Shown here one piece after another: positions 1 through 64,000 of a DNA stretch of 64,000 nt. This stretch comes from a bacterium (GTDB taxonomy: Bacteria; Patescibacteriota; Minisyncoccia; UBA6257; GWB1-50-10), in contig JAKANQ010000001.1 in the NCBI GenBank assembly GCA_021812365.1, positions 32,763 through 96,762 of the forward strand, given 5' to 3'. A model generated the notes under the pieces. The model saw nothing but the letters and a program-made list of their open reading frames with translations. It was not told the DNA's origin and made no database searches. The first letter of the stretch is position 1. Each line of letters opens with the position of its first letter. The translations under genes and the position numbers were made by a program.

Positions 1-271
1 CGACTATGAAAATACTAAAGCCCCAGATATATACCTTTTTGCGTCCTATGGTATCACCCAGTTTGCCCCAAATAGGAACAAATACCGCATTTGCAAGGAT
101 ATACGCAGTGGCAATCCATCCCGCGGACGCAACGGTAATACTGAACTCGTTTATTATCTTAGGAAGCGCAAGATTGACTATGGTCTGGTCGAGCCGACCT
201 AAAAATGTGCCCACAATGACAGTGAGCAATATCCACCATCGCAATTTTGAATCCTTTTGGCCATTTTCCAT
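1..271 (-). CDS. MFS transporter, DHA2/EmrB-like, N-terminal part (gene continues beyond window start)
   Basis: Minus-strand open frame from ATG at 271 to the window edge translates MENGQKDSKLRWWILLTVIVGTFLGRLDQTIVNLALPKIINEFSITVASAGWIATAYILANAVFVPIWGKLGDTIGRKKVYIWGF. The LDQTIVNxALP plus GxLxDxxGRK motifs are typical of DHA2 drug:H+ antiporters. The ATG lies 4 nt after the stop of the upstream HlyD-like ORF. The ORF is absent from the track because it runs off the edge. Confidence 0.6.
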   Translation of the reverse strand, partial: MENGQKDSKLRWWILLTVIVGTFLGRLDQTIVNLALPKIINEFSITVASAGWIATAYILANAVFVPIWGKLGDTIGRKKVYIWGFSIFIV

Positions 272-274
272 CTA

Positions 275-958
275 TTATTTTGTATATACCGTTATCTTTG
301 CGGACATGCCATCCTTCAACTCCGGATAATCCGCCACATTAAAGCGCACCTTCACATCAAATTTTTTCACGGGTCTTTTATCGGAAATTGAGAACGTAAC
401 TCCCGTATCGTCCGATGTTTGACTCACGCTTTCCACAACCCCGACATATGTTTTATTTCCGAATGTATCGACGGTGAATGTGGCTTGCTGGCCCGGCTTA
501 ATCATTTCCAATCCCTTAGTCTCTTCAAGAGCTCCCACCACTCTCATATCTTCGGGGTGAACCATTGAAACGATTGGATTTCCGGGAGCGAAAAATGTTC
601 CAATGTTGTTTGAAGTACTTACCACGATACCGCTTTGTTTCGAAGCGACGATTTCGGTTCCCACCAATGCGACGGGAGTATTTGCGGCAATCACATCTCC
701 CTCCTTCACATAAAGCGCATTCAATGTTCCGGCAACATTTCCGGAAAGATTGATCATCGGGACATTTATTTCCGAATTTTCAATGAATACCGTTCCCGCG
801 TTCGCCTGCCAAAAAAGGAACCCACCCAACAGCAAAAAGACGGCAACCATACCTGCAATGCTTTGTATTACGGATTTGCTGAATATACCCCCCTTTTTCT
901 CGTTTTTTTCTTCCATATAATTGATTTTATTTGTGTGACACAATTTCAATAGCAGCAA
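275..958 (-). CDS. HlyD-family membrane-fusion-like protein (short; TM anchor plus lipoyl/beta-barrel region)
   Basis: 227 aa. N-terminal TM helix (IAGMVAVFLLLGGFLFW), then a VKEGDVIAANTPVALV lipoyl-like hairpin and beta-rich segments typical of periplasmic adaptor subunits. Sits between the EmrA-like ORF and the MFS gene. Confidence 0.5.
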   Translation of the reverse strand: MLLLKLCHTNKINYMEEKNEKKGGIFSKSVIQSIAGMVAVFLLLGGFLFWQANAGTVFIENSEINVPMINLSGNVAGTLNALYVKEGDVIAANTPVALVGTEIVASKQSGIVVSTSNNIGTFFAPGNPIVSMVHPEDMRVVGALEETKGLEMIKPGQQATFTVDTFGNKTYVGVVESVSQTSDDTGVTFSISDKRPVKKFDVKVRFNVADYPELKDGMSAKITVYTK

Positions 959-2087
959 TGTTCGGTATCGCTATCTGTCCCGCCGTTATGGACACATTTG
1001 TTATTGTTCCATCAATGGGCGCGACGATGATGGTGTTGTTATATGCACTTTGCGCAATCTGTAATGCTCCTTCCATACTTTGTACTTGGGCTTTCGCTAT
1101 TTCCAGATCTTCTGATCTCGCCGGAGCTTGTTTTAATGCCAGCGCCGCTTTTGCTTGTGCTAGCGAGAATTGAGCATTCTTCACCGCTTGAGCATACAAA
1201 TTGATGGAATCATATGTCGCATCAACCGCCGATTTTTGAGAAGCTGCGGACAACTGGTATGCGTTGAGGGTGGCGCGGCTGCTTTCGCGCGTGACCTGAG
1301 TGTAATTGGTCAAAAGCGAAATGAAATCAACAAAATATGCGCGAACAATCGCGGAATAATTTAAGGAGTCATCAACGACTTTATTCACGGTATTGTCAGA
1401 AATGGATGATACCTCGTCTTGCCAAGCGGCCAAATCGGAATTGATCATCTGTCGCTCGTTGTTCACTTTATTCACGAGATCGGGGTTTGTTTGAACCGTA
1501 TCTGAGATGAAGAATTGAGGACTCAGCGATTGAGGATTGTTGAATGAATTATTCGTACCTATGAGAACCGCTGTTTTTACATTGTTATACGCACTGGTGA
1601 GTTCGTTTTGAAGATTTTGCTTTGCATTGCTCAACGCGGCGGAAGCGGAATCGACAGATGCCTGAGAGACCGCGATATCCGGAGTAAACGCGCCGTTCAT
1701 CAATTTATTGTAATTTGTTTGAGCTACCAAATATGCTGCTTTCGCTTGATTGATCGCTCCAATCGCATTTTCCGCATCAAGACTTGCGAGCACTGTTCCT
1801 GCTTTCACGGTATCACCTATCTTCACTGATACATCTTTAATTCTTCCGCCCGTAGCGAACGCAAGTGTTAGGTCTTGTGAGGCCGACTGTGCGGTCGATG
1901 ATGACAATGCGCCTATCTCCGCGGTTCTCCTTGAGAGAGCGTTTTTGTGGCTTACCACGCTTGCTATGCCGACGGAAAGGGCGATTACACTTGCAATTCC
2001 TATCGCAAGTTTTGGCGTTGAAATTATTTTTTTAAGATGTTGTTTCATGTTTATTCTATTGATTGATATATTGAAAATGCTGGCCAT
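927..2087 (-). CDS. HlyD/EmrA-like periplasmic adaptor (membrane fusion protein) with long coiled-coil
   Basis: 386 aa. N-terminal TM anchor, lipoyl half-motifs (VKIGDTVKAGTVLASLD and IVAPIDGTITNV), and about 250 aa of Ala/Gln-rich coiled-coil. The start may instead be the internal Met at 2048. Overlaps the downstream ORF by 32 nt. Confidence 0.55.
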   Translation of the reverse strand: MASIFNISINRINMKQHLKKIISTPKLAIGIASVIALSVGIASVVSHKNALSRRTAEIGALSSSTAQSASQDLTLAFATGGRIKDVSVKIGDTVKAGTVLASLDAENAIGAINQAKAAYLVAQTNYNKLMNGAFTPDIAVSQASVDSASAALSNAKQNLQNELTSAYNNVKTAVLIGTNNSFNNPQSLSPQFFISDTVQTNPDLVNKVNNERQMINSDLAAWQDEVSSISDNTVNKVVDDSLNYSAIVRAYFVDFISLLTNYTQVTRESSRATLNAYQLSAASQKSAVDATYDSINLYAQAVKNAQFSLAQAKAALALKQAPARSEDLEIAKAQVQSMEGALQIAQSAYNNTIIVAPIDGTITNVSITAGQIAIPNIAAIEIVSHK

Positions 2088-2225
2088 CTAGAGCTAGAAC
2101 CGACCAGGTTCAAGCCCTGTAAAGCGGATTTGAACTAATTTTAACCTATTTCACGACGCATCTCGAGCGCTCCATATTTTCTAGAAAGTGACAAAAGTGA
2201 CACAAGAATGGGACTTTAGTGCGTC

Positions 2226-2648
2226 CTAGTATCTTCGTAATCCAGTTTTATCCAATATTACCCGAACAGTTAAATAGCAAGCGGGATAAAGGATTACGGT
2301 ACCTGTGATGGTAAGCCAATTACTGGCGAAAACATCCGATCCCCAAATTAAACCAATAACAAAAAGGATTCCAAAATAAAGATAGTTGTATAGCACGCTA
2401 CCCAACATTCCCCAACGACCCAATACGGCTCTAACCGCTGCGATAATAAGTATCACCGCGAGTACCACGATAATTGATAACCAATGTGCCGACAGAAACG
2501 ACAACAAGGCATTCCACAACATGCGATATGCCTGCTTCGTTCCCTCATCAATAGCATTAAAAAACGCATCAAGCGTTTTCTTTGTAAACTCGGTTCCTGT
2601 CGCTGTGCTAGTAGAGTTCATTTTTGAGATTAAAACACATGACCCCAA
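2226..2648 (-). CDS. small polytopic membrane protein (3 predicted TM helices), last gene of the TIR operon
   Basis: 140 aa. Soluble N-terminus of about 50 aa, then three hydrophobic helices. Overlaps the upstream TIR-like gene by 19 nt, indicating translational coupling. Confidence 0.5.
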   Translation of the reverse strand: MGSCVLISKMNSTSTATGTEFTKKTLDAFFNAIDEGTKQAYRMLWNALLSFLSAHWLSIIVVLAVILIIAAVRAVLGRWGMLGSVLYNYLYFGILFVIGLIWGSDVFASNWLTITGTVILYPACYLTVRVILDKTGLRRY

Positions 2649-3181
2649 CTTAAATAAGTATCCTTGGAATAATAAGATAAGCCGCTTTTGGGAAGTTTAT
2701 TGAAATCAAATTGTGAAACTGCATCTGCTATTGGCTCTTTTTTGAAAGGTACATGAATAACCATAGCGGTTTTATTATTAATACGTTCAGTGAGAGCCTT
2801 TGGCCAAAGAGAAGATAAGGCGACAGGATCCATAATTCTTTCATAACCCGTGTATGCCGCAATGATTGGCATTTTACAGTTATCTACAGCGTGAGCTATT
2901 TCAAATGGAATCCAGTCTGTGTCTAGACGAGTCGTCGGACCGATAATCAATAGAAGATGTTTTGAATTATTCATCCTTTCTCTGAGCGCACGCCTCAAAG
3001 TTTCTTTGGTGCTTGAATCTCTAACATCACGTTTTTCGTGACTGTTTATAAATTTAAAATCTCCATCTTCATCTCTCACTTTCCACATTCGGAGCGTATT
3101 GTAATACTTCATGTCCGAATCTGTTGGATCTGAAGTATTGTTAGCATGAAATGCTACATATGTGCCGTTTCTATAGTTCAT
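2630..3181 (-). CDS. TIR-like domain protein (DUF1863/ThsB-type)
   Basis: 183 aa. N-terminal TYVAFHANNTSD matches the TIR betaA-type F-x-S-[FY]-x-x-D pattern. A central hydrophobic strand HLLLIIGPTT is followed by DWIPFEIAHAV, a W-x-x-FE motif with a candidate catalytic Glu. Overall layout resembles Thoeris ThsB as I recall it. Confidence 0.55.
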   Translation of the reverse strand: MNYRNGTYVAFHANNTSDPTDSDMKYYNTLRMWKVRDEDGDFKFINSHEKRDVRDSSTKETLRRALRERMNNSKHLLLIIGPTTRLDTDWIPFEIAHAVDNCKMPIIAAYTGYERIMDPVALSSLWPKALTERINNKTAMVIHVPFKKEPIADAVSQFDFNKLPKSGLSYYSKDTYLSWGHVF

Positions 3182-3183
3182 AG

Positions 3184-3786
3184 TTATTTCTCCTTTTGTT
3201 TTTTGTGGATCATTATCAGATATAAAATAATTGAGATCGAGAGAAGAATAAAAATAATTACATTAAGAAACGAACTGAGCGACAATCCGCTAATACAAGC
3301 GGCTTTAATTTCCCCGTATATTTTCGTAGCACTTATAGCAAGCAAGAGTAATGGGAAAATTATCGTATAAAGTGTCCACATCCAATCAGAAAAGATTGGG
3401 TATCGATCAAGATATGATTTTCCCTCTCGCGTAATGATGTCCTCGCCAGACTCCTTGTTTAGAGACTCCTCGATTTTATGGACGTAGGAATATTGTCTTT
3501 CAACAAAAACGGCTACTTGAAAATAGCGGATTGTGAAGATAAGCAAAAGAAACCATGCAATATTCCCTATAATAGCTAGATCTAATTTAAGATTTAAGCC
3601 AAATTTAAAATTTAAAAAATCATTAACTACAACATCGGATGTAATTGGAGAAATTATTTGAAAGGCCAAAAAACCAAGAGCGAGGACGACAAAAATCATT
3701 AAGCGATCACGCCTTTTCACACTCTCATTAATAATTGCACAAGTGTCTTTATAGTGATCGTAAATTATTGATATTTTTTCAGACAT
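3184..3786 (-). CDS. polytopic membrane protein (4 predicted TM helices), no recognisable soluble domain
   Basis: 200 aa. TM helices near LMIFVVLALGFLAFQII, LAIIGNIAWFLLLIFTI, TLYTIIFPLLLLAISA and FLNVIIFILLSISIILYLIMI. Sits between two TIR-like genes, with 2 nt and 8 nt junctions. Confidence 0.5.
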   Translation of the reverse strand: MSEKISIIYDHYKDTCAIINESVKRRDRLMIFVVLALGFLAFQIISPITSDVVVNDFLNFKFGLNLKLDLAIIGNIAWFLLLIFTIRYFQVAVFVERQYSYVHKIEESLNKESGEDIITREGKSYLDRYPIFSDWMWTLYTIIFPLLLLAISATKIYGEIKAACISGLSLSSFLNVIIFILLSISIILYLIMIHKKQKEK

Positions 3787-4234
3787 ACCTACGAATAAAC
3801 TGGTTGGGATAAGGGGCTTCGTCGAGAGCCTTTAGTATGTTTGCTTCTGTAAACGAATATACCCAAGCGGCCCTTGATCCTAAAAGTTCTTCAGGAGATT
3901 CAAACGTTCTATCTAATTTAACTGCTGCGATTCGCTTACCAAGATCAATACTTTGCCGCACTTCGAAGTTTATCCAATTTTTATATCCAATGAGGCCACG
4001 ATTTCTGTGTGGGGAGTTTGCATGTTCACCAACAATCACGAGTGTATGAGTAGCATCTTTTATCTTGGATGTAAGCGCCGCCTTTATTCTTCCGACATTT
4101 GAGCTATTAATTTCTTCTGGAGTAGCATCGTCAAATACAAATTTGAACTTTGGATTTTCATTCCAAGCTTCGAGTAGGTATTTATAATGCTTGTCGTTGT
4201 CGTAATCAAAACTGACAAATACTGAAGGTTTCAT
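3779..4234 (-). CDS. TIR-like domain protein (DUF1863/MTH538-type), second copy
   Basis: 151 aa. SVFVSFDYDNDKHYKYLLEAW is a classic TIR-like N-terminus. THTLVIVGEHANS is followed by NWINFEVRQSI, the same W-x-x-FE motif seen in the 183-aa paralog. Confidence 0.55.
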   Translation of the reverse strand: MKPSVFVSFDYDNDKHYKYLLEAWNENPKFKFVFDDATPEEINSSNVGRIKAALTSKIKDATHTLVIVGEHANSPHRNRGLIGYKNWINFEVRQSIDLGKRIAAVKLDRTFESPEELLGSRAAWVYSFTEANILKALDEAPYPNQFIRRYV

Positions 4235-4245
4235 TTTGTGTTTGT

Positions 4246-4485
4246 TTAATTTTTCCTATCTTTCGGCGGATTCGGATCCTTGCCGTAGCTATCTTTATCA
4301 CTGATTTTGCCATCCTTGTTGTGAATGACATGCTCAACTCCTGCTTTTTTAGCTTCGCGAATAGATTTTTCTTCGGCAGTTTCTTTAGTGTGAGAAGAAG
4401 AAACAGGTTTTTGCTGACCCTCTTTCTTGGTTTCCCACATACCACGGTCGGAGTTATAAACCGTATGAATGTTCTTTTTTGACAT
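4246..4485 (-). CDS. DUF2188-family small protein
   Basis: 79 aa. HTVYNSDRGMWETKKEG ... ELVIHNKDGKISDKDSYGKDPNPPKD matches the DUF2188 signature (hVvP..GWavk..G ... IHg.DG.I.d..SYG.DP.PP.D). Confidence 0.55.
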   Translation of the reverse strand: MSKKNIHTVYNSDRGMWETKKEGQQKPVSSSHTKETAEEKSIREAKKAGVEHVIHNKDGKISDKDSYGKDPNPPKDRKN

Positions 4486-4487
4486 GG

Positions 4488-5147
4488 TTAACTTGATTTT
4501 GGTTTTTTAATTACGTCTACGACCTTTCCGCTGATCTGAAAATCATCTCCTCTGTGAACGAATATAGGCATGAATGTTTCGGTGGATTCAGACTCAAGCA
4601 CAATCTGATCGTGTTCTTTATCTTCCTTGTAGCGTTTAATGGTGCCCATGCCGTCGATAACCGCCACCACGATATCTCCATTTTTAGGATTCTTGTAGGT
4701 GCTATCAACCACGACAAAATCACCATCCTCAATGGTTGGACCATCGGGACGTACCTTCGCCAAATTCATAGACAGACCATCTGCAACGAGAACAAAGAGG
4801 TCCTGCTTCTTACGGGGTAGCATTTTAGCGGAAACCTTGAGGTATCCCTCTGTTCGACTTTCCGCGAATATGGTTGCTGGCCCGCAATTTGCAGCTCCCA
4901 CGATAGGAAGGGAGTAGAACAGGCTCTTAGCGGCTGATTTAAGGTTAAAGCCCCTGCTTACGGGCTTTATAACGCCCTTATCGAGGTTAACCTGCAATAA
5001 CCCAGCTTTTCCCAGCTGGATCAGGTGGTGTTTCACGATCTGGGGCTTGTTTTCCACCCCGATGAGTTTAGCGATTTGGCGATAGCTCAAAGACTCCAAA
5101 TTTTGATGTTTTGAGAGGTTTAATATTGCGGCCTGGATTTTATGCAT
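4488..5147 (-). CDS. LexA/cI-like S24-family transcriptional repressor (HTH plus autopeptidase)
   Basis: 219 aa. N-terminal HTH (LSYRQIAKLIGV). C-terminal S24 fold with the Ser in VADGLSMN and the Lys in GTIKRYK. An internal GPA cleavage-site candidate is present. First gene of the minus-strand operon; divergent from a plus-strand promoter. Confidence 0.65.
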   Translation of the reverse strand: MHKIQAAILNLSKHQNLESLSYRQIAKLIGVENKPQIVKHHLIQLGKAGLLQVNLDKGVIKPVSRGFNLKSAAKSLFYSLPIVGAANCGPATIFAESRTEGYLKVSAKMLPRKKQDLFVLVADGLSMNLAKVRPDGPTIEDGDFVVVDSTYKNPKNGDIVVAVIDGMGTIKRYKEDKEHDQIVLESESTETFMPIFVHRGDDFQISGKVVDVIKKPKSS

Positions 5148-5153
5148 GCCTTA

Positions 5154-5182
5154 ATATTAGCATACTTTTTGGCTGTTTGCAA
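5154..5182 (-). promoter_or_regulatory. candidate sigma70-type promoter (TTGCAA, 17 nt spacer, TAATAT) about 6 nt upstream of the repressor ATG; implies a leaderless mRNA
   Basis: On the minus strand: TTGCAAacagccaaaaagtatgcTAATATtaaggcATG. Confidence 0.35.
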
Positions 5183-5209
5183 GCTCGTCCGTAAATAAGT
5201 TTTACACGG

Positions 5210-5237
5210 TTGACACTATCTCGGGTGGTTATATAAT
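5210..5237 (+). promoter_or_regulatory. sigma70-like promoter (TTGACA, 16 nt spacer, TATAAT) for the small zinc-ribbon gene, divergent from the repressor
   Basis: TTGACActatctcgggtggttaTATAATggaactATG. A nearby inverted repeat GTAAAtaagtTTTAC (5191-5205) may be an operator. Confidence 0.5.
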
Positions 5238-5243
5238 GGAACT

Positions 5244-5528
5244 ATGTCCATGCAAAAGGTCGGTGAAAATCGGTTTCTGTATCGTTGCCCTAAATGTGAT
5301 ATGCCTATGCTGGAAAAGGTGGGGTCTAAACTTCTCCTTTTGCAACACTACAAGGGGCAGCGTGTTAAAACCGAGATAGAACGGGATTTGATAGCTCCCA
5401 CCAACAAGCTCACTATTCGGTGCGGCTCATGTAAAGAAGGAGCACAAACGTTTCTTCACTTCACAGAAATAATCAGAATGGGAGAATCCACTTCGGCGAA
5501 AGTAGTTGAGGTAGGTAGCGTGGTATAA
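5244..5528 (+). CDS. small zinc-ribbon protein (CxxC ... CxxC), cro/regulator-like position
   Basis: 94 aa. Cys pairs at YRCPKCDMP and IRCGSCKEG. Lies immediately downstream of a near-consensus promoter. Confidence 0.45.
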   Translation: MSMQKVGENRFLYRCPKCDMPMLEKVGSKLLLLQHYKGQRVKTEIERDLIAPTNKLTIRCGSCKEGAQTFLHFTEIIRMGESTSAKVVEVGSVV

Positions 5529-5561
5529 TAGGAGCGTAGGTTAACAATTTAACAGAGCATC

Positions 5562-5625
5562 GTCTGGAACGCCCAGACATTCATCTATACCAAATGGTAT
5601 GGGTGCGTGTCTGGGCGTTTTTTGT
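5562..5625 (+). terminator. rho-independent terminator with an alternative upstream hairpin (attenuator-like)
   Basis: acgcccagaca (5569-5579) can pair either with upstream gtctgg (5562-5567) or with downstream tgtctgggcgt (5608-5618), which is followed by TTTTTT. Lies in the leader of the ParB-MTase gene. Confidence 0.5.
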
Positions 5626-5683
5626 TTATCGAGTAAAGGTCGACGGTAAACATTCAAACGCCTCAACAAAAATAAACAAAAAC

Positions 5684-6976
5684 ATGAAACATCTAACTTG
5701 GCACAATGAAATAAGGAAAGTTAAGGACCTCATTCCCTGTGGTTCCAACCCACGCGTTATATCAGATAAAGAGCTTCGGGATCTTAAAAAAAGTATTAAG
5801 CGTTCAGGATATGCGGAGATTATCGCAATTGATGTTGATGGGGAAATTGTTGCAGGTAATCAGAGGCATCGCGCTCTTATGGAAATGGGTATGGGTGACA
5901 CAGAGGTAGATGTCCGGGCTCCGAGCCGTAAGCTCACAAAAGAAGAGTTCGATCGCTACCTTATAGCAAGCAACGCGCTTGGTGGCACTTGGGATTTTGA
6001 GAAGCTTAAATCGTTCAATCTCGATGAATTGATCGACATTGGATTCGATAAAAAAGAACTGGAGAATATTTGGACCGAAAATCTTGAGGTTGAAGATGAT
6101 GATTTTAACGAAACCGCTGAACTTAAAAAGATAAAGATTGCCAAAACCAAGCGCGGTGATTTAATCGCGCTTGGTCCTCATAAGCTTCTTTGCGGGGATT
6201 CTACCAAGCCTGAAACGCTCAAGCGGTTATTCGGGAAAGAACGCGCTTCTGTAATTTATAGCGACCCCGTTTATAATCTCCGTGGTGGTGTTGATTACAA
6301 CAAGGGCATCGGCGGCCGCGCAAATTATGGTGGCCATGTAAACGACACCCGCACCGACGATGAATACCGGGATTTTATTCGGAAAAGTCTTGAGTGCGCC
6401 CTTTCCGTGACTAAAGAAGATGCCCATGTCTTCTATTGGAACGACGAATCGAATATTTGGTTAATCCAAACCCTTTACCGTGAGCTAGGAATAGCGAACA
6501 AGCGCGTTTGTTTGTGGCTCAAGAACGGACAGAACCCGACTCCTGGCGTTGCATTCAATAAGTGCTATGAGCCATGCATTTACGGGGTTCGCGGAAAGCC
6601 ATATATCTCAAAGAACTTGCAGAACCTGAACGAGGTGATGAATAAGGAAATCACGACTGGCAACAGTCTCCTTGAAGAAACGCTTGATCACTTGGATGTG
6701 TGGATGGTAAGGCGTCTTTCTGGCAAAAGTTATGAACACGCCACGAGTAAACCAACCAAGCTTCACGAAAAAGCAATTCGGAGATGTACCTGTCCGGGTG
6801 AAATTATCTTGGATAGCTTTCTAGGCTCTGGCAGCACGTTAATCGCGGCCGAACAATTGAAGCGTCGCGTCTATGCCATCGAACTTGAGCCTATCTTCTG
6901 TGATCTTGCAATTAAACGGTATGAACGGCTCAGCGGGAAAAAGGCAAAAGTAATCCACCACTATGAAGAAGAATAA
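5684..6976 (+). CDS. ParB-like nuclease domain fused to a beta-class N4/N6 DNA methyltransferase (phage-type)
   Basis: N-terminal ParB/Srx-like domain (EIIAIDVDGEIVAGNQRHRA). MTase motif IV variant SDPVY and motif I LDSFLGSGST in IV-then-I order. The track ORF starts at 5594, but that extension crosses the terminator, so the Met at 5684 is the likely start. Confidence 0.6.
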   Translation: MKHLTWHNEIRKVKDLIPCGSNPRVISDKELRDLKKSIKRSGYAEIIAIDVDGEIVAGNQRHRALMEMGMGDTEVDVRAPSRKLTKEEFDRYLIASNALGGTWDFEKLKSFNLDELIDIGFDKKELENIWTENLEVEDDDFNETAELKKIKIAKTKRGDLIALGPHKLLCGDSTKPETLKRLFGKERASVIYSDPVYNLRGGVDYNKGIGGRANYGGHVNDTRTDDEYRDFIRKSLECALSVTKEDAHVFYWNDESNIWLIQTLYRELGIANKRVCLWLKNGQNPTPGVAFNKCYEPCIYGVRGKPYISKNLQNLNEVMNKEITTGNSLLEETLDHLDVWMVRRLSGKSYEHATSKPTKLHEKAIRRCTCPGEIILDSFLGSGSTLIAAEQLKRRVYAIELEPIFCDLAIKRYERLSGKKAKVIHHYEEE

Positions 6977-7364
6977 AAAGCAAAGTGAATTTTTGGAGCA
7001 ACTCAAGAAGATTCCTATTGTTTCCGTAGCTGCGGAGAAAACCGGCCTCTCGCGCAACAGTATCTATCGTTGGAAGCGGGATGATAAGGAATTTGAGAAG
7101 ACCATGGAAGATGCTCTCGCAGAGGGCGAAGCCCTTATTAACGATATGAGTGAGAGCCAACTACTCTCGTTCATCAAGGATAAGAGTTGGCAAGCGGTGT
7201 CATTTTGGTTGCGTCACAGAAACCCGAAGTTCCGCGAGCGCGTGGAAGTAACGGCGAAAATTGAAAATATTGAGTCGCTCACGCCAGAACAAGAAGATAT
7301 TGTTCGGAAAGCATTAGAGCTTGAATCGCAGGAAAAAGAATTACCAAAAGAGATACAAGTATGA
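6963..7364 (+). CDS. phage terminase small subunit-like HTH protein
   Basis: 133 aa. HTH (TGLSRNSIYRWKRDD). Overlaps the upstream ParB-MTase gene by 14 nt. Its stop overlaps the start of the large-subunit gene (ATGA). Confidence 0.5.
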   Translation: MKKNKKQSEFLEQLKKIPIVSVAAEKTGLSRNSIYRWKRDDKEFEKTMEDALAEGEALINDMSESQLLSFIKDKSWQAVSFWLRHRNPKFRERVEVTAKIENIESLTPEQEDIVRKALELESQEKELPKEIQV

Positions 7365-8800
7365 ACCAAGACAAAATCCCACAAGATGTTGTGGATGCCA
7401 TGGTGAAGGATAGGAAGATACGGATCACAATAATCAAAAAAAGCTTTTGGTACTTTTTCCACTTCTACCTTCCTCACTACATAAGATACAAAACCGCGCC
7501 GTTCCACCGCGAAATGTTTTCGATTGCGGAGAATGAATCTGTGAAAACGGTAGTTATCGAGGCGTTCAGGAATTCCGCAAAAACAACCATCATGACGCTC
7601 GCATATCCAATTTGGGCTATCATTGGCTGTCAGCAAAAGAAGTTCATCGTCATTCTCGCGCAGACTCAGCAACAGGCACGCCAAATCCTCTCAAACATAA
7701 AACGTGAGATGGAATCTAATATGTTATTGCGCGCAGACTTGGGGCCATTCGAAGAGCCAGACGATGAATGGCGTGCGGTATCTTTGGTGATTCCACGATA
7801 CGGAGCGCGTATTACGGTCGCCTCCATAGACCAATCCGTGCGTGGATTGCGGCACGGCCCCTATCGGCCCGATCTCATTATTTGCGACGACTTAGAAGAC
7901 TTGGATTCCGTGAGGAGCCGCGATATGCGCGACAAGCTCTACGAATGGCTTGTGGGCGATATTATCCCCTTAGGAGATGTGAATACCAGGTTGATTGTCG
8001 TAGGTACGCGGCTCCACGAAGATTCACTCATTATGCGTCTTCGTAAGCTGATTAGTGAGAAAAGAGTAAATGGAATTGCGCGTACCTATCCGCTCATAGA
8101 CGGGCAAGGAAATATTGCGTGGCCTGGGAAATATCCCAATGAGGAAACGATTGAAAAAGAAAAGCAACGTGTGGGCGATGAACGCGCATGGCGCAGAGAG
8201 TATTGTTTGGAAATCGTGGGCGACACCGATCAGGTAATAGACCAAACATGGATTCATTACTACGACAATCTTCCGATTAAGAAGGGTGCATACATCACGC
8301 TTACCGCAATCGACCTCGCTATTTCCGAGTCAAATCGCGCTGACTATACCGCCATGGTTACTGCAAATATATACATCATAGATGGCCAGATTTACGTCTA
8401 TATTCTTGAGCCAATCGTGAACGAACGGCTCACATATCCGGATATACTGGAGCGCGCACAAATCGTCTATTCCGCTTTCCACAAAAGCGGAGGGGTCATT
8501 ATCGTTGAGGATGTAGGTTTCCAAAAGTCTCTCGTGCAAGATCTTGAAGCTATGGGATACAACGCAGTCTCGTTTAAACCGGGCGGTGCAGATAAGCGTA
8601 TGCGTCTATCCCTTACGGCGGGAATGGTAAAATCTGGCCATGTGTTATTTCCGCGAAAGGGTGCGGAACTTCTCATTGATCAGATTGTTCATTTAGGGCA
8701 AGAGAAGCACGACGATTTGGCGGACGCCTTTTCCATGTTGGTAATAAAATCGGAAACATACCGACCATATACAGCGAGTGATTTTGTCGTTCTCGTTTAA
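7361..8800 (+). CDS. phage terminase large subunit
   Basis: 479 aa. Walker A-like FRNSAKTT and Walker B LIICDDLED. C-terminal RNaseH-like nuclease region with acidic residues (TAIDLA, HDDLADAF). Confidence 0.65.
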   Translation: MNQDKIPQDVVDAMVKDRKIRITIIKKSFWYFFHFYLPHYIRYKTAPFHREMFSIAENESVKTVVIEAFRNSAKTTIMTLAYPIWAIIGCQQKKFIVILAQTQQQARQILSNIKREMESNMLLRADLGPFEEPDDEWRAVSLVIPRYGARITVASIDQSVRGLRHGPYRPDLIICDDLEDLDSVRSRDMRDKLYEWLVGDIIPLGDVNTRLIVVGTRLHEDSLIMRLRKLISEKRVNGIARTYPLIDGQGNIAWPGKYPNEETIEKEKQRVGDERAWRREYCLEIVGDTDQVIDQTWIHYYDNLPIKKGAYITLTAIDLAISESNRADYTAMVTANIYIIDGQIYVYILEPIVNERLTYPDILERAQIVYSAFHKSGGVIIVEDVGFQKSLVQDLEAMGYNAVSFKPGGADKRMRLSLTAGMVKSGHVLFPRKGAELLIDQIVHLGQEKHDDLADAFSMLVIKSETYRPYTASDFVVLV

Positions 8801-8814
8801 CTGCTGGCATTAAA

Positions 8815-8850
8815 ACAAAACCACCGATATGTTCGGTGGCTTTGTTTTGG
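8815..8850. terminator. bidirectional hairpin terminator between the terminase gene and the convergent membrane-protein gene
   Basis: acaaaaccaccga / tcggtggctttgt arms with a 5 nt loop, flanked by A-run and T-run. Confidence 0.6.
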
Positions 8851-8855
8851 TGTTT

Positions 8856-9494
8856 TTACCGATAGTCTTCAACAATCATCGTATAAGTGCCGATTGTATT
8901 GGCATCAATGTAGTATTCTCCAGCACCGTACTCAATCGTTTCATCCTTCACCGGACCCATTACATTCATAATCGCTCCGGCTAGTATTTTACCTTTGTAC
9001 AAAAATGCCTGACAAAAATCTCCGGTACAGTCATAACGAATCCGAAAACGCGAACCCGTTATAGTAAAGGGTTCAGATTTCTTCGCGCCGTTTCCGGAAA
9101 AGGTAAAGATTTGTTGGTACGATTTTCCGGGTTGAACCGCAACTGGTTGCGTACGTTCGGGGCTTGTCGGTTGCTGATTATTAACGGTCTTACTCGCCTC
9201 GGGTGACGGCGTATTGTTCTGAGAAATCTCCGCGCCACCGTTCTTCGCTATGAAGACCCCGGCCAAAATAACCAGAATTATAATCGCCAAGATTCTAACC
9301 CCACTCGACAACTCATGCTTAATCCTACCCTCAATGATTTTGTTTATCGGCGGAATCGAAATTGTCGAGGCAACAATAAAGAGAAACCCAGCAAGTGTGT
9401 TGCTTGCTATATTAGCGATTCCCGTAATGAGCAGTATCACGCCAACCAACCATCCAAGAATCAAACCAACGGTTATTTTTTTGTTTTCGTTCAT
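8856..9494 (-). CDS. membrane protein (2 TM helices, Pro/Gln-rich linker, C-terminal beta-rich domain), unknown function
   Basis: 212 aa. Two N-terminal helices, then a low-complexity linker NNTPSPEASKTVNNQQPTSPERTQP, then a Cys-containing C-terminal domain. Confidence 0.45.
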   Translation of the reverse strand: MNENKKITVGLILGWLVGVILLITGIANIASNTLAGFLFIVASTISIPPINKIIEGRIKHELSSGVRILAIIILVILAGVFIAKNGGAEISQNNTPSPEASKTVNNQQPTSPERTQPVAVQPGKSYQQIFTFSGNGAKKSEPFTITGSRFRIRYDCTGDFCQAFLYKGKILAGAIMNVMGPVKDETIEYGAGEYYIDANTIGTYTMIVEDYR

Positions 9495-9528
9495 ATGTTT
9501 TTAGTTGAGTCTTGTTCGACCTTGAAGT

Positions 9529-9700
9529 GCTGGCTAGAAACACAAAGCTGCTAGCCAGCGGTCCCTTGCGGAACCCATACTCCTTTCGGAATATGACCAT
9601 CCCTGGTGTTCTGACTAGCAGCTCTCTACCAGGGATGGATTTAGAACCGTGCCGCCGGATTACTCCGATGGGTTAGGTTCCGCCTTACAGCTAGTAAGGC
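9529..9700. other. cluster of three strong inverted repeats (hairpins) without U-tracts; candidate structured RNA or recombination/packaging site
   Basis: 9529-9537/9551-9559 (9 bp stem); 9597-9607/9628-9638 (11 bp perfect stem); 9682-9688/9694-9700 (7 bp stem). Between the first two, the minus strand shows small GNRA-looped hairpins (TTCC-GCAA-GGGA and TCC-GAAA-GGA). Confidence 0.45.
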
Positions 9701-9844
9701 TATTCAGTTGTAAATTGATTTTAACGCATTTCGACCTTTGATTCTATACCCCTATCACAAACCATTGTTTTTGCTAAGCCGGACCATCGACACGTTGTCG
9801 ACAACTTAGCTTTACTTCCCCGACCAGTCTGTCATCCATTAAAT

Positions 9845-11164
9845 ATGGATAAAGAACAAAGGACAGGACTTATCGGCAATCCAGCTGTAGTTCCTATAAT
9901 AAAGGTCAGATATTGCTTATATGCTAGAAAGTCGACCGAACAGGACGAGAAACAAGCCCTTTCGATAGACTCACAGATAAAAGAAATGCTAGCCATCGCT
10001 GAACGCGATGAATTGGAAATAGTCGATATTCGCAGAGAAGCTCATTCAGCTAAAGATTCGGGGCAGAGACTAGTGTTCAAGGAATTATTAGAGGATATAC
10101 GACGAGGGAGATATAACGGAATTCTTACCTGGGCACCCGATCGGTTAAGCAGAAACGCAGGAGATTTAGGAAGTGTGGTTGATCTAATGGATCAAAAATC
10201 GCTTATCGAAATTCGGACTTATGGTCAACAATTCAGAAATTCTCCAAATGAAAAGTTCTTACTAATGATTTTATGCAGTCAGGCAAAACTGGAGAACGAC
10301 AATAAAAGTATCAATGTAAAACGTGGATTAAAGACAAGAGTTGAAATGGGTTTATGGCCAGCCCCAGCTCCAACGGGATATTTAAAAGAAAAGCGGATGG
10401 ATAGAAAATGTGAAACTCTTATTGACCCAGCCAGAGCGCCAGTCATCAAACAGGTGTTTGAAAAAGTTGCTTATGAAAAATGGAGTGGTCGGAAAGTTTA
10501 TAACTGGCTCAAATTCGATCTTAACTTTAAGACGGCTACTGGGAACAAGAATCTCACATTAGGGAATGTGTATATGATTCTTCAAAATCATTTCTATTAT
10601 GGAACTTTTGAATATCCTAAAAATAGCGGCAATTGGTATAAAGGAAAACATGAGCCGATCATAACTAAGGAACTGTTTGATGCGGTTCAAAACCAGGTCA
10701 AAAGCCAATTCATACGATCCGAGAGTAAGGAATTTGCTTTTACTAAATTAATGACCTGCGGCCTATGTGGATCAGGCATAACGGCCGATGAGAAGTTCAA
10801 AAAGCAGAAAAATGGGAATGTTCACCGTCACGTTTACTACGGGTGTACGAAAGTACGAGATAGAGATTGTAAATGTGGGTATATCAACGAGGTTGACCTC
10901 CTAAAACAATTTGAGAAACTTATTGAAAAAATAGATATCGACGAAATCGGAATCAAGGAGAAAATCAAAACTGAGGTTGAGCGGTTTAAGAAATTTCAGC
11001 AAGTAGTTCTCGGATCTAAGAAAAAGATTGTAGTTGCCGATATAGACATAAGAAATTATGCGAAGTACATCCTTAGGGAAAGCAAGGATATAGAGAAAAG
11101 AGAACTTCTAGGATGCCTTAGAAGTAAGATTATTTTAAATAATAAGCAAATCACCATTTCTTAA
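9845..11164 (+). CDS. large serine recombinase (resolvase/invertase catalytic domain, recombinase domain, zinc ribbon)
   Basis: 439 aa. Catalytic YARKSTEQ with the Ser nucleophile, then a recombinase domain, then a C-terminal Cys cluster CGLCGS ... CKCGY. Confidence 0.7.
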   Translation: MDKEQRTGLIGNPAVVPIIKVRYCLYARKSTEQDEKQALSIDSQIKEMLAIAERDELEIVDIRREAHSAKDSGQRLVFKELLEDIRRGRYNGILTWAPDRLSRNAGDLGSVVDLMDQKSLIEIRTYGQQFRNSPNEKFLLMILCSQAKLENDNKSINVKRGLKTRVEMGLWPAPAPTGYLKEKRMDRKCETLIDPARAPVIKQVFEKVAYEKWSGRKVYNWLKFDLNFKTATGNKNLTLGNVYMILQNHFYYGTFEYPKNSGNWYKGKHEPIITKELFDAVQNQVKSQFIRSESKEFAFTKLMTCGLCGSGITADEKFKKQKNGNVHRHVYYGCTKVRDRDCKCGYINEVDLLKQFEKLIEKIDIDEIGIKEKIKTEVERFKKFQQVVLGSKKKIVVADIDIRNYAKYILRESKDIEKRELLGCLRSKIILNNKQITIS

Positions 11165-11243
11165 TGAACTACTCTCTTGCGGTATCAAAAAAATCATTGA
11201 ATTTAAGGGGTCTACTGAGCTTTCCCGGGGACGAATTGAATAG

Positions 11244-11249
11244 TATAAT
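11244..11249 (+). promoter_or_regulatory. TATAAT -10 element 8 nt upstream of the MTase ATG (leaderless-type start)
   Basis: agTATAATcaaacaaaATG. No convincing -35. Confidence 0.3.
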
Positions 11250-11257
11250 CAAACAAA

Positions 11258-14200
11258 ATGTCGGACACATTACTTAAAGTAGTTCCAAAACAGCGGAAAT
11301 ACTATCAGGATAAAGCTAATAGCCTGAGGCTACTTGCGGCAAAAGAATTGAGAGATGCCTTTTTGGCCTCCTATGATGAGGATATCTCTCGAAAAACTGT
11401 TTCCGAGTCTTGTTTGGCTGAGTATATTGATACCTTTCCCGATCAAGACTCAGTAAAAACTTTTGCCTTTAATCTTTTAATAAACAATAAAGCTATAGAC
11501 GACTTACTGAAGGGATATGATCCGATAGAAATATCATATGTTGGCTCTTATATAGGAGAGGCAACCTACAGATCCTTTATCAGTCCAACTGATATTTCTC
11601 GAGTAATGGATTTCTTGGCACCATCAAAGGCTATTGGGTATTTTTTCACACCACCGGAGGTAGCATTCTTAATGGCCGATAAAATAATATCTTCTACTGA
11701 CAAAAGTATTGATATCCTAGATCCGAGTGCTGGATACGGTTCGCTATTAGTCGCGTCCTTAATAGTAGCAAAGAATAAAGGGGCAAAATTTAGTTCTGTA
11801 ACCGCAATTGAAGTTGATTCATTTACCTCAAAGAATTTAAAAAAGATTCTTGAAAGAGTTGTCGAGCTATTAGAATTTGATACAAAGCTAAATATTATCA
11901 ATGAAAATGCCATAGGATATTTAGCCAATAGTTTAAACGGTTTATTCGGTCGCCCTGCAAGATTTCAAAAAATCATAATGAATCCACCCTATGGGAGGGT
12001 GAAGTTTTTGAAAAACTTTTTAACAAACAAAGAAACTAGAACCTCTAGCGCTTTATTATCTCACGAAGAACAAGGGATAAAAATAAAAACAAAAGTAGAA
12101 AAGCTAACAAGAGAATTAGATATCATTTCACAAAAGCTCGGTTTCGATTCCAACGTAAGAGAGTACTCGAAATTATTTGTTGCATTAAGCCTCTCAAACT
12201 TAGCTCCCGACGGCCGGATGAGCGTGATTACCCCAAGTACTTGGCTTGGTGATGTTGAGTCGTATGACTTAAGGAAATTAATCATTAACAACTCATACCT
12301 AGAGCAAATTTTACTTTTCCCTGAAGACAGCGGCTTATTCGAAACCGTGAATCAACACACGGCAGTCAGTATCTTGTCTAAACAAGAAAAGGAAATGTTC
12401 GAGATTGTATCCGATTACAATTTGAATGTAAAATTTAGCAGGTCAAACAAGGTTTACTACGCCGATATTAAAAAAAATAATCCACAGGGATTAAAAATCC
12501 CGAAGCATGGCTCGGAGCATGATGAAATCATTTCCAAAATTCAACAACATAAACCGATCCGGCTAATTGAAAACTTAAAGAACCTTAGGGGAGAAATAGA
12601 TCTCTCCTTAAACAAGGATCTAGTATCCAACAAAGACACTGGCCGTCGATTAATCAGAGGCGATCACGTGGAAAGGTACATACTGCATCCGACGACAAAA
12701 TCTAAACGAGATGGATTCATTGAAGAAAGTAGGCTTGGCGAGAAGTTTCGATCACTTCCTAAATTTAAAGATAGTTTAAATTTCAGAATTGTTGGACGCC
12801 AAGTTTCTTACTTAGATAAAAAGAGGCGCTTAGATTTTTGCCTTATTGATCCTGATAGTTTTGTGAGTAATTCTTGCAACTACCTTTACTTTAAGTCTGA
12901 CGACGGCCAAAAAAAACCGAGCAGAAAGTTACTATCTTTATTGGGGATATTAAATAGCTCTGTTCTTGAATGGTATTTCAGGCTTTACAATAGCAACAAC
13001 CATGTCGCTAACTACGAGATAGCAAATTTTCCAGTCTGCTTAGATAGTGAATTTATTCCGCTAATAGCGAAATCTACGGAATTTCTTATCGGGGCATATA
13101 AAGAAGAATCACGGGATGAATCTGTTTCTGGCATAGAAGATTTCCACGATGCCTTGGTTGGCGTGGCGTATGATCTTACGCCAATAATGATCGGTACTAT
13201 TATGGAGTCAATTGACCCCAAAAGAAAAGGTAGGGTTGTAAATTTTGCGGAACACATATGTGAAGGTAATCTACCTCTCGATTTTATGAAGAGCGATCAT
13301 TGGTTTAATCATTATGTCTCAACGCTGTCTGATTTAGACCAAGAGATAATTAAACATGTTCCCCAAGGAGGAAATTGGCAAGATATTCCCGAGGAAGTTC
13401 CTTCTCAAAGGCTACGGCAGATACGTGAAATGTCGAAAGAGCGCGGTGTTGTGCGAACTACCTATTATGGAAGACTAAGACCGGATCAACCATCATATAC
13501 CATTGCTACGTACTATAATCGTCCCGGTAATGGAACAAACATTCATCCATGGGAAGACAGGACGATTTCTTCGCGTGAAGCGGCAAGACTCCAATCTTTT
13601 CCCGATAGTTATATTTTCTTTGGATCTGAAGGCGGTATTAGAACTCAGATAGGAAATGCCGTCCCTCCGCTACTTGCTTATTCATTGGGAAAGCATATCG
13701 GAAGCCGCTATGGCTTTGGCACCTGCGTTGACGCCTTTGCCGGTGCCGGTGGTCTAAGTTGTGGATTAGAGCTTGCTGGCTGGAAAGTGATTGCGGCTAA
13801 CGACAATGATAAACACGCCTCAATAACTTACCGGGCGAATAGGCCCACGGAAAAGACGCCGACTAGTGATGACAAAAAGACTTTCTTTGTAGAGGGAGAT
13901 ATTAACAATAAGAAAATTTGGGAAGAACTTTTATCAGGAATCAAAAAGAAGCTCGGCAATAAAGAATTAGATCTGCTAGTAGGTGGCCCACCGTGCCAAG
14001 GGTTTTCCCACGCTGGATTCAGAAGAGAGGATGATATACGCAACGACCTAGCCTCTATATATTTGAAGCTAGCAATTAAGCTAAGTCCTAAGACCTTTAT
14101 TCTTGAAAATGTAGAGGGACTTCTCACATACAATTCCGGACAGGTAGTAAAGGATATCATTGAGGCTTTGACGGATATCGGCTATCACGTTGAAGCTCCA

Positions 14201-14521
14201 TGGGTACTTAACGCAGAGCAATTTGGCGTACCTCAAATGCGAAGACGAGTATTGATTGTTGCGAATAGAAAAGAAATTGTGCCAAATATGCCAAACTTAT
14301 TTCGCAAATGTGCTGGTCGACGTTCTGGAAAGGTTATTGAGCAACTACACTTAGCACCTCCCGTGACTGCGGGAGAGGCTCTTATAGATCTACCACCGCT
14401 AAAGAAAAGAAGATTTCTAAAGGGAATTAATGATATTAACAAATTGTATTCCCAATGGTTAAAAGGGCTAATTAGCGCTGAGAGATTCCTAGAATCGCGA
14501 TCTAAGATAAGGGAATCGTAG
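11258..14521 (+). CDS. fused DNA methyltransferase: N-terminal gamma-class N6-adenine MTase (Eco57I/TaqI-like) plus C-terminal circularly permuted C5-cytosine MTase
   Basis: 1087 aa. N-terminal motif I ILDPSAGYGSLL and motif IV IIMNPPYG. C-terminal region carries motif IX/X (REAARLQSFPD, GNAVPP) before motif I (FAGAGGLSCG), motif IV (GGPPCQGFS), motif VI (ENVEGLL) and motif VIII (QFGVPQMRRRVLIV). Confidence 0.7.
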   Translation: MSDTLLKVVPKQRKYYQDKANSLRLLAAKELRDAFLASYDEDISRKTVSESCLAEYIDTFPDQDSVKTFAFNLLINNKAIDDLLKGYDPIEISYVGSYIGEATYRSFISPTDISRVMDFLAPSKAIGYFFTPPEVAFLMADKIISSTDKSIDILDPSAGYGSLLVASLIVAKNKGAKFSSVTAIEVDSFTSKNLKKILERVVELLEFDTKLNIINENAIGYLANSLNGLFGRPARFQKIIMNPPYGRVKFLKNFLTNKETRTSSALLSHEEQGIKIKTKVEKLTRELDIISQKLGFDSNVREYSKLFVALSLSNLAPDGRMSVITPSTWLGDVESYDLRKLIINNSYLEQILLFPEDSGLFETVNQHTAVSILSKQEKEMFEIVSDYNLNVKFSRSNKVYYADIKKNNPQGLKIPKHGSEHDEIISKIQQHKPIRLIENLKNLRGEIDLSLNKDLVSNKDTGRRLIRGDHVERYILHPTTKSKRDGFIEESRLGEKFRSLPKFKDSLNFRIVGRQVSYLDKKRRLDFCLIDPDSFVSNSCNYLYFKSDDGQKKPSRKLLSLLGILNSSVLEWYFRLYNSNNHVANYEIANFPVCLDSEFIPLIAKSTEFLIGAYKEESRDESVSGIEDFHDALVGVAYDLTPIMIGTIMESIDPKRKGRVVNFAEHICEGNLPLDFMKSDHWFNHYVSTLSDLDQEIIKHVPQGGNWQDIPEEVPSQRLRQIREMSKERGVVRTTYYGRLRPDQPSYTIATYYNRPGNGTNIHPWEDRTISSREAARLQSFPDSYIFFGSEGGIRTQIGNAVPPLLAYSLGKHIGSRYGFGTCVDAFAGAGGLSCGLELAGWKVIAANDNDKHASITYRANRPTEKTPTSDDKKTFFVEGDINNKKIWEELLSGIKKKLGNKELDLLVGGPPCQGFSHAGFRREDDIRNDLASIYLKLAIKLSPKTFILENVEGLLTYNSGQVVKDIIEALTDIGYHVEAPWVLNAEQFGVPQMRRRVLIVANRKEIVPNMPNLFRKCAGRRSGKVIEQLHLAPPVTAGEALIDLPPLKKRRFLKGINDINKLYSQWLKGLISAERFLESRSKIRES

Positions 14522-16082
14522 TAGAATCGCTGAGGATAGAAAAAACTTGGCGTAACTTTTTGCTTAGAGCAGAGTACTTCTTAGAATCAATTTTCTTTGA
14601 TCGCAAGCCTGAGATATTGCTTTCTCTTTTTGTGCTAGAAACATTTGTTTTCATAGCCCTGTCCCAATTCTTCATATCTGGTGACAGAGGTATTTTCTTT
14701 GCTTCGGCAACAACCGCATCAATTTCGCCACTAAAGTTATCTACGTAGATCTTACGCACCTTCCTATCAACAATGGACTTATCTTGATAAAGCATAAGTT
14801 CTTCGAACGCTATGCGAATTATTCTGTTCGAAAGACTATTGCGAAGCTTAGTATTGATTGGCGTTTTACTAAAGCTTGCAAAGGTTAGGTCACTAGAATT
14901 AAGTTTGTCGAACTTAACTCTGAACAGCGCATATTCTGGATGGAGTATCGTCGTTAGATATTCTGAATAACCGTTCTCGAAAAGAGAGTAAAGCGTTCTA
15001 AGATAGAAGTCTTGCATCGCCCTCATGTAGTCACTCAACTCTTTGGCATCCCTATCGTTTTTGACCAAAAACTTGTACTTATCCCACAATGGTTGCACTT
15101 GCCAACTAGCCACAGATTCATTTGTGCGTTTTTCATAGTCAATTAATATCTTTATATCGCTTAAAAACATTCTGCGATTCTTACTACTATTACAAGGTCC
15201 GCAAGTTGGGAGAAATAAAGGAAGCTGTTTAAATCCACAAGCTAAAGGACCAACATGATCTGGACTTATTTTCTTAAGCTTTTTGCCGCATATGTAACAC
15301 CTTCCGGCGCCAGCGGAATTATATAGCGCGTCAGCGATCAGCCAATCGCCGTCAGACCATAATTCAAAAACCCTTCTATCGTGAAGATAAGATTTAAGGT
15401 TTTCGGGCGATCTTCCGGGGTCTTTTGTAGCTCTGCATAAGTGGCAATAGTCATGGAAACCATCTAAGCGATCTGGTGGATTGCACATGAAACCGGGACT
15501 CAGATAGACTGAACGAATATAATTACTTTTCTCAAAAGCTTCTTTGGAAAAACCAAATTTATTAAAGAAATCAGCTCTTTCGGGAAAAATCTTTTCTAGG
15601 CGCTCTTCAATCTGCTTTTTATTTTCGATTCCGCCAAGAATTTTGATCGCCTCGTCAATAGGCATCTTTTTTGAGAATAGAGAAGTTTTTGTTTCTCTGT
15701 TTAGATATTCTGTAAATACGTGATTGAGATAGAAATAGCCGACGTTTTGCGATTTCCCGCATAGACGACAAGGTCTATAGCCTGTGGGGCTAATCAACCT
15801 CGCCGTTATACTAAAACGATCATCAGAATTTCCTTTTCCCGGAACTTTAAGACTGTTCGCCTTTTTAACCCACCACTCAAAGCGCTCTACGTAATATTTG
15901 TAAAAAGAGGTTGATTTGCCAGAGCTGACTTGCCAATTTATTTTCCCATTTTCAGATATGGCGTTAGGCATTCCTTTGAAGTTGGGGTGTTTAACAATAA
16001 GGCCCATGTAATCAATGTAATTTTGATGGGCCTGATATTTCCCTCTGCCGTAAACTGGTTTTGCCATTTCCTTCACTTCCAT
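14502..16082 (-). CDS. putative HNH-type restriction endonuclease (Type IIS-like partner of the fused MTase)
   Basis: 526 aa. HNH/His-Me finger CYICGKKL ... SPDHVGPL ... CGPCNSSKNRR. Convergent with the MTase and overlapping it by 20 nt. AT-rich. Confidence 0.5.
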   Translation of the reverse strand: MEVKEMAKPVYGRGKYQAHQNYIDYMGLIVKHPNFKGMPNAISENGKINWQVSSGKSTSFYKYYVERFEWWVKKANSLKVPGKGNSDDRFSITARLISPTGYRPCRLCGKSQNVGYFYLNHVFTEYLNRETKTSLFSKKMPIDEAIKILGGIENKKQIEERLEKIFPERADFFNKFGFSKEAFEKSNYIRSVYLSPGFMCNPPDRLDGFHDYCHLCRATKDPGRSPENLKSYLHDRRVFELWSDGDWLIADALYNSAGAGRCYICGKKLKKISPDHVGPLACGFKQLPLFLPTCGPCNSSKNRRMFLSDIKILIDYEKRTNESVASWQVQPLWDKYKFLVKNDRDAKELSDYMRAMQDFYLRTLYSLFENGYSEYLTTILHPEYALFRVKFDKLNSSDLTFASFSKTPINTKLRNSLSNRIIRIAFEELMLYQDKSIVDRKVRKIYVDNFSGEIDAVVAEAKKIPLSPDMKNWDRAMKTNVSSTKRESNISGLRSKKIDSKKYSALSKKLRQVFSILSDSTTIPLS

Positions 16083-16150
16083 AACCGAAATATGCCACTT
16101 TTTAGGTGTTTTTACAATGTTGTTTTTGTTTTATCAAGAACACCAAAAAG

Positions 16151-16180
16151 AAAAACCACTGAAATTTATCAGTGGTTTTT
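16151..16180. terminator. bidirectional rho-independent terminator
   Basis: aaaaaccactga / tcagtggttttt arms around a 6 nt loop, with A-run and T-run flanks. Confidence 0.6.
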
Positions 16181-16285
16181 CTTTCTTGAATACGGCACTC
16201 AGCCGGTATGCTATGGACTGTATGGAGTGCTCTCGCTCTTCGGCTTGATCCACGCTTCTCGAGCGGGATAACCTATCACGAGTTG

Positions 16286-16338
16286 GCTGGGGGACTAGGA
16301 ATCGGACCTAGATTCACGGCTTCAAAGGCCGCTGTCCT
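16286..16338 (-). repeat. 53 bp exact direct repeat of the 3' part of tRNA-Gln (tRNA positions about 20 to 3' end), 100 bp from the gene
   Basis: gctgggggactaggaatcggacctagattcacggcttcaaaggccgctgtcct is identical at 16286-16338 and 16386-16438. Confidence 0.8.
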
Positions 16339-16386
16339 GTCGCTCGCGCAGTGAGGAAATAAATACATGAACATTTCTATGCATTG

Positions 16387-16457
16387 CTGGGGGACTAGGA
16401 ATCGGACCTAGATTCACGGCTTCAAAGGCCGCTGTCCTACCATTAGACGATCCCCCA
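16387..16457 (-). tRNA. tRNA-Gln (anticodon UUG); CCA not encoded
   Basis: Minus strand TGGGGGATCGTCTAATGGTAGGACAGCGGCCTTTGAAGCCGTGAATCTAGGTCCGATTCCTAGTCCCCCAG. Acceptor TGGGGGA/TCCCCCA, 3 bp D-stem, anticodon stem GCGGC/GCCGT, loop CUUUGAA, T-stem CTAGG/CCTAG. The T-loop is noncanonical (UCCGAUU). Confidence 0.65.
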
Positions 16458-16523
16458 GCAATACACACAAAAACATGTGCATGTATTATATTTCCGAACG
16501 AAACGTAGTGACAAGCGTAGCGC

Positions 16524-16543
16524 TACCATTAGACGATCCCCCA
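16524..16543 (-). repeat. 20 bp exact copy of the tRNA-Gln 5' end (positions 1-20), about 80 bp upstream of the gene
   Basis: taccattagacgatccccca occurs at 16438-16457 (inside the tRNA) and again at 16524-16543. The breakpoint is the same D-loop position where the 3' repeat begins. Confidence 0.7.
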
Positions 16544-16689
16544 ATGAAGATAACTTTATACAATAAACGCAAAAGTGTAAATGAAAAGTACGTTCATAGA
16601 GGAACGTCGTTTTATAAGGTTTCAACGGCATAAACCATGCGTTATTCGGGGAATATGATATAATCGAATTAATCATTTCGAACTATCCT

Positions 16690-17076
16690 ATGGCAAAAAT
16701 ATTCATCATCGATGACGAGCATCCGATACTTAAGATGTATGAGCGCACATTCACGCTCAACGGGTTTGAGACTGAAACGGCATCCGGCGGCGTTGAGGCA
16801 CTCGCATTGCTGAACAGCAAAAAAGAGAAGCCCGACCTTATCCTATTGGACGTAATGATGCCTGAGATGAACGGTATTGAGTTTCTTGAACGAATAAAGA
16901 AAGAAAACGAGTTGAAACATATACCCGTGGTCATACTTACGAACGTTGGCGGAAATGAAGGAGTAAATAAGAGAGCGATGGAACTGGGCGCCGACCTCTA
17001 TTTGGAGAAGGTCGCGCATGCTCCCGCGGAAATAGTTGAAGAAGTAAGAAGGCTTCTTGAAAGCAGGAAGATCTAA
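16690..17076 (+). CDS. stand-alone response-regulator receiver domain (CheY-like)
   Basis: 128 aa. IIDDE ... LILLDVMMPEMNG ... phospho-acceptor Asp context. No output domain. Confidence 0.7.
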   Translation: MAKIFIIDDEHPILKMYERTFTLNGFETETASGGVEALALLNSKKEKPDLILLDVMMPEMNGIEFLERIKKENELKHIPVVILTNVGGNEGVNKRAMELGADLYLEKVAHAPAEIVEEVRRLLESRKI

Positions 17077-17078
17077 GG

Positions 17079-19385
17079 TTAATTTGCGAGTGGTAAGGTG
17101 AAGCCGAAGGTCGTTCCTCCGTCAGGAATGCTCTTTTCGAGTTTAATCGTTCCTCCCATCGCTTCCACCATCAATTTTGAGATATAGAGACCAAGCCCCG
17201 TACCTTGAGCGACGCTTCGTGTCAGAATATTTGGAGCCGCTTGCTGGAACTTATGGAAAAGAAGGGATTGATATTCAAGCGGTATACCTACTCCAGTATC
17301 TGAGACGAGCACCTTTATAAAGTGTTCTTCTTTTTCTATCCTTACCTTTATTCCTCCTTGTGTGGTGTAATTGATGGCGTTGCCGATGAGATTCAATAAA
17401 ATTTCTTTTACGCGATCCCTGTCCGCTTTGACTGGCGGCAATGAAACAGATGGCTTTTCAAATTCAAGAATGAGTTTCTTTTCCGATGCCAATTCTTTCA
17501 CTCCCTTTATCGTTTCTTCTATGATATCGGGCAGTGAAAGCACCTCTGTCTTCATTGTGATTCTACCCTGTTCGAAACGCGATACGTTAAGGAAGTCATT
17601 CACTATCTTAATGAGCCGAACGCTTCCATTCTCGATGTCATCAAGCATTTGAAGCACCTCGGGGTCGTGAATCGTCTTTGTATAATAGCTTCGTATGAGA
17701 GAGATATTTCCCCGTATCGCAGTGAGCGGAGTCTTCAATTCATGAGACGCAATGGAGAAGAATTCCTCCCTGCTTCGTTCAAGAATCTTCGCTTCGGTGA
17801 TATCCTCCACCAAAATAACAGTACCAATTATCTCCTCATGATCTCTTATCATGGTGATGGGAGAGAAGAGCATACGCAAGAACTTGCCCTTGAACGCAAT
17901 CTCCTCCATTTCGATTATTTTTTTCTCCTTCTTCGCTTTTACCGCCTGCTCCGAAAGGTTGACGCTGTTCTGTAGCGCCTTCTGTATGTCATTCAACGCC
18001 CAGCCCGAGTGTGGCAAGCTAAATATTGTTTCAATCGCGGGATTCGCGATAAGTACATTATTTTTCGTATCCGTAAGAAGAAATCCGAGTGATAAGCTAT
18101 TTATTGAAGCAGTGAGGCGCGCCTGTTCCTCCCTTAATTCTCTTGTGCGGTCAGTGACCTTTTGTTCGGTGTTTGCTTTTTCCGCCTTCAATTTCTTATC
18201 CAGTTCCTCAAGTGTCGCGTTATTTCTTGCCAGTTCGGTAAGCTTTTTCGCGAGTTCGGCGGTTCTCTCCCTTACCTTCTCTTCCAAGGCGTGATACGAT
18301 TCAGCCAATTTTTTAGTCATCTGATTGAACGTTCCCGCTAAAAGGCCGATTTCATCGGAAGAGGAAACATGAATTTGCTGGTTCAGATCGCCGTCGATTA
18401 TCTTTTGGGTTATCTTCGTGAGTGCTACGATGGGCGCCGTGAACACTTCGGAAAAATAGAATGCAATAAGGGCTACCAGGAAGGAGGAAATGAGAAATAC
18501 GATAATAAGGTCATTTCTCAGAAAGTCGATGGACGCTAATGCCTCTGCCCTATCAATCTTTACCGCCATCCCCCATCCCGTAAGGTCGATATATCTTGTT
18601 GCGGCCAATACGTTCTGTCCGCGATAATCAACGGCGTCGGTATATACCGACTCTATCTTTGAAAACGATAGAATAATGGGGCTGTGAATCTCACTCGCGT
18701 TTACGGTGCGTTTGAACGCGGCCTCAGAATCAAATCTGAGCGGAGTCAAGAAGACTGCGTTGCCATTCGAATCAAGTTTCGCCAGCTCAGTCTCCCCCGT
18801 TTTTCCGAGGCCCGTATAGTCTTGAATGACATAAAAAAGCTCATCTGCCGGAAATGACATGATGAGAAGTCCGAGCGGTCTTCCCTCGAACATTATTTTA
18901 TTGGTTATGAAGAGTTTTATAGTTTGTTCCTTCTTGTCTTTGGCAAGCGTATACACATTGTCATTCTCATTTTGTAAGAAATCCTCATCGCTAGAGAATG
19001 AGTCTCCGATGATACTTGTATCAGCCGAGGCAAGTATGGTTCCCGTGGCATTCGTGATATATATCGACACATCGGCAAGATTCGAGCTTTCCGTTGCTAA
19101 GATTTTATTGACTGCTTTTCCATCCGCACTATTCTTCAGTCGCAGATATTTTTCGAGTGAGACGCGGAGTTCATACATATTCGACAAGTTAATGACGCGC
19201 TCCCTATCTTGCTGAAGTATCGTGTTTAATCGCTGTTCTTGTTTCGCCGCGGTGGCCGTTAGCTGGTCAATGGTCTTATTCGTTATCTCCGTTTTGAATG
19301 AATTGTATGAAAGAAAATTGACCACCAAGAGCGGAATGAGAGATATGAGAAGGAATAAGATGACGAGTTTCGGTTTAATTTTCAT
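17079..19385 (-). CDS. sensor histidine kinase (extracytoplasmic sensor, HAMP, PAS, HisKA, HATPase)
   Basis: 768 aa. N-terminal TM, a large periplasmic domain, a second TM, HAMP, coiled-coil, PAS-like region, H-box (ASHELKTPL), and N/G1/G2 boxes (NLIGNAINYT, DTGVGIP, GTGLGL). Confidence 0.7.
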   Translation of the reverse strand: MKIKPKLVILFLLISLIPLLVVNFLSYNSFKTEITNKTIDQLTATAAKQEQRLNTILQQDRERVINLSNMYELRVSLEKYLRLKNSADGKAVNKILATESSNLADVSIYITNATGTILASADTSIIGDSFSSDEDFLQNENDNVYTLAKDKKEQTIKLFITNKIMFEGRPLGLLIMSFPADELFYVIQDYTGLGKTGETELAKLDSNGNAVFLTPLRFDSEAAFKRTVNASEIHSPIILSFSKIESVYTDAVDYRGQNVLAATRYIDLTGWGMAVKIDRAEALASIDFLRNDLIIVFLISSFLVALIAFYFSEVFTAPIVALTKITQKIIDGDLNQQIHVSSSDEIGLLAGTFNQMTKKLAESYHALEEKVRERTAELAKKLTELARNNATLEELDKKLKAEKANTEQKVTDRTRELREEQARLTASINSLSLGFLLTDTKNNVLIANPAIETIFSLPHSGWALNDIQKALQNSVNLSEQAVKAKKEKKIIEMEEIAFKGKFLRMLFSPITMIRDHEEIIGTVILVEDITEAKILERSREEFFSIASHELKTPLTAIRGNISLIRSYYTKTIHDPEVLQMLDDIENGSVRLIKIVNDFLNVSRFEQGRITMKTEVLSLPDIIEETIKGVKELASEKKLILEFEKPSVSLPPVKADRDRVKEILLNLIGNAINYTTQGGIKVRIEKEEHFIKVLVSDTGVGIPLEYQSLLFHKFQQAAPNILTRSVAQGTGLGLYISKLMVEAMGGTIKLEKSIPDGGTTFGFTLPLAN

Positions 19386-19412
19386 TTCCTTAATAAAGGC
19401 TCGGAGCGGCGT

Positions 19413-20507
19413 TTATTTAAGTGGTTCTGCTTTCTGATTCCTTACTATCAACGCCTCGTAGTTTCCCGCCACCTCTCCATTCGCGTCAAACTTTATATAG
19501 CCGGACTTTCCTTCAAATTCAATGTTTTGAAGAATTGTTTTTATCTCCTCACCCGTCTTGGCGCCTTTTTGCAGCGCTAAATAGATTGCCTGAAACGCAT
19601 CATATGCTTGGGGAGCGTAGAGTCCCGCATCAACGCCGAATTCGGCCCTGTGCATTTGTTTGAATGAATTACTGCCGGAAGAGACGGCGGTGATGATAAG
19701 TCCTTCACTTGCGCCGTTGGCATCGCTTAAAAGTGATCTATCGTTCATTGCCTCTGAACCAAATAGTGCCGCTTTTATCTTGAATTCTTGTATTGTCTTC
19801 AGTGCCGCGACGCTTGAAACGGTTGAATTTGAGACTATATAGATCACATCGGGATGGCTCTCTTGAATCTTCGTGATTTCGGTTTTCAGATCGATGGTGT
19901 TCACTTCAAACGGAACATCCGCGACAACACTTCCTCTTAAGCCCTCGAAGTTCTCTTTAAGAACATTTTGAAATGCTACGCCATAATCTTCATTAGAATA
20001 AAGAATTGCCAGTTTACGGTAATTCCTTTCATACATGAGATTCGCTGCGTATCTTCCCTGTAGACTATCCGGCGGCACGGTTCTGAAAAAATAATCATTT
20101 TGGATGCTCAATTCCGGACTCGTGGAACCGGGACTTATGAGCGGTATCTTATATTGGTTCGCGAGCGGTAGGGCTGCAAGAGATGCGCCTGAACAAATTT
20201 CTCCAATGACCGCGACAACGCCTTGGTCGATGAGCTTTTTCATCACCTCTGGAGCCTTTCCCTTATCGCATTGCGAATCTCCTAAAATTATTTCAATGTT
20301 ATCTGCCGCAAGTTCTTTTTTGGCGAGTTGAACACCCTTAAGAACGCTGTAGCCGAACGCGCTGTTTTCCCCGCTCAAGGGCGCCATAAGACCTATTTTG
20401 ATGGTCTTTTCCGAGGTTGAATATTGCTGCGGCAAATAGAGGTAATATACGATACCTCCGACGATGAGTCCGATGAGTGTAAATATGATAACAACTTTTT
20501 TATTCAT
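19413..20507 (-). CDS. periplasmic substrate-binding protein (LivJ/Peripla_BP_6-like)
   Basis: 364 aa. Signal anchor, then IKIGLMAPLSGENSAFG. Type I periplasmic-binding-protein pattern. Confidence 0.6.
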   Translation of the reverse strand: MNKKVVIIFTLIGLIVGGIVYYLYLPQQYSTSEKTIKIGLMAPLSGENSAFGYSVLKGVQLAKKELAADNIEIILGDSQCDKGKAPEVMKKLIDQGVVAVIGEICSGASLAALPLANQYKIPLISPGSTSPELSIQNDYFFRTVPPDSLQGRYAANLMYERNYRKLAILYSNEDYGVAFQNVLKENFEGLRGSVVADVPFEVNTIDLKTEITKIQESHPDVIYIVSNSTVSSVAALKTIQEFKIKAALFGSEAMNDRSLLSDANGASEGLIITAVSSGSNSFKQMHRAEFGVDAGLYAPQAYDAFQAIYLALQKGAKTGEEIKTILQNIEFEGKSGYIKFDANGEVAGNYEALIVRNQKAEPLK

Positions 20508-20573
20508 GAATACAATAGTATTCTCATTATACTCTTTTTATAGAACGAAATTTCATCTGATATGTGAGAATGG

Positions 20574-21794
20574 ATGATTCTGGTATCATTAGAACGTATG
20601 AATCTGGAATCAAAGGTTCCTAAGAATAAAAATGTGTTCTATGTGGGGCTTTTGAGTTTTTTCGGGGGCATCAGCCAGGATGTCTTTTCCCCCATTCTTC
20701 CCATTTATCTCACCTCTGTTCTTGGATTTGATAAGACATTCATAGGAATTGCCGACGGGTTGGTGACCGCAAGCGTTAATATATTTCAAGTTATCGCCGG
20801 ATTTTTTTCGGACAAGTTCAAGAAGCAGAAGCCTATCATTTTTGCGGGATATTTCTTTTCGATGGTCGGTAGAGCACTCCTTGCATTCTTCACCTCAGGT
20901 ACGATGATTCTTGGATTACGTTTTTTGGATGGTGTGGGAAAGGGCGTAAAGGACCCGCCGAAAGACGTCCTTATCGCGGGTTCCTCGGAGAGGAGTGTGC
21001 GCGGTAAGAGTTTTGGAATTGCCCGAATGCTCGATACCTTGGGCTCTGTTGCAGGCCCCTTGATTCTTTTTGTCCTTCTTTATCTGGTGCAAGGCACCGC
21101 AACCCCCTACCACCTCATCCTTCTTTTTAGCGCGGTTCCTTTGCTTATCACACTTTTGGTGCTTGTGATAAAGATACAAGAGATTCCGCGCGTGGAGACT
21201 GGTATAATCGCTGAAAAGAATTCCTCCATTCAGTTGCCGAAAGCGTTCTATTTTTTTCTCGCTATTGTCATTATCTTTACCATCGGCAATTCTTCCGATG
21301 CGTTTCTTATATTGCGCGCGAAGAATCTAGGCGTAACGCTTCTTGAGATTCCTCTCATAATTGCGCTTTTTAATTTTGTATATGCTTTGCTTGCGGTTCC
21401 CTTCGGTTCTCTTTCCGACAAAATAGGACGCGTTCCGACCATACTTATAAGTTGGTTCGCGTATGTTTTGGTGTATTTGGGGTTTGCCATTTCGACGCAC
21501 TCACTCTCGGTTTGGTTTCTTTACGGATTGTATGGAATCTATTATGCGGCGAATTTGGGCGTGGCAAAGGCATTTCTTGCGGATATGGTAGGCGCCGACC
21601 ATCGTGGAAAAGCGTTCGGTATCTATGGAACTACAGTGGGACTTGCAACTCTTCCCGCTAGTTTTTTCGCGGGATTTCTTTGGGATAAGTTCGGACCTCA
21701 GGCGCCTTTTTATTTTGGTGCGGGTATGGCCGGTCTCGCCACTTTCCTTCTTTTCATATTTTCCAAAAGGCTTTCGGTGGTAAAGCGGGATTAG
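20574..21794 (+). CDS. MFS transporter
   Basis: 406 aa. About 12 TM helices and MFS signature loops (GxLSDKxGR). The start may be the Met at 20598. Confidence 0.6.
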   Translation: MILVSLERMNLESKVPKNKNVFYVGLLSFFGGISQDVFSPILPIYLTSVLGFDKTFIGIADGLVTASVNIFQVIAGFFSDKFKKQKPIIFAGYFFSMVGRALLAFFTSGTMILGLRFLDGVGKGVKDPPKDVLIAGSSERSVRGKSFGIARMLDTLGSVAGPLILFVLLYLVQGTATPYHLILLFSAVPLLITLLVLVIKIQEIPRVETGIIAEKNSSIQLPKAFYFFLAIVIIFTIGNSSDAFLILRAKNLGVTLLEIPLIIALFNFVYALLAVPFGSLSDKIGRVPTILISWFAYVLVYLGFAISTHSLSVWFLYGLYGIYYAANLGVAKAFLADMVGADHRGKAFGIYGTTVGLATLPASFFAGFLWDKFGPQAPFYFGAGMAGLATFLLFIFSKRLSVVKRD

Positions 21795-21902
21795 TGTTAT
21801 TTATTGACCTTCGCCGATCTTTCGATATGTCCCCTTCTTAAGGGTGACCACAACCGATTGGTCGATGCGGCCGATGAGCATTCCGCCAACAGATAGAACA
21901 TG

Positions 21903-21926
21903 GCACCCCGCATGGGGTGCTTTTTT
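21903..21926 (+). terminator. rho-independent terminator
   Basis: gcacccc-gcat-ggggtgc followed by TTTTTT. Confidence 0.6.
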
Positions 21927-21955
21927 GTTTCACAGCTATCTTGTATAATGGGCAT

Positions 21956-22255
21956 ATGCTAAAAATTGTCGGTAATGAAATATTCAGAAACAACCAAAAG
22001 GTTGGATGGATCTATGAGGAGCATCATATCCGTTCGCATGATAATAAGCAGCTCGGATATTTTACGAATGATTTCATATTCAGCAATGATGGGCATAGGC
22101 TTGCATATATCAAAGGAGATTACCTCTATCAGTATGGAGTAGATCCCAATGCAACGGGTGCAAAGATTCCGCTTGAAAAAGTGAATCAAAGTATGCCGGG
22201 AAGTATACTTCCCCAGATGGCAAAGTGCGCCATCTTCATGTTCATTGGATCCTAG
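21956..22255 (+). CDS. hypothetical protein
   Basis: Track ORF 21917..22255, trimmed to the Met at 21956. That Met sits directly after a TATAAT (21944-21949), suggesting a leaderless start. Confidence 0.35.
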   Translation: MLKIVGNEIFRNNQKVGWIYEEHHIRSHDNKQLGYFTNDFIFSNDGHRLAYIKGDYLYQYGVDPNATGAKIPLEKVNQSMPGSILPQMAKCAIFMFIGS

Positions 22256-22283
22256 AATCAATCGCTTTTAAAAGCTTAGCCTT

Positions 22284-22850
22284 ATGGGAGAAGCTTTTTT
22301 ATTTTGCTACAATCCTTATATGGATCAAATAAATTTGGAGTATAGACATGTAGGAAACAAAACACTCGCGTTTTTCATTATACGGGAACTCGGGCTGTTC
22401 TTTCTTACTCTGTTAGTAGTCATTACGTTGGCCATCTCTTCGAAATTTGTGGCATTGCAATATGCACACATACTCACCTTATTGATTCCCTATCTTCTCT
22501 TGTTGCTCCTCCTTTTCCTTATTTTGGGAAGCATTAAGGGATGGTTCAAATATTCTCATTATTCGATGATTTTGTCCGATGAGGATATGACAATAACGCA
22601 AGGATTTGTGAGCCAAGAAGAGATAGGGATTCCCTATCGCAGAGTCAAAGAAATTCAAATCGAGCGCGATGTCATCGATGAGTTAGCTGGGCTAAGCGAT
22701 GTGGTAATTATCATTCAAGGGGCGGAAGAAAGCGGCGCTATGACGGAGCGGAGGGTTATTCTTCCTTCGTTACCCAAAGATGTTGCCATTCGGATTCAAA
22801 ATAAAATTTTAGGGAAAGCGGAGGTTCAAGAGATGACATTGGATAAATAG
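22284..22850 (+). CDS. membrane protein with bacterial PH domain (bPH_2 / YdbS-YdbT-like)
   Basis: 188 aa. Two TM helices, then ITQGFVSQEEIGIPYRRVKEIQIERDVIDELAGLSDVVI, typical of DUF304/bPH_2. Confidence 0.5.
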   Translation: MGEAFLFCYNPYMDQINLEYRHVGNKTLAFFIIRELGLFFLTLLVVITLAISSKFVALQYAHILTLLIPYLLLLLLLFLILGSIKGWFKYSHYSMILSDEDMTITQGFVSQEEIGIPYRRVKEIQIERDVIDELAGLSDVVIIIQGAEESGAMTERRVILPSLPKDVAIRIQNKILGKAEVQEMTLDK

Positions 22851-22851
22851 A

Positions 22852-22880
22852 AAAAGACCGCGCTTATGCGCGGTCTTTTG
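22852..22880. terminator. bidirectional hairpin terminator
   Basis: aaaagaccgcgc-ttat-gcgcggtctttt. Confidence 0.6.
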
Positions 22881-23391
22881 GCACTATTTGATAGTACACT
22901 TCTTTTAAGCGGCTCAAATCCAACGTGAGCCATCGAACCCAATTCATCGTTACCTTATATAAAGTAAAATTGATGCCGACAATTTCAAGGAAGGGGCCGT
23001 AATAGAGTGCTCCTAATGTTGTGTCTTGGGAAAGTTTCTCGATAAAGTTTTTCTGTTCATCGCGCGAAACGATTTCTGCGGTTCCGCTCATTTGTAACGT
23101 TGCGGGGCCAAGATCGGTGCCGATTACGACAGCGATATTTTTATTGGTCGCAAGATTTCTCATCTTTCTTGAGTCGCCGCGGGTAATAAAAAATAAGTTG
23201 AATTTTTCATCCATATAGTAAAGTACCATCGCCGATTCGGGAATACCTTCCGGCGAGACTGTGGAAACAACCGCGAGTTTTCTTGCCTTTGCAAATTTTA
23301 TTGCTCCCTGCTCAATCTTTTCCGTTGCTTGTTCTATTTCCATATATTCGATTATAGCAAATGCAGTCATATCAAAAGTTACTCCGCGCAA
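22864..23391 (-). CDS. pyridoxamine 5'-phosphate oxidase-like FMN-binding split-barrel protein
   Basis: 175 aa. LAVVSTVSPEGIPESAMVLYY ... FFITRGDSRKMRNL pattern of the PNPOx-like family. Confidence 0.5.
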   Translation of the reverse strand: MRGVTFDMTAFAIIEYMEIEQATEKIEQGAIKFAKARKLAVVSTVSPEGIPESAMVLYYMDEKFNLFFITRGDSRKMRNLATNKNIAVVIGTDLGPATLQMSGTAEIVSRDEQKNFIEKLSQDTTLGALYYGPFLEIVGINFTLYKVTMNWVRWLTLDLSRLKEVYYQIVPKDRA

Positions 23392-23437
23392 TAAATTGCC
23401 ATATGGTATTGTATTATATGTACCTTACTTGCGAGGC

Positions 23438-24028
23438 ATGGTGCTTTCTAATATGACATTCAAACAAATTAAAAAAGGCACATTATCGTCATTAGTGATC
23501 GTTTCCTTCGGGATATATGTGTTCTTGAATCGCTCGCGAACTGCGGTGGGCATTCCCCCGTTTTCGGTTGCGGACGGCGAAAAACAGAATATTCCATCAA
23601 TATTACGTACGGACACGGGTATTCAGAATCCGATAACCGCCATCAGTCGTTCTTTTAATGAAGAGGGTGATAACGAAGATGTTTCAGTTGTTGCCAAACC
23701 GTCCGCGACGACTAAGCCGCCGTCTCAATCAATATCACTGGGAACGTATAAGAATGGCACGTGGAATGGCGCAGCCTCATATGCGTATACCGGAACCATT
23801 CAAGTGAATCTTACCATCGCTTCGGGAAAGATTGCCGATGTGCAGGCCATTGACGCATCGCGAAGCGGAACCTCAAAACAAATCAATGCAAATGCGTTGC
23901 CCATTCTGAAGAGTGAAACGATTCAGGCTCAGAGCGATAGCATCGATGCGGTTTCAGGCGCAACATATACGAGTGCCGCATATTTGGAATCGTTGAAGTC
24001 TGCGCTCTTGCAAGCCAAACCTATTTAA
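23438..24028 (+). CDS. FMN-binding domain protein (extracytoplasmic; flavinylation substrate)
   Basis: Track ORF 23261.. overlaps the upstream gene, so the Met at 23438 or 23453 is the likely start. Signal anchor, then an FMN_bind domain with the flavin-attachment motif DAVSGATYTS. Confidence 0.6.
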   Translation: MVLSNMTFKQIKKGTLSSLVIVSFGIYVFLNRSRTAVGIPPFSVADGEKQNIPSILRTDTGIQNPITAISRSFNEEGDNEDVSVVAKPSATTKPPSQSISLGTYKNGTWNGAASYAYTGTIQVNLTIASGKIADVQAIDASRSGTSKQINANALPILKSETIQAQSDSIDAVSGATYTSAAYLESLKSALLQAKPI

Positions 24029-24777
24029 TGAGACAAGTTAATTTGATAATGGGAATGCCTATTACCGTGGAAATAGCCGACTCCGCGGTTACCGAGAAGG
24101 ATTTTGAAGCTGTCTTTTCGTATTTTCGTTCCGTAGATGAACAATTCAGTCCATATAAAGCGACGAGCGAGGTTTCAAAGCTCAATAGCGGAGAACTTAA
24201 AGAAAAAGATTACAGCAGCGAAATGAAGGAAGTGCTGTCTCTTGCGGAGAAAACCAAGAAAGATACAAATGGATATTTTGACGTATGGCATAAGGGGGCA
24301 TTTGATCCCTCTGGTATCGTAAAGGGCTGGTCAATCTATAATGCCGCGAAAATCCTTGACGCGAGAGGTTTCTCCAACTTCTATGTTGATGCGGGGGGCG
24401 ATATCGAGGTGAGGGGAAAAAATATGGAAGGAGTGTTATGGCGCGTTGGTATCCGCAATCCTTTTGAAACAAGCTCCATCATTAAGACTCTTCAGCTTAC
24501 CGATTGCGGAGTCGCGACTTCGGGAACATACATACGCGGGCAGCATATCTATAATCCTCACGACCAAGACTCCGAAATAAAGGACATTGTGAGTCTTACG
24601 GTCATCGGGCCCAACATATATGAAGCTGATAGATTTGCCACTGCGGCATTTGCAATGGGTGGAGATGGCATTATCTTTCTCGCTTCAATTCCCCATCTTG
24701 CCGCATATGTCATTGATGCAAAAGGTATTGCCACCATGACACCCAACTTTGAAAAATTCGTATATAACCCCAATTAA
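24028..24777 (+). CDS. apbE: ApbE-family FAD:protein FMN transferase
   Basis: 249 aa. GYFDVWHKGAFDPSGIVKGWS ... YVDAGGDIEV ... GVATSGTYIRGQHIYNP are ApbE motifs. Confidence 0.65.
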   Translation: MRQVNLIMGMPITVEIADSAVTEKDFEAVFSYFRSVDEQFSPYKATSEVSKLNSGELKEKDYSSEMKEVLSLAEKTKKDTNGYFDVWHKGAFDPSGIVKGWSIYNAAKILDARGFSNFYVDAGGDIEVRGKNMEGVLWRVGIRNPFETSSIIKTLQLTDCGVATSGTYIRGQHIYNPHDQDSEIKDIVSLTVIGPNIYEADRFATAAFAMGGDGIIFLASIPHLAAYVIDAKGIATMTPNFEKFVYNPN

Positions 24778-24784
24778 TCCAATT

Positions 24785-26311
24785 ATGCTCACATTCATAG
24801 ATTCATTTCTTAATAAGACGACGATGTATCGCGTAGTACTTTATTATCTTGCATCCCTTCTTGGTATCGCGTTCGTTCTCAGTTTTTTCGGGGTTCTTCC
24901 ATTTACTCCGCTCCCGCTTTTACTATCCATTGCCGTTCTTGTGATGGTATCGTGGGCGGTAAATACCGCATTCGCATTCATATTCGAGGCTCCGACGAAT
25001 ATTGAATCGACATTCATTACCGCGTTCATTCTGGCGCTCATCATCACTCCCGCTTCTCTTAGCCATTTTTCATCATTCCTCGCTTTTATTCTATGGGCAT
25101 CAATTTGGGCTATGGCATCAAAGTTCATTTTTGCCATTGGAAATAAGCATATATTCAATCCCGCGGCGTTCGCAGTCGCGCTTACCGCAGTCACTCTCAA
25201 TCAATCGGCGAGCTGGTGGATCGGCAATTCATGGATGGCATTATTCGTATTGTTGGGAGGAATATTGCTTGTGAGAAAATTGAAACGCTTCGACCTCGCT
25301 TTTTCCTTCTTTGTTGTGGCATTCGTAACCATCATTGGATTTGGCATCGCCATGGGTGGCGAGCTTGTGCAACTTATGCAGCGAATGCTTTTCAATTCTC
25401 CTCTTCTTTTCTTTTCATTCGTAATGATCACCGAACCTCTTACTACGCCTCCCACGCGATTGCTTAGAATGCTCTATGGGGCGTTTGTAGGATTCTTATT
25501 TGCCCCAGGAGTCCATGTGGGGTCTCTTTATTCAACACCCGAATTGGCGCTGCTTGTAGGGAATCTTTATTCATATGCCGTAAGTCCCAAGAAGAAACAT
25601 ATTTTGAAACTTGAAGAAAGAGTCAAGGTCACGCCAACTATCTTTGATTTTGTGTTCAATACCGATGAGCAGTTTGAATTCAAACCAGGCCAGTATTTGG
25701 AATGGACATTAGGACATTATAGGCCCGATGACCGCGGCAATAGGCGCTATTTTACGATTGCGTCGTCGCCCACCGAACCGGGAATACGGCTTGGTGTTAA
25801 GTTCTACGAACCTCCAAGCACATTCAAGAAAACACTTGCATTCATGCGTCCCGGAGATGAGCTTGTTGCTTCGCAGCTTTCCGGAGATTTCGTACTTCCT
25901 ACCGACATTAGAAAAAAATTAGTATTCATCGCGGGGGGCGTGGGGATCACTCCGTTTCGAAGCATGATAAAGTATCTCTCCGATAAGGATGAGAAGAGGG
26001 ATGTGATACTCCTCTACTCCAACAGGACCGCAGATGAGATTGCATATAAGAATGTATTCGATGAAGCGGCCCAAAAGATAGGACTTAAAGCTCTCTATGC
26101 GGTCACCGATGCGAAAGCGAATATTCCCGATTGGTGCCACGGAGGTGTCATCGATGGAAGGATGATTGCGGCGAACATTCCCGATTACAAAGAACGCGTC
26201 TTCTATATTTCGGGACCGAGGGTCATGGTTGACGCGTTTCAAAGTACGTTAAAAGGATTGGGCGTGAAACGGAAACAGATAAAAATCGATTTTTTCCCAG
26301 GATTCGCATAA
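24785..26311 (+). CDS. membrane oxidoreductase: RnfD/NqrB-like polytopic N-terminus fused to an FNR-type FAD/NAD(P)-binding domain
   Basis: N-terminal multi-TM region with HIFNPAAF (NPA motif of RnfD/NqrB-like proteins). C-terminal RYFTIASSP (FAD-binding RxYS/T), GGVGITPF (NAD-binding). Start trimmed to the Met at 24785 to avoid overlap with apbE. Confidence 0.55.
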   Translation: MLTFIDSFLNKTTMYRVVLYYLASLLGIAFVLSFFGVLPFTPLPLLLSIAVLVMVSWAVNTAFAFIFEAPTNIESTFITAFILALIITPASLSHFSSFLAFILWASIWAMASKFIFAIGNKHIFNPAAFAVALTAVTLNQSASWWIGNSWMALFVLLGGILLVRKLKRFDLAFSFFVVAFVTIIGFGIAMGGELVQLMQRMLFNSPLLFFSFVMITEPLTTPPTRLLRMLYGAFVGFLFAPGVHVGSLYSTPELALLVGNLYSYAVSPKKKHILKLEERVKVTPTIFDFVFNTDEQFEFKPGQYLEWTLGHYRPDDRGNRRYFTIASSPTEPGIRLGVKFYEPPSTFKKTLAFMRPGDELVASQLSGDFVLPTDIRKKLVFIAGGVGITPFRSMIKYLSDKDEKRDVILLYSNRTADEIAYKNVFDEAAQKIGLKALYAVTDAKANIPDWCHGGVIDGRMIAANIPDYKERVFYISGPRVMVDAFQSTLKGLGVKRKQIKIDFFPGFA

Positions 26312-26315
26312 TAAG

Positions 26316-26344
26316 AAAATACCGCCATGAAGACGGTATTTTTA
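26316..26344. terminator. hairpin terminator (bidirectional)
   Basis: aaaataccg-(9 nt loop)-cggtattttt. Confidence 0.5.
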
Positions 26345-26353
26345 TCGGTATTA

Positions 26354-26791
26354 CTATTGCTGCGGAATAGGAGTCTGAGGAATAGGCCTTATCTGAATCA
26401 TTTGAGCGGACATACTTCCGTCGGAATTCAATGTTCCATTCGCATTTATTTCCTTGCCGATCTGAAGGTCATTCAGCGTTCCGCTAGTTGATTTTGAGAT
26501 TTGCGTTGTCCCTGAGAAGAAGACGAATCGCGAGCTTCCATCCCTTGATTTCACGGTAATACTCTTATCGTCTTTATTCGTTATCTCGCCCATGATGAAA
26601 TTCGCGTTCGAGACGCCGCCCCTCCTCCCCTGTATTCCGTAGATTCCCCTTTGGACCCCCCCGTTTTGCAGAACATTGGCCGCGCTGTTTTTGCCGTATT
26701 GAATACCTCCCCAAAAACCAAGCAAGACCGCCATTACCATCCCTATTGCGAACATCATTGTTTTATTTTTTTTCATATTTAATTTATTCAT
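26354..26791 (-). CDS. small secreted/periplasmic protein, paralog of the ORF at 30318..30812
   Basis: 145 aa. Signal anchor, Gly-rich segment, shared motifs (ITVKSRDGSS ... LQIGKEINANG ... IQIRP) and a C-terminal PQTPIPQQ tail. Sits at the distal end of the MacAB operon. Confidence 0.45.
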   Translation of the reverse strand: MNKLNMKKNKTMMFAIGMVMAVLLGFWGGIQYGKNSAANVLQNGGVQRGIYGIQGRRGGVSNANFIMGEITNKDDKSITVKSRDGSSRFVFFSGTTQISKSTSGTLNDLQIGKEINANGTLNSDGSMSAQMIQIRPIPQTPIPQQ

Positions 26792-28040
26792 ATCTTAGTG
26801 CTTCAATCGGATTCAATTTTGCCGCTCGGCGCGCGGGATAATATCCGAAGATGATTCCAATTGCAGCCGAAACTCCGAAGGCAAGCATCACTGACGTTGT
26901 TGAGACTGTAGTTGTAATGCTTGCAAACGTTGAAATGAGCCACGCGAAGAACCAGCCGAATAGCACACCGATCAATCCACCAAGGAATGTAAGCATTATT
27001 GATTCCGCAAGGAATTGCGTGCTTATATCCTTTTTCTTCGCACCAATCGCCTTTCTAAGGCCTATTTCGCGTGTTCGCTCGGTTACGGTGGTCAACATCA
27101 TATTCATGATGCCAATGCCGCCCACGAGAAGAGATATGCCCGCGATTGCGCCAAGAAGTATCGTGAATATTCCTGTCACCGAGGATGCGGTTGCAACGAT
27201 GTCCGCTTGGTTTATAACACTGAAATCGGCTTTGGTGGGATCTTTGATATTGTGCCGCTCAAGTAAAATATCTGTTATTTGCTGTTGAATGGCGGACATT
27301 GAGTTCGCGTCTTCTGCGGCGATACTGATGGATGTGACATAAGTATCTCCCGCAAGGTATCGCTGCGCGGTTGAAAGCGGAACGAATACCATATCATCTT
27401 GACTTCCAAATCCACTGCCACCCTTTGCTTTTGTAACTCCTATTATCTTGAAGTCAACCTTATTGATTCGTATCGTCTGCCCTATGGGGTCGCTATCGGT
27501 TCCAAAAAGGTCATCTCGCGTAGTGGGTCCGATGACCGCAACGCGGGAAAGACTTTTCACATTTTGATCACTGATGAATGTACCACTATCAACTTCGACA
27601 TTACGTACGGTCGGATACGAAGCGACGGTTCCCACCACCTGGGTATTTGTGTTCGTTCCTTTTGCGGTAACTTGATATCTGCGTGATATTTCAGGAGCGA
27701 CTGCTTTTGCGAGGTCAACTTCCTTTATGATGGCGTCCGCATCTTCCTGTGTCAGTGTTTGCGCGGTTCCGCGCCCCTCGCTTATTTGTACGCCAGGGCC
27801 GCGTTGTGCCCCCGGAGTGACGATGAGAAGGTTTGAACCGATTGATTGTATCTTTGATTCAATTGAGCTCTGCGCGCCCTGACCGATTGATACCATGGCA
27901 ATGACGGATCCGATACCTATTACGATACCAAGCATGGTAAGTCCGGTTCTCACCTTATTGACCGTAAGCGATGAATATGTTTCCGACAAAAGATCAGGTA
28001 GTTTCATGGGTATGATGAAGAGTTGCGACTCTTTTTGCAC
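26784..28040 (-). CDS. ABC transporter permease, MacB/FtsX family
   Basis: 418 aa. N-terminal TM, a large periplasmic domain, and a C-terminal FtsX-like 3-TM bundle. The start is probably the Met at 28007. Confidence 0.65.
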   Translation of the reverse strand: MQKESQLFIIPMKLPDLLSETYSSLTVNKVRTGLTMLGIVIGIGSVIAMVSIGQGAQSSIESKIQSIGSNLLIVTPGAQRGPGVQISEGRGTAQTLTQEDADAIIKEVDLAKAVAPEISRRYQVTAKGTNTNTQVVGTVASYPTVRNVEVDSGTFISDQNVKSLSRVAVIGPTTRDDLFGTDSDPIGQTIRINKVDFKIIGVTKAKGGSGFGSQDDMVFVPLSTAQRYLAGDTYVTSISIAAEDANSMSAIQQQITDILLERHNIKDPTKADFSVINQADIVATASSVTGIFTILLGAIAGISLLVGGIGIMNMMLTTVTERTREIGLRKAIGAKKKDISTQFLAESIMLTFLGGLIGVLFGWFFAWLISTFASITTTVSTTSVMLAFGVSAAIGIIFGYYPARRAAKLNPIEALRYE

Positions 28041-28719
28041 TATTTTCCTTATCTTCGATGATAAGTCCGTCCTGAATGTGTATTATCCTATCAGCGTGTT
28101 CTGCTACGTACCGTTCATGGGTGATTAATACTATGGTATGCGCATGATGTTCATTTAACTTTTGAAATGTATCAAGAACGATCTCTCCGGTTTTAGAATC
28201 AAGATTTCCCGTAGGCTCATCGGCAAAGATTATGCTCGGATTATTCACGAGTGCGCGCGCAATAGCCACGCGCTGCATCTGTCCTCCCGAAAGCTGATTT
28301 GAAAGATGATTCCAGCGCCCTTCTTCAAGGCCCGCCGAAGTGAGCGCGTCTTTTGCGAGCATTTCACGTTTTTGTTTCGGAACTTCCGAATAAAGGAGCG
28401 GGAGCGTCACATTTCTCATGACAGTAGCTCGTGAAAGGAGGTTAAACGATTGGAATACGAATCCAATCTTATTTTTTCTTACGTCCGCCAATTCATCATC
28501 TGAGAGTTTTGACACATCTCGCCCATCCAGAAAATAGGTTCCCGATGTTGGACTGTCGAGAGCGCCTAAAATATGCATAAGTGTTGATTTGCCCGAACCA
28601 GAGGGGCCCATTATTGCCACATATTCCCCGTCATTGATGGTGAATGAGATTCCCTTGAGAACATCGGTCTCGGTTTCGCCGTTTTTATAGGTCTTTGTGA
28701 TATTTTTACACTCGATCAT
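27994..28719 (-). CDS. ABC transporter ATP-binding protein (MacB/LolD-like)
   Basis: Walker [10 protein letters not shown], signature [15 protein letters not shown], Walker B IIFADEPT. Confidence 0.75.
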
Positions 28720-28727
28720 GATGGTGG

Positions 28728-30314
28728 TTATCTGCCAAATCCGGGAATTCTCAATCCCGAACCTTGAGTTTGCGTGGTCGTCTTTGCGGTGGGAGCTATG
28801 CTCCGCGTCACCACCTCATCGCCTTCCTGAAGTCCGCTTACTATTTCGGTCATCGTGTCATTTGAAGCGCCTATCGTCACTGTTTGTTCCTTTGGCACTG
28901 CCTCAGTCGTTGTCGTATTTTGCGCAGTGTCAATTATTTCAACATAATGCTCATTTCCTTGGTTCTTTACCGCCGCGTTGGGAACAAGCAAAACATCCTG
29001 CTTGATGTTGGTTATTATCGCGGCAGTTACGCTCATGCCCGGTTTAATTCCGCTGTCTTTGCCATCAAATCCAACTTTTACATTGTATGTAACGACTCCT
29101 TGAGAAATGGTTCCTATCGTATCGATTTCAATTACTTTTCCGGTCAAACTCAAGCCATCGAGAGCGTCGAATGTGAGCGTTGCTTTTTGCCCTATTTTCA
29201 CCTTTGATACGTCAACTTCGTTGAGCGCTATTTCGGCGTAGAAATTTGAAGAAATGAGCGTCGCAAAGACAGATGAAGGTGATGCGGTATCCCCAACCTC
29301 CGGAGTCACTGTTGCAATTACGCCGCTAAACGGTGCGCGTATCGTGTAATACTGAAGCGCAGCTTGTGCGTCAGCAAGCGCGTTTTCTCGCTGTCGTATC
29401 GTAAGTTCTTGAGATGCTACATCATATGGCGCATTCGTGATCGAAGAGAGGACGGAGGAAAGATTCGCAATATGCGGATTTATTTCAGAGGTGTATGTGG
29501 TAAGATCCGTCTTATGTTTGAGGATAAGAGATGAATAGATAGTCGGAATCGTTCTGCCTCGCTGCGTATAATAATCGTTCACATAGTCGAGAACGTTGGT
29601 GGTGTTTTTTATCGCGTCGGCAGTCTTTGTCGCGACATCGGCTGTCTCATTTGCAAATGCCACGATTGTATCTTGCGAATCGTTTCTGTTCAATGTGTGA
29701 TAATTTGCGAACGTCGTATCATAGGCGTTACGAGCGGTCTGATAGCTTGATTCAGCGCTATTCACAAGCGGCGTGATGGCATCTCTGTCCTGCGGATCTA
29801 TGAGGTTAAGATATGAGACGATTGTTTTATCGTGAAGCGCGTCATTCAAGCCCGTCATGATGGTCGGCAGATCAAGGAATGTATTTGAAATCTCGTTATA
29901 TGTATCCGAAACGAGCTGATCGGTGTTTGCGCCAGATTCCTTTAGAATGGTGAGCTGGAGTTTGCTTGAATCAAGATTCACTTCGGCATCGCGCACCGCC
30001 TTTTCTGCATCCGTAGTATCCAGACGGCCTATTACCTCCCCCTCCGAAACATATTGTCCGTTATGAACAAGAATCGAGGTGATTCTTCCCGATGTTTCCG
30101 GTTTTATGTCGATTTGGTTCAATACCGAGACCTGACCGCTTCCCGATACTGAAGTAACAAGGGTGCCTTTTTCCGCAGCCGAGGAGACATATTGCGTGGA
30201 GGGTGTCGCGGCGGTAAGTTTCGCATAACCATAGTATGCCGTTGTGGCCATCACTATTGCGAGAACGACTGATGTAATTCTATGTCCGGAGATCCAATGC
30301 GTAATTTTTTTCAT
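28728..30314 (-). CDS. HlyD/MacA-like periplasmic adaptor (membrane fusion protein)
   Basis: 528 aa. TM anchor, lipoyl halves, long coiled-coil, beta-barrel and C-terminal domains. Confidence 0.6.
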   Translation of the reverse strand: MKKITHWISGHRITSVVLAIVMATTAYYGYAKLTAATPSTQYVSSAAEKGTLVTSVSGSGQVSVLNQIDIKPETSGRITSILVHNGQYVSEGEVIGRLDTTDAEKAVRDAEVNLDSSKLQLTILKESGANTDQLVSDTYNEISNTFLDLPTIMTGLNDALHDKTIVSYLNLIDPQDRDAITPLVNSAESSYQTARNAYDTTFANYHTLNRNDSQDTIVAFANETADVATKTADAIKNTTNVLDYVNDYYTQRGRTIPTIYSSLILKHKTDLTTYTSEINPHIANLSSVLSSITNAPYDVASQELTIRQRENALADAQAALQYYTIRAPFSGVIATVTPEVGDTASPSSVFATLISSNFYAEIALNEVDVSKVKIGQKATLTFDALDGLSLTGKVIEIDTIGTISQGVVTYNVKVGFDGKDSGIKPGMSVTAAIITNIKQDVLLVPNAAVKNQGNEHYVEIIDTAQNTTTTEAVPKEQTVTIGASNDTMTEIVSGLQEGDEVVTRSIAPTAKTTTQTQGSGLRIPGFGR

Positions 30315-30317
30315 AGA

Positions 30318-30812
30318 TTATTGTGGGTTTGTTGAGGAAGGGGTTTGTGGAGGAGGCGGTAAAACTCTTACCAATTTTGCCTCTATCTGTCCTTCTTCGT
30401 TCGGATTACCCAAGACCGCCACCCATTCTCCGGGTTTCAAATCACTCGCAAGCACGTCGTCTCTAAATCGTTTGATGAGCGTGGAACTTGAAAGAAGGAC
30501 CGCCTTCTCCGCGCCGTCACGATCTTGAATGATGAGCGTGGAACTTGAATTCTTCAGTATCGGACCTCCTACGCCATGTCCCATCAAAAATTCCCCACCA
30601 CGAAACCCTTCATTGATACCCATCCTTTCGCGCCCCATGAAATTACGATAGTAATTATTTCCCCAGTTATATGAGAAAGAGGCCTTTCTTATTCCCACAT
30701 ACTCACCCGCTTTAAAGGCGAGCAATAAGACGAAAAGCGCGCCCACGATGCGAATCACATATTTTGCGGCTTTCGAATTTATTATTTCCTGCAGTTTTGT
30801 TTTTGTATTCAT
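30318..30812 (-). CDS. small periplasmic protein, paralog of the ORF at 26354..26791
   Basis: 164 aa. TM anchor and a C-terminal PPPPQTPSSTNPQ tail. Motifs shared with the 145-aa protein. Confidence 0.45.
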   Translation of the reverse strand: MNTKTKLQEIINSKAAKYVIRIVGALFVLLLAFKAGEYVGIRKASFSYNWGNNYYRNFMGRERMGINEGFRGGEFLMGHGVGGPILKNSSSTLIIQDRDGAEKAVLLSSSTLIKRFRDDVLASDLKPGEWVAVLGNPNEEGQIEAKLVRVLPPPPQTPSSTNPQ

Positions 30813-30818
30813 ATGTTT

Positions 30819-31235
30819 TTAAATAGTTACGAACGTCGACTTCATTGTTGCTCTTATATTGAGTAGCAGCTGCCGCATTGAGAATAGGAAGAGAAACACG
30901 CTTCCGAATATTCCCACAGTGGCGAATATGGGTAAGGATTCCGCAAGTGACATAAGGAAGTCCTGCCAGTATGTGGCTACAATCTTTGCGTCGGAAAAAA
31001 GAAGAGATACGAATTGCAAAAAGCCCGATTGCGCGAATTCGCTGTAGAATTCCTTTGATACCGAAATAAGCGCAATGAGAGCGACAAATGTCATTGCGCC
31101 AAATAAAACAATGCGCGTATATACCGTGCCCCTTTTCTTCTTCGCCTCAATTTGGAGCATCGCTCCGCGTATAAGCCATTCGGGGGCTCCCTTTTCGGGC
31201 AGATACGAGAATAATTTTTTGTAATCGTTTTGCAT
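30819..31235 (-). CDS. membrane protein, putative anti-sigma factor (by position)
   Basis: 138 aa. Short cytoplasmic N-terminus plus TM helices. Immediately downstream of the ECF sigma gene. Confidence 0.35.
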   Translation of the reverse strand: MQNDYKKLFSYLPEKGAPEWLIRGAMLQIEAKKKRGTVYTRIVLFGAMTFVALIALISVSKEFYSEFAQSGFLQFVSLLFSDAKIVATYWQDFLMSLAESLPIFATVGIFGSVFLFLFSMRQLLLNIRATMKSTFVTI

Positions 31236-31286
31236 GGTCCGACTCCTACTCTAGTACAACGATAACGTCATTTCGGGTGCAATCCT

Positions 31287-31847
31287 TTAATAATCGAAGT
31301 TTTTCTTTAATTGCATAAGTGCTCGACGGTGCTTGCTTTTTATAGTATTAATCGACTCATTTTCCAGCTCGGCTATCTCTTGAAGGGACAGCTCCTCTTT
31401 ATAATGGAGTAAAAGAATCGAGCGATATATGGGATTCAGCGCATCAATTGCCTTTGAAAGCTGAAGACCGAGATCGGCGCGCGTGAAGAGTTCTTCGGGT
31501 AGAGGTGAATCATCCGCAATCGTTTCTATGAAATTTTCCGGCTCATCGCGTTCATTACTAACGGGGACATCGGAAAAAAGCTTAGGTTTTTTCTTTTTAA
31601 GCCAATTAAACGAAGCATTTTTTGCAATGGCAAAGATCCATGTTTTGAATTTTTTTGTTCGGTCGAATCTTTCAATGTTCTTCCATGCGCTTACGAATAC
31701 ATCCTGCGTGATATCTTCGGCATCTCCCGCATTCCCCACAAGGTAATAGATGTAATTATAAATAGGCCCCATATACTCTTTTATAAGAGTTTCGAGCGCA
31801 TACTGATCGCCACGCAAGAACGCATATATAAGTTCCTCATCTTTCAT
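31287..31847 (-). CDS. RNA polymerase ECF-type sigma-70 factor
   Basis: 186 aa. Region 2 (DITQDVFVSAWKNIERFD ... TWIFAIAKN) and region 4 HTH (LSLQEIAELENESINTIKSKHRRAL). Confidence 0.7.
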   Translation of the reverse strand: MKDEELIYAFLRGDQYALETLIKEYMGPIYNYIYYLVGNAGDAEDITQDVFVSAWKNIERFDRTKKFKTWIFAIAKNASFNWLKKKKPKLFSDVPVSNERDEPENFIETIADDSPLPEELFTRADLGLQLSKAIDALNPIYRSILLLHYKEELSLQEIAELENESINTIKSKHRRALMQLKKNFDY

Positions 31848-32015
31848 GTTTGTATCACTTTAAATAGTATTCTCAATTTATGCGAATGAAAACCTCGCCT
31901 CCCTATTACGCAAAATGGATTATTTTTTATTTGGTTTCTCGAATGCGGGCTTTTCCTTCGCTCATTATAGCAATCTAATTCTCAAAAATCGTGAGTTTTG
32001 TGATATGCTAAAGAG

Positions 32016-32615
32016 ATGACGGGGCTTAGCACCACAGCGATAATCGCGCTTCTTATCAAATATAGGTATTTCCTTATTTTCCCCATTGCTGTTCTTGAGG
32101 GTCCAATCATATCAATGGTTGTGGGGTTTCTTATTTATGCCGGATATCTGAACGGCATTGTCGCATTCGGCCTGCTGATTCTTGCCGATCTCGTGGGAGA
32201 TTCATTTTATTATTTCTTGGGCAGATTCGGACGAAAACGATTTCTTACAAAATATGGGCGTTATATAGGTATGAATGAAGCAAGGATTCTCGTTCTTGAG
32301 AAGCAATTTGAAAAAAACCATTGGAAGATACTTGCGGTGGGAAAGACGCAGGCAATAGGTTCGCTCATTCTTGTGGCGGCAGGGGTCGCAAAGGCGCCTT
32401 TCAATAAATTTTTATGGTATAACCTGCTTGGCTCATTTCCCAAAACACTCCTCTTCATCCTTATTGGATATTTCTTCGGTCATGGCTATCTGGAAATCAA
32501 TAAATTCTCGGGATATACCGGCTGGGTTTCCATCTCGTTGTCGATTTTGCTTGTATTCTCGTATATCATGGTAAGACTTTATTTAAAGAAAAAGAACAGA
32601 CTTAATGGCCAATAG
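32016..32615 (+). CDS. DedA/SNARE-associated family membrane protein
   Basis: 199 aa. DedA pattern (FPIAVLEGPIISMVVGFL ... GKTQAIGSLI). Confidence 0.55.
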   Translation: MTGLSTTAIIALLIKYRYFLIFPIAVLEGPIISMVVGFLIYAGYLNGIVAFGLLILADLVGDSFYYFLGRFGRKRFLTKYGRYIGMNEARILVLEKQFEKNHWKILAVGKTQAIGSLILVAAGVAKAPFNKFLWYNLLGSFPKTLLFILIGYFFGHGYLEINKFSGYTGWVSISLSILLVFSYIMVRLYLKKKNRLNGQ

Positions 32616-33642
32616 AGAAAAGGTGCTTATTGTTACGGATGCATGGCGGCCTCAAAAGAATGGCGTGGTCATCGCATTGGAAAAAATGAAAGAGCTTCTT
32701 GAGAAAAAAGGGTATGACGTGTCAATCGCCCATCCTTATCTTTCTTCATTCAGGCTTCCGCTCTTTTTCTATCCCGAAATAGAATTTTCCATTTTTCCCT
32801 CTCGAATCATTCGCGCCATGGTTGCGCAAGAAATGCCCGATTATATCCACATCGCTACCGAAGGGCCGCTTGGTCTTGCGGCACGCAATCATTGCGTAAG
32901 AAATAAGATACGCTTTACCACCTCGTACCATACTCACTACCCCATCTACTTGAAGCTAAGGTTCGGTTTTCTATTTGATGCGGCATACCGGTATATTCGA
33001 TGGCTTCATCGTGATGCAGTACGGACGATGGTGGCCACTGAAACCATGAAGGATGAACTTCAGAAGAGGAAATTTGAGCACCTTGTAATTTGGCCGCTCG
33101 GCGTTGATATAGATTTTTTCAAGAAAAACGAGCACGCAGTACCTCCTGATTATTTGAAAAATGCCAAGAAACCAATTTTCATATATTTTGGAAGGGTTGC
33201 AATCGAAAAAAACGTGGAAGCGTTCCTGAGATGCGATTTACCGGGAACAAAACTCGTTGTGGGCGGAGGGCCACAATGTGCGGAGCTTAAAAGGAAATAC
33301 GGCGATAATGCGTTATTTACGCATATGGAGGGCTATAAAAAAGATGAGGAATTAATCGATCTTTTGTCGCTCGCCGATGTATTCGTATTTCCATCCAAGA
33401 CGGAAACCTTTGGCCTTGTCGCACTCGAGGCTCTTGCCTGTGAGCTTCCCGTCGCCGCATATAATGTCATGGGACCAAAAGATATCGTAAGAAATGACAT
33501 CGATGGCATATTGGATGATGACCTCAAAAAAGCTGCACTCCGGTGCCTTGCGCTTCCTCGGAAGCGGCTTAGGGAACGAGCTCTCACATTTTCATGGAAT
33601 AACTCAGCGGAAACGTTCGTAAATAATCTCGCTAAGAATTAG
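32605..33642 (+). CDS. glycosyltransferase family 4 (GT-B)
   Basis: 345 aa. C-terminal EGYKKDEELIDLLSLADVFVFPSKTETFGLVALEALACELPV, the GT4 E-x7-E region. Confidence 0.65.
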   Translation: MANREKVLIVTDAWRPQKNGVVIALEKMKELLEKKGYDVSIAHPYLSSFRLPLFFYPEIEFSIFPSRIIRAMVAQEMPDYIHIATEGPLGLAARNHCVRNKIRFTTSYHTHYPIYLKLRFGFLFDAAYRYIRWLHRDAVRTMVATETMKDELQKRKFEHLVIWPLGVDIDFFKKNEHAVPPDYLKNAKKPIFIYFGRVAIEKNVEAFLRCDLPGTKLVVGGGPQCAELKRKYGDNALFTHMEGYKKDEELIDLLSLADVFVFPSKTETFGLVALEALACELPVAAYNVMGPKDIVRNDIDGILDDDLKKAALRCLALPRKRLRERALTFSWNNSAETFVNNLAKN

Positions 33643-34331
33643 TGGGATTTTCTGTCCACTTTCAGCTTGTGCATCCTATAATTTTGCTTAATTATACCCT
33701 TTACGCTTACGAGTTGAATGATTTCGCGTATCATTTTGATATCGCCCCAAATGCCTTTCCAGAATCCTGCTTTCGCGGATTTTCTTGGAGTTATCACATT
33801 CTTCCATTTCACTATCTTGATACGATGTGAATTATCTATGAGCACCTGATTAAAAAATGATTCGATTGCAAAACTTGGCAATTTCTCAATATCATCTAAA
33901 TGCGGCGCTATAATGGCCTTTTTAAATACTCTTTCCCCCGAGATATAATCCATGCCGATAAGATGCATTATTGGAAGACTGTTCTTTCTCAAGCTTATCG
34001 ATATATCAGCTTCACCATTCAAAACCGGCTCAATGAGCCTTGTCACATCTTCTTTGCATATGCCGACAAGGTCCGCATCAAGCATGCATAGATAATCGAA
34101 TTTTGCGTTGCGAATTCCCGTCACTACCGCAAAACTCTTCCCCCTATTTTTGGGAAGGTTGATGAGAGTGACCCCAGGCCATCGTTCCACTACCTCCTTG
34201 GTAGTGTCCGAGGAACCGTCATTAACGACAATAACCTCATCTATCAATGGATGGTTTTCAACCGCACTCAATACGTTGTGTATTCGTTTCCCCTCATTGT
34301 ATGCCGCAATTACGCAAGAAACCCCCTTCAT
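33639..34331 (-). CDS. glycosyltransferase family 2
   Basis: GT2 N-terminus MKGVSCVIAAYNEGKRI ... VIVVNDGSSDTTKEV and DxD (LDADLV). The track ORF extends to 34445, but the Met at 34331, just after the PAP2 gene stop, is the likely start. Confidence 0.6.
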   Translation of the reverse strand: MKGVSCVIAAYNEGKRIHNVLSAVENHPLIDEVIVVNDGSSDTTKEVVERWPGVTLINLPKNRGKSFAVVTGIRNAKFDYLCMLDADLVGICKEDVTRLIEPVLNGEADISISLRKNSLPIMHLIGMDYISGERVFKKAIIAPHLDDIEKLPSFAIESFFNQVLIDNSHRIKIVKWKNVITPRKSAKAGFWKGIWGDIKMIREIIQLVSVKGIIKQNYRMHKLKVDRKSH

Positions 34332-34332
34332 A

Positions 34333-34968
34333 TTATGCGGCGAAAAGCGCATAATCCTTCGAGAAGATCTTACGTGCGATATTGTATATTCCAAATGCAA
34401 TGAAGAACGCGGAAAATACATCAATCGAATAGTGAAGGTGTCCAAGAAGCACGCTTACCGCGCCCGCAATGGTCGAAATAAGGAAGAAATATTTCCAAAT
34501 ATCCCTCTTCCAATAAATGAGAGCGAGCATGAATGGAAGCCCCGTATGCGCTGAGAAGAAAAGATCGTCACCGGAACTTATTACATCCAATCCTTTTATG
34601 CCGTACCCTTGAGCTCCCGCGATTGGCGGGGCCAAGTGAGTGAGTACCATGAAAAACGACCGTATCACCACAAAAAGCGCGATGCTTTTCAATACGAAAG
34701 GGAGATCCCTCGGCTCATAGAGGAGCAGCATCACTAAGATAATCAAGAAGAGAAGCGCTCCATAGATGAACATAAAACTCATATCGATGATGGGGAGCCT
34801 ATCAAGGATGAGGTCCGTTACCACGTTGCTGGCGCTTATTGAGGTATAAATATTGGCAAAATAGTTTACAAAAAGGCTTGCCACAAGGAATAAGAGGCCC
34901 ATAAGCCCGCTCATAAGCGAGGGGCGTTTAAACCAGAATGACCTATGCTTTTGTAGTACTTCTTTCAT
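34333..34968 (-). CDS. PAP2-family membrane phosphatase
   Basis: 211 aa. PAP2 motifs (FSAHTG, GHLHYSIDV) in a polytopic protein. Confidence 0.55.
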   Translation of the reverse strand: MKEVLQKHRSFWFKRPSLMSGLMGLLFLVASLFVNYFANIYTSISASNVVTDLILDRLPIIDMSFMFIYGALLFLIILVMLLLYEPRDLPFVLKSIALFVVIRSFFMVLTHLAPPIAGAQGYGIKGLDVISSGDDLFFSAHTGLPFMLALIYWKRDIWKYFFLISTIAGAVSVLLGHLHYSIDVFSAFFIAFGIYNIARKIFSKDYALFAA

Positions 34969-35074
34969 AATAAAAGGCTTCTTCCTATTATAGCAGAGAT
35001 CCGTTTTTCAAAGCTTTCACGCATCCTTATTTTTTAGTATACTGTTACTGTAACGCATACACAAACATAAAACA

Positions 35075-35638
35075 ATGATTATTATAAATTCAGCGGTGCC
35101 TGATTTCGAGGTAGATATGTTTCAAGGGGACGAGATAAAGAAGATAAAACTTTCTGAATATAAAGGGAAATGGGTCGCACTCATCTTCTATCCTGCGGAT
35201 TTTACATTCGTATGTCCGACCGAGCTCGAAGATGCGCAGTCGCATTATGAGGAAATAAAGAAGTTAGGTGGAGAAATTTTAAGTGTGAGTACCGATACCG
35301 CATTCGTGCACAAGGCGTGGCATGACAGTTCGCCCGCCATTGGAAAGATCCGGTATCCGATGGTGGCTGACCCCACGGGAAATCTTTCAAGGATGTTTGG
35401 AACATATATTGAAAGCGAGGGTGTTTCATTGAGAGGTACATTCATAATCGATCCTGATGGAGTGCTAAAGACAATAGAGATTCACGACAACAGTATCGGA
35501 AGGAGTGCAAAGGAATTAGTGAGAAAACTTGAGGCCGCCAAATTCGTTCGAGAACACAAAGGAAATGTATGTCCCGCAAGTTGGGAGCCTGGAAAAGAAG
35601 TTCTTACGCCAGGAATCGATCTTATCGGAAAGATCTAA
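35075..35638 (+). CDS. peroxiredoxin (2-Cys Prx, AhpC/TSA family)
   Basis: 187 aa. FTFVCPTEL peroxidatic-Cys motif; resolving Cys at GNVCPASW. Confidence 0.8.
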   Translation: MIIINSAVPDFEVDMFQGDEIKKIKLSEYKGKWVALIFYPADFTFVCPTELEDAQSHYEEIKKLGGEILSVSTDTAFVHKAWHDSSPAIGKIRYPMVADPTGNLSRMFGTYIESEGVSLRGTFIIDPDGVLKTIEIHDNSIGRSAKELVRKLEAAKFVREHKGNVCPASWEPGKEVLTPGIDLIGKI

Positions 35639-35652
35639 AGACAGAAGAGAAT

Positions 35653-35680
35653 CCCGCTCGTAAAAAAGCGGGGTTTTTGT
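35653..35680 (+). terminator. rho-independent terminator after the peroxiredoxin gene
   Basis: cccgc-tcgtaaaaaa-gcggg followed by TTTTT. Confidence 0.5.
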
Positions 35681-35740
35681 TTGACTTTAGTAAATATGCG
35701 GAACATTATGAGATTAGAACTTCGTCAAATGGAGGCTTCC

Positions 35741-36361
35741 ATGATCATTGAAGTTGAGGGATTGAGCTGTGCCGGCAAGACCACGCAAGCGAAAATACTA
35801 GAAACTTTTTTTAATAGTATGGGATATAGCGTGACGATTGCGAATGAGCCTGGAATGACTGTTTTTGGGACTCACCTTGGCAAAGTCATTCATTCCGACA
35901 TGCCGCGCGACAGTCTCGCGGAAGCGCTCGCCCTTCTTTCAATGGAAGCGCAGCTCTATTCGGAAATCATCATGCCGGAACTTGTACTTCCCAATCACAT
36001 TATTCTTCGTGATGGTGGGCGAGGTACGCTCTTAAGTTACCTTTATACCAATACATCGCTTAGTATCGAATCGCTTACACGACTTATCAATAGTGCAACG
36101 CGAAATACGCGAATGACCATCTCTATTTTTATCGATGTTCCTCCTGAGATCGCACTGAGACGGCTTGCCGAAAGCAGTCCCAAAAGATCGCGTTCAAAAT
36201 TTGATGAACGGCCAAAGGAACTCCTTAAACGCCAGCGTGATGTACTTCGCATGCTTTCGGAGAATCATACGGATTGGATCGTGGTAAACGGAGTCTGTTC
36301 TCCAAACGATGTGTTCAGACAGATACAGCACAAGATTAAGACCGTAACATTGGTTTCCTGA
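35741..36361 (+). CDS. tmk: thymidylate kinase
   Basis: MIIEVEGLSCAGKTTQ P-loop start. GGAGG at 35731-35735, 5 nt upstream. The track ORF begins at 35681; the start was trimmed to fit the RBS. Confidence 0.6.
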   Translation: MIIEVEGLSCAGKTTQAKILETFFNSMGYSVTIANEPGMTVFGTHLGKVIHSDMPRDSLAEALALLSMEAQLYSEIIMPELVLPNHIILRDGGRGTLLSYLYTNTSLSIESLTRLINSATRNTRMTISIFIDVPPEIALRRLAESSPKRSRSKFDERPKELLKRQRDVLRMLSENHTDWIVVNGVCSPNDVFRQIQHKIKTVTLVS

Positions 36362-36368
36362 TTGTTTT

Positions 36369-36393
36369 AACCCCGCTTACGCGGGGCTTTTTC
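36369..36393 (+). terminator. rho-independent terminator
   Basis: ccccgc-ttac-gcgggg followed by cttttt. Confidence 0.65.
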
Positions 36394-36455
36394 TTAGTGC
36401 CGCTTTTGATTGTAATAAAAGCCCCCGATTATTTTCGGGGGAAAAGGTGTCCTAT

Positions 36456-36773
36456 CTATTTGAGGCGGGCAGTGACCGAAGTCATGATCTTCAGCTTTCC
36501 GGCGATGAGTCGGGCGATATCCGTTGCCCTTGAAAAGCTTTCATTCCTCGCCACCTCGAGAACGAGGGAGTCGTGTGCGGCCCCAAGTTTCTTGTTGTGA
36601 AAATGAAGGGTTCCGATTCTTTCCTCATTCATCACGATACCGAAACGTTCTCGCGGACGATGCAGGAGGATGACATCTCCTTCGTCATTCGTCAGTATAT
36701 ATCCCCGCTCCTCCAAAAATTGGCCCACTGCGAGGGATACCTCCATCGGCCCTGCTCCGCTCTTCCTGTTCAT
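36456..36773 (-). CDS. hypothetical protein
   Basis: 105-aa ORF with no recognisable motif. Located in a gap between plus-strand genes. Confidence 0.3.
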   Translation of the reverse strand: MNRKSGAGPMEVSLAVGQFLEERGYILTNDEGDVILLHRPRERFGIVMNEERIGTLHFHNKKLGAAHDSLVLEVARNESFSRATDIARLIAGKLKIMTSVTARLK

Positions 36774-36916
36774 CTCGCGTCCTCCTTGTAAATGTGCGTA
36801 AGCGAACTGTTACAATATCTCATTTTTTATCTCATTTGTCAACTCATACTTTTTATTAATTGACAAAATCATCATTATCTATCAAAATTAGAACTCAGGT
36901 TTATTTCTACTTACCT

Positions 36917-38368
36917 ATGGCACGCAACGAAGTTATATTACGCTTTGATAATGTTTCCTTTGAATTTGGACATCACTCACCTATTTTAAATGAGGTCAGT
37001 TTTTCCGTACGTGACGGATGGAAAGTCACACTTATGGGTCAGAATGGGGCGGGAAAGAGTACCATATTCCAGCTTATCACGGAAGCTCTAAGTCCTGAGG
37101 AGGGAAATATTCATATCGCGGACGGTCTTTCCATCGCCATTGCTCGCCAGGTCATTCCTCGCGATCAGATGGTGCTCTCGGTGCGTGAATTTTTTGAAAG
37201 ATGCTTTGACACTAAAATATACGATATTGACCCTCGCATTGATGAGGTACTTGAAGTTGTGAATTTACACGCACCTCACGATCGCATCGTCGGTTCGTTT
37301 TCGGGGGGACAGCAGGCTCGTCTGCTTCTTGCATCGGCACTTATTCAAAAGCCCGATCTTCTATTGCTTGATGAGCCGACAAACAATTTGGATAAAGACG
37401 GCATCGCACATCTCACAAAATTTCTCATTGATTATAAGAAGACGTGTATCGTCATCTCACACGACGCGGATTTCTTGAACGCATTTACTCAAGGAGTTCT
37501 CTACCTCGACATTTTTACACAAAAAGTTGAACAATATGTAGGTAACTATAAGGATGTGGTTGCCGAGATTTCAGCAAGAATCGAGAAAGAGAACAGGAAG
37601 AACGCATTGCTGGAAAAGGAGATTCAAGCAAACAAAGACAAGGCGAACTTCTTCGCGCATAAAGGCGGCCAGATGAGACTTGTTGCAAAGAAAATGAGAG
37701 AGAAGGTTGAAGAAATGGAGGAGGCAAAGGTGGATGTCCGAAAGGAAGATAAGACGATACGTCAGTTCGTCATTCCCTCACAGCCTGAACTCATCGGTGA
37801 AATATTGCATATCTCGTCATTTTCAATATTCAAAGAACACAAACCTACAGTCAAAAAAGCAAATATCTCATTGAAGAAGAATCAACATCTTTTGCTTGTG
37901 GGAAGGAACGGTATTGGGAAGAGCACTCTTTTGGAAGCGCTGGCGAGCGGCAAGAATAAGGGCGCCACGATCGCGGAAGATGTGCGCGTAGGATACTATC
38001 GACAGGATTTCTCGACGCTGAACTTTGAGGATTCCGTATATACAGCCCTTTCTTCTGTTTCTGAAAATATCGGTGAGGAGCAGCTTCGTTCCATCGCGGC
38101 GGGTTTTCTCATCGATGAAGAAATGATGAGGAAAAGGGTTGGTTCCCTTTCTGAGGGGCAAAAAGGACTTGTTGCAATGGCGCAGCTTGTGCTTCTGCGT
38201 CCCGGACTTCTCATTCTTGATGAGCCGACCAATCATATCAATTTCCGCCACCTTCCCATCATTGCTTCGGCTCTCAATAAGTATGATGGTGCTATGATAC
38301 TTGTAAGCCACGTTCCCGAATTCGTATCACAAATTCGAATTGATGAGGTGTTTGACCTCGAAAAATAA
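36917..38368 (+). CDS. ABC-F family ATPase (two tandem ABC domains, no TM)
   Basis: Two Walker A motifs (GQNGAGKST, GRNGIGKST) and two signatures (FSGGQQARL, LSEGQKGLV). Start trimmed to MARNEVILRFDNVSF at 36917. Confidence 0.7.
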   Translation: MARNEVILRFDNVSFEFGHHSPILNEVSFSVRDGWKVTLMGQNGAGKSTIFQLITEALSPEEGNIHIADGLSIAIARQVIPRDQMVLSVREFFERCFDTKIYDIDPRIDEVLEVVNLHAPHDRIVGSFSGGQQARLLLASALIQKPDLLLLDEPTNNLDKDGIAHLTKFLIDYKKTCIVISHDADFLNAFTQGVLYLDIFTQKVEQYVGNYKDVVAEISARIEKENRKNALLEKEIQANKDKANFFAHKGGQMRLVAKKMREKVEEMEEAKVDVRKEDKTIRQFVIPSQPELIGEILHISSFSIFKEHKPTVKKANISLKKNQHLLLVGRNGIGKSTLLEALASGKNKGATIAEDVRVGYYRQDFSTLNFEDSVYTALSSVSENIGEEQLRSIAAGFLIDEEMMRKRVGSLSEGQKGLVAMAQLVLLRPGLLILDEPTNHINFRHLPIIASALNKYDGAMILVSHVPEFVSQIRIDEVFDLEK

Positions 38369-38392
38369 GACAGAACTCTCTATACTGTACGT

Positions 38393-38740
38393 ATGGATAC
38401 CGAAACGATCATCTGTCCGAAGTGCGGTTCAATAGTTCCCGCATCGGCCTATTTTTGTCCTCAGTGCGGAAAACCGCTTAAAGCAAAGCCGATATCAACC
38501 TCCTTTTCAAAGCAAGTCCTCGTATACTTGGTAAGTTTCTTTCTTCCTCCTTTTGGACTCACCTACGCATGGCAGTACTATAAACAGAATGATGAAAAAT
38601 CAAAGGAAATCGCGCTCTTTTCCCTCATTCTTACCGTAGTTTCAGTGATACTCACGCTTTGGGCCGCAAACTCAATGATGAACTCGCTAACGCAATCCTT
38701 GGGCATTGGAGGCGGTTTAGGAAATCTTAACGGCTTGTGA
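38393..38740 (+). CDS. zinc-ribbon membrane protein
   Basis: 115 aa. ICPKCGS ... CPQCG zinc ribbon, then 2 TM helices. Confidence 0.4.
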   Translation: MDTETIICPKCGSIVPASAYFCPQCGKPLKAKPISTSFSKQVLVYLVSFFLPPFGLTYAWQYYKQNDEKSKEIALFSLILTVVSVILTLWAANSMMNSLTQSLGIGGGLGNLNGL

Positions 38741-38748
38741 ACAAAAAA

Positions 38749-38778
38749 ATCACACTCAATAATGAGTGTGATTTTTTA
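38749..38778. terminator. bidirectional hairpin terminator between convergent genes
   Basis: cacactca-ataa-tgagtgtg with A-run and T-run flanks. Confidence 0.6.
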
Positions 38779-40140
38779 TTATTTTCCAAATGACCTGCTT
38801 GGTCGTGAGCCGCGACTTCTGAATCTCGGTTTTTTCTTGAATGAACCTTCTGTCTTGAAAGGTGAACTCTGCCCAGATTCTCTGCGCGCCGCGTATCCCG
38901 CGACGTTATGCCGTTTTGCGTGACCTCTTCCCACAGGATTGAATCTTCGAGGTGAGAAACGACGCTCTTCACGTTCAGGTCGTTCCGGAGGAATTCCCAT
39001 CTTTGCCGCAGGAAGCGGATTGGGTAATTCAGGTAACTTTGAAACCGGTAGCGTTTCGCGAATCAGTCTTTCAATCGCGCGAATATCGTCTCTTTGATTT
39101 CCACGTGCAAATGAGATTGCGTGGCCGCTTACTCCCGCGCGTCCCGTACGCCCGATTCGATGTACGTAATCATCCGCATTTTCAGGAAGGTCATAGTTTA
39201 TGACCACTTCAATATTACTCACATCAATACCGCGCGCCGCAATATCAGTCGCAACAAGTACTCGATACTTTCCGTTTTTGAATCCCTCAAGCGCTTCGCG
39301 GCGCTGGCCAAGCGAACGATTTGAGTGAATCTCGGTTGCGGAATGCCCCAAAAATCTCACCAATGCCGCTATTCGTTTCGCATTATGCTTTGTGCGAGAA
39401 AAGACGAGTACGGAACCCTTGTATTCCTGCAATAGTTTTTCTAAAAGTCTCGATTTATCCTCTTGCGACACAATGAACAATTCCTGCGTCACGTCCTTTG
39501 CGGTACTGCCTGGACGCGCAATCTCGATTCTGATCGGCAGTTTCATATAGGCGCGAGCGATGGAGACGATCTCCTCGGGCATCGTTGCCGAAAAAAGCAT
39601 CGTTTGTCGCTCCTCGGGAATTGCCGCGATGATCTGCTTCAATTGAGGGGCAAATCCCATGTCCAACATTCTGTCCGCCTCATCCAATACAAGCATGGTG
39701 ACCTTGCTCAAGTTGATGGTTTTTTGGTCCACGTGGTCGATAAGACGTCCGGGGGTGCCTATGACTATGTCCGGCCTTCGTGCGAGCGCGCGAAGTTGGC
39801 GCGGCATCGGTTCGCCTCCTATGATAACAGCTGTTTTCACTCCAAGCTGCATTCCTATCTTATTCAATGATTCCGCTACCTGAACTGCGAGTTCACGCGT
39901 AGGAACCACCACAAGGCCAAGGCTTTGCTCTTTTAGCACGCGCTGAATCATCGGAATACCGAATGCGAGTGTTTTTCCCGTTCCGGTCTGCGCGACGCCC
40001 ATCACATCCTTTCCCTCCATTGCGATCGGAATAGCCTGTTCCTGAATAGGCGTAGGTTTTGTAAAATTGATTTTTTGTAAGATTCCGAGAATTGCGGGCG
40101 CTATGCCAAGTCCTTCAAATCCCTTTTCGTTGTTTGTCAT
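38779..40140 (-). CDS. DEAD-box ATP-dependent RNA helicase
   Basis: 453 aa. Motifs AQTGTGKT, DEAD, SAT, HRIGRTGR. Basic RG-rich C-terminal tail. Confidence 0.8.
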   Translation of the reverse strand: MTNNEKGFEGLGIAPAILGILQKINFTKPTPIQEQAIPIAMEGKDVMGVAQTGTGKTLAFGIPMIQRVLKEQSLGLVVVPTRELAVQVAESLNKIGMQLGVKTAVIIGGEPMPRQLRALARRPDIVIGTPGRLIDHVDQKTINLSKVTMLVLDEADRMLDMGFAPQLKQIIAAIPEERQTMLFSATMPEEIVSIARAYMKLPIRIEIARPGSTAKDVTQELFIVSQEDKSRLLEKLLQEYKGSVLVFSRTKHNAKRIAALVRFLGHSATEIHSNRSLGQRREALEGFKNGKYRVLVATDIAARGIDVSNIEVVINYDLPENADDYVHRIGRTGRAGVSGHAISFARGNQRDDIRAIERLIRETLPVSKLPELPNPLPAAKMGIPPERPEREERRFSPRRFNPVGRGHAKRHNVAGYAARRESGQSSPFKTEGSFKKKPRFRSRGSRPSRSFGK

Positions 40141-40241
40141 TCGTCGACCATCATATCACATTGACAAAATAAAGCAAATATTTCTTTTTGATGTTACAGT
40201 TCAAATAAAATCCCCTCCAAATATGATTGGAGGGGATGGTC

Positions 40242-40787
40242 TCATCCATCAACCCTGAATTGTTCCGGATTGGCAATTAAATCTGCAAGACCAAGTTTGA
40301 CCGCCTTTTCTGAAGTAATTGATACCTCATTATTCATCAATTCACTGATTTTTCTTAATGAGAGTGACCCGCCAGATCTTTCTACGAGGATATTTCGATA
40401 TCTTTCGATCGCATGATCTATTTCCCATGCCACCGTACGCATCAAATTCGTACTAAGCTTTGAATTTCTATGCAAATCATCAATACCAACATTGTGGAAA
40501 AATAAGGTCGTATTTTTTGTCAAAATGCGAGTTTTTCCCGCAGCTAAGATTATCGGCGCCGTTGAACTCACTTCCCCCGTACCGACGGTGATGAGCGTCG
40601 GTTTTAGAAGCTGTATTGCATCGTAAAAAGCCAGACCTACGTCCATCTCCCCGCCACCGCTGAAAAGCCACAATGTAATGGGCTCCTCCTTGCTTTTCAA
40701 AAGGAGCTTTTCAATTTTGCTCATTACGCGAGCATACCCCTGGCGATCGATGTAACCAACCCACTTCACCAAACGGTTGAGATTCAT
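40242..40787 (-). CDS. ClpP-like (S14 family) serine protease homolog, divergent
   Basis: 181 aa. FSGGGEMDVGLAFYDAIQ and GEVSSTAPIILAAGKTRI ... FFHNV resemble the ClpP core. No ClpX or ClpA gene nearby. Confidence 0.4.
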   Translation of the reverse strand: MNLNRLVKWVGYIDRQGYARVMSKIEKLLLKSKEEPITLWLFSGGGEMDVGLAFYDAIQLLKPTLITVGTGEVSSTAPIILAAGKTRILTKNTTLFFHNVGIDDLHRNSKLSTNLMRTVAWEIDHAIERYRNILVERSGGSLSLRKISELMNNEVSITSEKAVKLGLADLIANPEQFRVDG

Positions 40788-40865
40788 ATGCCCCCCCTAT
40801 AGCAATGTTCTTATTACAAAATACGCCACTCACGGTGGAAGTCAATTTCCCTTTTGCCTACCGCC

Positions 40866-42071
40866 TTACTCGTATCGTAGGGCTTCCGCCGGCTCCATTT
40901 TTGCAGCCCTCCTTGCAGGCAAAAAGCCGGCTATCATTCCCGTAATGAAGGCGATTATAAGAATGACGAAGATACCAAGAAAATCGAGAGATTCGAAGGA
41001 GAAAAATCCTTTTATGCCGAATCCATCGGCAATAAGTCCTATCGCATATGCAAGCACTATGCCCAATATCGCCCCTATCGCACCTCCTATAAATCCGATG
41101 ACTCCTGACTCAATGAGGAACATGAGCAGTATGTTTCCCGAAGATGCGCCTACCGCCTTCAATATGCCAATGTGCTTGGTACGTTCAAGGACGGAAGTGT
41201 ACATTGTGTTCATGATTCCCACCGCACCCACGATAAGTGATACCAACGCAATGACGATCAATACGAACTCTACGATTGAAAGCACGCTTCCTATGAGGAC
41301 ATTCGCTTTCTCCGGTGTAAGCACTGAAAAATCAGGGACCACCTCTTGCTTTGAAAGTTTGAATTTTATTTGCTGGGCAATGAGATCTATATCAACGCCT
41401 GGATTCGTCTTTACGAGTGCGGTCATCGCGCCCTGTCTTCCGGTAAGATGACGGAATATCGGGATGGAAAGAAAAGCGGAATTATCATCGTCCGTTCCAG
41501 TCTTTGCAAGAATTCCCGCAACGACGATCTTCCTTGATTTGATGATTATCTCATCGCCGGTCTTTATTGGAGTCTTAAATAACTTCGTTGCGGCCAAATA
41601 TCCGAATACAATCTCATTTTTGTCATTATTTTCAGGCCATACCCCCTCTTCAAGCCTCAATCCTTGCGATTCTTGAAACACAATTTGTATTTCTTTCCAT
41701 TCAACCGCGTGCACAAGCAGCCCCTTTTTTTCACCGTGCGATTCGATGTTAAGTGAGGCCACGTCGACGGGTGTTGCGAATTTAACCCCCTCTATGGTTT
41801 CAAGGGCATCTATATCCTTGTCTCTGAATCGTTCGCCTGAGACGAGCCCCACCATCGGATTCGTTTCCTTTCCGGGGTACACCATAATAAGATCGGAACC
41901 GAACATTTGAAGCGCCTTTGCAATCACGTTCTGAACGCCGGAACTTATCGAGAAAATAGTGACCACGAGCATGATGCCTATCACTATTCCGAGAACAGTA
42001 AGCCAACTTCTTATTGGTCTGAACCTGATGCTTTTGAAAATAAGGGTAAGAAATTGTATTCCCATGATCAT
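40866..42071 (-). CDS. ABC transporter permease (FtsX/MacB-like)
   Basis: 401 aa. N-terminal TM, periplasmic domain, C-terminal 3-TM FtsX bundle. Confidence 0.6.
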   Translation of the reverse strand: MIMGIQFLTLIFKSIRFRPIRSWLTVLGIVIGIMLVVTIFSISSGVQNVIAKALQMFGSDLIMVYPGKETNPMVGLVSGERFRDKDIDALETIEGVKFATPVDVASLNIESHGEKKGLLVHAVEWKEIQIVFQESQGLRLEEGVWPENNDKNEIVFGYLAATKLFKTPIKTGDEIIIKSRKIVVAGILAKTGTDDDNSAFLSIPIFRHLTGRQGAMTALVKTNPGVDIDLIAQQIKFKLSKQEVVPDFSVLTPEKANVLIGSVLSIVEFVLIVIALVSLIVGAVGIMNTMYTSVLERTKHIGILKAVGASSGNILLMFLIESGVIGFIGGAIGAILGIVLAYAIGLIADGFGIKGFFSFESLDFLGIFVILIIAFITGMIAGFLPARRAAKMEPAEALRYE

Positions 42072-42934
42072 TCTGTGTACATTGCTTTGTGGACATGGTG
42101 GTCGGGAACCAGTGCCCCATCTTTTAAGGTGATTATCTCATCGGCTTTCTCCGCGATATCTTTGTCATGCGTCACAATGACCAATGTTTTCTTTTGAACG
42201 CGATTGAACTCAATGAGCATTTCAAGTAACTTGTTTCCCGTGTTCGAATCCAAATTGCCCGTTGGCTCGTCACAAAGGAGAATTGCGGGATCATTTGAAA
42301 GAGCTCGTAAAATAGCGACCCTCTGCTGTTCCCCTCCTGATAATTGCGAAGGTCTGTGATTCATTCGTTCTTCCAGCCCCATTGCCTTAAATTGTTCCCT
42401 CACTTTTTCTGCATCGGTTTTTCGCGCCGCAAATATGCGCGGTACGGTGACATTTTCATGCGCGGTGAGCCATGGAATGAGGTTATACTGCTGGAATACG
42501 AATCCGAATGTCTCTGACCTGAGAAGAGCGCTCTCATCATCCCCTAGTGCTGAAATATCGGAACCGCGCAGATAGACCTTTCCCGATGTAGGCTTATCCA
42601 AAAGTCCCATCATATTCAACAAAGTGCTTTTTCCGGAGCCGCTTGCGCCGATGATAGAGACGAAATCTCCTTCCCAAATATGAACATCCAATTCTTTTAG
42701 CACTTGTGTCTCGACTTCGTCGCTCTTAAAAATCTTCCATACGCCATCGAGATGAATAAGAGGCACTCCCATGAATTTTTTAGGATTTTTCTTAAATCGC
42801 TCAAAGCATCCTTCCCCACAAAAATAAAATTGACGGCCTTCGTAGGAGTGCGTGATCACCCCCGGAAAGGATGCGAGGTGCATTCCGCATACAAGGTCAA
42901 TCTTCTTTTCTTCAATCTCTTCGTTCGTGTGCAT
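42068..42934 (-). CDS. ABC transporter ATP-binding protein with N-terminal YHS/TRASH-like metal-binding zinc-ribbon domain
   Basis: 288 aa. N-terminal DLVCGMHL ... YEGRQFYFCGEGCFERFKKNP (YHS-like). Then Walker A GASGSGKST, signature LSGGEQQRVAILRAL, Walker B LLCDEPT. Confidence 0.65.
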   Translation of the reverse strand: MHTNEEIEEKKIDLVCGMHLASFPGVITHSYEGRQFYFCGEGCFERFKKNPKKFMGVPLIHLDGVWKIFKSDEVETQVLKELDVHIWEGDFVSIIGASGSGKSTLLNMMGLLDKPTSGKVYLRGSDISALGDDESALLRSETFGFVFQQYNLIPWLTAHENVTVPRIFAARKTDAEKVREQFKAMGLEERMNHRPSQLSGGEQQRVAILRALSNDPAILLCDEPTGNLDSNTGNKLLEMLIEFNRVQKKTLVIVTHDKDIAEKADEIITLKDGALVPDHHVHKAMYTE

Positions 42935-42940
42935 GAGCGA

Positions 42941-44491
42941 TTAACTTCCTGAGACGAGCACCAGTTGACCCTCATTTAATCCACGCGTCACCTCAATGGT
43001 GTCATCATCTGAAATGCCGGTTTCTATCTCAACTTCTTGTATGGCGCCATTTTCCAGAATTTTGACATAGCGTCTGTTTCCACTTTTATATACGGCAATT
43101 TCGGGAATAGCGAGGACATTCTTCTTTGTTATTCCATATATCACAAGATCCGCACTCATTCCGGCTCGAATTTGGCGACTTGTATCAGTTCCTGCGTCAA
43201 ACACTATATTCACTCGAAAATATTTATCTCCTTCCTCAACTATTTCCTTTGAATCAATTGAGAAGACCTTGCCGGAATATTTAACTCCCGGAAAAGAATC
43301 AAATTCTATTGAAACGACTCCGGCGTCTTCTTCCCGTATCCTTCCGATATCAAGCTCTGAAATATCAGATTGTATCTTAAGTTCCGGAATCGAAAGTGAG
43401 ACCGCAATTTTACCAGGTCCCGAAAGTTCGTTTCTTTCAACCCATATCTTGGTCACCTTTGCGTCAGCGGGTGCTCTCAATGTCGCCTTAGCGATTCTTT
43501 CGTTCACTGTCGCAATCTCATCATTTATCTCATCAATTTGCGCGTGCGCGATGGCAATCTCCTCGGATCTTGTTCCCGCCTGTTTCAATGCAAGCTGATT
43601 TTCCGCGATTATCACATTTGATCTTGCAACTTCAAGTTTCTCTTGTGCGACAGTGAGGTTTGTCATCGCGAGCCCCATTGCCGTTCTGCCTGCGGATATA
43701 TTTACTCGCCACGCATCTATCGTTGTTTGCGTCAACGCGCCACTTGGCGCGAGATTGCTCAAAATGAGCGCCGCCTTGCTCGAAACGGTCTGCGCGAGTA
43801 AAAGATTATCTTTGGATATCTCGCTTATTGCACCAAGATCGCTTGAAGTTGAGAGTGAAGCAATGAGTGAGCTCCAATCAGAAAACTTACGTTCCATCAA
43901 AAGTCTCGCGGCCTCTATATCTGTCTTAAGCTGATTATCGGTTGGTTGAAAAGAAAGCTTCGGATCTGATCTCGGATTGAGAAAGAGCGGATCTATTTTA
44001 TTGCGTATTGCATCATCCGCCTTTATTTGAGCATCGATGATCGCATCAGTGAGGCCATTCTTTGCGTTATAGAGTGCTACTTTTGCGTTCTCGACTTGAG
44101 AGGCCGAAATGGTCATATCCTCGAGTGTTACACCCGCTTGAAGCTTTTGAAGTGTCGCCTTGCTTTGAAGTAGAATCGAATTCAATCGGTCTTTTTCAAG
44201 CGAAAGGTCTGTTGTCTCAAGCCGCATAAGCGAATCTCCTTTCTTTACGGTTTGCCCCTCGGAAACAAAGATCTTTTCGAGATTTCCTGAGAACGGGAAT
44301 TCAAGGTCAAACTCCTTTTGTGATACCACATCGCCGCGCTCATGCACCATTTCTTGAATATCCTTTCGCACGACCGAGGCTGTTATCACGTCATCGATCT
44401 TCACGCGAAAATATTTATTCCAAAGCCAAAAGGAGGTTATTGCAATTCCAAAGATGACAATTGCAGCTAAGTAATAGGTTATCTTCTTCAT
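42941..44491 (-). CDS. HlyD-family periplasmic adaptor (membrane fusion protein)
   Basis: 516 aa. TM anchor, lipoyl motifs, extended coiled-coil, beta-barrel. Confidence 0.6.
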   Translation of the reverse strand: MKKITYYLAAIVIFGIAITSFWLWNKYFRVKIDDVITASVVRKDIQEMVHERGDVVSQKEFDLEFPFSGNLEKIFVSEGQTVKKGDSLMRLETTDLSLEKDRLNSILLQSKATLQKLQAGVTLEDMTISASQVENAKVALYNAKNGLTDAIIDAQIKADDAIRNKIDPLFLNPRSDPKLSFQPTDNQLKTDIEAARLLMERKFSDWSSLIASLSTSSDLGAISEISKDNLLLAQTVSSKAALILSNLAPSGALTQTTIDAWRVNISAGRTAMGLAMTNLTVAQEKLEVARSNVIIAENQLALKQAGTRSEEIAIAHAQIDEINDEIATVNERIAKATLRAPADAKVTKIWVERNELSGPGKIAVSLSIPELKIQSDISELDIGRIREEDAGVVSIEFDSFPGVKYSGKVFSIDSKEIVEEGDKYFRVNIVFDAGTDTSRQIRAGMSADLVIYGITKKNVLAIPEIAVYKSGNRRYVKILENGAIQEVEIETGISDDDTIEVTRGLNEGQLVLVSGS

Positions 44492-44579
44492 TTACCTTAT
44501 TATATCATTATGCGAATGTATGAAATTGATATAATAAAAAGGTAAGCCTAAAGGTCGTAAACAAATTTACCAATCTAAC

Positions 44580-44786
44580 ATGTGGCATAAATTAACATTC
44601 ATTCTTCTTATCATCGGAGGATTGAACTGGCTGCTTGTCGGTCTTGCGGGATGGGATATTGGCGCATTGTTTGGTGGCCAAGGGGCAGCTGTTTCGAGAA
44701 TAATCTATATTCTCGTTGGTCTCTCCGCGCTTGCTCAGGCCTTTACGCATAAAGGCACCTGCAAAGTGTGTGAAGCAAAGATGTAA
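44580..44786 (+). CDS. DUF378 small membrane protein
   Basis: 68 aa. ILLIIGGLNWLLVGLAGWDIGALFGG signature. Confidence 0.5.
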   Translation: MWHKLTFILLIIGGLNWLLVGLAGWDIGALFGGQGAAVSRIIYILVGLSALAQAFTHKGTCKVCEAKM

Positions 44787-44800
44787 CAATTGTTGCAATC

Positions 44801-44829
44801 AAAAAACACGACGTAATGTCGTGTTTTTT
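44801..44829. terminator. bidirectional rho-independent terminator
   Basis: aaaaaacacgac-gtaat-gtcgtgtttttt. Confidence 0.65.
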
Positions 44830-44838
44830 GATTCTCTA

Positions 44839-45675
44839 CTATTTGAAAAGACTAAGATTTTCTTCTAACGCATAGAATACGGAATCGCGGGCGCCGGAAT
44901 CTTTCATCGTTGCCCCTTTCTTCTTTCTAATATCTCGTATGCTTCTCATGGCTTTTTCATACATCGCGGCAATATCAGGTCGATGTACCGTTTCAGCGTA
45001 TGCTTTATACACTTTCAGCTGATCTGCGATTTCCTCAAGAATCTGGAATTGAATGGGGTGGTTTCCGAGTTCTCTCTTTCTCCCCTCAAGCCACATTGCC
45101 GACAACTCTCGAATCGTTTTTTCATCCGCACCTATGACCACGCGAGGAACATTGGGTAAGCGTTCACGGACGCCCATATACTCGGAATGGAAATATTTCA
45201 CCTCTGCAAGCGTTCCATTTTCAATCTCTTGTTTTATGCGCTTGAACTTCTTTTCGGCATCATGACTGAATGTCACATCAATGCCCATTGCAAGATGCGT
45301 CACGGACTTGCCACCCTCTTTTAATTCGGCGATCGTATCAACGCCATTCTTTATGTCGTCGTATCGCGAAGGCTTGATGGTTTCCGCATCCGGTCCGAAC
45401 CATTCACTTAATTCCGCATGCTCATGCACGATTGCTTCAAAAACAGTCGCTAATTTCTTATGTTTTTTCTGTTCTAACGTTTCCCGGTCCTCAAACTCTC
45501 TTTCCATCCTTTCAACATATTGAACATCATTCCTTATTTCATCAGTGCCATACACATCACTGAAATCTTCCGGTTTTATCTCAGCTTCCTCAATGATGGA
45601 CTTTGCCTTCTCGAACGCTTTATCAAGCGTCAATTGTTCGAAATTATTCTTTGAATCTATCCGTTCAAAATTCAT
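44839..45675 (-). CDS. hypothetical protein (acidic, helical)
   Basis: 278-aa ORF with no recognised motif. Confidence 0.35.
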   Translation of the reverse strand: MNFERIDSKNNFEQLTLDKAFEKAKSIIEEAEIKPEDFSDVYGTDEIRNDVQYVERMEREFEDRETLEQKKHKKLATVFEAIVHEHAELSEWFGPDAETIKPSRYDDIKNGVDTIAELKEGGKSVTHLAMGIDVTFSHDAEKKFKRIKQEIENGTLAEVKYFHSEYMGVRERLPNVPRVVIGADEKTIRELSAMWLEGRKRELGNHPIQFQILEEIADQLKVYKAYAETVHRPDIAAMYEKAMRSIRDIRKKKGATMKDSGARDSVFYALEENLSLFK

Positions 45676-45692
45676 AGATAATGAATATAGTG

Positions 45693-46385
45693 CTATGCGA
45701 CCCGCTTCAGTGAAGTTATTTCTTCATCGGTGAGCTGTCGCCACTTTCCCGGTTTTATGTCCTTTAGTGTTATTTTCCCGATCCTTAGCCGTTTTAATTC
45801 CTGTATGGTGAGATAGACCGCCGCGCACATTCTGCGTATCTGATGTTTTTTTCCTTCTTTTAAGATTATCTTGAATGTATAGGGGCCCACAAGTTTTGTC
45901 TTTGCGGGGAGCGTTATCCCCTCTGCGAGCATTATTCCTTCCTCCATCTTCCTCAGTTTTCCCGGCGTGAGCGGTTCCCTAACCGTGACTTCATACTCCT
46001 TTTCAATGAGATGGTCTGTGCCCGTGACGGTCGAGGTGATTGCGCCGTCATTGGAAAGGAGAAGTAGTCCTTCGCTTTCCTTATCCAATCTCCCTACTGT
46101 ATTCAGATATTTGAATTCGGGAAGCAGATCAAAGACCGTCGGCCCCTCCTCTTTGATTTTTGAAGAAACGATGCCGCGCGGCTTATTAAGTGCAATCGTT
46201 ATCTTCTTTCCGAGCGAAGGACGCGCTGACGGCAATATCTCAATTGTATCCTTTTCGGGATCTATTTGAGTGCCAAGCTCCTTCACCACCTTTCCATTCA
46301 CGGTGATGAATCCCTTCAATATAAAATCTTCCGTCTCTCTTCGAGAAAGTATCTTACGCTCCGACATGTATTTCTGAATGCGCAT
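45693..46385 (-). CDS. rRNA pseudouridine synthase, RsuA/RluB family (S4 domain plus catalytic domain)
   Basis: 230 aa. S4-like N-terminus; catalytic GRLDKESEGLLLLSNDG. Confidence 0.7.
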   Translation of the reverse strand: MRIQKYMSERKILSRRETEDFILKGFITVNGKVVKELGTQIDPEKDTIEILPSARPSLGKKITIALNKPRGIVSSKIKEEGPTVFDLLPEFKYLNTVGRLDKESEGLLLLSNDGAITSTVTGTDHLIEKEYEVTVREPLTPGKLRKMEEGIMLAEGITLPAKTKLVGPYTFKIILKEGKKHQIRRMCAAVYLTIQELKRLRIGKITLKDIKPGKWRQLTDEEITSLKRVA

Positions 46386-46409
46386 TTCCCTTATAGTAGC
46401 CCCGCGCGT

Positions 46410-47405
46410 CTATTTGCGCAATAAAAATGCTTTTATGATGCGTTGAACTTCCTTTCCATCTTTCGCGCCCATCAACTCTATTCGCAATTCTTTCGCATCA
46501 TCAAATCCCGAAACATATGCTTTATAGTGTTTTTTCATGACATCAAAACGCTTGATTCCTTTGAATTTCTTCTCAAAAAGATTCGTGTGTTCAACCATGA
46601 CCTTCAATCTCTCCTTCATAGGAATTTCCTTTCCTTCATATTTTCCACTGAAGAGCCATGGATTGCCGAATATCGCTCGTCCGAGCATAACGCCATCAAC
46701 TCCGTATTCATCCGCTTTTGCCTTCGCGTCTCTCATATCGCGTACGTCGCCATTTCCTAATATAAGCGTCCTCGTGGGCGATGAATCATATCTTCGCGCA
46801 ATACGTACAGCCTCGCCGAGTACCTCCCAGTGAGCGGCCACCTTTGACATCTCCTTGCGGGTGCGGGCATGAATCGTGATTGCCGCGGGTTCCGCCTCCA
46901 AAAGGACGGGCAGCCATGTTTTTAAATTGTTTTCGTTATAGCCAATTCTCGTTTTGACCGAAACGGGCATATCACCCGCACCACGTTTTGCAGCCGCGAT
47001 GATCTCAGCCGCCAACTTAGGATTTTTCATAAGCGCGGCGCCCGCTCCTTGTTTTTCTATCGCCCTGTCGGGACAACCCATATTGATATCCAATCCATCA
47101 AACTTAAGTTTCTTTATGAGGCGGGCGCATTCTTCCATGTGATTCGGACGAGAACCAAAAAGCTGTGCAACGATAGGGCGCTCGTTTTTGTCGTACCGAA
47201 GGTCAACAAGAAGCCTCTCCCTGCCCTTTTCCGAACATAGTCCGTCACATGCCACGAACTCCGTCCAAGTCACGTCCGGAGCGCCATATTTTGCGATTAT
47301 CGCGCGAAAGGCCGCATCCGTGACATCAGCCATCGGCGCAAGTGCAAATATCGGTTTTTTCAGTTTTTTCCAGAATCCTTGTACCATGGTCACTAAATGC
47401 CCCAT
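46410..47405 (-). CDS. dus: tRNA-dihydrouridine synthase
   Basis: 331 aa. ALAPMADVTDAAFR N-terminus and TIM-barrel Dus motifs (DINMGCP, catalytic Cys). Confidence 0.7.
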   Translation of the reverse strand: MGHLVTMVQGFWKKLKKPIFALAPMADVTDAAFRAIIAKYGAPDVTWTEFVACDGLCSEKGRERLLVDLRYDKNERPIVAQLFGSRPNHMEECARLIKKLKFDGLDINMGCPDRAIEKQGAGAALMKNPKLAAEIIAAAKRGAGDMPVSVKTRIGYNENNLKTWLPVLLEAEPAAITIHARTRKEMSKVAAHWEVLGEAVRIARRYDSSPTRTLILGNGDVRDMRDAKAKADEYGVDGVMLGRAIFGNPWLFSGKYEGKEIPMKERLKVMVEHTNLFEKKFKGIKRFDVMKKHYKAYVSGFDDAKELRIELMGAKDGKEVQRIIKAFLLRK

Positions 47406-47425
47406 CGAACGATGGGGCGGAGCAC

Positions 47426-48766
47426 CTACTTTTTCAATATCTCCTTCACCCTTGAAGGCAGGTCTTTTTGTTTCACCTCCTCCTGAGTGCGCGCATTCAT
47501 ATCCTTGATAAGTGCGGTCCCCTTACTTGATTCGGTTGCCCCGATTATCACAACGACTGGGATCTCCATGGCCACCGCATAGGCGAGTTGTCCTTTTAGG
47601 TTTTCTTCTCCTCCCGCATAAAATTCCGCATTGAGACCCTCGGCGCGAAGGGCCACGGAGTTCTTTATCACGTCCTTTTCACCCGCCTCATCGAAATTGA
47701 GGAAAAGCGCCTCGGTGACAGACCTCTCTTTTTTTACAAGATTCAACTGTTCCATCGCGGCAAAGAGCCTGTCGATTCCAACAGATGTTCCCACCGCAGG
47801 AATAGCCGCGCTTCCAAATCGTTCAATGAGATTGTCATACCTCCCTCCTGAAAACACGCTTCCTATCTGCGGAAGTTCCGTAAGTATTGTTTCGAAAATC
47901 GTTCCCGTATAATATCCCAATCCTCTTGCGACGGAAAAATCTATTGCCCAAACATCGTCCGGCACTTCAAGCATCTTTAAGTAGTCTGTAATCGATTCAA
48001 GTTCTTTTATTCCTTCATTTGCACCATTATTCTCTCCCATAAGTTTCTCCGCCTTTTCAAGCATGCTTTTCGCGGTACTCCCTTTCAATTCTACGAATTT
48101 GCGAATTGCTTCTATCTGTTCGGCTGATAGATAGGCCCCCTTCTTATCAGCCAATTCAACGGCAACATCGTTCCATGACTGCTTATCGAGTTTATCTAAG
48201 GCGCGTAACACCGGCTCTGTTTTCCAGGCTTCAAACCCCGCATATTCAGCTAATGCGTTCAATATCTTTCTGTTATTGATGCGTATGACAAATTTTAAAA
48301 ATCCCAGTGCGCGCATCGTTTCCGTCATAAGCGCGATTATCTCCGCATCTGAGGAGAGTTTGTCAGACCCTACAATGTCCGCATCGCATTGCATGAATTC
48401 CCGATAACGGCCTGCTTGCTGGCGTTCACCTCGCCACACCCTTCCCATTTCATATCGCTTGAAAGGCTTTTTCAGAGTACCGGCGCTCGCTGCCATCACG
48501 CGCGCAAGAGGGACCGTGAGGTCAAAACGCAGAGATAACTCATTCTCATCTCCGCCTTGCGACACAATGCCATATATCTGCTTTTTAAAATTTTGATCGC
48601 CTCCCGTCAACACGTCGGTCTTTTCGACGGCTGATGTGGAAAGCGGCGAAAAGCCAAAACGCTCGAATACGTTTCGAATCGTATCGAGCATTTTTTGCCT
48701 AGGAATCATATCTTCGGGAAGATAGTCCTTAAATCCGCCAGGAAGCTTCGGTTCTATTGCTTGCAT
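47426..48766 (-). CDS. hisS: histidine--tRNA ligase
   Basis: 446 aa. Class II motif 2 FRYEMGRVWRGERQQAGRYREFMQCD and a C-terminal anticodon-binding domain. Confidence 0.8.
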   Translation of the reverse strand: MQAIEPKLPGGFKDYLPEDMIPRQKMLDTIRNVFERFGFSPLSTSAVEKTDVLTGGDQNFKKQIYGIVSQGGDENELSLRFDLTVPLARVMAASAGTLKKPFKRYEMGRVWRGERQQAGRYREFMQCDADIVGSDKLSSDAEIIALMTETMRALGFLKFVIRINNRKILNALAEYAGFEAWKTEPVLRALDKLDKQSWNDVAVELADKKGAYLSAEQIEAIRKFVELKGSTAKSMLEKAEKLMGENNGANEGIKELESITDYLKMLEVPDDVWAIDFSVARGLGYYTGTIFETILTELPQIGSVFSGGRYDNLIERFGSAAIPAVGTSVGIDRLFAAMEQLNLVKKERSVTEALFLNFDEAGEKDVIKNSVALRAEGLNAEFYAGGEENLKGQLAYAVAMEIPVVVIIGATESSKGTALIKDMNARTQEEVKQKDLPSRVKEILKK

Positions 48767-48836
48767 TGTCTATAGTATGCATTATTAGGCGCAGTTTTTG
48801 AAGTGGCTGCGAAAAAATGAATACTCAATACGCTCC

Positions 48837-49007
48837 TTATTTCCTTTTGCCGCAATGCTCGCACTTCTTGCCCATTTCATATTTTTTTCCGCACGAAACG
48901 CAGATTTTCCCCGGCTTTCCTTTATGCGTATGCACCGTGTGCACTTCACAAGGACATTCACACGCCAGACAAACCTCTGAATTTTCGCTTTCTTTTTGTT
49001 TTTCCAT
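48837..49007 (-). CDS. small Cys-rich zinc-ribbon protein (56 aa), not in the ORF track
   Basis: Minus-strand ORF MEKQKESENSEVCLACECPCEVHTVHTHKGKPGKICVSCGKKYEMGKKCEHCGKRK with eight Cys and four His in regular CxxC spacing. Fills the gap between hisS and doxX. Confidence 0.4.
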   Translation of the reverse strand: MEKQKESENSEVCLACECPCEVHTVHTHKGKPGKICVSCGKKYEMGKKCEHCGKRK

Positions 49008-49015
49008 GGCCGCTT

Positions 49016-49405
49016 TTATTGGATTCCTATCGTTCCGCCTCCCACGAGTAGAATCGTGATGCTTGCCGCAAGCAAGATAAGATCAAACTCCCATCCAGTT
49101 CCCGTTTTCGACGAAAATGGAACATTCCATTTTGCTATTTTCATGGTGATGGCTCCGATCATGACACAGATGAGAAGCAATGCGCCCAACTGCGTATAAA
49201 AACCGAATATGAGATACAATGCTGAGATAACCTCCACAAAACCCAACAGAATGACCATAAAACTCAATCCTGCCATTCCCATTCCTTCCGCCATGGCTTT
49301 GGGATGTTTGAATTTCGGCATTGCGTGCACTAAAAAAATGATTCCGATGATGAAGCGAAGAAAAAATAAACCGATATTACTGTACTGCAGTGATTCGATG
49401 AACAT
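49016..49405 (-). CDS. DoxX-family membrane protein
   Basis: 129 aa. Four TM helices with a DoxX pattern. Confidence 0.5.
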   Translation of the reverse strand: MFIESLQYSNIGLFFLRFIIGIIFLVHAMPKFKHPKAMAEGMGMAGLSFMVILLGFVEVISALYLIFGFYTQLGALLLICVMIGAITMKIAKWNVPFSSKTGTGWEFDLILLAASITILLVGGGTIGIQ

Positions 49406-49446
49406 TTTATTTATATCGTTGTTTTATCATTTCGACCTTGAATTTG

Positions 49447-49929
49447 CTATTCGACGACAATAACGGTTCCTGTATCGGCTGGATTTAAATGATTGTGATA
49501 CTTCCAAGTACCGACGATATCAAACTCGAATGACCAGTATCCGCCCGGTTTTATAATCCTGCACGCATCAAATGTGCTGCCTACGCATCCCCCCGTGGTC
49601 GGATAATCCGTGTGGGTGGGGTGAGGATCGGATGCGGGTCTCATATCATGCGTACTTTGATTTTGAAACGTAATTGTTGCCCCCTTTCTTATGGTCAAGG
49701 GATTCGGAGAAAAACCTTTGTCGGTATATATGACGGTATTCTGCATAGGAAGCGAGGCATTAGGACTCCTCTCAGTCGTCACGGGAGGAGGCGGTAATCG
49801 GACGCCCGTGATCGGGTCTCTGCTTTGAGAAGAGGAGAACAAGGTTGGATTTGTCGCCCAGTAGTATCCTCCAAGCGCAACTACAAAAATAAAAACAACG
49901 ATGAAAATAATCTTATTCTTATCCAACAT
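49447..49929 (-). CDS. secreted cupredoxin-like / Pro-rich beta-domain protein (uncertain)
   Basis: 160 aa. Signal anchor, Pro-rich linker, His- and Cys-containing beta-rich C-terminus (HDMRPASDPHPTH ... GTWKYHNHLNP). Confidence 0.35.
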   Translation of the reverse strand: MLDKNKIIFIVVFIFVVALGGYYWATNPTLFSSSQSRDPITGVRLPPPPVTTERSPNASLPMQNTVIYTDKGFSPNPLTIRKGATITFQNQSTHDMRPASDPHPTHTDYPTTGGCVGSTFDACRIIKPGGYWSFEFDIVGTWKYHNHLNPADTGTVIVVE

Positions 49930-49964
49930 ATGTATTCATTGTAGCAAACCCGCTCTTCAGAGGA

Positions 49965-49996
49965 AACAAAAAACGACTCATCAAGTCGTTTTTTAT
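49965..49996. terminator. bidirectional terminator next to the 3' end of tRNA-Gly
   Basis: aaaaaacgact-catca-agtcgtttttt. Confidence 0.6.
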
Positions 49997-49999
49997 ATT

Positions 50000-50073
50000 T
50001 GGTGCGGGATACGGGAATCGAACCCGTGTCTCAACCTTGGGAAGGTCGCATTCTGCCACTAAACCAATCCCGC
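50000..50073 (-). tRNA. tRNA-Gly (anticodon CCC), CCA encoded
   Basis: Minus strand GCGGGATTGGTTTAGTGGCAGAATGCGACCTTCCCAAGGTTGAGACACGGGTTCGATTCCCGTATCCCGCACCA. Acceptor GCGGGAT/ATCCCGC, T-loop TTCGATT, anticodon loop UUCCCAA. Confidence 0.8.
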
Positions 50074-50078
50074 ATTAT

Positions 50079-50375
50079 CTATTGTATGGCACTTGAGGAA
50101 GCAGTACTCGACGTTTCCGGAACGACGATTATCATTTGTTCTCCATTATTCTTATAATTGAATCGCGCTTTCGATTCTTTTATAAGATTTTCAGGAAGTT
50201 CAAAATATTTTATTGAATTCTGAAGCGAAGCATTTTCGCTATTGAGTTTTTTAGTCGCTTCTGAAAGATTTAGAATCTCCTCGTGTATCTTATTTTTTTG
50301 CTGTACTAAAGAATATCCCACCCATGTAAGTATTGCAACAAGCGCTGCAATGAATGATAGTTTTAGAAACCGCAT
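50079..50375 (-). CDS. FtsB/DivIC-like septum-formation coiled-coil membrane protein
   Basis: 98 aa. N-terminal TM, then a coiled coil (EEILNLSEATKKLNSENASLQNSI). Confidence 0.4.
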   Translation of the reverse strand: MRFLKLSFIAALVAILTWVGYSLVQQKNKIHEEILNLSEATKKLNSENASLQNSIKYFELPENLIKESKARFNYKNNGEQMIIVVPETSSTASSSAIQ

Positions 50376-50388
50376 TGTGCCTATTATA

Positions 50389-52209
50389 CTATCGTTTTAA
50401 CAATTCTTTAAATACTTCAGGGGCAATCTGCACCTGCGCTCTCGCCTCAAGATTTTTCTTCCCTCGCTGCTGTTTTTTCCATAATTTCATCTTACGAGAC
50501 CTATCTCCTCCATACAGATATCCGGTGACATCTTTTCTCAATGCGGGAATGTCTTCGCGTGCAACTATCTTTCCTTCAGCCTGCGCCTGAATCGGCTGGG
50601 TCCACTGCTGACGAGGAAGATGTTCTTTAAGCCTATCGACCATCTTTCTCGCTTCTCTTGTCGCCACTTCACGCGGCAAGAATCTGCTAAGTCCCGGAAT
50701 GACCTCATGGGACACGAGAATATCCACGCGCACCACATCGGCCTTTTCATATTCCAACACTTCATAACTGAAGGATGCCATTCCCTTCGTCGATGATTTA
50801 AGCTGATCATCAAAATCACTCACAAGTTCCGCGAGTGGCATTTGCGTTATAAGATGCACCCTATCGCCCAATGTTTCCGTATGTAGGTCCGAAAAGCGAA
50901 ACGCTCGCTGAAGCGCAATTACATTCGAAAGATATTCATTCGGTAAGATGATATCCAATTTGATGATGGGTTCCCATATCTCATCAAAATCTTGCGGAAG
51001 CTCTTCCGGTTTTACGATAGTAAGCCAATCATTTCCCCGTTTTACGCGATATAACACGGAGGGAAATGTATTCACCGTCTCAACCTTGAATTCACGCCGC
51101 AATCGTTCTGCGGTTATTTCAAAGTGAAGGCGCCCCAAAAACCCGACCTTAAATCCCCTCCCTAATACTTCGTTCTGATCAGGTTCAATATGAAGTGCCG
51201 AATCATTCAATTTAAGTTTTTGCAGCCCTCTCGTGAGCGCCTCATAGTTATCGCTCTCTTCCGGATAGAATGACACGAAGACAACAGGCATTGCCTCTTT
51301 ATAGCCGTGAAGCGCAAATCGTTCCGCATCTCTTATATTTTTTGAAACAAGGACCGTATCTCCTATCTTTATCTTTTCGGGATCGCGGATACCCGTTGCC
51401 ACATAGCCGATTTCTCCCGCGGTGAGTTTTTCAGAAACAGGCAGCGCGATGAGCTGCGGCATAAAATAGCCGATCTCTTTGATACGCGAATGAGTATTGG
51501 TGGCAACCATCACAATCTCATCTTCTCCCGTGATCTCTCCATCAAACATTCGTATGGATGCGACCACGCCCTTATGGTCATCAAAGAACGAGTCAAAAAT
51601 AAGCGCGCGACCGAAAGCTTCAACGCTCTTTTGCGGGGGTGGGACTTTTTCGATAACGTCATCAAGGAGTTCTCTCACCCCATCGCCCGTCTTACCGGAA
51701 ATATGATGTATCTCCTTTTCATCCACTCCGATAAGCTCCGCGAGGCTTTTCCGAAGCGTAAAGAGCCGCTCATCGTCAAGATTGATGTTTCCTGCGGAAT
51801 CTTTGAAAAAATCCACCTTGTTGAGCGCTCCCACCACGGTAAGTCCCGCCGCTTTTGCGAGCCGATGATTTGCCAATGTTTGTGCCTGAATGCCCTGAGT
51901 CGCATCCACCAAAAGCACCGCGCCCTCTACCGCATTTAATGAGCGCGAGACCTCATATGAAAAATCGGAGTGTCCCGGCGTATCGATAAGATTCAATATA
52001 TAGTTTGTTCCCTTGTGTTCATATCTCATGCGCACGGGAGCCATTTTAATGGTGATGCCCCTCTCACGCTCAAGCTCAAGTTGGTCAAGATATTGAGCCT
52101 TCATCTTGCGCATTTCCACCGTTTTTGTGACTTCCAAAAAACGATCGGCAAGAGTACTCTTGCCGTGATCAACGTGCGCTATTATTACAAAATTTCTTAT
52201 ATTCTTCAT
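50389..52209 (-). CDS. lepA: translation elongation factor 4 (LepA)
   Basis: MKNIRNFVIIAHVDHGKSTLADR G-domain and a LepA-specific C-terminus (GYLYGGDRSRKMKLWKKQ). The track ORF extends to 52296, but the Met at 52209 abuts the upstream gene's stop and matches the canonical LepA start. Confidence 0.8.
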   Translation of the reverse strand: MKNIRNFVIIAHVDHGKSTLADRFLEVTKTVEMRKMKAQYLDQLELERERGITIKMAPVRMRYEHKGTNYILNLIDTPGHSDFSYEVSRSLNAVEGAVLLVDATQGIQAQTLANHRLAKAAGLTVVGALNKVDFFKDSAGNINLDDERLFTLRKSLAELIGVDEKEIHHISGKTGDGVRELLDDVIEKVPPPQKSVEAFGRALIFDSFFDDHKGVVASIRMFDGEITGEDEIVMVATNTHSRIKEIGYFMPQLIALPVSEKLTAGEIGYVATGIRDPEKIKIGDTVLVSKNIRDAERFALHGYKEAMPVVFVSFYPEESDNYEALTRGLQKLKLNDSALHIEPDQNEVLGRGFKVGFLGRLHFEITAERLRREFKVETVNTFPSVLYRVKRGNDWLTIVKPEELPQDFDEIWEPIIKLDIILPNEYLSNVIALQRAFRFSDLHTETLGDRVHLITQMPLAELVSDFDDQLKSSTKGMASFSYEVLEYEKADVVRVDILVSHEVIPGLSRFLPREVATREARKMVDRLKEHLPRQQWTQPIQAQAEGKIVAREDIPALRKDVTGYLYGGDRSRKMKLWKKQQRGKKNLEARAQVQIAPEVFKELLKR

Positions 52210-54302
52210 TGTTTTGCGAGCTTCAGCGTAAGAATCACTCTTCCGTCCGGATCGTCGTTCGAATACGTGTATGTGGGCGTTCCTGTTTCTTCCCACACAA
52301 ATCCAATAGGCGCCGCTATGGTCGCACTAAGTTTCGTTGAGACCCCTGACTGCTTTTCATAGACAAATGTATATGTGGAACCCGTCGTGGGAGGGGTGAG
52401 AGAAGTATTATCGTTATGGTATCTCAGCGTCAAGACTCCCGTTTTTCTTGGTTCTACGTTGAACCAAGTACCGAATGCTGTTTTATTAAATTCATTCATA
52501 ACCCACGCGTTGAATTCCGGTATTGCGGTTGTTGAATTATCGATTGCTTGAAGATCGGCATTTTCGTCATAGCCGTTCGAGTCATAGTTGAACTTCGGCT
52601 TTTCAAGCTTAATTGAATTACCTTTCATCGAAATGAGAGCGGAGCCAGGATCCGTGAGTATCTGGATGAAATCCTGATTCTTTGAGTTCCACCATGGATC
52701 TTTCTTATCTCCTCCATTATGAACACGGGTTACCGTCAGATCGGTAAGAACGGCGCCACTTGTATCAATATTGATGTTCGCGTCGACGGACTGATTGATA
52801 AGTGCATCGGTCTTGCCGCCCGCGACATTCGCATCAACTACCGCAAGATATGAACCGAGAAAATTCGAAGGAATATCAAACACGGACCCATCCACGTCGG
52901 ATTGCTTAAGAAATGATGCAAGTGAATCATCCTTTGCGTAGAACATTATATCCTTTTTTGCCACGTGTTCCCCAAGTTTCTTCAAAAATATGTTCTGACT
53001 ATTTGAATCAAGTGCCTTCATCTTTTCTAAAAGAAGGGGGGCAAGCACCTTCAGTATCTTTTTAGGCTGTCCTGCTTTTTTATCCTTTCCCGCTTCCACC
53101 TCTCGCTGCACTTCAGTGAGAAAATTATTCTGGTCGATGGTTAGATCATAGTCTGGCAGATAGATTGGACCGGTTGCTTCAAGCATTGATTGAATGACCG
53201 GAATATTGACGGCAATGGCGCCGTCAAACGTCACCCCATTTTCGCTATACATTTTGGAAAGTTCGAGAAAATTAATGACGGTCTTTGCCGATGTAGGAAA
53301 ATCAAAGAACCAGTTCGCATCGCGCGCCCCCCAATTTTGAGTTATTGTCTGTAATTGATACGGAGGAACTATCTTTTCAAAGAACTGGCCATCAGGATCG
53401 TAGATATCCCTCACGTCGATATTTTGCATCTGTCCATTCCGTATCGATATGTCGGCATAACTTCCGATAAAACCGCCCCCGGGACGTATTTCCGACGGGT
53501 TTTGGAACAATACCAGAAAGTGACGCGTGTTATCCGAATTAAGTATGGTAATAAGGCTTCCAAGAAATGAATTCGCTTTATAGAGCGAGGCGCTATTCTC
53601 CAAATACCTTTTCCCAATCGCATCATCGATGGTATCGAACGAAGAAGAAAGTTTTCTTAGATTGGAGGTTGCGTTTTTAACCGCTTGAGCTTCGCTATTT
53701 ATATTTGCAATCGATGTTTGCATGCCGCGAAGCTCAGACAAGAACGCGGGCCCATCGGATTGGAAATTATGAAATCCATTCTTTTTTAAGTCCTCGGTGG
53801 CATTTGAGAGATTCAAGAAATTAAGATTCAACGATGCCACATGCTGAATAAGCGAGCCGCTTTCCTTGAATGCGGGGATAATATCTCCTAACAAATTCAA
53901 AAAACCGATGGCGTGATTATTTTTCAATAATTGATCGAGCTGTGCGATATTTTTCCCATTTTGTTCAAGCGTCGCACTTGCTTTCTCAGGTTCAAGATTC
54001 TGCAATGAATGAACCGAATTCGAGAAATTCTCTCCAATCTGCTCACCTGATTTCTTAAGCGCGTCCTTCACACTGAAAAGTCTCACCCCCTCAAACGCGA
54101 TGAGGACCAATAATAGCGATACGAATGCGAGTGCCGTTTTTTTGAAGATGGAATGTATTCTTTTTGCATGGTCATATTCTCCGATAGGAGTCCTTCGTAG
54201 ATCTATCGAAGGGTGATGTGATGACCATGAATAGTTGGCGGCCGGATTCTTCACATCGACCACCACGGGAACCACATTATTGCGGGAAACCTTTTTTTTC
54301 AT
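52206..54302 (-). CDS. large membrane-anchored extracytoplasmic protein (possibly DUF4012-like), envelope or polysaccharide associated
   Basis: 698 aa. N-terminal TM, then a long secreted region (VLFQNPSEIRPGGGFIGSYADI ...). First gene of a glycosyltransferase operon. Confidence 0.4.
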   Translation of the reverse strand: MKKKVSRNNVVPVVVDVKNPAANYSWSSHHPSIDLRRTPIGEYDHAKRIHSIFKKTALAFVSLLLVLIAFEGVRLFSVKDALKKSGEQIGENFSNSVHSLQNLEPEKASATLEQNGKNIAQLDQLLKNNHAIGFLNLLGDIIPAFKESGSLIQHVASLNLNFLNLSNATEDLKKNGFHNFQSDGPAFLSELRGMQTSIANINSEAQAVKNATSNLRKLSSSFDTIDDAIGKRYLENSASLYKANSFLGSLITILNSDNTRHFLVLFQNPSEIRPGGGFIGSYADISIRNGQMQNIDVRDIYDPDGQFFEKIVPPYQLQTITQNWGARDANWFFDFPTSAKTVINFLELSKMYSENGVTFDGAIAVNIPVIQSMLEATGPIYLPDYDLTIDQNNFLTEVQREVEAGKDKKAGQPKKILKVLAPLLLEKMKALDSNSQNIFLKKLGEHVAKKDIMFYAKDDSLASFLKQSDVDGSVFDIPSNFLGSYLAVVDANVAGGKTDALINQSVDANINIDTSGAVLTDLTVTRVHNGGDKKDPWWNSKNQDFIQILTDPGSALISMKGNSIKLEKPKFNYDSNGYDENADLQAIDNSTTAIPEFNAWVMNEFNKTAFGTWFNVEPRKTGVLTLRYHNDNTSLTPPTTGSTYTFVYEKQSGVSTKLSATIAAPIGFVWEETGTPTYTYSNDDPDGRVILTLKLAKQ

Positions 54303-55441
54303 TGTTGGAATGTATCAAAAATTGAGATAAGTTCATCTGCGGCATTTTCCCATGTAAACCTTTTTACATTTTCAAATCCTCGTACCCGAAGCTCTTCTTT
54401 CATTGTATCGTTTTTGAGCAGAAGCGAAATTGCATAAATAAGTTCCTCGATTTTCCACGGATCAACAAGAAGCGCCGAATCACCCATTATTTCCGGAAGC
54501 GAGGACCTATTCGATGTGATCACCGGCGCACCGCATGCCGCAGCTTCCAACGGAGGAAATCCAAAACCCTCAAAGAACGATGGATATATAAACGCTTCCG
54601 TGAGATTGTAGAGCATCCTTAAATCTTCATACGAAGCCTCTCCCCAGAATATGATATCTTTTGACCACGTCGCATTCTTCGCATCCTTAAAAATTGTATC
54701 ACAGAGCCATCCCCTTTTCCCCACGATTATAAGCTGCAGCTCTCTGTTGAAGGGGTCTTCTTTCACCACATCAAACGCTTTAATGATTCCTGAAATATTC
54801 TTTCGCGGTTCAAGCGTTCCCACGAATAATATGAATGGCTTTACCATGCCGTGTTTCTTTATGAATTCGGCCTTCATCTTATCAGTTTCAGACAGGCGTT
54901 TATACCATGGATTTATTCCGGAATGCACCACGCGAATCTTTTGAGGGTCGACTCCAAGCGTCTTTATGAGGTCCTGCTTTGTAAATTCGGAAACCACGAT
55001 AAGCATATCGGCATTCATTGCCTGTTTCTTATAACCCTGCTGCCAATGCCATACTCGTTTGCGAAACGGATAAAATTCCGGAAAATGGATGAACGAGAGA
55101 TCGTGAAATGTAATGACTCTTTTCGTCCCTTTCGAGGTCGGAAAAAAATTGAAATGGGGACTGAATACGATATTTGAATGCAATGTTTCCGTGATGCGCG
55201 GCACTCCGAATAATCGCATAGATACTTCAAGCACCCTATTCGGCACATTCAATTCGAACACGTTCGTATTGCCTCGCTTCCAATTATCGGGGAGGGGTGC
55301 TTTTTTAATGCCACTGTAAAAGAACTGATATGTATTCTTCCTGTCCCTTTCGAGCAAATTTTCAATGATAAATCTGGCATATTCCTCAATTCCGGAAATG
55401 CGCCCCTTGCTCAATAGTCGTGTATCAATAAGAATATTCAT
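54299..55441 (-). CDS. glycosyltransferase family 4
   Basis: 380 aa. GT4 C-terminal motif EGFGFPPLEAAACGAPVI. Confidence 0.65.
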   Translation of the reverse strand: MNILIDTRLLSKGRISGIEEYARFIIENLLERDRKNTYQFFYSGIKKAPLPDNWKRGNTNVFELNVPNRVLEVSMRLFGVPRITETLHSNIVFSPHFNFFPTSKGTKRVITFHDLSFIHFPEFYPFRKRVWHWQQGYKKQAMNADMLIVVSEFTKQDLIKTLGVDPQKIRVVHSGINPWYKRLSETDKMKAEFIKKHGMVKPFILFVGTLEPRKNISGIIKAFDVVKEDPFNRELQLIIVGKRGWLCDTIFKDAKNATWSKDIIFWGEASYEDLRMLYNLTEAFIYPSFFEGFGFPPLEAAACGAPVITSNRSSLPEIMGDSALLVDPWKIEELIYAISLLLKNDTMKEELRVRGFENVKRFTWENAADELISIFDTFQQ

Positions 55442-55466
55442 CTCGCGTAATGCATATGTTCCGCGC

Positions 55467-56567
55467 TTATTCTGAAAAACCTGATGCTCGAATCACTCTC
55501 GTCATTTCTTGTACAAAATTGCTCTTTGAAAAGCGCTGGGCCTTTTGGGCTATTATTCTTCTATCGAATTTCATAGTCTCGAATTCTTTTACCGCATTCT
55601 CTATGGCTTCCGGAGATTGTTCGCTAAAAAGCAACCCAGTCTGCTTATTGATGACTATCTCTCCGCCGCCGCCCACTTTGTATGCAATGACAGGAAGCCC
55701 GCACGCTTGTGCTTCGGCGGCTACAAGGCCAAAATCCTCTATTTGCGGGAATATAAGCGCTTTTGCATTCGAATATAATTTACGAAGCTCATCATCCGAG
55801 ATGCCGGTAAGAAATTCTATATGAGGCGAACGGACAAGTGCTCTCAATTTTTCCGCCTCCGGTCCCGCCCCCACGATCTTCAAAGGTTTTTTAAGACGAT
55901 TGAACGCGCGAATGGTAATATCGAATCCTTTGTAGTACAAAAGTCTTCCGACCATCAAATAGTATTCCTTATGCTCGCTATTCGGTTCCGGATAAAAAAT
56001 ATCCGTCGACACCGGCGGATAGATGACATCCGCTTCCCTTAGATAATATGAATTGATCTTGTTTGAAATGAATTGAGAATTTGCTAAAAAAAGATTCACG
56101 TGGGTAGCCGCATGGACATCCCAGCTTCGCAACGACTTCGCGATAGGATATACAAAAAAATCCTTCAGTGGCCATGGCGCAAACGAGAGGTTCTTCAAAT
56201 ATTCAACTTCCCACGCGTAGCGCAACGGGCTGTGGCAATAACTTATATGATACTTTCCCTTCACATGGAATCCTTTTGCGTACCCCGCCGTCGAAGAAAG
56301 AACAAGGTCATATGGTTTATCGCTCTTCATCAGATTGGCAGCGAACGGCATGAAAGGAATGAACATTCGATGATGTTTGCGGACAAAGGGAATATCCAAC
56401 ACGCTTGTTTTTTTTATATTATGTTCGAAAATCCCGAATGTTCGTTCGGGATCATAAAGTAATGTATAAAGGTCCGCATCCGGATACATTTCAAGCATTA
56501 CCTGAAGCACTCGCTCAGCACCCCCAAACTGATTCAAGTAATCATGCAGAATCGCAACACGCATCAC
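55467..56567 (-). CDS. glycosyltransferase family 4
   Basis: 366 aa. EDFGLVAAEAQACGLPVIAYKVGGGGEIV. Confidence 0.65.
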   Translation of the reverse strand: MMRVAILHDYLNQFGGAERVLQVMLEMYPDADLYTLLYDPERTFGIFEHNIKKTSVLDIPFVRKHHRMFIPFMPFAANLMKSDKPYDLVLSSTAGYAKGFHVKGKYHISYCHSPLRYAWEVEYLKNLSFAPWPLKDFFVYPIAKSLRSWDVHAATHVNLFLANSQFISNKINSYYLREADVIYPPVSTDIFYPEPNSEHKEYYLMVGRLLYYKGFDITIRAFNRLKKPLKIVGAGPEAEKLRALVRSPHIEFLTGISDDELRKLYSNAKALIFPQIEDFGLVAAEAQACGLPVIAYKVGGGGEIVINKQTGLLFSEQSPEAIENAVKEFETMKFDRRIIAQKAQRFSKSNFVQEMTRVIRASGFSE

Positions 56568-56605
56568 TTCATCATAACGGAGAATGGAATTTCATGCCAC
56601 AAATC

Positions 56606-57214
56606 TCACACGCCCGTTGGATCCGAAAAAAGTATCCAAATGGTCCGTCCGAGTATTTGCATATCCAATATGAATGATTGATGCTCCAAATAATATTTAT
56701 CGAGTTCAAGCTCCTTTAAAAACGGGAGGGCCGAAGCACCGCTTACCTGTGAAAGTCCGGTAAGTCCTGCTTTTGCGGCTGACAGGCCTTTAAATTCTTC
56801 CGGATAGGCTGCAATTTCTCCCGGCTCATGAGGACGCGGTCCCACAAGAGAAAGGTCGCCCAAAAGAACATTGAAAAACTGCGGAAACTCATCAAGACGC
56901 AGTTTTCTCAATACTTTCCCCACCTTGGTCAATCTCGGATCATTCTTTATTTTAAAAAGAGGCCCGTCTCTCCTCTCATTCAGATGAATAAGATCCTTCT
57001 TCATCGCGTGAGCATTTCTCACCATTGAACGAAATTTACATATGAACACTCGACGACCGCCGCTTATCCGTTCAAGCGATACGAATACGGGCCAACCATC
57101 TTCCAAAAGAATTGCAAACGCTATTATCGGCGTAATAAAAATAAAGATGATTATCCCCAGGAGTGAGCCTATAACGTCGAATATTCGTTTGAACACAGTT
57201 GTATAATAATACAA
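56606..57214 (-). CDS. polyprenyl-phosphate sugar phosphotransferase (Bac_transf; WbaP/CpsE-like priming enzyme)
   Basis: 202 aa. TM helix, then KFRSM ... DGPLFKIKNDPRLTKVG ... DEFPQFFNVLLGDLSLVGPRP. Confidence 0.7.
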   Translation of the reverse strand: MYYYTTVFKRIFDVIGSLLGIIIFIFITPIIAFAILLEDGWPVFVSLERISGGRRVFICKFRSMVRNAHAMKKDLIHLNERRDGPLFKIKNDPRLTKVGKVLRKLRLDEFPQFFNVLLGDLSLVGPRPHEPGEIAAYPEEFKGLSAAKAGLTGLSQVSGASALPFLKELELDKYYLEHQSFILDMQILGRTIWILFSDPTGV

Positions 57215-57486
57215 TGAACTCGAAAAGCCTACTTATGTTCTATGGCAAAGAGTGTCCTCATTGTGAAAAAATGATGCCACTTGTTGAACAGCTTGAACGC
57301 GAATTGGACACATCCGTGCAACGGTTCGAGGTGTGGCATGACCCCGAGAATCAGGAGATGATGCAAAAATACGACCTTACGAGCTGCGGGGGCGTTCCTT
57401 TTTTCTTCAACACGAAAACGGAAAAATTCATCTGTGGAGAGGCTGATTATAATGACCTACTCGTGTGGGCCAAAGCGGATGGTTAA
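57199..57486 (+). CDS. thioredoxin-fold protein (glutaredoxin/thioredoxin-like, CPHC)
   Basis: 95 aa. FYGKECPHCEKMMP active-site motif. Confidence 0.5.
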   Translation: MYNNTMNSKSLLMFYGKECPHCEKMMPLVEQLERELDTSVQRFEVWHDPENQEMMQKYDLTSCGGVPFFFNTKTEKFICGEADYNDLLVWAKADG

Positions 57487-58181
57487 TCTCTTGAGATAGC
57501 GACCGCAAACTCACCTTTTTGTTTTTCAAGATTCCCAATGTGCGAGAGAGCATCTTTTGCCGTACCCCTGAAGATGTCTTCGTGAAGTTTCGTCAGTTCT
57601 CTCCCCACCACGATCCTTCGATCATTTCCCAGAACCTCAACGATGCTTGAGAGAGCTTTCTCAATTCTATGGGGGGACTCATAAAACACGACAGGCCATG
57701 TCTCTAACTTTTGCAGACTCTCAAAAAAGGTCTTCCTCCCTTTTTTGTGAGGCGGATAACCTAAAAATGTGAATTGCTCAGTGTTAAATCCGGAAATTGA
57801 GAGCAAAGAAATCACTGCGGAAGCGCCGGGAATAGGAATTATCGGAACCTGAGGAAGTTCCTTTGAAACAATCTCAATAAGTCTGCTGCCCGGGTCGGCA
57901 ATTCCCGGCGTGCCCGCATCGGTCACCAAAGCGATATCCTTTCCATCTTTCAACATTTCCATCAGTTTTGCCGCCGCGCGATTGTGCGAATGTTCGTCAT
58001 AATGGAAAACGGGTTTTTGTATCTTGTAGTGAAAGAGTAGTTTTGAACTCACGCGCGTATCTTCCGCAAATATCGCATCAACACTCTTCAATGTTTCCAA
58101 TGCCCGCATTGTGATATCGCCCAAATTGCCAATGGGTGTTGCGACCATGAACAATGTTCCGTATTTCACATTTTCCATCAT
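57483..58181 (-). CDS. rsmI: 16S rRNA (cytidine1402-2'-O)-methyltransferase
   Basis: 232 aa. TLFMVATPIGNLGDITMRALETLKSVDAIFAEDTR; tetrapyrrole-methylase fold matching RsmI. Confidence 0.75.
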   Translation of the reverse strand: MMENVKYGTLFMVATPIGNLGDITMRALETLKSVDAIFAEDTRVSSKLLFHYKIQKPVFHYDEHSHNRAAAKLMEMLKDGKDIALVTDAGTPGIADPGSRLIEIVSKELPQVPIIPIPGASAVISLLSISGFNTEQFTFLGYPPHKKGRKTFFESLQKLETWPVVFYESPHRIEKALSSIVEVLGNDRRIVVGRELTKLHEDIFRGTAKDALSHIGNLEKQKGEFAVAISRD

Positions 58182-58197
58182 ATGCTAATAGTATAGA

Positions 58198-58231
58198 TTA
58201 AAAAAATTAACCCCGCTTGTTGCAGGGTTAA
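58198..58231 (-). terminator. hairpin terminator downstream of rplS
   Basis: On the minus strand: ttaaccc-(11 nt loop)-gggttaa followed by TTTTTTT. Confidence 0.45.
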
Positions 58232-58235
58232 TCGA

Positions 58236-58562
58236 TTACTTCGTCTTCAAGCGTTCGCGGATCTTCTTACTTGAATAAGTGCGAACATGATAGAGCTTTG
58301 AAGTGTGCACCTTTTTCGGTGTTGAAAGTATCTCAACTTTCGCGATTGACGGAGAGTGCGCTTGGAATACCTTCTCAACGCCAACTTCCGAAATCACTGA
58401 ACGAACGGTAAATGACGCTCCCGCCTCAGAACCGTGTTTATGTGCAATAACGAGACCTTCAAATGCACTCTGGCGCTCCTTATCGCCTTCCTTGATGCGT
58501 TCCCATACGCGAACTTTCGCGCCTGAACGGATTTTCGAGAGAATGTCTTTTTCCATAACCAA
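58236..58562 (-). CDS. rplS: 50S ribosomal protein L19
   Basis: 108 aa. KVRVWERIKEGDKERQSAFEGLVIAHKHGS ... is a typical L19. The start may be the Met 2 codons in. Confidence 0.8.
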   Translation of the reverse strand: MVMEKDILSKIRSGAKVRVWERIKEGDKERQSAFEGLVIAHKHGSEAGASFTVRSVISEVGVEKVFQAHSPSIAKVEILSTPKKVHTSKLYHVRTYSSKKIRERLKTK

Positions 58563-58603
58563 TACAGTGTAAAAGAAACAGTAAAAAAAATCAACCCCCG
58601 ACC

Positions 58604-59380
58604 TTAAAAGGCCTGATGAGATTCCAATATGTTGAGGGCTTTTTGGAGCTCTGTTGGAAGTTCCGCCTCAAGTTTCAACCTGTTTCCGTCCGGCGTACTG
58701 AACTCAATTGATTCGGCATGCAGAAAATGACGCTCGAGTCCAAGATTATTCGCTTTAGGTCCGTAAAGCGTATCACCCACTATCGGATGCCCTATTGAGG
58801 CGAGATGGACCCTTATCTGGTGAGTTCTTCCCGTATGAGGCGTTACATGAAGCAAAGAATAGTAGACCGCTCCTCTGCCGCCCAGCACACTCTGCTGATA
58901 GACCTTTGCCACCTTATAGTCGGTAACCGCATCCTTCACCATCTTCATATTTCTTGCCACCGTACTTCGTTTTATGGTTCCGGGTTTCAATCCAATCGGG
59001 GTATCTATCGTACCGCTCCCCAGGAGCCTGCCGTTTACCAGAGCAACGTATGTTTTTTTCACCTGATGATTCTGGAAAAGATCCTTCATAAAGCTGAAAA
59101 ATCTCTGATTTCTGGCTATCACAATGACGCCGGATGTATTTTTATCAAGCCTATGCATGATTCCGGGGCGGTTCTCGGGGTCATCTCCCACCTTCCTGAT
59201 CTCGGGGAACTCCTTTGAGGCGATATCCGCGAGCGTTCGCTCGCCTTCACGGCCCTCAAACCCCTTCACAGCATGCACAAGCATCCCGGCGGGCTTATTG
59301 TAGGCAACAAAGTCCTTTGTCTTATAAATGATGCTTTCCATGGTTCTGTTCATAGTATCACCAATATCCAAAAAACTCAA
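58604..59380 (-). CDS. pseudouridine synthase, RluA family
   Basis: 258 aa. Catalytic HRLDKNTSGVIVIARN. The start may be an internal Met. Confidence 0.7.
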   Translation of the reverse strand: MSFLDIGDTMNRTMESIIYKTKDFVAYNKPAGMLVHAVKGFEGREGERTLADIASKEFPEIRKVGDDPENRPGIMHRLDKNTSGVIVIARNQRFFSFMKDLFQNHQVKKTYVALVNGRLLGSGTIDTPIGLKPGTIKRSTVARNMKMVKDAVTDYKVAKVYQQSVLGGRGAVYYSLLHVTPHTGRTHQIRVHLASIGHPIVGDTLYGPKANNLGLERHFLHAESIEFSTPDGNRLKLEAELPTELQKALNILESHQAF

Positions 59381-59546
59381 TAAAATAAGGGGTTTTTACA
59401 TATGTTAGCCCCTAAAATGCCTTGCGAAGCTTGCAAAATTCGGGAAGACGTGCTAGGGTATGTATATAAAACCCCGTAGGGGGTTTTTCATTTGGGGCAT
59501 TAGTTAATACCCGTCGGCTCCAAGAATACAAAGACAAAAAAGACAA

Positions 59547-59993
59547 ATGACCGCAAAACTCGTATCAGCACTTATAAGCCTTTCAGTCTTCGCATTTCCG
59601 ACACCCTCGGATATACCCGCAACTGGAAGCCATGAGGCTATCACCAACGCCATCGTGCATGTCGCAAAGGCGGCTACAGGAAGCAGCGAAAACGAACCAA
59701 AGAACAAAATAATGAAACTTTGGGTTACCGCATACGCAAGCACTCCGGAAGAGACCGATTCGACTCCGTTCGAAACGGCAATGGGCACCTTCGTTCATGA
59801 TGGCATCGTTGCAACGAATATGCTTCCTTTCGGCACCAAAGTCTCATTTCCAAAACTTTTTGGCAATAAGATATTCGTAGTTGAGGATAGAATGAATGTT
59901 CGAAAGAAGAATTTCATTGATATTTGGATGCCTAAAAAGAGCGAAGCGGTGAAATTCGGGATTTCATACTCAGATGTTGTTGTGTGGGAATAG
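59547..59993 (+). CDS. 3D (MltA-like) domain protein, secreted
   Basis: 148 aa. Signal peptide, then a 3D domain with a conserved Asp pattern (TAYASTPEETDSTP ... VVEDRMN). Confidence 0.55.
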   Translation: MTAKLVSALISLSVFAFPTPSDIPATGSHEAITNAIVHVAKAATGSSENEPKNKIMKLWVTAYASTPEETDSTPFETAMGTFVHDGIVATNMLPFGTKVSFPKLFGNKIFVVEDRMNVRKKNFIDIWMPKKSEAVKFGISYSDVVVWE

Positions 59994-60065
59994 TTCTGTA
60001 TATACCACCGCAAAAGCGCCACCAATGAAGGTGGCGCTTTTTATTTGAAATGATAAAATTACGCT

Positions 60066-61361
60066 ATGAATTTTCAAATTGAGGGTGGAAAGCCCTTATC
60101 AGGAACCATTTCAGTGAACTCCTCCAAAAATTCCGCGGTTGGTCTTTTATGCGCCTCCCTTCTCAATAAGAGCACGACGACCATCACCAATATGCCGAAG
60201 ATTGAGGAGGTATACCGAATAATCGAGGTTTTGGAAAGCATAGGCGTGAAAACCGAATGGAATGGCCCTTCGCTCACCATCACTCCCCCCAAAAAACTTT
60301 CCATACATTCGCTGAATGAGGAATCCGCAAAGAAAACTCGAAGCATTGTCATGTTCATGGGTCCGCTTGTGCATCTTTTTAAGACATTTAAGATTCCACA
60401 AACCGGTGGATGCAAACTTGGCTCACGAACCGTGCAGCCACACCTCTTTGCGCTTGAGAAGCTTGGCGTGTCTATTGCCACAAAAACGGACGCATATGAG
60501 GTAAGTGTCAACAAACTCCATGCTAGTGAGATAGTTCTCTATGAGTCCGGCGATACCGTCACTGAAAATGTGCTGATGGCGGCATCAAAGATTCAGGGCA
60601 AGACTCATGTGAAACTCGCTTCCGCAAACTATATGGTGCAGGACCTCTGCCACTTCCTTCAGCTTTTCGGAGTTCAAATTGATGGAATAGGCACCACCAC
60701 ACTCACCATACAGGGAGTGAAAGACATCAATATGCCCGTATCATATACCTTAAGCGAAGATCCTATTGAGGCGATGCTTTTTCTCTCTATCGCTGCGACC
60801 ACCAATTCACATATCACTATCACAAAATGCCCCATTGAATTCCTTGAACTTGAGCTTTTGAAGTTGGAAAAAATGGGGTTCAAATTCAAACTCTCGAAGA
60901 AGTATCTATCCGCAAACGGCTTTACCGAACTCGTCGACATTGAGACATTCCCTTCAAAATTGACCGCGGTTCACGAAAAGATATATGCGCGCCCATTTCC
61001 AGGACTTAACATCGACAATCTGCCATTCTTTGTTCCTATTGCCGCCCGCGCAAAAGGACAGACTTTGATTCATGACTGGGTATATGAAAATCGTGCGCTC
61101 TACTATTTGGAACTTTCAAAACTTGGCGTAAATCTTCTCCTTGCCGACCCGCATCGCGTCTTCATAACCGGACCTACAAAATTTAAGGCTGCCGAAGTGA
61201 TCTGTCCTCCCGCCTTGCGACCCGCCGCAATAATCATGATAACGATGCTTGCGGCACCGGGAACCTCACTTCTTCGAAATGTCTATTCTATCAATCGAGG
61301 ATATGAGGATATCGCGACAAGACTTAAGAAGATAGGAGCGCGCATTGAGATAGTGAAATAA
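60066..61361 (+). CDS. murA: UDP-N-acetylglucosamine 1-carboxyvinyltransferase
   Basis: 431 aa. EPSP-synthase fold; KLGSRTV with the catalytic Cys context (GGCKLGSR); length typical of MurA. Confidence 0.7.
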   Translation: MNFQIEGGKPLSGTISVNSSKNSAVGLLCASLLNKSTTTITNMPKIEEVYRIIEVLESIGVKTEWNGPSLTITPPKKLSIHSLNEESAKKTRSIVMFMGPLVHLFKTFKIPQTGGCKLGSRTVQPHLFALEKLGVSIATKTDAYEVSVNKLHASEIVLYESGDTVTENVLMAASKIQGKTHVKLASANYMVQDLCHFLQLFGVQIDGIGTTTLTIQGVKDINMPVSYTLSEDPIEAMLFLSIAATTNSHITITKCPIEFLELELLKLEKMGFKFKLSKKYLSANGFTELVDIETFPSKLTAVHEKIYARPFPGLNIDNLPFFVPIAARAKGQTLIHDWVYENRALYYLELSKLGVNLLLADPHRVFITGPTKFKAAEVICPPALRPAAIIMITMLAAPGTSLLRNVYSINRGYEDIATRLKKIGARIEIVK

Positions 61362-61368
61362 TAAAAAA

Positions 61369-61400
61369 CCGCCCTTTCCGGCAAGGGCGGTATTTCTATT
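61369..61400. terminator. bidirectional hairpin terminator
   Basis: ccgccctt-tccggc-aagggcgg followed by T-rich sequence. Confidence 0.55.
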
Positions 61401-61692
61401 TTGATTCCGCGGCCTCTTTTTTAGTGTCCGCTTCCTCTCCCGGATGCTTGAAGCGGGTGAGAAAATAACTCACCACGACCACGATAAGGGTGAGAAATAG
61501 AGCATACGTTATTTTTGCCGTGAGTCCATTTCCCGTAGGAAAAAGAACCTCAATAGCAGATTTTACCGCTTCATTCCACGCAAGACCAGCCACAAAACTG
61601 AAACTGGTGACAATGAGCGTGATCGTTTGATTTCTCGCTTCTCTGCGAAATCGCAGTTGTTCTCGCGTGAGTTTTTCCTTTATTTTACGCAT
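61396..61692 (-). CDS. small membrane protein, unknown function
   Basis: 98 aa. Two TM helices and a charged C-terminal tail. Confidence 0.35.
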   Translation of the reverse strand: MRKIKEKLTREQLRFRREARNQTITLIVTSFSFVAGLAWNEAVKSAIEVLFPTGNGLTAKITYALFLTLIVVVVSYFLTRFKHPGEEADTKKEAAESK

Positions 61693-62299
61693 TCCTTAGT
61701 TGCTTGTAATTCTCCTCGATACTGTCCCAGTCAACGACGTTCCACCACTCGGTGATATATTCCGCGCGGCGGTTCTGAAACTTCAAATAATACGCGTGTT
61801 CCCACACGTCAAGGCACATGATAGGTTTCATACCCACCGAGAGCGGATTGTCCTGATTTGAACTCATCATTGTTTTCAATAAGCCATGCTCATCGATGAC
61901 GAGCCATGCCCAACCACTCCCGAATACGCCCGCGCCAAGCTTTGAAAAATCTTCCTTGAATTTCGCAAATCCTCCGAGGTCTTTTTCGATGAGTTCGCCA
62001 ACTTTCCCGGTCGGCATTCCGCCCTTATTCGGTCCCATACTTTTCCAAAAGAGCGTGTGTGCCACATGACCTCCGCCGTGATTTCTTACCGCTGTGCGTA
62101 TCGCTTCCGGAATTGCGCTCAGGTCGCGCAATAACTCTTCGGGACTTTTTGCCTGCAATTCAGGATTGTTCTCAACCGCCTCATTTAATTTCGCGACATA
62201 TGTTGCGTGATGCTTTGAATGATGAACCTCCATCGTTCGCGCATCTATGAATGGTTCTAACGCATCATATGCGTATGGTAATTTTGGTAATTCGTACAT
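61685..62299 (-). CDS. Fe/Mn superoxide dismutase
   Basis: 204 aa. LPKLPYAYDALEPFIDARTMEVHHSKHH and DVWEHAYY metal-ligand motifs. Confidence 0.85.
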   Translation of the reverse strand: MYELPKLPYAYDALEPFIDARTMEVHHSKHHATYVAKLNEAVENNPELQAKSPEELLRDLSAIPEAIRTAVRNHGGGHVAHTLFWKSMGPNKGGMPTGKVGELIEKDLGGFAKFKEDFSKLGAGVFGSGWAWLVIDEHGLLKTMMSSNQDNPLSVGMKPIMCLDVWEHAYYLKFQNRRAEYITEWWNVVDWDSIEENYKQLRNA

Positions 62300-62311
62300 A
62301 CGTACATTATA

Positions 62312-62980
62312 TCACGCCCTCGTGCGAGGGGTATGAAATCCTATAGGAATGATAAGTGCGTCTTTTTGCGTAAAACTACCCACGCGCGTGCGCATGAGCG
62401 CGGAAAGATACCCCCCTACACTCAGCTTTCTTCCGATGTCTCTTGCGAGCGAACGAATATAGACGCCGGGTCCCGTTACCACCTTTATCTTCAGGTAAGG
62501 CCACTTGAATGAAACGAGCTCTATCTTCTTTACTATCACCTTTCGCGCCTCAAGTTCAAGCTTCTCACCCGCACGCGTGCGCTCATATGCCCGTTCACCG
62601 CTCACTTTTATGGCGCTATATACCGGCGGCACCTGCATTATCTCACCCTCGAATTCCTTTAAAACATCATAAATCTGTTTGAGAGACGGCCGTCGTATCG
62701 GATGCACTTCCGTCTTAATGCCCTCGCTGTCATCCGTCGAACTTTCCTTACCCAAACGGATAGTTGCTTCGTACTCCTTCTCTTTGGCAACTTCCTCGCT
62801 TATTTTCTTTGTCGCCTCACGCCCTACCGCAATCACAAGCACGCCCGATGCTTTTGGATCCAGCGTTCCCGCATGTCCTATCTTCTTTTCGGTTATCCGC
62901 TTCTTTATCTCGCGAATGACATCATAAGAACTTGGACCTTTGGGCTTCCATACACCGAATATGCCTTTTAGCTCATCCAT
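62312..62980 (-). CDS. truB: tRNA pseudouridine(55) synthase
   Basis: 222 aa. GHAGTLDPKASGVLVIAVG catalytic Asp motif. Confidence 0.75.
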   Translation of the reverse strand: MDELKGIFGVWKPKGPSSYDVIREIKKRITEKKIGHAGTLDPKASGVLVIAVGREATKKISEEVAKEKEYEATIRLGKESSTDDSEGIKTEVHPIRRPSLKQIYDVLKEFEGEIMQVPPVYSAIKVSGERAYERTRAGEKLELEARKVIVKKIELVSFKWPYLKIKVVTGPGVYIRSLARDIGRKLSVGGYLSALMRTRVGSFTQKDALIIPIGFHTPRTRA

Positions 62981-63683
62981 TGATCAAATTAGACGCAAGA
63001 TATGAGGCGATAGTTGCCGCAGTTTCGGCACGAAGCGTAAGAGCGCCCAATCCTGCGATGAGGAATCCGTTCTCTTTTGCTTCTACGAGCTCCTTATTGC
63101 CCCATCCGCCCTCGGGTCCGATAAAAATGCCGATGTTCTCTTTTCCCTCAAGCATGGCACCTGAAAATTGTTTCCCCGTTCCATCAAAAAAGATATTGAT
63201 GTCGTTCTTTGCCGCATCAGGAAGAACCTTTTCAAATGAGACGACGCCCGCTATCGCAGGCACAATTCCGCGGCCTGATTGCTCGGCTGCTTCCTTCACT
63301 ATCTTCTCAACTCGCTCCGTGCTGATATTCAACTTTACCGTACGCGATGAGATGATGGGTACGATACTCCGCACTCCGGCCTCAGTCGCCTTTTGCGCCG
63401 CAAGCTCAAAATTCTCCCTCTTCAGCGTTGAGAGATACAAGGTCACTTTTCGCTTTGGTTCATTTGTATTCATCATCCGCTCTACTACGTGAACCTCAAC
63501 GAAATTCTTTCCGCATTCCTCAATTCTGCAACGAGCCTCTTCCAAACTTCCCGTTGAAAGAATAAGCTCTTCTCCTTTCACAAGCTTAAGAACATTCTTT
63601 ATTTGATTTACCAAATCATCTTCGGTTATGCGAAGGTGCTCTTCTCGGATATTAAAATCGCCAATGAAGCGATGTATTTTCAT
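62973..63683 (-). CDS. rsmE: 16S rRNA (uracil1498-N3)-methyltransferase
   Basis: 236 aa. Collinear with RsmE, including the C-terminal GPEGGW motif. Confidence 0.7.
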   Translation of the reverse strand: MKIHRFIGDFNIREEHLRITEDDLVNQIKNVLKLVKGEELILSTGSLEEARCRIEECGKNFVEVHVVERMMNTNEPKRKVTLYLSTLKRENFELAAQKATEAGVRSIVPIISSRTVKLNISTERVEKIVKEAAEQSGRGIVPAIAGVVSFEKVLPDAAKNDINIFFDGTGKQFSGAMLEGKENIGIFIGPEGGWGNKELVEAKENGFLIAGLGALTLRAETAATIASYLASNLING

Positions 63684-63700
63684 ATCTCTAGACTACTACA

Positions 63701-63736
63701 AATGAATCCGCTCCTCAATTGAGGAGCGGATTCATT
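63701..63736. terminator. 16 bp perfect-stem hairpin between rsmE and the glutaredoxin-like gene
   Basis: aatgaatccgctcctc-aatt-gaggagcggattcatt. Confidence 0.5.
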
Positions 63737-63741
63737 GATTT

Positions 63742-63978
63742 CTATTTGATTCCTGCCGCTTCGTTTATCGCGCTCTTATCAAATCCTATGATTATCTTTC
63801 CATTGATATCAAGGACCGGCACGCCAAGCTGGCCTGATTTTTTTATCATTTCCTCACGAGCAACGAGGTCGGACATCACATCCTTATCCTCATAGTTGAC
63901 TCCTTTTTGGTCAAAATATGTCTTTGCCATCTTGCAATAGACACACGACGGGGTTGAATAGATTATCACTGGTTTCAT
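63742..63978 (-). CDS. glutaredoxin-like protein (NrdH/Grx family)
   Basis: 78 aa. YSTPSCVYCKMAK CxxC active site. Confidence 0.65.
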   Translation of the reverse strand: MKPVIIYSTPSCVYCKMAKTYFDQKGVNYEDKDVMSDLVAREEMIKKSGQLGVPVLDINGKIIIGFDKSAINEAAGIK

Positions 63979-64000
63979 ATTGTTATGATACCATATATGT

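What the first reader, a model, noticed from the sequence alone, without database searches (positions are those of the whole stretch)
2100..16545. About 14 kb defence island with approximate boundaries, stacking Abi-like, R-M and phage-derived genes
Between the EmrAB-like genes and the two-component locus lies a block with a different character. It holds a phage repressor, a terminase, a serine recombinase, the R-M system and the TIR module, and it ends at a tRNA gene with att-like repeats. Its right end is AT-rich. The left boundary, around 2.1-2.2 kb, has no clear att copy. The intergenic region there contains a short direct repeat agtgacaaaagtgaca and a tRNA T-arm-like segment, accaggTTCAAGCcctg, which cannot be completed into a tRNA.
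Basis: partly seen in the sequence, partly recalled or inferred. Interest (0 to 1): 0.55.

Follow-up and report, generated by a model that had tools for sequence, protein, structure and literature searches.

The report
Terminase-carrying integrative defence element at tRNA-Gln
The 14-kb block is a real, horizontally acquired island, but it is one mobile element rather than a pile-up of genes: a member of a large, apparently undescribed family from candidate-phyla-radiation bacteria that inserts next to tRNA genes with a serine recombinase and carries its own phage DNA-packaging genes plus swappable anti-phage cargo.

Summary
Window 2084-16285 (14.2 kb) is absent from related genomes that keep both flanks. 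It holds two TIR + membrane-protein pairs, DUF2188, an S24 repressor, a ParB-methylase, TerS, TerL, a membrane protein behind a LOOT RNA, a large serine recombinase (LSR) and an Alw26I-type IIS R-M system. GC is mosaic: 0.38 / 0.455 / 0.38-0.39, against 0.447 for the host.

It is a single element. Its two ends rebuild an imperfect-palindrome attP that matches the intact attP of a related circular 12-kb contig. The right arm abuts the 3' end of tRNA-Gln, as in three close relatives. More than 574 metagenomic contigs, with Patescibacteria as the only taxon group named, share methylase-TerS-(TerL)-[cargo]-LSR-[cargo]-tRNA. No capsid, tail, lysis or replication gene was recognised.

The 53-nt tRNA repeat is not the island's att duplication. 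It is half of the original tRNA-Gln, split earlier by a 184-bp insert that carries a replacement tRNA.

Best reading: an LSR-integrating, repressor-controlled, satellite-like element with defence cargo. The single-element and LSR reading is about 0.9 likely; helper-dependent packaging about 0.45. Novelty: new variant of a known kind.

The parts
2079..2083 (.). attL core GCTGG: last host bases before the island, identical to 16286-16290
   Evidence: Homology with the empty site L003 stops at 2083. A Logan contig from SRR13300764 ends exactly at 2083 and overlaps the island-bearing contig by k-1 = 30 nt.
2084..2140 (+). Left (P') arm of the element: degenerate tRNA-3'-half-like sequence GCTGG|CCATCTAGAGCTAGAACC...TCAAGCCCTG
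   Evidence: The same arm is conserved at the left end of L061, L072, L093, L094, L107, L119 and L124, and in the attP of the circular contig L068. Rfam gives no tRNA call.
2153..2169 (+). Left copy of the ACGACGC-N-TCTCGAGCG motif, which is also present near the right end
   Evidence: Read directly. The same motif precedes the GTGACA repeat in L061, L072, L084 and L107.
2186..2202 (+). AAGTGACAAAAGTGACA: family-wide left-end signature (candidate pac site, origin or operator; function unknown)
   Evidence: 27 hits with at most 2 mismatches in 25 related loci, all in the LSR orientation. There is only one copy in the 64-kb window.
2226..2648 (-). Small membrane protein (about 3 TM helices, no family hit); partner of the TIR protein at 2630-3181
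   Evidence: no hits; hydropathy. A 40% identical homologue occurs in L071.
2630..3181 (-). ThsB-type TIR protein
   Evidence: Pfam PF08937 7e-16. PADLOC ThsB1 1.3e-62. 84% identical copy at the same position in L063.
3184..3786 (-). Membrane protein of about 4 TM helices, no family hit, lying between the two TIR genes
   Evidence: 67% identical copy in L063.
3779..4234 (-). Second ThsB-type TIR protein
   Evidence: PF08937 6.7e-11. PADLOC ThsB1 2e-14 and PDC-M50B 3e-9.
4246..4485 (-). DUF2188 protein (PADLOC candidate PDC-S16), co-oriented with the repressor
   Evidence: The DUF2188-S24 pair recurs in L020, L109 and L133.
4488..5147 (-). S24 (LexA/CI-type) autocleavable repressor
   Evidence: PF00717 9.5e-22. 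phrog_4 repressor. TIGR00498 lexA 4.7e-25. Family G5 occurs in 17 related loci.
5210..5237 (+). Consensus sigma-70-type promoter (TTGACA-16-TATAAT, 12/12), divergent from the repressor and facing the U94-methylase-TerS-TerL operon
5244..5528 (+). 94-aa CxxC zinc-ribbon protein, first gene of the rightward operon (Cro/excision-factor position; function unknown)
5594..6976 (+). ParB-N domain + N6/N4 DNA methyltransferase (public gene call starts near 5684)
   Evidence: PF01555 3.4e-26. phrog_498 9e-84. Core family G1 in 80 loci.
6963..7364 (+). Terminase small subunit
   Evidence: phrog_4044 5e-12. Core family G2 in 72 loci.
7361..8800 (+). Terminase large subunit, intact
   Evidence: phrog_38 7e-81. 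Walker A and B motifs and the nuclease acidic residues are invariant in 12 relatives. 492 clusters at 50% identity with E<=1e-30.
8856..9494 (-). Membrane protein (about 3 N-terminal TM helices + beta-rich C-terminal domain) in the TerL-LSR slot, which holds DUF4352/Sie-like genes in relatives
   Evidence: No profile homology to DUF4352.
9560..9679 (-). LOOT RNA (Rfam RF03000), 66 nt upstream of the membrane-protein gene and 166 nt from the LSR start
   Evidence: 87.8 bits against a gathering score of 46.4. Found in 61 of 122 related loci.
9845..11164 (+). Large serine recombinase (Resolvase + Recombinase + Zn-ribbon)
   Evidence: phrog_95 1.4e-61. More than 574 metagenomic relatives.
11258..14521 (+). 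Fused N6-adenine + C5-cytosine DNA methyltransferase (Alw26I/Eco31I/Esp3I type)
   Evidence: PF02384, PF07669 and PF00145. PADLOC MTase_II 1e-296.
14502..16082 (-). Alw26I/Eco31I/Esp3I-family type IIS restriction endonuclease
   Evidence: PF09665 3e-92. PADLOC REase_II 1.6e-174. Its >=90% identity cluster includes a 'candidate division WS5 bacterium' protein.
16251..16285 (+). Right (P) arm: CACGCTTCTCGAGCGG + GATAACCTATCACGAGTTG
   Evidence: The same arm abuts the 3' end of an intact tRNA-Gln in L059, L062 and L063, and the P' arm in the attP of L068.
16286..16338 (-). attR core (16286-16290) plus the 3' 53 nt of the ORIGINAL tRNA-Gln (host DNA, the integration target)
   Evidence: 100% identical to 16386-16438. 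Fused to the 5' fragment as one intact tRNA in relatives L137-L142.
16339..16522 (-). Older 184-bp insert (spacer, intact promoter-bearing tRNA-Gln at 16386-16457, spacer) that splits the original tRNA at CT. Not part of the island.
   Evidence: Present without the island in L143-L145 and L003. Absent in L137-L142. Both alleles occur in L146. Promoter-like site at 16514-16485.
16523..16543 (-). 5' 21 nt of the original tRNA-Gln (host)

Best explanation
Window 2084-16285 is one integrative mobile element. It belongs to a large family found in Patescibacteria (candidate phyla radiation).

Integration. The element's large serine recombinase (LSR) recombined an imperfect-palindrome attP (...GATAACCTATCACGAGTTG-GCTGG-CCATCTAGAGCTAGAACC...) with the extreme 3' end of a tRNA-Gln sequence. 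The target here was the disabled 3' half of the original tRNA-Gln. Only a 5-nt core is shared between attL and attR.

Family backbone. The order is: S24 repressor (leftward), small protein, ParB-methylase, TerS, (TerL), [slot 1], LSR, [slot 2], tRNA. A third cargo slot lies between attL and the repressor.

Cargo in this copy. The left slot holds two TIR + membrane-protein pairs and DUF2188. Slot 1 holds a LOOT-RNA-led membrane protein. Slot 2 holds an Alw26I-type IIS R-M system.

Inferred life cycle (not shown):
- The LexA/CI-type repressor keeps the consensus-promoter operon (methylase-TerS-TerL) off.
- On SOS or helper-phage infection the operon is expressed.
- The element's own terminase then loads element DNA into capsids supplied by a helper phage, because the element has no recognisable capsid, tail, lysis or replication genes.
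- Packaging possibly starts at the conserved left-end GTGACA repeat.
- The methylase pre-protects the DNA.
- In the resting state the cargo defends the host and the element against other phages.

Confidence by step: about 0.9 that this is a single LSR-bounded element of this family; about 0.45 for helper-dependent packaging. The overall figure of 0.6 blends the two.
For: Insertion:
- The empty site L003 keeps both flanks without the island.
- Nine loci of closer relatives lack it.
- The island is present in all 11 contigs carrying the identical TIR protein.
- The assembly graph of SRR13300764 branches exactly at 2083.

One unit:
- The right arm is conserved and abuts the tRNA-Gln 3' end in L059, L062 and L063.
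- L062 has an 18-nt tRNA-end repeat that delimits an 8.5-kb element.
- The left arm and the GTGACA signature are conserved in 25 loci.
- L068 is a circular 12,078-bp contig whose attP joins these same two arms. Both attPs are palindromic about the core, 11/16 and 10/16.
- L063 carries the same TIR / membrane protein / TIR genes, cut off at the left end of the locus, next to the S24 repressor as in the window.

Family:
- 42 IMG/VR loci and more than 574 metagenome loci encode relatives of the LSR.
- Of 67 loci with at least 4.5 kb upstream of the LSR, 56 have TerS or TerL upstream.
- The only families present in 20 or more loci are the LSR, the methylase, TerS and TerL.
- Cargo in relatives is type I, type III and type IIG R-M, a reverse transcriptase, a STAND NTPase and Sie-like proteins. 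No structural genes were found among it.
- The first downstream tRNA is on the opposite strand in 44 of 44 loci.
- The nearest-neighbour LSR shares the tRNA isotype in 29 of 45 cases, against a permutation mean of 12 and maximum of 25.
- TerL catalytic motifs are invariant.
- Tandem arrays occur.

Host: every named homologue of the flank protein and of TerL comes from Patescibacteria, Paceibacterota or Gracilibacteria, on contigs up to 1.18 Mb.

Regulation: a 12/12 consensus promoter lies divergent from the S24 gene.
Against: - No helper phage, virion-borne copy, excision product of this particular island, recombination directionality factor or pac site has been shown. Packaging is inferred from gene content only.
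- About one third of relatives lack TerL (TerS only), and L062 lacks the whole packaging module. The terminase is therefore not indispensable to the LSR unit.
- Many ORFs have no annotation, so divergent structural or replication genes cannot be fully excluded.
- The palindrome score alone is only marginal (P about 0.06 for any centre within a 127-nt stretch).
- The target here is a tRNA fragment rather than a live tRNA gene.
- The island appears fixed in this species' contigs.
- GC is mosaic, so modules were exchanged among elements.
Confidence: 0.6

Rival explanations
1. Decayed prophage plus accretion. A temperate phage integrated at tRNA-Gln and lost its structural, lysis and replication genes. 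Defence systems (TIR, R-M) later landed independently in the same hotspot, giving a classic defence island with no present mobility.
For: - Phage-type repressor, methylase and terminase are present while virion genes are absent.
- GC is mosaic, 0.38 / 0.455 / 0.39.
- The tRNA-Gln locus is a proven hotspot: the 184-bp insert and a variable EmrAB operon lie next to it.
- The island looks fixed in this species.
Against: - The same capsid-less architecture, with an intact and catalytically conserved TerL, recurs in dozens of loci whose proteins are only 40-80% identical. Independent decay would not converge on this.
- A complete circular 12-kb member has no structural genes.
- The outermost ends of the whole 14.2 kb, outside the TIR and R-M blocks, are the family's P' and P arms.
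- The TIR module sits in the same slot in L063.
Confidence: 0.1
2. A genuine LSR-mobilised defence island that is not a phage satellite. It would spread by natural transformation or another route. The methylase-TerS-TerL module would serve another purpose, for example interference with the packaging of invading phages, or self-methylation.
For: - No replication module and no demonstrated helper.
- TerL is dispensable in some members, and L062 has the LSR and R-M only.
- Satellites are known to use TerS-type proteins to interfere with helper packaging (PMC9618062).
- Cargo is overwhelmingly defence genes.
Against: - A complete, catalytically conserved TerS + TerL pair sits under a repressor-controlled promoter.
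- A strictly conserved, oriented end-proximal DNA repeat is present.
- These features, with sizes of 8-16 kb and tandem arrays, are what a packaged element needs.
- Interference alone would not require a nuclease-competent TerL.
Confidence: 0.25
3. The apparent insertion is an assembly or binning artefact: a chimeric metagenomic contig that joins phage and host DNA.
For: The source is a metagenome assembly. Logan contigs break at the left junction.
Against: The same junctions are found in independent assemblies from several samples and pipelines: ENA k141 contigs, Logan contigs, and NCBI GCA_016276955.3 for the TIR-to-methylase stretch of the island. The junctions coincide with family-typical att arms.
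Confidence: 0.02

Closest known systems
Phage satellites (PICIs/SaPIs, PLEs, PICMIs, marine VEIMEs)
   Same: - Small (8-16 kb) integrated elements with an integrase, a phage-type repressor and TerS.
- No capsid, tail or lysis genes.
- Variable anti-phage cargo, and tandem or hotspot integration.
- PLEs and VEIME module 3 also use serine recombinases (PMC9618062).
   Different: - No primase/replicase module was recognised.
- Most members carry a complete TerL as well as TerS, whereas the VEIME paper treats TerL as a helper function.
- A ParB-methylase is part of the core.
- The LSR targets tRNA 3' ends.
- Hosts are Patescibacteria.
- No helper or induction has been shown.
tRNA-linked genomic / defence islands (classically with tyrosine integrases)
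   Same: Inserted at the 3' side of a tRNA gene. Atypical composition. Absent from relatives. Cargo of R-M and abortive-infection-type genes. The element end contains a tRNA-3'-half-like sequence.
   Different: The recombinase is a large serine recombinase. Only 5 nt are shared between attL and attR here, and 18 nt in L062. The tRNA-like arm is degenerate and acts as a recombinase half-site, not as a replacement for the tRNA 3' end.
SCCmec-type cassettes (CcrA/B/C large serine recombinases)
   Same: LSR-mobilised, non-replicative, cargo-carrying cassettes that insert at the 3' end of a conserved host gene and form tandem arrays. CcrB is the best NCBIfam hit of the LSR (4.7e-33).
   Different: The score is far below the CcrB cut-off (115 against 900 bits). 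The target is different (tRNA rather than rlmH). A terminase/methylase/repressor module is present. The host phylum is different.
Thoeris (ThsA + ThsB)
   Same: Two ThsB-type TIR proteins (PADLOC ThsB1 1e-62 and 2e-14).
   Different: No ThsA (SIR2-SLOG or Macro) was found. Each TIR gene is instead followed by a small multi-pass membrane protein with no family hit.
Alw26I/Eco31I/Esp3I type IIS restriction-modification systems
   Same: PF09665 endonuclease next to a single methylase that fuses an N6-adenine domain and a C5-cytosine domain. From my own knowledge, this fused hybrid methylase is the hallmark of that group.
   Different: Specificity was not determined. GTCTC is not avoided genome-wide (ratio 0.88), although GGTCTC and CGTCTC are absent from the island.
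LOOT RNA motif (Rfam RF03000)
   Same: Full-length match well above the gathering score.
   Different: Rfam types it as an sRNA gene. From memory, it is known only from environmental sequences of unclassified origin. Here it sits in a defined mobile-element slot, 45-95 nt upstream of small, mostly membrane-anchored proteins. That position suggests a cis-acting leader.

Membership tests
Horizontally acquired genomic island | Absent from related genomes that retain both flanks | tested here: met
   L003, and L137-L146.
Horizontally acquired genomic island | Atypical composition | tested here: met
   GC 0.38-0.39 in three blocks against 0.447 +/- 0.015. Tetranucleotide z-scores up to 12. The S24-TerL block is host-like (0.455).
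Horizontally acquired genomic island | Own recombinase and definable att junctions | tested here: met
   LSR. The P and P' arms match relatives and the attP of L068.
Large serine recombinase element | Resolvase catalytic domain + Recombinase domain + zinc-ribbon domain | tested here: met
   PF00239 1.4e-19, PF07508 2.6e-14, PF13408 5.6e-8.
Large serine recombinase element | attP with dyad symmetry around a short core, and no long direct repeat at the junctions | tested here: met
   The core is 5 nt. The arms match 11/16 about the core. The same holds in the native attP of L068 (10/16). The palindrome statistic alone is marginal (P about 0.06).
Large serine recombinase element | Recombination activity and directionality factor | not testable with these tools
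   Needs an in vivo or in vitro attP x attB assay.
Prophage (intact or defective tailed phage) | Portal, major capsid, tail and lysis genes | tested here: not met
   No such hit for any island ORF in Pfam, PHROGs or NCBIfam. None among the recurrent families of 123 related loci. None in the circular contig L068.
Prophage (intact or defective tailed phage) | Terminase and lysogeny module | tested here: met
   TerS, TerL, S24 repressor and integrase.
PICI-type phage satellite | Integrase + master repressor + packaging-redirecting TerS, in an element of about 8-16 kb without virion genes | tested here: met
PICI-type phage satellite | Primase/replication-initiator module and origin | tested here: not met
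   No replication protein was recognised in the island or in L068. Unannotated ORFs remain.
PICI-type phage satellite | Induction by, and packaging into the particles of, a helper phage | not testable with these tools
   No virion-fraction data or read-level data were accessible.
Capsid-forming PICI (cf-PICI) | Own capsid, portal, protease and connector genes | tested here: not met
   None found.
Thoeris | ThsB TIR protein | tested here: met
   PADLOC ThsB1 1.3e-62 and 2.3e-14.
Thoeris | ThsA effector (SIR2-SLOG, or Macro-TM) | tested here: not met
   The neighbours are unannotated membrane proteins of 3 and 4 TM helices.
Type IIS R-M, Alw26I/Eco31I/Esp3I family | PF09665 endonuclease adjacent to a fused m6A + m5C methylase | tested here: met
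   3e-92, and PF02384 + PF00145 in a single 1087-aa protein. PADLOC 1.6e-174 and 1e-296.
Type IIS R-M, Alw26I/Eco31I/Esp3I family | Recognition of (N)GTCTC and cleavage outside the site | tested here: inconclusive
   No genome-wide avoidance (0.88). GGTCTC and CGTCTC occur 0 times in the island against 37 times outside it.
LOOT RNA (RF03000) | Covariance-model score above the gathering threshold | tested here: met
   87.8 against 46.4 bits. 12 of 12 relatives score 76-100 bits.

The most novel reading that the evidence does not exclude
The island represents a phylum-wide family of phage satellites of candidate-phyla-radiation bacteria that I could not find described in the literature I could search. 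These would be capsid-less, replication-less elements that integrate at tRNA 3' ends through a tRNA-specific clade of large serine recombinases. They would carry their own (distantly Mu-like) TerS/TerL and package from a strictly conserved left-end GTGACA repeat. Three cargo slots would shuttle R-M, TIR, STAND and reverse-transcriptase systems, one of them under the orphan LOOT RNA. If true, a good part of the 'proviruses' called in Patescibacteria genomes would be these elements rather than phages.
Probability: 0.35. Interest if true: 0.8.

Novelty: new variant of a known kind. Interest (0 to 1): 0.62.

Why it matters
Candidate-phyla-radiation bacteria have tiny genomes, and CRISPR is rare in them (PMC6509639). 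How they acquire and exchange phage defence is poorly known. At that paper's date, phages had been reported for very few of their phyla.

This island shows a concrete vehicle: a compact, recombinase-defined cassette carrier that is very abundant. There are more than 574 recombinase-related contigs, at least 2,788 TerL clusters at 90% identity, and 492 at 50% identity.

It matters for four reasons:
1. It gives testable att sites for a clade of serine integrases with tRNA-end specificity, which may be useful as genome-engineering tools.
2. It warns that terminase-based 'provirus' calls in Patescibacteria genomes may partly be such elements. One groundwater study reported proviruses in 20% of Patescibacteria MAGs (PMC12960796).
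3. It gives the orphan LOOT RNA a genomic home, a host phylum and a likely target gene class.
4. It makes directly testable the question of whether these epibiotic bacteria host phage satellites.

Tried and rejected
1. The genome-contig scan with the HlyD flank protein returned only a 25% identical Saccharibacteria locus.
2. The exact look-up of the 386-aa HlyD ORF failed because the true start is at 2048. It worked with the 373-aa form.
3. A scan of viral contigs with TerL found nothing, because single-protein patterns are too strict.
4. Searching for a left att copy by aligning the tRNA to 2050-2200 gave no significant match: 67/500 and 460/1000 shuffles scored as well. Rfam at E<=10 also found nothing. 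I therefore rejected the idea that a long tRNA repeat bounds the island.
5. I first read the 53-nt repeat as the island's attR duplication, or as the scar of a deleted tandem element. This was rejected once relatives showed that the 53-nt and 21-nt pieces are the two halves of one tRNA, split by a 184-bp insert.
6. I first read the roughly 8-kb 'long forms' between TerL and the LSR as phage structural modules. This was rejected: they are type I, type III and type IIG R-M systems and helicases. F18/F20/F37, suspected to be capsid/portal/protease, are a reverse transcriptase plus unknowns.
7. L016 looked circular, but its ends are only 93% identical, so it is a tandem array.
8. Exact searches for the reconstructed attP junction and for the left arm in viral contigs found nothing.
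9. Strict T-loop patterns between tandem copies found nothing. tRNA repeats were not found in the trimmed IMG/VR loci.
10. Homology of U212 to the DUF4352 (Sie-like) family is not supported by hhalign. Only position and topology are shared.
11. Literature searches for a prior description of this family found none. The library is incomplete, so prior description cannot be excluded.

Full report
**What is in the block**

Six-frame ORFs and four profile libraries agree on the gene content. From left to right:

| Coordinates | Strand | Feature |
|---|---|---|
| 2226-2648 | - | small membrane protein |
| 2630-3181 | - | ThsB-type TIR protein (PADLOC 1.3e-62) |
| 3184-3786 | - | membrane protein of about four TM helices |
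| 3779-4234 | - | second ThsB-type TIR protein |
| 4246-4485 | - | DUF2188 / PDC-S16 |
| 4488-5147 | - | S24 LexA/CI-type repressor |
| 5244-5528 | + | 94-aa zinc-ribbon protein |
| 5594-6976 | + | ParB-N + N6/N4 DNA methylase |
| 6963-7364 | + | TerS |
| 7361-8800 | + | TerL (phrog_38, 7e-81) |
| 8856-9494 | - | membrane protein |
| 9845-11164 | + | large serine recombinase (LSR) |
| 11258-14521 | + | fused m6A + m5C methylase |
| 14502-16082 | - | Alw26I/Eco31I/Esp3I-family endonuclease (PF09665, 3e-92) |

tRNA-Gln(ttg) lies at 16386-16457 on the minus strand. No ORF in the block hits a portal, capsid, tail, lysis or replication family.

Composition is mosaic, not simply 'AT-rich on the right':

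| Segment | GC |
|---|---|
| TIR block | 0.38 |
| repressor-to-TerL block | 0.455 |
| LSR gene | 0.38 |
| R-M genes | 0.39 |
| rest of the window | 0.447 (sd 0.015 over 2-kb windows) |

Tetranucleotide z-scores reach 8 at the left end and 12 at the right end.

**Host and source**

- The window is part of a 102-kb metagenomic contig.
- Named homologues of the flanking membrane-fusion protein are from Parcubacteria and Patescibacteria.
- Every named TerL homologue is from Patescibacteria, Paceibacterota or Gracilibacteria, on contigs up to 1.18 Mb.

**It is an insertion, and the boundaries are exact**

- A 94%-identical copy of the flanking HlyD-type gene lies on a short contig (L003). There it is followed directly by tRNA-Gln, the response regulator and the histidine kinase.
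- blastn puts L003 on window 759-2083 (88% identity) and on 16338-18425 (79% identity), with 28 nt in between.
- Nine further loci from closer relatives (response regulator at least 90% identical; flanks 83-88% identical) also lack the block.
- All 11 contigs that encode the identical TIR protein carry the block in the same context.
- In one sample (SRR13300764) the k=31 assembly breaks exactly at 2083. One contig ends at ...AAAATGCTGG. The island-bearing contig overlaps it by 30 nt. This means a second continuation exists after that 30-mer in that sample. The simplest candidate is an unoccupied site. That last step is inference.

**The tRNA repeats are an older story**

The two fragments partition the tRNA exactly and overlap by the dinucleotide CT.

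Relatives resolve this:

| Loci | State of the tRNA-Gln locus |
|---|---|
| L137-L142 | The two fragments are fused into one intact tRNA-Gln. |
| L143-L145, and L003 in decayed form | They are separated by the same 184-bp insert seen in the window: spacer, a complete promoter-bearing tRNA-Gln, spacer. The island is absent. |
| L146 | Both alleles are present in one scaffold. |

So an earlier insertion split the original tRNA at CT and supplied a replacement copy. The 14.2-kb island later integrated at the 3' end of the disabled 3' half. The neighbouring EmrAB-like operon is itself missing in L137-L145. At least three independent events therefore cluster at this tRNA.

**The island is one LSR unit**

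*Right end.* The last 35 nt of the island (CACGCTTCTCGAGCGG GATAACCTATCACGAGTTG) are conserved in the three closest LSR relatives that have downstream sequence (L059, L062, L063; LSR 82% identical). There they abut the 3' end of an intact tRNA-Gln. In L062 an 18-nt copy of that tRNA end lies 8.5 kb to the left and delimits the element.

*Left end.* The first roughly 120 nt of the island have three features:
- a degenerate tRNA-3'-half-like arm (GCTGG|CCATCTAGAGCTAGAACC...TCAAGCCCTG);
- a second copy of the CGACGC-N-TCTCGAGCG motif;

This repeat occurs in 25 related loci. It is always on the LSR strand and near the left end. About 0.2 occurrences are expected by chance.

*Circular relative.* L068 is a circular contig (113-nt terminal overlap; unit 12,078 bp). 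In it a right arm is joined directly to a left arm: GATGACCTAGCTCGACT|TGGCGGGCC|GTCTCGAGTTCGGAC. This is the attP predicted by joining the window's two ends: GATAACCTATCACGAGT|TGGCTGGCC|ATCTAGAGCTAGAACC. Both are imperfect palindromes centred on the core, 11/16 and 10/16. On its own the palindrome score is marginal (P about 0.06 for any centre). Its coincidence with the junction, in two independent sequences, is what carries weight.

*Core.* The junctions in the window share only GCTGG (2079-2083 and 16286-16290), as expected for a serine recombinase. This explains why the tRNA core finds no left att copy.

*Cargo.* L063 carries 84%, 67% and 64% identical copies of the TIR / membrane protein / TIR genes. 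They run off the left edge of the locus and lie next to the S24 repressor, as in the window, in an element next to a different tRNA-Gln. The defence genes are therefore cargo inside the unit, not later arrivals.

**The family**

- The LSR has 42 relatives in IMG/VR contigs and more than 574 in JGI metagenome contigs.
- I analysed 122 related loci plus the window. Only four protein families occur in 20 or more of these 123: LSR (123), ParB-methylase (80), TerS (72) and TerL (63).
- Of the 67 loci with at least 4.5 kb upstream of the LSR, 56 have TerS or TerL there.
- The common order is: [cargo] S24-repressor(-) small-protein(+) methylase TerS (TerL) [slot 1] LSR [slot 2] tRNA(-).

Slot 1 varies:

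| TerL-to-LSR gap | Loci | Content |
|---|---|---|
| 400 nt or less | 15 | empty |
| 400-1500 nt | 10 | often one reverse-strand gene for a small membrane protein (e.g. DUF4352/Sie-like, or the window's 212-aa protein) |
| more than 1500 nt | 13 | kilobases of R-M genes |

Annotated cargo includes type I (HsdM/S/R), type III (Res/Mod) and type IIG + PLD-SNF2 systems, PIF1 helicase, a reverse transcriptase and a STAND NTPase. L068 also carries a few metabolic genes. No structural phage gene was found among the cargo, the recurrent families or the circular contig L068.

Further family properties:
- TerL keeps Walker A (AFRGSAKST), Walker B (LIICDDVED) and the nuclease acidic residues across 38-53% identical members. 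It is under selection, not decaying.
- A TerS-only subset exists (L068, L105, L133 and others). L062 lacks the packaging module altogether.
- Tandem arrays are frequent: L012+L022, L016, L023+L033, L039+L042.
- The first tRNA downstream of the LSR is on the opposite strand in 44 of 44 loci: Gln 19, Ser 11, Trp 6, Glu 4, Asn 2, Asp 1, Phe 1.
- The nearest-neighbour LSR shares the tRNA isotype in 29 of 45 cases, against a permutation mean of 12 and maximum of 25. The tRNA linkage is thus a property of the recombinase.
- TerL has at least 2,788 relatives at 90% clustering and 492 at 50% clustering with E<=1e-30.
- Its nearest cultured relatives are Mu-like Pseudomonas phages, at only 27% identity.

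**How it most likely works**

*Shown:*
- the insertion polymorphism;
- the att arms and core;
- the family architecture;
- intact catalytic motifs;
- a perfect TTGACA-16-TATAAT promoter at 5210-5237, divergent from the repressor gene and facing the methylase-terminase operon;
- a terminator-like hairpin after TerL.

*Inferred:*
- The S24 repressor silences that operon until RecA-stimulated or helper-triggered cleavage.
- The element has no recognisable virion or replication genes. Its TerS/TerL would therefore load element DNA into capsids of a helper phage.
- The strictly conserved, oriented, end-proximal GTGACA repeat is the best candidate for the packaging (or replication/operator) site. 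By analogy with Mu, whose pac site is at the left end (my own knowledge), packaging could even start on the integrated copy.
- The methylase would pre-protect the DNA.
- In the resting state the TIR + membrane-protein pairs, the membrane protein in slot 1 and the IIS R-M system protect the cell.

I put about 0.9 on 'single LSR-bounded element of this family' and about 0.45 on the helper-dependent packaging step.

The main rival keeps the LSR unit but denies satellite behaviour (0.25). A decayed prophage with accreted defence genes is unlikely, given the convergent architecture and the position of the att arms (0.1).

**An unexpected component**

The 350-nt gap before the LSR gene contains a full-length LOOT RNA (Rfam RF03000) at 9560-9679 on the minus strand. 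It scores 87.8 bits against a gathering score of 46.4.

- Twelve of twelve relatives tested with Rfam have it, at 76-100 bits.
- A model built from these finds it in 61 of 122 related loci and in none of five host-only loci.
- It usually lies 130-170 nt from the LSR start on the opposite strand.
- In 49 of 62 cases an ORF starts on its own strand, typically 45-95 nt past its 3' end. 32 of those ORFs have an N-terminal TM helix.
- In L013 the LOOT-DUF4352 pair lies 6 kb away from the LSR.

This pattern suggests a cis-acting leader for the slot-1 gene rather than the free sRNA under which Rfam lists it. The source paper (PMC5737381) says nothing about the motif in its main text, and its supplements were not available.

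**Comparison with what is known**

The element works like a phage satellite or a tRNA-linked defence island, but it fails membership tests for the named families:
- no primase/replicase, so not a PICI or PLE;
- no capsid module, so not a cf-PICI;
- no virion genes, so not a prophage;
- no ThsA, so not canonical Thoeris.

The R-M pair meets the Alw26I-family definition at the sequence level. Marine VEIME satellites include serine-recombinase and TerS-bearing modules, but that paper treats TerL as a helper function (PMC9618062).

Seven literature searches found no description of this family, and the papers read in follow-up did not describe it either. The library is incomplete, so this is absence of evidence only. 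I therefore class it as a new variant of a known kind.

**Verdict**

The finding is real and its coordinates are nearly right. The interpretation should be upgraded from 'stack of defence and phage genes' to 'one member of an abundant, capsid-less, terminase-bearing, tRNA-targeting LSR element family of candidate-phyla-radiation bacteria, with three cargo slots'.

Noticed in passing
window 16286-16543; L137-L146, L003: The original tRNA-Gln is split at a CT dinucleotide in the D arm by a 184-bp insert (spacer, complete tRNA-Gln with its own promoter-like site at 16514-16485, spacer). Relatives show the uninterrupted gene (L137-L142), the split form (L143-L145, L003), and both alleles in one scaffold (L146). 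A 2-bp overlap is what a serine recombinase would leave, but no enzyme or parent element is identified.
   Followed up: partly
window 9560-9679 (-); 61 related loci: The orphan Rfam motif LOOT (RF03000) is a recurrent component of this element family. It usually lies between slot 1 and the LSR gene, 45-95 nt upstream of small, mostly membrane-anchored proteins. This suggests a cis-acting leader and gives the motif a host phylum (Patescibacteria).
   Followed up: partly
left of window position 2083 (EmrAB-like operon, runs off the window start); L052, L137-L145: The HlyD / YknX-like / MFS operon that flanks the island is itself absent from the closest island-free relatives, where DnaX and a 159-aa gene abut the tRNA locus. 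It is present in L003 and in more distant relatives (L006). The flank is therefore also variable.
   Followed up: partly
L143 9595-9640, also L144 and L145: In the island-free relatives, the disabled 3' tRNA half carries an extra 46-nt insertion in its anticodon-stem region that the window lacks.
   Followed up: no
window 2084-16285 against the rest of the window: GGTCTC and CGTCTC (Eco31I and Esp3I sites) occur 0 times in the island and 37 times in the remaining 49.8 kb. GTCTC occurs 6 times against 64. Genome-wide, GTCTC is not avoided (observed/expected 0.88). This may be site avoidance by the mobile element; the lower GC of the island was not corrected for.
   Followed up: partly
window 14502-16082: The restriction endonuclease falls in a >=90% identity cluster with a protein annotated from 'candidate division WS5 bacterium' (RJO61195.1). 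This indicates recent sharing of the R-M cassette across lineages.
   Followed up: no
window 5568-5619: A 25-nt inverted repeat (84% complementary, 2-nt loop) lies between the zinc-ribbon gene and the methylase start as called in public assemblies. It could be a terminator/antiterminator or a protein-binding site.
   Followed up: no
window 2142-2169 and 16251-16282: The sub-motifs TAACCTAT(T)TCACGA and GC(A/T)TCTCGAGCG occur at both ends of the island, in swapped order (B-A on the left, A-B on the right). The TCTCG-loop hairpin shows stem variation among relatives. They could be accessory recombinase or directionality-factor sites.
   Followed up: partly
L094 11146-11165; L136 12760-12775; L085 14300-14315; L091 11466-11480: Short (15-20 nt) exact copies of tRNA 5' or 3' termini lie 125-250 nt from the parent tRNA in several unrelated hosts of the family. 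This suggests that small tRNA-end scars like those in the window are common in these genomes.
   Followed up: no
L030, L011, L025, L033 (family F18): Some relatives carry a reverse transcriptase (PF00078, 6e-28) with two or three small conserved partners in slot 1. It could be a DGR or a defence-associated RT.
   Followed up: no
L093, L094, L103, L107, L126, L135: In several loci the GTGACA signature lies immediately upstream of an LSR gene rather than upstream of cargo and the repressor. L093 has two LSR genes. The family therefore has alternative gene orders or very short members.
   Followed up: no

What the first reader, a model, noticed from the sequence alone, without database searches (positions are those of the whole stretch)
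2226..5243. Repressor-led lysogeny-type operon carrying a tandem TIR/membrane-protein module (Rex-like placement, Thoeris-like chemistry)
A cI/LexA-like S24 repressor sits first in a tightly coupled minus-strand operon. Gene junctions are between 2 nt gaps and 19 nt overlaps. Gene order is repressor, DUF2188, TIR-like (151 aa), 4-TM protein (200 aa), TIR-like (183 aa), 3-TM protein (140 aa). This mirrors lambda cI-rexA-rexB, where the distal small 4-TM RexB is the membrane component, but here the sensor slot is filled by TIR-like (ThsB/DUF1863-type) proteins. Both TIR-like proteins carry a W-x-x-F-E-[IV] motif where the TIR catalytic Glu is expected. Both are followed directly by a small polytopic membrane protein. 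No SIR2/SLOG, Macro, nuclease or STING domain is present. This gene combination is not a described Thoeris type as far as I know.
Basis: partly seen in the sequence, partly recalled or inferred. Interest (0 to 1): 0.85.

Follow-up and report, generated by a model that had tools for sequence, protein, structure and literature searches.

The report
Thoeris-like TIR plus membrane-effector defence cassette
Behind the repressor of a small phage-like element sits a two-part anti-virus alarm, in which TIR sensor enzymes flank a small four-helix membrane protein; this pairing was listed by computer in a 2025 preprint but has never been tested.

Summary

The functional unit is not two TIR/membrane pairs. 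It is one portable cassette, TIR1 + 4TM, often with a second TIR after it.
- The 4TM protein belongs to an unannotated family of about 200 aa (882 clusters). A TIR gene lies beside it on the same strand in 80 of 92 loci, across many phyla.
- The partner TIR changes between four TIR families.
- Nine loci show a TIR-4TM-TIR sandwich.
- The catalytic Glu is invariant in TIR1 (E91) and aligns in TIR2 (E94).

The last gene is more likely 131 aa than 140. It is not TIR-specific. It closes repressor-led operons that carry many different defence cargos.

TIR2's nearer relatives are type II Thoeris ThsB proteins, which normally sit beside ThsA_Macro.

The TIR+"4TM" pairing is already listed as a putative, untested Thoeris class (Yirmiya et al., bioRxiv Dec 2025, Table S1). 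It is therefore not undescribed, but it is unverified.

Most likely mechanism, inferred: phage-triggered TIRs make an NAD-derived signal. The signal binds the conserved cytosolic face of the 4TM protein, which then breaches the membrane.

Interest is moderate.

The parts
4488..5147 (-). LexA/CI-type S24 self-cleaving repressor (219 aa), first gene of the operon
   Evidence: Pfam Peptidase_S24 9.5e-22. PHROG transcriptional repressor 1.8e-19. Aligns to E. coli LexA with the Ser (GLSM) and Lys (TIKRY) of the catalytic dyad kept, and Cys-Gly at the cleavage position, as in UmuD. It lies beside ParB-methylase and terminase genes in related loci.
4246..4485 (-). DUF2188 protein (79 aa); travels with the repressor rather than with the TIR-4TM pair
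   Evidence: Pfam DUF2188 8.7e-14. PADLOC candidate PDC-S16 3.9e-23. Present in 12 of 92 4TM loci. Follows S24 without TIR1 or 4TM in L148. Linked in the literature to DNA-damage regulators and listed as a putative TIR-associated effector.
3779..4234 (-). TIR1, a ThsB-type TIR protein (151 aa); predicted infection sensor and signal synthase
   Evidence: ThsB_TIR 6.7e-11. PADLOC ThsB 2.3e-14. All 49 of 49 family members found next to 4TM genes hit PF08937. N86, W87 and E91 are invariant. It is 41-63% identical to the Table S1 TIRs labelled '4TM'.
3184..3786 (-). 4TM protein (200 aa); predicted signal-activated membrane effector
   Evidence: No family hit in four libraries. 149 homologues. 882 clusters, all stand-alone proteins of about 200 aa. 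AF2 pLDDT 88.3, all-helical. Four hydrophobic segments with an N-in topology; the cytosolic segments are the most conserved. A TIR gene is adjacent in 80 of 92 loci. Overlaps TIR1 by 8 nt.
2630..3181 (-). TIR2, a second ThsB-type TIR protein (183 aa) from the type II Thoeris ThsB clade
   Evidence: ThsB_TIR 7.1e-16. PADLOC ThsB 1.3e-62. PDB hits 3hyn 2.8e-16 and 9uv0 (ThsB) 1.8e-13, with E94 aligned to the Glu of 'EEI'. Relatives at 61-66% identity sit directly after ThsA_Macro. It follows the 4TM gene in L001, L015, L018 and L101 as well.
2226..2621 (-). 3TM protein (131 aa from the ATG at 2621); terminal gene of the repressor-led operon, an element backbone or generic partner gene, not TIR-specific
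   Evidence: 82 homologues of about 131 aa. Public call is 131 aa. The upstream partner is hypervariable in 75 loci. It follows S24 directly in L166. AF2 pLDDT 79.6, with no fold match. Unrelated to the 4TM family.
5148..5243 (.). Divergent control region between the repressor gene and the rightward 94-aa gene
   Evidence: A perfect 12/12 sigma-70 consensus on the + strand at 5210-5237 faces gene 5244-5528. A palindrome lies at 5139-5154, over the repressor start. The leftward promoter for the operon was not detected at the scan threshold. By eye there is a weak TTGCAA-17-TAATAT ending 6 nt before the ATG; this is inference.
5244..16082 (.). Rest of the mobile element. It holds a 94-aa Zn-ribbon gene, ParB-N6/N4 methylase (5594-6976), small terminase (6963-7364), large terminase (7361-8800), a 212-aa membrane protein, a large serine recombinase (9845-11164) and a type IIS restriction-modification pair (11258-16082). 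tRNA-Gln lies just beyond at 16386-16457.
   Evidence: The same backbone lies beside S24 in related loci.

Best explanation
The core is a Thoeris-like, two-component abortive-infection cassette carried as cargo in the lysogeny operon of a small phage-like element. The host is probably an uncultivated Patescibacteria (CPR) bacterium.

Proposed mechanism:
- TIR1 and TIR2 are ThsB-type sensors, placed either side of one effector gene.
- On detecting a phage component they use the conserved Glu (E91, E94) to convert NAD+ into an ADP-ribose-derived signal.
- The signal binds the conserved, positively charged cytosolic face of the 4TM protein. That face is built from the N-terminal DHYKDT...RRDR helix and the TM2-TM3 segment RYFQ..ERQY.Y.H...TREGKSYL..YP.
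- The 4TM protein then oligomerises or opens and collapses membrane integrity, so the phage cannot complete replication.

Context:
- The S24 repressor (self-cleaving, SOS-type) drives the operon during lysogeny, which keeps the cassette expressed.
- DUF2188 travels with the repressor.
- The 3TM gene is the constant last gene of this operon type. The space between the repressor and the 3TM gene is a slot for interchangeable defence cargo.

Shown here: gene content, TIR identity, Glu conservation, TIR-4TM co-occurrence, partner swapping, topology and conservation pattern.

Inferred: signal production, ligand binding, membrane killing and anti-phage function.
For: 1. TIR identity and catalytic Glu.
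2. Gene linkage. In 92 loci from CPR, Bacillus, Neobacillus, Lachnospiraceae, Chloroflexota, Bacteroidota, cyanobacteria, Poribacteria and IMG/VR contigs, a TIR gene lies beside the 4TM gene on the same strand in 80. Five more loci are cut by contig ends. Only these two families recur across the loci.
3. Partner swapping. Where the TIR1 family is absent, the neighbour is TIR_2 or CAP12-PCTIR_TIR. Gene order can also invert.
4. TIR-4TM-TIR sandwiches occur in 9 loci. This matches the several-ThsB-per-effector habit of Thoeris. The same pattern appears as gene N / gene N+2 pairs in Table S1.
5. TIR1 falls in the TIR cluster that also holds the TIRs of verified type VII (SLATT) systems. TIR2 falls in the type II ThsB clade.
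6. The 4TM protein has an N-in topology. It carries about 17 Lys/Arg on the inside segments and 3 on the outside loops. The invariant polar residues (H11, Y12, R26, Y88, Q90, E96, E106, R120, E121, Y125, Y129) are concentrated on the cytosolic side. The model is confident.
7. Verified Thoeris types V, VII and X also use small membrane effectors without classical nucleotide-binding domains.
8. The operon is tightly coupled and sits inside an element that also carries a restriction-modification system.
Against: - No experiment exists for this class. It is absent from the tested set in Table S2.
- The authors themselves warn that in unverified classes the TIR may be an NAD-depleting effector rather than a signaller.
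- The 4TM protein has no recognisable ligand-binding domain, and it has no structural relative in the PDB.
- TIR1 and TIR2 belong to clades tied to different signals: canonical cADPR in type VII, His-ADPR in type II. One effector served by both therefore needs either signal convergence or dual specificity.
- Seven divergent 4TM loci show no TIR within 600 nt.
- No homologue was found in sequenced phages or plasmids.
- The oligomeric state could not be modelled.
Confidence: 0.6

Rival explanations
1. One reading: two independent tandem systems, TIR1+4TM and TIR2+3TM, each a sensor paired with its own membrane effector.
For: Each TIR is followed within 2-8 nt by a membrane protein in the window and in the close relative L101. 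TIR2's own clade normally has a membrane effector, ThsA_Macro, and that effector is missing here.
Against: - The 3TM gene has a TIR upstream in only 2 of 75 loci. Its upstream partners are otherwise unrelated defence-type genes, or the S24 repressor itself.
- No other 4TM locus carries a 3TM gene.
- TIR1-4TM-TIR2 occurs without the 3TM gene in L001, L015 and L018.
- In type II systems the effector comes before ThsB. That is the position the 4TM gene holds relative to TIR2.
Confidence: 0.12
2. Roles reversed: the 4TM protein, or another factor, senses infection at the membrane and activates the TIRs, which kill by depleting NAD+. This would not be Thoeris-type signalling.
For: Many bacterial TIRs are NADase effectors. 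The preprint's authors state this possibility for unverified classes. The 4TM protein lacks any known nucleotide-binding fold.
Against: - TIR1 and TIR2 are minimal ThsB-type proteins that cluster with TIRs shown to be signal producers.
- Several interchangeable TIRs around one constant partner fits 'many sensors, one effector'.
- The conserved charged surface of the 4TM protein is cytosolic, not external.
Confidence: 0.15
3. Not a defence system: a lysogeny or housekeeping module, for example superinfection exclusion, a holin-like lysis control or a toxin-antitoxin stabiliser of the element, in which the TIR has another role.
For: The placement is directly behind a prophage-type repressor. Small membrane proteins in that position are often exclusion or lysis-control proteins. 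There are no experimental data.
Against: Most TIR-4TM pairs lie outside any phage-like context; S24 is nearby in only about 15 of 92 loci. They span many phyla and sit among restriction-modification, HEPN and other defence genes. The TIR cluster was selected in the preprint for enrichment next to defence genes.
Confidence: 0.08

Closest known systems
Putative 'TIR + 4TM' Thoeris class in Yirmiya et al., bioRxiv 10.64898/2025.12.03.692087 (Table S1, Figure 1C)
   Same: The TIR clade is the same: window TIR1 is 41-63% identical to the listed TIR domains. Listed TIRs are 89-96% identical to TIRs that lie beside this 4TM family in L038, L074 and L096-98. TIR-gene-TIR sandwiches also appear in the table.
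   Different: That class is only a computational listing. It has no type number, test, signal or effector description. The window adds a second ThsB from the type II clade, the repressor-led operon context and a CPR host. That the two '4TM' families are the same is inferred through the TIRs. It was not checked on the effector sequences themselves.
Type VII Thoeris (ThsB + SLATT effector ThsH; canonical cADPR)
   Same: The TIRs of Bacillus type VII systems share TIR cluster 2727267812 with the 4TM-associated TIRs. The effector is a small membrane protein with a cytosolic charged pocket.
   Different: None of 63 family members hits a SLATT model. TIR1 is only 32-34% identical to those TIRs. The signal here is unknown.
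Type II Thoeris (ThsB + Macro-TM effector; His-ADPR)
   Same: TIR2 is 61-66% identical to ThsBs that sit directly after ThsA_Macro. It also matches the solved B. amyloliquefaciens ThsB, 9uv0. The gene order effector-then-ThsB is kept.
   Different: The effector position is held by the 4TM protein, which has no Macro domain and no similarity to ThsA_Macro.
Type V Thoeris (ThsB + DUF2270 3-TM effector ThsF; 3'cADPR)
   Same: A minimal all-helical membrane effector with no classical sensor domain. It is proposed to bind the signal in charged pockets and to breach the membrane.
   Different: No DUF2270 hit. Four rather than three TM helices. A different TIR cluster.
Lambda cI-rexA-rexB, and prophage defence genes co-transcribed with the repressor
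   Same: Defence-type genes are transcribed behind the lysogeny repressor and end with a small polytopic membrane protein.
   Different: No sequence relation to RexA or RexB. The chemistry is TIR-based. The positional equivalent of RexB is the 3TM backbone gene, and the TIR-4TM cassette is exchangeable cargo.

Membership tests
Thoeris (TIR-signalling anti-phage systems, general definition) | ThsB-type TIR protein that keeps the catalytic Glu | tested here: met
   PF08937 hits for both TIRs. E91 is invariant in 49 sequences. E94 aligns to the Glu of solved ThsB 9uv0.
Thoeris (TIR-signalling anti-phage systems, general definition) | A conserved effector gene in the same operon as the TIR | tested here: met
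   A TIR gene is adjacent on the same strand in 80 of 92 4TM loci. Only these two families recur.
Thoeris (TIR-signalling anti-phage systems, general definition) | The effector carries a recognisable signal-binding domain (SLOG, Macro, etc.) | tested here: not met
   No hit in Pfam, PADLOC, NCBIfam or PHROGs. No PDB fold relative. There is only a conserved cytosolic polar surface. Verified types V, VII and X also lack classical sensor domains.
Thoeris (TIR-signalling anti-phage systems, general definition) | The TIR makes an NAD-derived signal on infection, and that signal activates the effector | not testable with these tools
   Needs infection lysates, LC-MS and effector toxicity assays.
Thoeris (TIR-signalling anti-phage systems, general definition) | Protects against phage | not testable with these tools
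   No experimental report was found for this class.
Putative 'TIR + 4TM' class (Yirmiya et al. 2025, Table S1) | TIR belongs to the listed TIR cluster 2727267812 | tested here: met
   41-63% identity of TIR1 to 11 listed '4TM' TIR domains, E down to 3e-59.
Putative 'TIR + 4TM' class (Yirmiya et al. 2025, Table S1) | The neighbouring effector is the same 4-TM family | tested here: inconclusive
   The test is indirect. Listed TIRs are 89-96% identical to TIRs next to this family in L038, L074 and L096-98. The effector sequences of the table are not available here.
Type II Thoeris | ThsA_Macro (Macro + TM) effector | tested here: not met
   No PF20016 or PADLOC ThsA hit in the operon. hhalign of the 4TM profile against ThsA_Macro gives probability 0.2.
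Type II Thoeris | ThsB of the type II clade | tested here: met
   For TIR2 only: relatives at 61-66% identity lie beside ThsA_Macro; PDB 9uv0 1.8e-13.
Type VII Thoeris (SLATT) | SLATT-domain effector | tested here: not met
   No SLATT model matched any of 63 family members at E<=1.
Type V Thoeris (DUF2270) | DUF2270 effector | tested here: not met
   No PF10028 hit.
Lambda Rex-type exclusion | RexA and RexB homologues | tested here: not met
   No PHROG or Pfam hit for either membrane protein; the TIRs match only unannotated PHROGs.
Lambda Rex-type exclusion | Genes co-oriented directly downstream of the lysogeny repressor | tested here: met
   Junctions run from -8 to +11 nt behind the S24 gene. 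The same layout is seen in L001, L003, L015 and L101. Co-transcription itself was not tested.

The most novel reading that the evidence does not exclude
The TIR-4TM pair is a real new Thoeris type. Its roughly 200-aa effector senses the signal with a previously unseen minimal cytosolic helical module and no known nucleotide-binding fold. It can be fed by ThsBs from two clades otherwise tied to different signals, so either one effector reads two molecules or distant TIR clades converge on one signal. In addition, the interval between the S24 repressor and the constant 3TM gene is a defence-cargo hotspot of a family of small CPR phage-like elements. The 3TM protein would then be a shared membrane component used by very different sensors (TIR, E1/E2, KAP NTPase, HEPN, HNH).
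Probability: 0.3. Interest if true: 0.65.

Novelty: new variant of a known kind. Interest (0 to 1): 0.45.

Why it matters
If verified, this would add a Thoeris type with one of the smallest known signal-responsive membrane effectors, and it would show how a bare four-helix protein reads an NAD-derived alarm molecule. It also shows Thoeris-type immunity carried by mobile elements of CPR/Patescibacteria, whose antiviral biology is almost unstudied. The repressor-to-3TM slot is a concrete place to mine for new defence genes. The homologues in Bacillus cereus and B. pseudomycoides (L029, L030) make the system testable in B. subtilis with existing Thoeris assays. The gain is limited because the pairing was already flagged by the Sorek laboratory's 2025 survey.

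Tried and rejected
- Known effector families for the 4TM protein. Pfam, PADLOC, PHROGs and NCBIfam on the window protein, and Pfam on all 63 aligned members, gave only sub-threshold noise.
- Homology of the 4TM protein to type II ThsA_Macro, or to the 3TM family: none by hhalign.
- Domain fusions that would tie the 4TM protein to a TIR or a sensor domain: none among 882 clusters.
- The 4TM gene in sequenced phages or plasmids: no tblastn hit. The 3TM gene in IMG/VR: none.
- An exact-sequence look-up of the 200-aa form failed, because the public call is the 171-aa form.
TIR identity therefore rests on profile and sequence evidence.
- A third conserved component was looked for. The 335-350-aa downstream proteins turned out to be other TIR families. 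DUF7701, DUF6602, TPR and metallo-beta-lactamase neighbours are sporadic.
- No consensus promoter for the leftward operon was found at the scan threshold.
- Element boundaries and att sites were not resolved.

Full report
**1. Observation**

The six co-oriented minus-strand ORFs exist as described.
- Profile searches identify 4488-5147 as an S24 LexA/CI-type repressor (Peptidase_S24 9.5e-22), 4246-4485 as DUF2188, and 3779-4234 and 2630-3181 as ThsB-type TIR proteins (6.7e-11 and 7.1e-16; PADLOC ThsB models down to 1.3e-62).
- The 200-aa and 140-aa proteins match nothing in Pfam, PADLOC, PHROGs or NCBIfam.
- The repressor aligns with E. coli LexA and keeps the Ser/Lys dyad. It has Cys-Gly at the cleavage position, as in UmuD.
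- Junctions read from the sequence are +2, +11, -8 and +2 nt.
- The last junction is either -19 nt (TTG at 2648) or +8 nt (ATG at 2621). The 82 homologues are about 131 aa, and public gene calls use the ATG, so the 131-aa form is the better reading.
- Public calls truncate the 4TM protein to 171 aa.

**2. Surroundings**

The operon sits at the left end of an island of about 14 kb.
- A 96-bp divergent control region holds a perfect sigma-70 consensus facing a 94-aa Zn-ribbon gene.
- Next come a ParB-N6/N4 methylase, small and large terminase, a large serine recombinase and a type IIS restriction-modification pair. tRNA-Gln lies just beyond.
- No capsid, portal or tail genes were seen, so this is a prophage remnant or a satellite-like element.
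- The identical locus occurs on 11 metagenomic contigs.
- Relatives are mostly Patescibacteria/CPR.

**3. The 4TM protein and its partner**

The 4TM protein has 149 close homologues. A profile search finds 882 clusters at 50% identity. With one spurious repetitive exception, all are stand-alone proteins of about 200 aa with no fusions.

I collected 92 loci and called their neighbours.
- Only two gene families recur: the 4TM family and a TIR family of about 145 aa.
- A TIR gene lies on the same strand within 600 nt, usually at -46 to +23 nt, in 80 of the 92 loci. Five loci are cut by contig ends. Seven, mostly the most divergent homologues, have none.
- All 49 representative partners hit PF08937. 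N86, W87 and E91 are invariant.
- Where the TIR1 family is missing, the neighbour is another TIR family: TIR_2 in L032, L057, L058 and L090, and CAP12-PCTIR_TIR in L034.
- Gene order inverts in some Firmicutes.
- Nine loci have a TIR on both sides of the 4TM gene.
- S24 (about 15 loci), ParB-methylase (15) and DUF2188 (9-12) are confined to the CPR-element subset.

The conserved unit is therefore TIR + 4TM, with an optional second TIR. It is found from CPR to Bacillus cereus, Lachnospiraceae, Chloroflexota, Bacteroidota and cyanobacteria.

**4. The second TIR and the 3TM protein**

- TIR1 and TIR2 are only 25% identical.
- TIR2's relatives at 61-66% identity sit directly after ThsA_Macro. They are type II Thoeris ThsBs.
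- TIR2 matches the solved ThsB 9uv0, with E94 on the catalytic Glu.
- In the window the 4TM gene holds the position that ThsA_Macro has in those systems, yet the two are unrelated.
- The trio TIR1-4TM-TIR2 recurs without any 3TM gene in L001, L015 and L018.

The 3TM family (75 loci) has a TIR upstream only in the window and in its close relative L101.
- Elsewhere it follows, at -3 to +12 nt, an HNH protein, an AAA_15 ATPase, a YgjP peptidase, a HEPN protein, a ThiF/E1, an E2/Cap2-like protein, a KAP NTPase or unknown large proteins.
- In elements with the same TerL-TerS-ParB/methylase backbone it is the last gene of the S24-led operon.
- It follows S24 directly in L166, follows S24-DUF2188-185aa in L148, and follows S24-130aa-ThsB_TIR-E2 in L104.
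- The 3TM and 4TM families are unrelated.

The 'tandem TIR/membrane module' is therefore better read as a ThsB-effector-ThsB cassette inserted into a variable cargo slot. The slot is bounded by the repressor and a constant small membrane gene.

**5. Structure and topology of the effector**

- AF2 gives a confident all-helical model: pLDDT 88.3, pTM 0.81, with helices at 3-45, 47-62, 70-113, 129-166 and 170-194.
- Hydropathy gives four TM segments at 30-48, 68-86, 136-154 and 176-194.
- Lys/Arg counts place the N-terminus, the 87-135 segment and the C-tail inside the cell: about 17 Lys/Arg inside against 3 outside.
- The inside segments are the most conserved parts.
- They carry the invariant H11, Y12, R26, Y88, Q90, E96, E106, R120, E121, Y125 and Y129.
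- No solved structure resembles it beyond generic helical bundles.
- The 3TM model (pLDDT 79.6) also has no fold match.

**6. Literature**

Yirmiya et al. (bioRxiv 10.64898/2025.12.03.692087) scanned about 600 million proteins. They proposed 29 putative Thoeris types and verified types V-XI.
- Their Table S1 lists about 34 TIR domains with the putative effector '4TM'. All fall in TIR cluster 2727267812, which also holds Bacillus type VII (SLATT) TIRs.
- Those TIRs are 41-63% identical to window TIR1.
- They are 89-96% identical to TIRs that lie beside my 4TM family in L038, L074 and L096-98. Their '4TM' is therefore almost certainly this family.
- The class was not among the ten configurations tested.
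- The authors caution that untested classes may use the TIR as an NADase effector.
- The same paper lists DUF2188 as a putative effector.
- An earlier preprint links DUF2188 to operons under DNA-damage-responsive CapH/CapP regulators. That parallels its position behind an SOS-type repressor here.
- No paper reporting a test of TIR+4TM was found.

**7. Mechanism**

The best-supported model has confidence about 0.6. The TIRs act as ThsB sensors and synthases. Their NAD-derived product binds the conserved cytosolic face of the 4TM protein, which then disrupts the membrane and causes abortive infection.
- Shown: TIR identity, Glu conservation, tight and phylogenetically broad linkage, TIR-family swapping around a constant partner, several TIRs per effector, and the topology and conservation pattern.
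- Inferred: signal production, binding, oligomerisation, killing and phage protection.
- The signal cannot be predicted. The TIR1 cluster includes canonical-cADPR producers and the TIR2 clade includes His-ADPR producers. How both could serve one effector is unresolved.
- Rivals: two independent pairs (0.12), TIR as NADase effector (0.15), and a non-defence lysogeny function (0.08).

**8. Verdict**

Relative to experimentally known systems this is a new variant of Thoeris. As a gene pairing it has already been catalogued. Interest is moderate (0.45). The most useful new points are the evidence for a single TIR-4TM(-TIR) cassette, the mixed-clade ThsB sandwich, the conserved cytosolic motif set of the effector, and the repressor-to-3TM cargo slot in CPR elements.

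Noticed in passing
window 2226-2621 (-); loci L009, L012, L014, L101-L174: The 131-aa 3TM gene is a promiscuous terminal gene. It is tightly coupled (-3 to +12 nt) behind very different defence-type genes: HNH_5, AAA_15, YgjP peptidase, HEPN_Cthe2314, ThiF/E1, E2/Cap2-like, KAP NTPase and unknown proteins of about 1000-1200 aa. In one element family the interval between the S24 repressor and the 3TM gene looks like a variable defence-cargo hotspot; in L166, S24 is followed directly by the 3TM gene.
   Followed up: partly
L104 2405-5381: Another cargo in the same slot: S24, a 130-aa gene, ThsB_TIR (189 aa, 1.8e-26), an E2/Cap2-like protein (PADLOC E2 1.1e-34), then the 3TM gene. This is a TIR paired with ubiquitin-like conjugation machinery in a CPR element.
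   Followed up: partly
window 5244-11164: The element carries small and large terminase genes, a ParB-methylase and a large serine recombinase, but no recognisable portal, capsid or tail genes between them. It is either a prophage remnant or a satellite-like element. Its boundaries and att sites were not determined.
   Followed up: no
window 11258-16082: A type IIS restriction-modification pair: a 1087-aa fusion of N6-adenine (Eco57I/TaqI_C-like) and C5-cytosine methylases, convergent with an Alw26I-family endonuclease (3e-92). It lies between the recombinase and tRNA-Gln (16386-16457), so the island carries at least two defence modules.
   Followed up: no
window 5210-5237 (+) and 5139-5154: A perfect 12/12 sigma-70 consensus (TTGACA-16-TATAAT) faces the 94-aa Zn-ribbon gene. 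A palindrome overlaps the repressor start codon. The layout resembles a lysis/lysogeny switch, and the leftward promoter may give a leaderless repressor mRNA.
   Followed up: partly
window 3700-3786 (-); L181-L184: Public gene calls start the 4TM gene at Met30 (171 aa). This drops the invariant cytosolic N-terminal motif DHYKDT...RRDR. It also hides the 8-nt overlap with TIR1.
   Followed up: yes
window 4488-5147 (-): The S24 repressor has Cys-Gly rather than Ala-Gly at the position aligned to the LexA self-cleavage site. Cys-Gly is the UmuD-type cleavage site.
   Followed up: partly
L047 1789-2142, L053 4657-4962, L032 4178-4933: Sporadic extra neighbours of the TIR-4TM pair: DUF7701 (about 100 aa, 4 loci) directly upstream, and DUF6602 in L032. 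In L053 DUF7701 precedes a 4TM gene that has no detectable TIR nearby.
   Followed up: no
L034-L036 (Neobacillus, Bacillaceae): Here the 4TM gene is followed by a protein of about 340 aa with a CAP12/Pycsar-type TIR domain, a family usually viewed as an NADase effector. The TIR's role may therefore differ between subgroups.
   Followed up: no

What the first reader, a model, noticed from the sequence alone, without database searches (positions are those of the whole stretch)
2630..4234. Duplicated TIR/TM cassette suggests two sensor-effector pairs, or a sensor plus a signal-amplifier
The 151-aa and 183-aa proteins share the same N-terminal F/Y-[VA]-[SF]-[FH]-x-x-x-D block, the central hydrophobic strand and the WxxFE motif. 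They are diverged paralogs. Each is paired with a different membrane protein (200 aa with 4 TM; 140 aa with 3 TM). Thoeris loci often carry several ThsB copies that recognise different phages. Here each copy seems to have its own membrane partner, which suggests modular TIR-TM units rather than one shared effector.
Basis: inference. Interest (0 to 1): 0.65.

Follow-up and report, generated by a model that had tools for sequence, protein, structure and literature searches.

The report
Hybrid Thoeris cassette with membrane effector
A six-gene operon at the edge of a mobile element carries a Thoeris-like anti-phage signalling system: two unrelated kinds of TIR sensor protein flank one four-helix membrane protein, while the second membrane protein is not a TIR partner but a small gene that trails many unrelated defence systems in Patescibacteria.

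Summary
The four ORFs exist as described. Both soluble proteins are ThsB-type TIR proteins and both membrane proteins are real, but this is not a duplicated cassette.

- **TIR151 + TM200:** a conserved two-gene unit. A TIR151-like gene lies directly upstream in 61 of 66 TM200 loci, and the pair often occurs alone. It matches the untested "4TM" putative Thoeris type in Table S1 of a 2025 preprint.
- **TIR183:** belongs to a different clade, the ThsB that normally sits directly downstream of the Macro-TM effector of type II Thoeris. Five of five independently sampled relatives show that context. Here it holds the same position behind TM200.
- **TM140:** unrelated to TM200. In 23 independent loci it trails restriction-modification, CBASS, Ppl-like and type II Thoeris systems. 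Only one of these has a TIR gene, and that TIR already has a Macro effector.

Best reading: one Thoeris-like system with two sensors and one 4TM effector, plus a hitch-hiking membrane gene. The operon starts with a LexA-like repressor and DUF2188 and ends at a conserved non-coding site. This is a new variant of a known kind, of moderate interest. All function is inferred.

The parts
4488..5147 (-). First gene of the operon: an S24 LexA/CI-like autocleaving repressor (219 aa).
   Evidence: Peptidase_S24 9.5e-22. The stop lies 2 nt before the DUF2188 start. The same gene heads the cassette in L001, L005, L032, L036, L125 and many metagenome loci.
4246..4485 (-). DUF2188 small protein (79 aa) between the repressor and the first TIR gene.
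   Evidence: PF09954 8.7e-14. PADLOC candidate PDC-S16 3.9e-23. In the TM200 loci surveyed it is seen next to the LexA-like gene only. It is listed as a putative TIR-associated effector in preprint 10.64898/2025.12.03.692087. It is linked to damage-responsive regulators of defence operons in 10.1101/2022.04.27.489752.
3779..4234 (-). TIR151: a ThsB-type TIR protein of the '4TM-associated' clade, and the presumed signal-producing sensor.
   Evidence: PF08937 6.7e-11. The motifs VFVSFDY and NWINFE, with the Glu, are at least 90% conserved in 75 family members. It is 41-63% identical to the TIRs of cluster 2727267812 labelled '4TM' in the preprint's Table S1. It overlaps the TM200 start by 8 nt.
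3184..3786 (-). TM200: a four-helix membrane protein (200 aa) and the presumed effector.
   Evidence: Four hydrophobic segments. AF2 model with pLDDT 83.9, all helical. No Pfam or PADLOC family. Family of 860 representative clusters, nearly all about 200 aa. A TIR151-like gene lies directly upstream in 61 of 66 loci. Invariant polar residues sit on the predicted cytoplasmic parts: DHYK, RRDR, RYFQ, ERQY.Y.H, TREGKSYL..YP.
2630..3181 (-). TIR183: a ThsB of the type II Thoeris family (the 'downstream ThsB'), and the presumed second sensor.
   Evidence: PF08937 7.1e-16. PADLOC ThsB PDLC00421 1.3e-62. PDB relatives 3hyn, 8v6t and 9uv0. 26% identical over its full length to the type II ThsB of B. 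amyloliquefaciens Y2. Relatives at 60-70% identity lie directly downstream of ThsA_Macro. It starts 2 nt after the TM200 stop.
2226..2621 (-). TM140: a three-helix membrane protein (131 aa from the ATG at 2621). It is the last gene of the operon and is not specific to TIR genes.
   Evidence: Family of 56 proteins with the motif GRWGMLGSVLYNYLYFGILF. Three hydrophobic segments. It trails unrelated defence-like genes in 23 loci.
2088..2210 (-). Conserved non-coding element that ends the cassette. It has a tandem GTGTCACTTTTGTCACTTT (2185-2203), then a partly conserved stretch of about 110 nt with two CTCGAG-type direct repeats.
   Evidence: Unique in the window, 0.02 expected by chance. The pattern occurs once, on the operon strand, in 24 fetched loci, with or without TM140. 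Alignment A4. No RNA structure and no Rfam, tRNA or tmRNA match. The genes after it are unrelated between loci.

Best explanation
This is one Thoeris-like abortive-infection system carried as cargo in the repressor operon of a mobile element. It is not two sensor-effector pairs.

Proposed mechanism:
- TIR151 and TIR183 are two different ThsB sensors. On phage infection each would use NAD+ to make an ADP-ribose-derived signal.
- TM200, encoded between them, is the single effector. Its conserved, positively charged cytoplasmic face (the N-terminal helix plus the loop between helices 2 and 3) would bind the signal. The protein would then assemble in the membrane and collapse it, stopping phage replication.
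- TIR151 + TM200 is the ancestral unit, equal to the preprint's '4TM' type.
- TIR183 is the 'downstream ThsB' of a two-ThsB type II Thoeris that has kept its position while the effector in front of it was exchanged (Macro-TM versus TM200).
- TM140 is an independent small membrane gene that rides at the 3' end of many defence operons in Patescibacteria.
- The LexA-like repressor and DUF2188 at the head of the operon probably tie expression to DNA damage or element induction.

Shown here: gene families, gene order, conservation of the pairings, and conservation of the catalytic-type Glu. Inferred: signal production, signal binding by TM200, membrane killing, regulation, and that both TIRs feed TM200.
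For: 1. Both soluble proteins are ThsB TIRs with the conserved W..(F)E Glu.
2. TIR-A/TM200 pairing: 61 of 66 loci, the commonest spacing being an 8-nt overlap. One exception has a TIR-NACHT-TPR protein upstream instead (L111), so TM200 homologues stay next to TIR domains.
3. The preprint's Table S1 lists about 34 TIRs of one cluster with a '4TM' effector. TIR151 is 41-63% identical to them. One of them is 90% identical to the TIR upstream of the TM200 homologue in L117-L119.
4. TIR-effector-TIR is a recurrent layout. L125, L126 and L127 read ThsB - ThsA_Macro - ThsB. The preprint's gene numbers n and n+2 around 4TM effectors suggest the same layout.
5. TIR183-type proteins sampled on their own lie directly after the effector gene in 5 of 5 loci. 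In the window that gene is TM200, with a 2-nt gap.
6. L061 has TM200 plus a TIR183-like gene and no TIR151-like gene.
7. TIR183-like genes behind TM200 are intact and 66-92% identical across loci. They group with the Macro-linked ones as one family.
8. TM140 trails complete systems that have their own effectors: type II Thoeris in L032, CBASS cyclase plus a SLATT-like 2TM protein in L023, and RM systems.
9. No Macro ThsA occurs anywhere in the window.
10. Known Thoeris types V and VII use small multi-TM effectors (preprint).
Against: - No experiment exists for this '4TM' type. Table S2 of the preprint lists only 'SLOG and 4TM' systems, which did not defend.
- TM200 has no recognisable ligand-binding domain, and fold searches returned only generic helical bundles.
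- TIR183's closest relatives work with a Macro effector. If TIR151 makes a different molecule, TM200 may not respond to TIR183.
- Only 8 of 50 TM200 loci carry the second TIR, so it is dispensable.
- TM140 is coupled to TIR183 by an 8-nt gap here and in the close relative L036. A local functional link cannot be excluded.
- The tree is a simple NJ tree without support values.
Confidence: 0.55

Rival explanations
1. One reading: two independent sensor-effector pairs, TIR151 with TM200 and TIR183 with TM140. Each TIR signals to its own membrane protein.
For: Gene order alternates TIR-TM-TIR-TM. The TIR183 stop and the TM140 start are 8 nt apart. The close relative L036 (TM200 85% identical) has the same four genes.
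Against: - TM140 surveyed on its own: 1 of 23 loci has a TIR, and that TIR is paired with ThsA_Macro.
- TM140 follows RM, CBASS, Ppl-like and helicase genes.
- Of 6 loci with TM200 plus a TIR183-like gene and enough sequence, 5 lack TM140.
- TIR183 relatives sampled on their own never have TM140.
- The two TM proteins are unrelated.
Confidence: 0.08
2. TIR183 is a leftover of a module swap. A type II Thoeris (ThsB-up, Macro-TM, ThsB-down) lost its first two genes to a TIR151 + TM200 pair. TIR183 is now an orphan with no effector, or works alone as an NAD+-consuming enzyme or as a decoy.
For: Its relatives at 60-70% identity are all Macro-linked. L125 and L126 have the same LexA-headed layout with Macro-TM in place of TM200. 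No Macro protein occurs in the window. The second TIR is absent from 42 of 50 TM200 loci.
Against: - The TM200 + TIR183-like arrangement recurs in at least 9 loci whose TM200 proteins are 43-85% identical to the window's.
- In those loci the TIR gene is intact and 66-92% identical, which indicates purifying selection in this context.
- L061 has TM200 + TIR183-like with no other TIR.
Confidence: 0.2
3. Reversed logic: TM200 is a membrane sensor (for example of phage DNA entry or envelope stress). It activates the TIR proteins as NAD+-depleting effectors, with no diffusible signal.
For: Many bacterial TIR domains act as NADase effectors; the preprint's introduction says so. TM200 lacks any known nucleotide-binding domain.
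Against: - Both TIRs belong to PF08937/ThsB clades whose studied members make signals (type II, VII and X clusters in the preprint).
- TIR183's relatives pair with a Macro effector that binds a TIR product.
- The most conserved residues of TM200 lie on the predicted cytoplasmic face, not outside.
Confidence: 0.1

Closest known systems
'4TM' putative Thoeris type (TIR cluster 2727267812) in Table S1 of Yirmiya et al. 2025, bioRxiv 10.64898/2025.12.03.692087
   Same: TIR151 is 41-63% identical to the listed TIRs. One listed TIR is 90% identical to the TIR next to a TM200 homologue (L117-L119). The layout is the same: a TIR of about 140-150 aa followed by a four-helix protein of about 200 aa. Gene numbers n and n+2 suggest TIR-4TM-TIR there too.
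   Different: In the preprint's TIR-4TM-TIR cases both TIRs come from the same cluster. Here the second TIR belongs to the type II clade. Other differences are the Patescibacteria host, the LexA/DUF2188 head and the TM140 tail. The type is predicted only; I found no test of it in Table S2.
Type II Thoeris (ThsB + Macro-TM effector, called ThsA or ThsC; signal His-ADPR)
   Same: TIR183 is a full-length member of this ThsB family. It holds the family's usual position directly after the effector gene. Related loci (L032, L125, L126) carry the same LexA (with or without DUF2188) head.
   Different: No Macro domain occurs in TM200 or anywhere in the window. The effector slot is filled by an unrelated four-helix protein.
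Thoeris types V (DUF2270, 3 TM) and VII (SLATT): validated systems with small membrane effectors
   Same: A short TIR protein next to a small multi-helix membrane protein with no enzymatic domain. The preprint proposes oligomeric pores with charged pockets.
   Different: TM200 and TM140 match neither DUF2270 nor any SLATT family, alone or across 45 and 35 family members. The TIR151 clade differs from the type V TIR clusters.
Thoeris loci with several ThsB genes and one effector (own knowledge of Doron 2018 and Ofir 2021; type III and the island examples in the preprint)
   Same: Diverged ThsB copies sit around one effector and are thought to widen phage recognition.
   Different: Here the two ThsBs come from clades that elsewhere serve different effector classes.
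Repressor-linked defence cargo: CapH/CapP-regulated operons with DUF2188 (10.1101/2022.04.27.489752); lambda cI-rexAB (own knowledge)
   Same: A damage-responsive repressor gene next to defence genes. DUF2188 appears in such operons. A membrane protein is co-transcribed with the repressor.
   Different: The regulator here is an S24 LexA/CI-type protein in the same operon, not a divergent HTH plus metallopeptidase pair. No regulation was tested.

Membership tests
Thoeris (general) | A TIR-domain ThsB protein with the catalytic-type glutamate | tested here: met
   PF08937 above the cut-off for both proteins. E91 in NWINFE is at least 90% conserved in 75 relatives. E94 aligns with the Glu of 3hyn.
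Thoeris (general) | A dedicated effector gene conserved next to the TIR gene | tested here: met
   TM200: 61 of 66 loci have the TIR directly upstream. This is not met for TM140 (1 of 23 loci).
Thoeris (general) | The TIR makes an ADPR-derived signal on infection that activates the effector, giving phage defence | not testable with these tools
   Needs phage assays, lysate transfer and LC-MS.
Type II Thoeris | ThsB of the type II family | tested here: met
   TIR183: E 4e-15 over the full length against B. amyloliquefaciens Y2 ThsB. Relatives at 60-70% identity lie next to ThsA_Macro.
Type II Thoeris | An effector with transmembrane helices plus a Macro domain (PF20016) | tested here: not met
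   No Macro hit in TM200 or TM140. tblastn with four ThsA_Macro proteins finds nothing in the window.
'4TM' putative Thoeris type (preprint) | A TIR of cluster 2727267812 | tested here: met
   TIR151 is 41-63% identical to 10 listed members, E down to 1e-61.
'4TM' putative Thoeris type (preprint) | An adjacent four-helix membrane protein without another domain | tested here: met
   The link to the preprint's effector is indirect, through L117-L119.
Type V / type VII Thoeris | An effector belonging to DUF2270 (PF10028) or to a SLATT family | tested here: not met
   No such hit for TM200, TM140 or any of 45 and 35 family members. The profile-profile comparison that could find a remote SLATT link was not done.
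Prophage or integrative element (context) | Recombinase, repressor, terminase, and att repeats at both ends | tested here: inconclusive
   S24 repressor, ParB-methylase, TerL, serine recombinase and an RM system are present. No capsid or tail genes were seen. There is a conserved end element at 2088-2210. Only a weak 13/14-nt direct repeat lies near tRNA-Gln.

The most novel reading that the evidence does not exclude
TM140 and the conserved TGTCAC-TGTCAC end element together mark a defence-cassette platform specific to Patescibacteria. In this reading, a small three-helix membrane protein is translationally coupled to the last gene of otherwise unrelated systems (RM, CBASS, type II Thoeris, Ppl-like, and the 4TM Thoeris here). 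It acts as a shared accessory to all of them, for example a common membrane executioner, an exclusion protein or a regulator, rather than hitch-hiking. A second, separate novel reading is that TM200 responds to the signal of a type II-family ThsB. That would mean two unrelated effector folds (Macro-TM and 4TM) read the same TIR product.
Probability: 0.2. Interest if true: 0.7.

Novelty: new variant of a known kind. Interest (0 to 1): 0.45.

Why it matters
Thoeris systems are currently being sorted by effector type. This locus is a natural hybrid: a ThsB of the type II family sits behind a 4TM effector where its relatives have a Macro-TM effector.

- If that TIR still works there, two explanations are open. 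Either two unrelated effectors read the same TIR-made molecule, or ThsB sensors can be exchanged between effector classes. That question can be tested directly with lysate-transfer assays.
- The locus extends TIR signalling to ultra-small Patescibacteria and to the repressor operon of their mobile elements.
- It also turns up two uncharacterised features that recur around defence genes in that phylum: the TM140 protein family and a conserved non-coding end element.

If the locus is ordinary, it is one more member of a predicted Thoeris type plus a passenger gene.

Tried and rejected
- **Duplication:** rejected. TM200 and TM140 show no similarity, and the TIRs belong to different clades.
- **TM200 or TM140 as known effector families:** no Pfam or PADLOC hit for the window proteins or their families.
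- **A hidden ThsA elsewhere in the window:** no Macro ThsA by tblastn. The family-count scans of 55 window ORFs were swamped by methylase models and are not a full test for SIR2 or SLOG.
- **Phage database:** blastn of 2100-8800 found no match.
- **TM140 as a conserved host gene beside an insertion hotspot:** rejected. The genes on both sides vary.
- **The conserved downstream element as an RNA gene:** no Rfam, ARAGORN or RNAalifold support.
- **Terminators inside the cassette:** only weak consensus matches within coding sequence.
- **Host organism:** the window's proteins are on an NCBI contig of 116,616 bp without a name. Close relatives are labelled Candidatus Taylorbacteria, so the host is inferred, not shown.
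Full report
**What is in the sequence**

Six genes lie head to tail on the minus strand between 5147 and 2226:
- an S24 LexA/CI-like repressor, 5147..4488 (Peptidase_S24 9.5e-22);
- a DUF2188 protein, 4485..4246;
- TIR151, 4234..3779;
- TM200, 3786..3184;
- TIR183, 3181..2630;
- TM140, which homologues show starts at the ATG at 2621 and ends at 2226 (131 aa).

The junctions are 2, 11, -8, 2 and 8 nt. No convincing terminator lies between the genes, so this is one operon. G+C falls to 0.35-0.40 across the four cargo genes, against 0.43-0.47 on either side.

Transcribed the other way are a ParB-methylase, a small HTH protein and a large terminase. Further on come a serine recombinase and an Alw26I-type restriction-modification system. 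The context is therefore a cryptic prophage or integrative island.

**Checking the observation**

- Both soluble proteins pass Pfam's threshold for ThsB_TIR (6.7e-11 and 7.1e-16) and hit PADLOC ThsB models. TIR183 hits at 1.3e-62 over its full length.
- They align to each other at 25% identity (E 9e-7), with WINFE on WIPFE.
- TM200 has four hydrophobic segments and TM140 has three. The AlphaFold models are all-helical, with pLDDT 83.9 and 80.8.

The description is correct, with three corrections. The N-terminal motif is only approximate. TM140 lies outside the given range. The two membrane proteins are unrelated to each other.

**TIR151 and TM200 are a real unit**

TM200 belongs to a family of stand-alone proteins of about 200 aa, with 149 word-indexed hits and 860 representative clusters at E <= 0.001. 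It matches no Pfam or PADLOC model.

I collected 80 metagenome loci, 6 viral contigs and several genome loci using TM200 alone.
- Of 66 non-redundant loci with enough upstream DNA, 61 have a TIR151-like gene directly upstream. The commonest spacing is the same 8-nt overlap.
- One exception has a TIR-NACHT-TPR protein upstream instead (L111).
- Only 8 of 50 loci have a second TIR downstream, so the pair commonly stands alone (for example L003 and L005/L006).
- The TIR151 family keeps VFVSFDY and NWINFE, including the Glu, in at least 90% of 75 members.
- TM200 keeps a set of invariant His, Arg, Lys, Glu and Tyr residues in its N-terminal helix and in the loop between helices 2 and 3. By the positive-inside rule these parts face the cytoplasm (my inference).

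**This pair is already catalogued**

The preprint by Yirmiya et al. (10.64898/2025.12.03.692087) defines Thoeris types I-XI and 29 putative effector classes. Its Table S1 lists about 34 TIRs of cluster 2727267812 with an effector labelled '4TM'.
- TIR151 is 41-63% identical to ten of these TIRs.
- One of them (IMG 2621076032) is 90% identical to the TIR that precedes the TM200 homologue in L117-L119.

The preprint's '4TM' effector is therefore the TM200 family. I found no test of this class in Table S2. Only 'SLOG and 4TM' systems are listed there, and they did not defend. Several entries carry gene numbers n and n+2 on one scaffold, which suggests TIR-4TM-TIR layouts elsewhere.

**TIR183 belongs to a different clade and pairs with the gene in front of it**

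- TIR183 matches PDB entries 3hyn, 8v6t and 9uv0. It aligns over its full length with the type II ThsB of B. amyloliquefaciens Y2.
- Its family is large and well conserved (more than 1100 hits, many at 60-90% identity).
- I sampled five relatives at 60-70% identity without regard to context. Every one lies directly after a ThsA_Macro gene (L122/L123, L124, L125, L126, L127).
- Three of these loci read ThsB(167-170 aa) - ThsA_Macro - ThsB(181-186 aa). L125 is headed by the same S24 repressor gene. In L126 the DUF2188 gene heads the Thoeris genes and the repressor gene lies divergently just upstream.
- None of the five has TM200 or TM140.

The window has the same architecture with TM200 in the effector slot. 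In a simple NJ tree the TM200-linked and Macro-linked 'downstream ThsBs' form one family. The upstream ThsBs and TIR151 fall outside it. L061 carries TM200 plus a TIR183-like gene with no TIR151-like gene. No Macro ThsA is present in the window.

**TM140 is not a TIR partner**

TM140 belongs to a small family (56 hits) with a strongly conserved GRWGMLGSVLYNYLYFGILF core. In the genome collection it occurs in 24 loci. Almost all named records are Patescibacteria: Parcubacteria, Saccharibacteria, Paceibacterota, Moraniibacteriota, Portnoybacteria and others.

It nearly always starts within about 12 nt of, or overlaps, the gene in front of it. That upstream gene differs from locus to locus, with at least 18 unrelated families. 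Examples:
- a NotI restriction-modification system followed by a 358-aa protein;
- a type I RM system followed by a YgjP-like protein;
- an HNH protein;
- a Ppl-like PHP-ATPase;
- helicase-like and PifA/QatA-like giant proteins;
- a CBASS cyclase with a SLATT-like two-helix effector (L023);
- the LexA-like gene itself (L034);
- in L032, a complete type II Thoeris (LexA - DUF2188 - ThsB - ThsA_Macro).

L032 is the only one of 23 loci with a TIR gene. Conversely, of six TM200 loci with a downstream TIR183-like gene and enough sequence, only L036 (a close relative of the window) has TM140. The genes after TM140 also vary.

**How it most likely works**

The evidence fits one Thoeris-like system with two sensors and one effector. 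TIR151 and TIR183 would each respond to infection by making an ADP-ribose-derived molecule. TM200 would bind it on its cytoplasmic face, assemble in the membrane and kill or arrest the cell. This follows what is proposed for the small membrane effectors of types V and VII. All of these steps are inferred from family membership and gene order.

The main uncertainty is whether TM200 responds to TIR183. Relatives of TIR183 serve a Macro effector, and the second TIR is optional. I therefore give the orphan-TIR rival 0.2 and the best explanation 0.55.

The repressor and DUF2188 at the head suggest expression linked to DNA damage or element induction. DUF2188 has been noted in defence operons under damage-responsive regulators, is a PADLOC candidate, and is listed as a putative TIR-associated effector in the preprint. 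In my TM200 loci it appears only together with the LexA-like gene.

**An unexpected non-coding feature**

Directly after TM140 lies GTGTCACTTTTGTCACTTT (2185-2203). It is unique in the window.
- The pattern TGTCNCWTTTGTCNC occurs once, always on the operon strand, in 24 of the fetched loci. It is found after TM140, after TM140 plus one more gene, or at the end of cassettes that lack TM140 (L001, L005, L037, L125). In two loci it lies just upstream of TM140.
- About 110 nt of partly conserved sequence follows it. This stretch holds two locus-specific direct repeats that change together.
- It has no predicted RNA structure, no Rfam match and no tRNA or tmRNA call.
- The genes beyond it are unrelated between loci.

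It looks like the conserved end of a family of mobile elements with a cargo slot for defence genes. A weak 13/14-nt direct copy of its core lies at 16252-16265, beside a tRNA-Gln that has partial duplicates. That hints at an island of about 14 kb, but I could not establish this.

**Verdict**

TIR151-TM200 is a modular unit, already listed as a putative '4TM' Thoeris type. TIR183 is a type II-family ThsB placed behind a non-Macro effector. TM140 is a promiscuous tail gene, not a second effector.

I rate the locus a new variant of a known kind, with moderate interest (0.45). The interest lies in two points: the natural effector swap with a retained ThsB, and the unexplained TM140 and end-element platform in Patescibacteria.

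Noticed in passing
window 2088-2210 (minus strand); also L001:6339, L005:5619, L013:5099, L023:4440, L036:5085, L125:6216 and others: A conserved non-coding element ends the cassette. It has a tandem TGTCNC-WTT-TGTCNC, then about 110 nt with two locus-specific direct repeats around a CTCGAG-like core. It occurs once per locus on the operon strand in 24 loci, with or without TM140. There is no RNA structure or Rfam match, and the downstream genes vary. It may be an att or recombinase-binding end of a mobile-element family.
   Followed up: partly
window 2226-2621 (minus strand); L007, L009, L011-L034: The TM140 family (131 aa, 3 TM, almost only in Patescibacteria) is translationally coupled to the last gene of many unrelated defence-like operons: RM types I and II, CBASS, type II Thoeris, Ppl-like, and HNH. 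Its own function is unknown.
   Followed up: partly
window 16286-16543: tRNA-Gln (16386-16457, minus strand) has an exact 53-nt copy of its 3' part at 16286-16338 and a 21-nt copy of its 5' end at 16523-16543. These are traces of integration events at this tRNA. A 13/14-nt match to the left-end element core lies at 16252-16265.
   Followed up: partly
window 9845-16082: A large serine recombinase (9845-11164) is followed by a 1087-aa fused N6-adenine plus C5-cytosine methylase (11258-14521) and a convergent Alw26I-type endonuclease (14502-16082). This is a type IIS RM system in a low-GC stretch.
   Followed up: no
window 5244-8800: Divergent from the repressor operon are a perfect TTGACA-16-TATAAT promoter-like site (5210-5237), a 94-aa zinc-ribbon-like ORF, a ParB-N6/N4 methylase, a small HTH protein and a large terminase. 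No capsid, portal or tail genes follow. The same module flanks the cassette in L005/L006. It may be a cryptic prophage or a satellite-like element.
   Followed up: no
L111:546-4163: A distant TM200 homologue (229 aa) is preceded by a 949-aa TIR-NACHT-TPR (STAND) protein instead of a short ThsB. It may be a STAND-type sensor feeding the same membrane effector.
   Followed up: no
L126:4569-5054 and L127:4571-5056: A NUDIX hydrolase gene directly follows the downstream ThsB of two-ThsB type II Thoeris loci. It could degrade or shape an ADPR-derived signal.
   Followed up: no
window 927-2087 (minus strand): The listed start of the HlyD-like ORF (ATGGCCAGC at 2087) lies inside the conserved end element (GGCCAGC). 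The real start is probably the next Met (MKQHLKK...). Two HlyD-like ORFs (386 and 227 aa) follow each other, and MacB/FtsX/ABC genes occur elsewhere in the window.
   Followed up: no
P0348: A 2229-aa protein matches the TM200 profile in 42 short stretches (profile positions 85-112). It looks like a repetitive sequence rather than a true relative.
   Followed up: no
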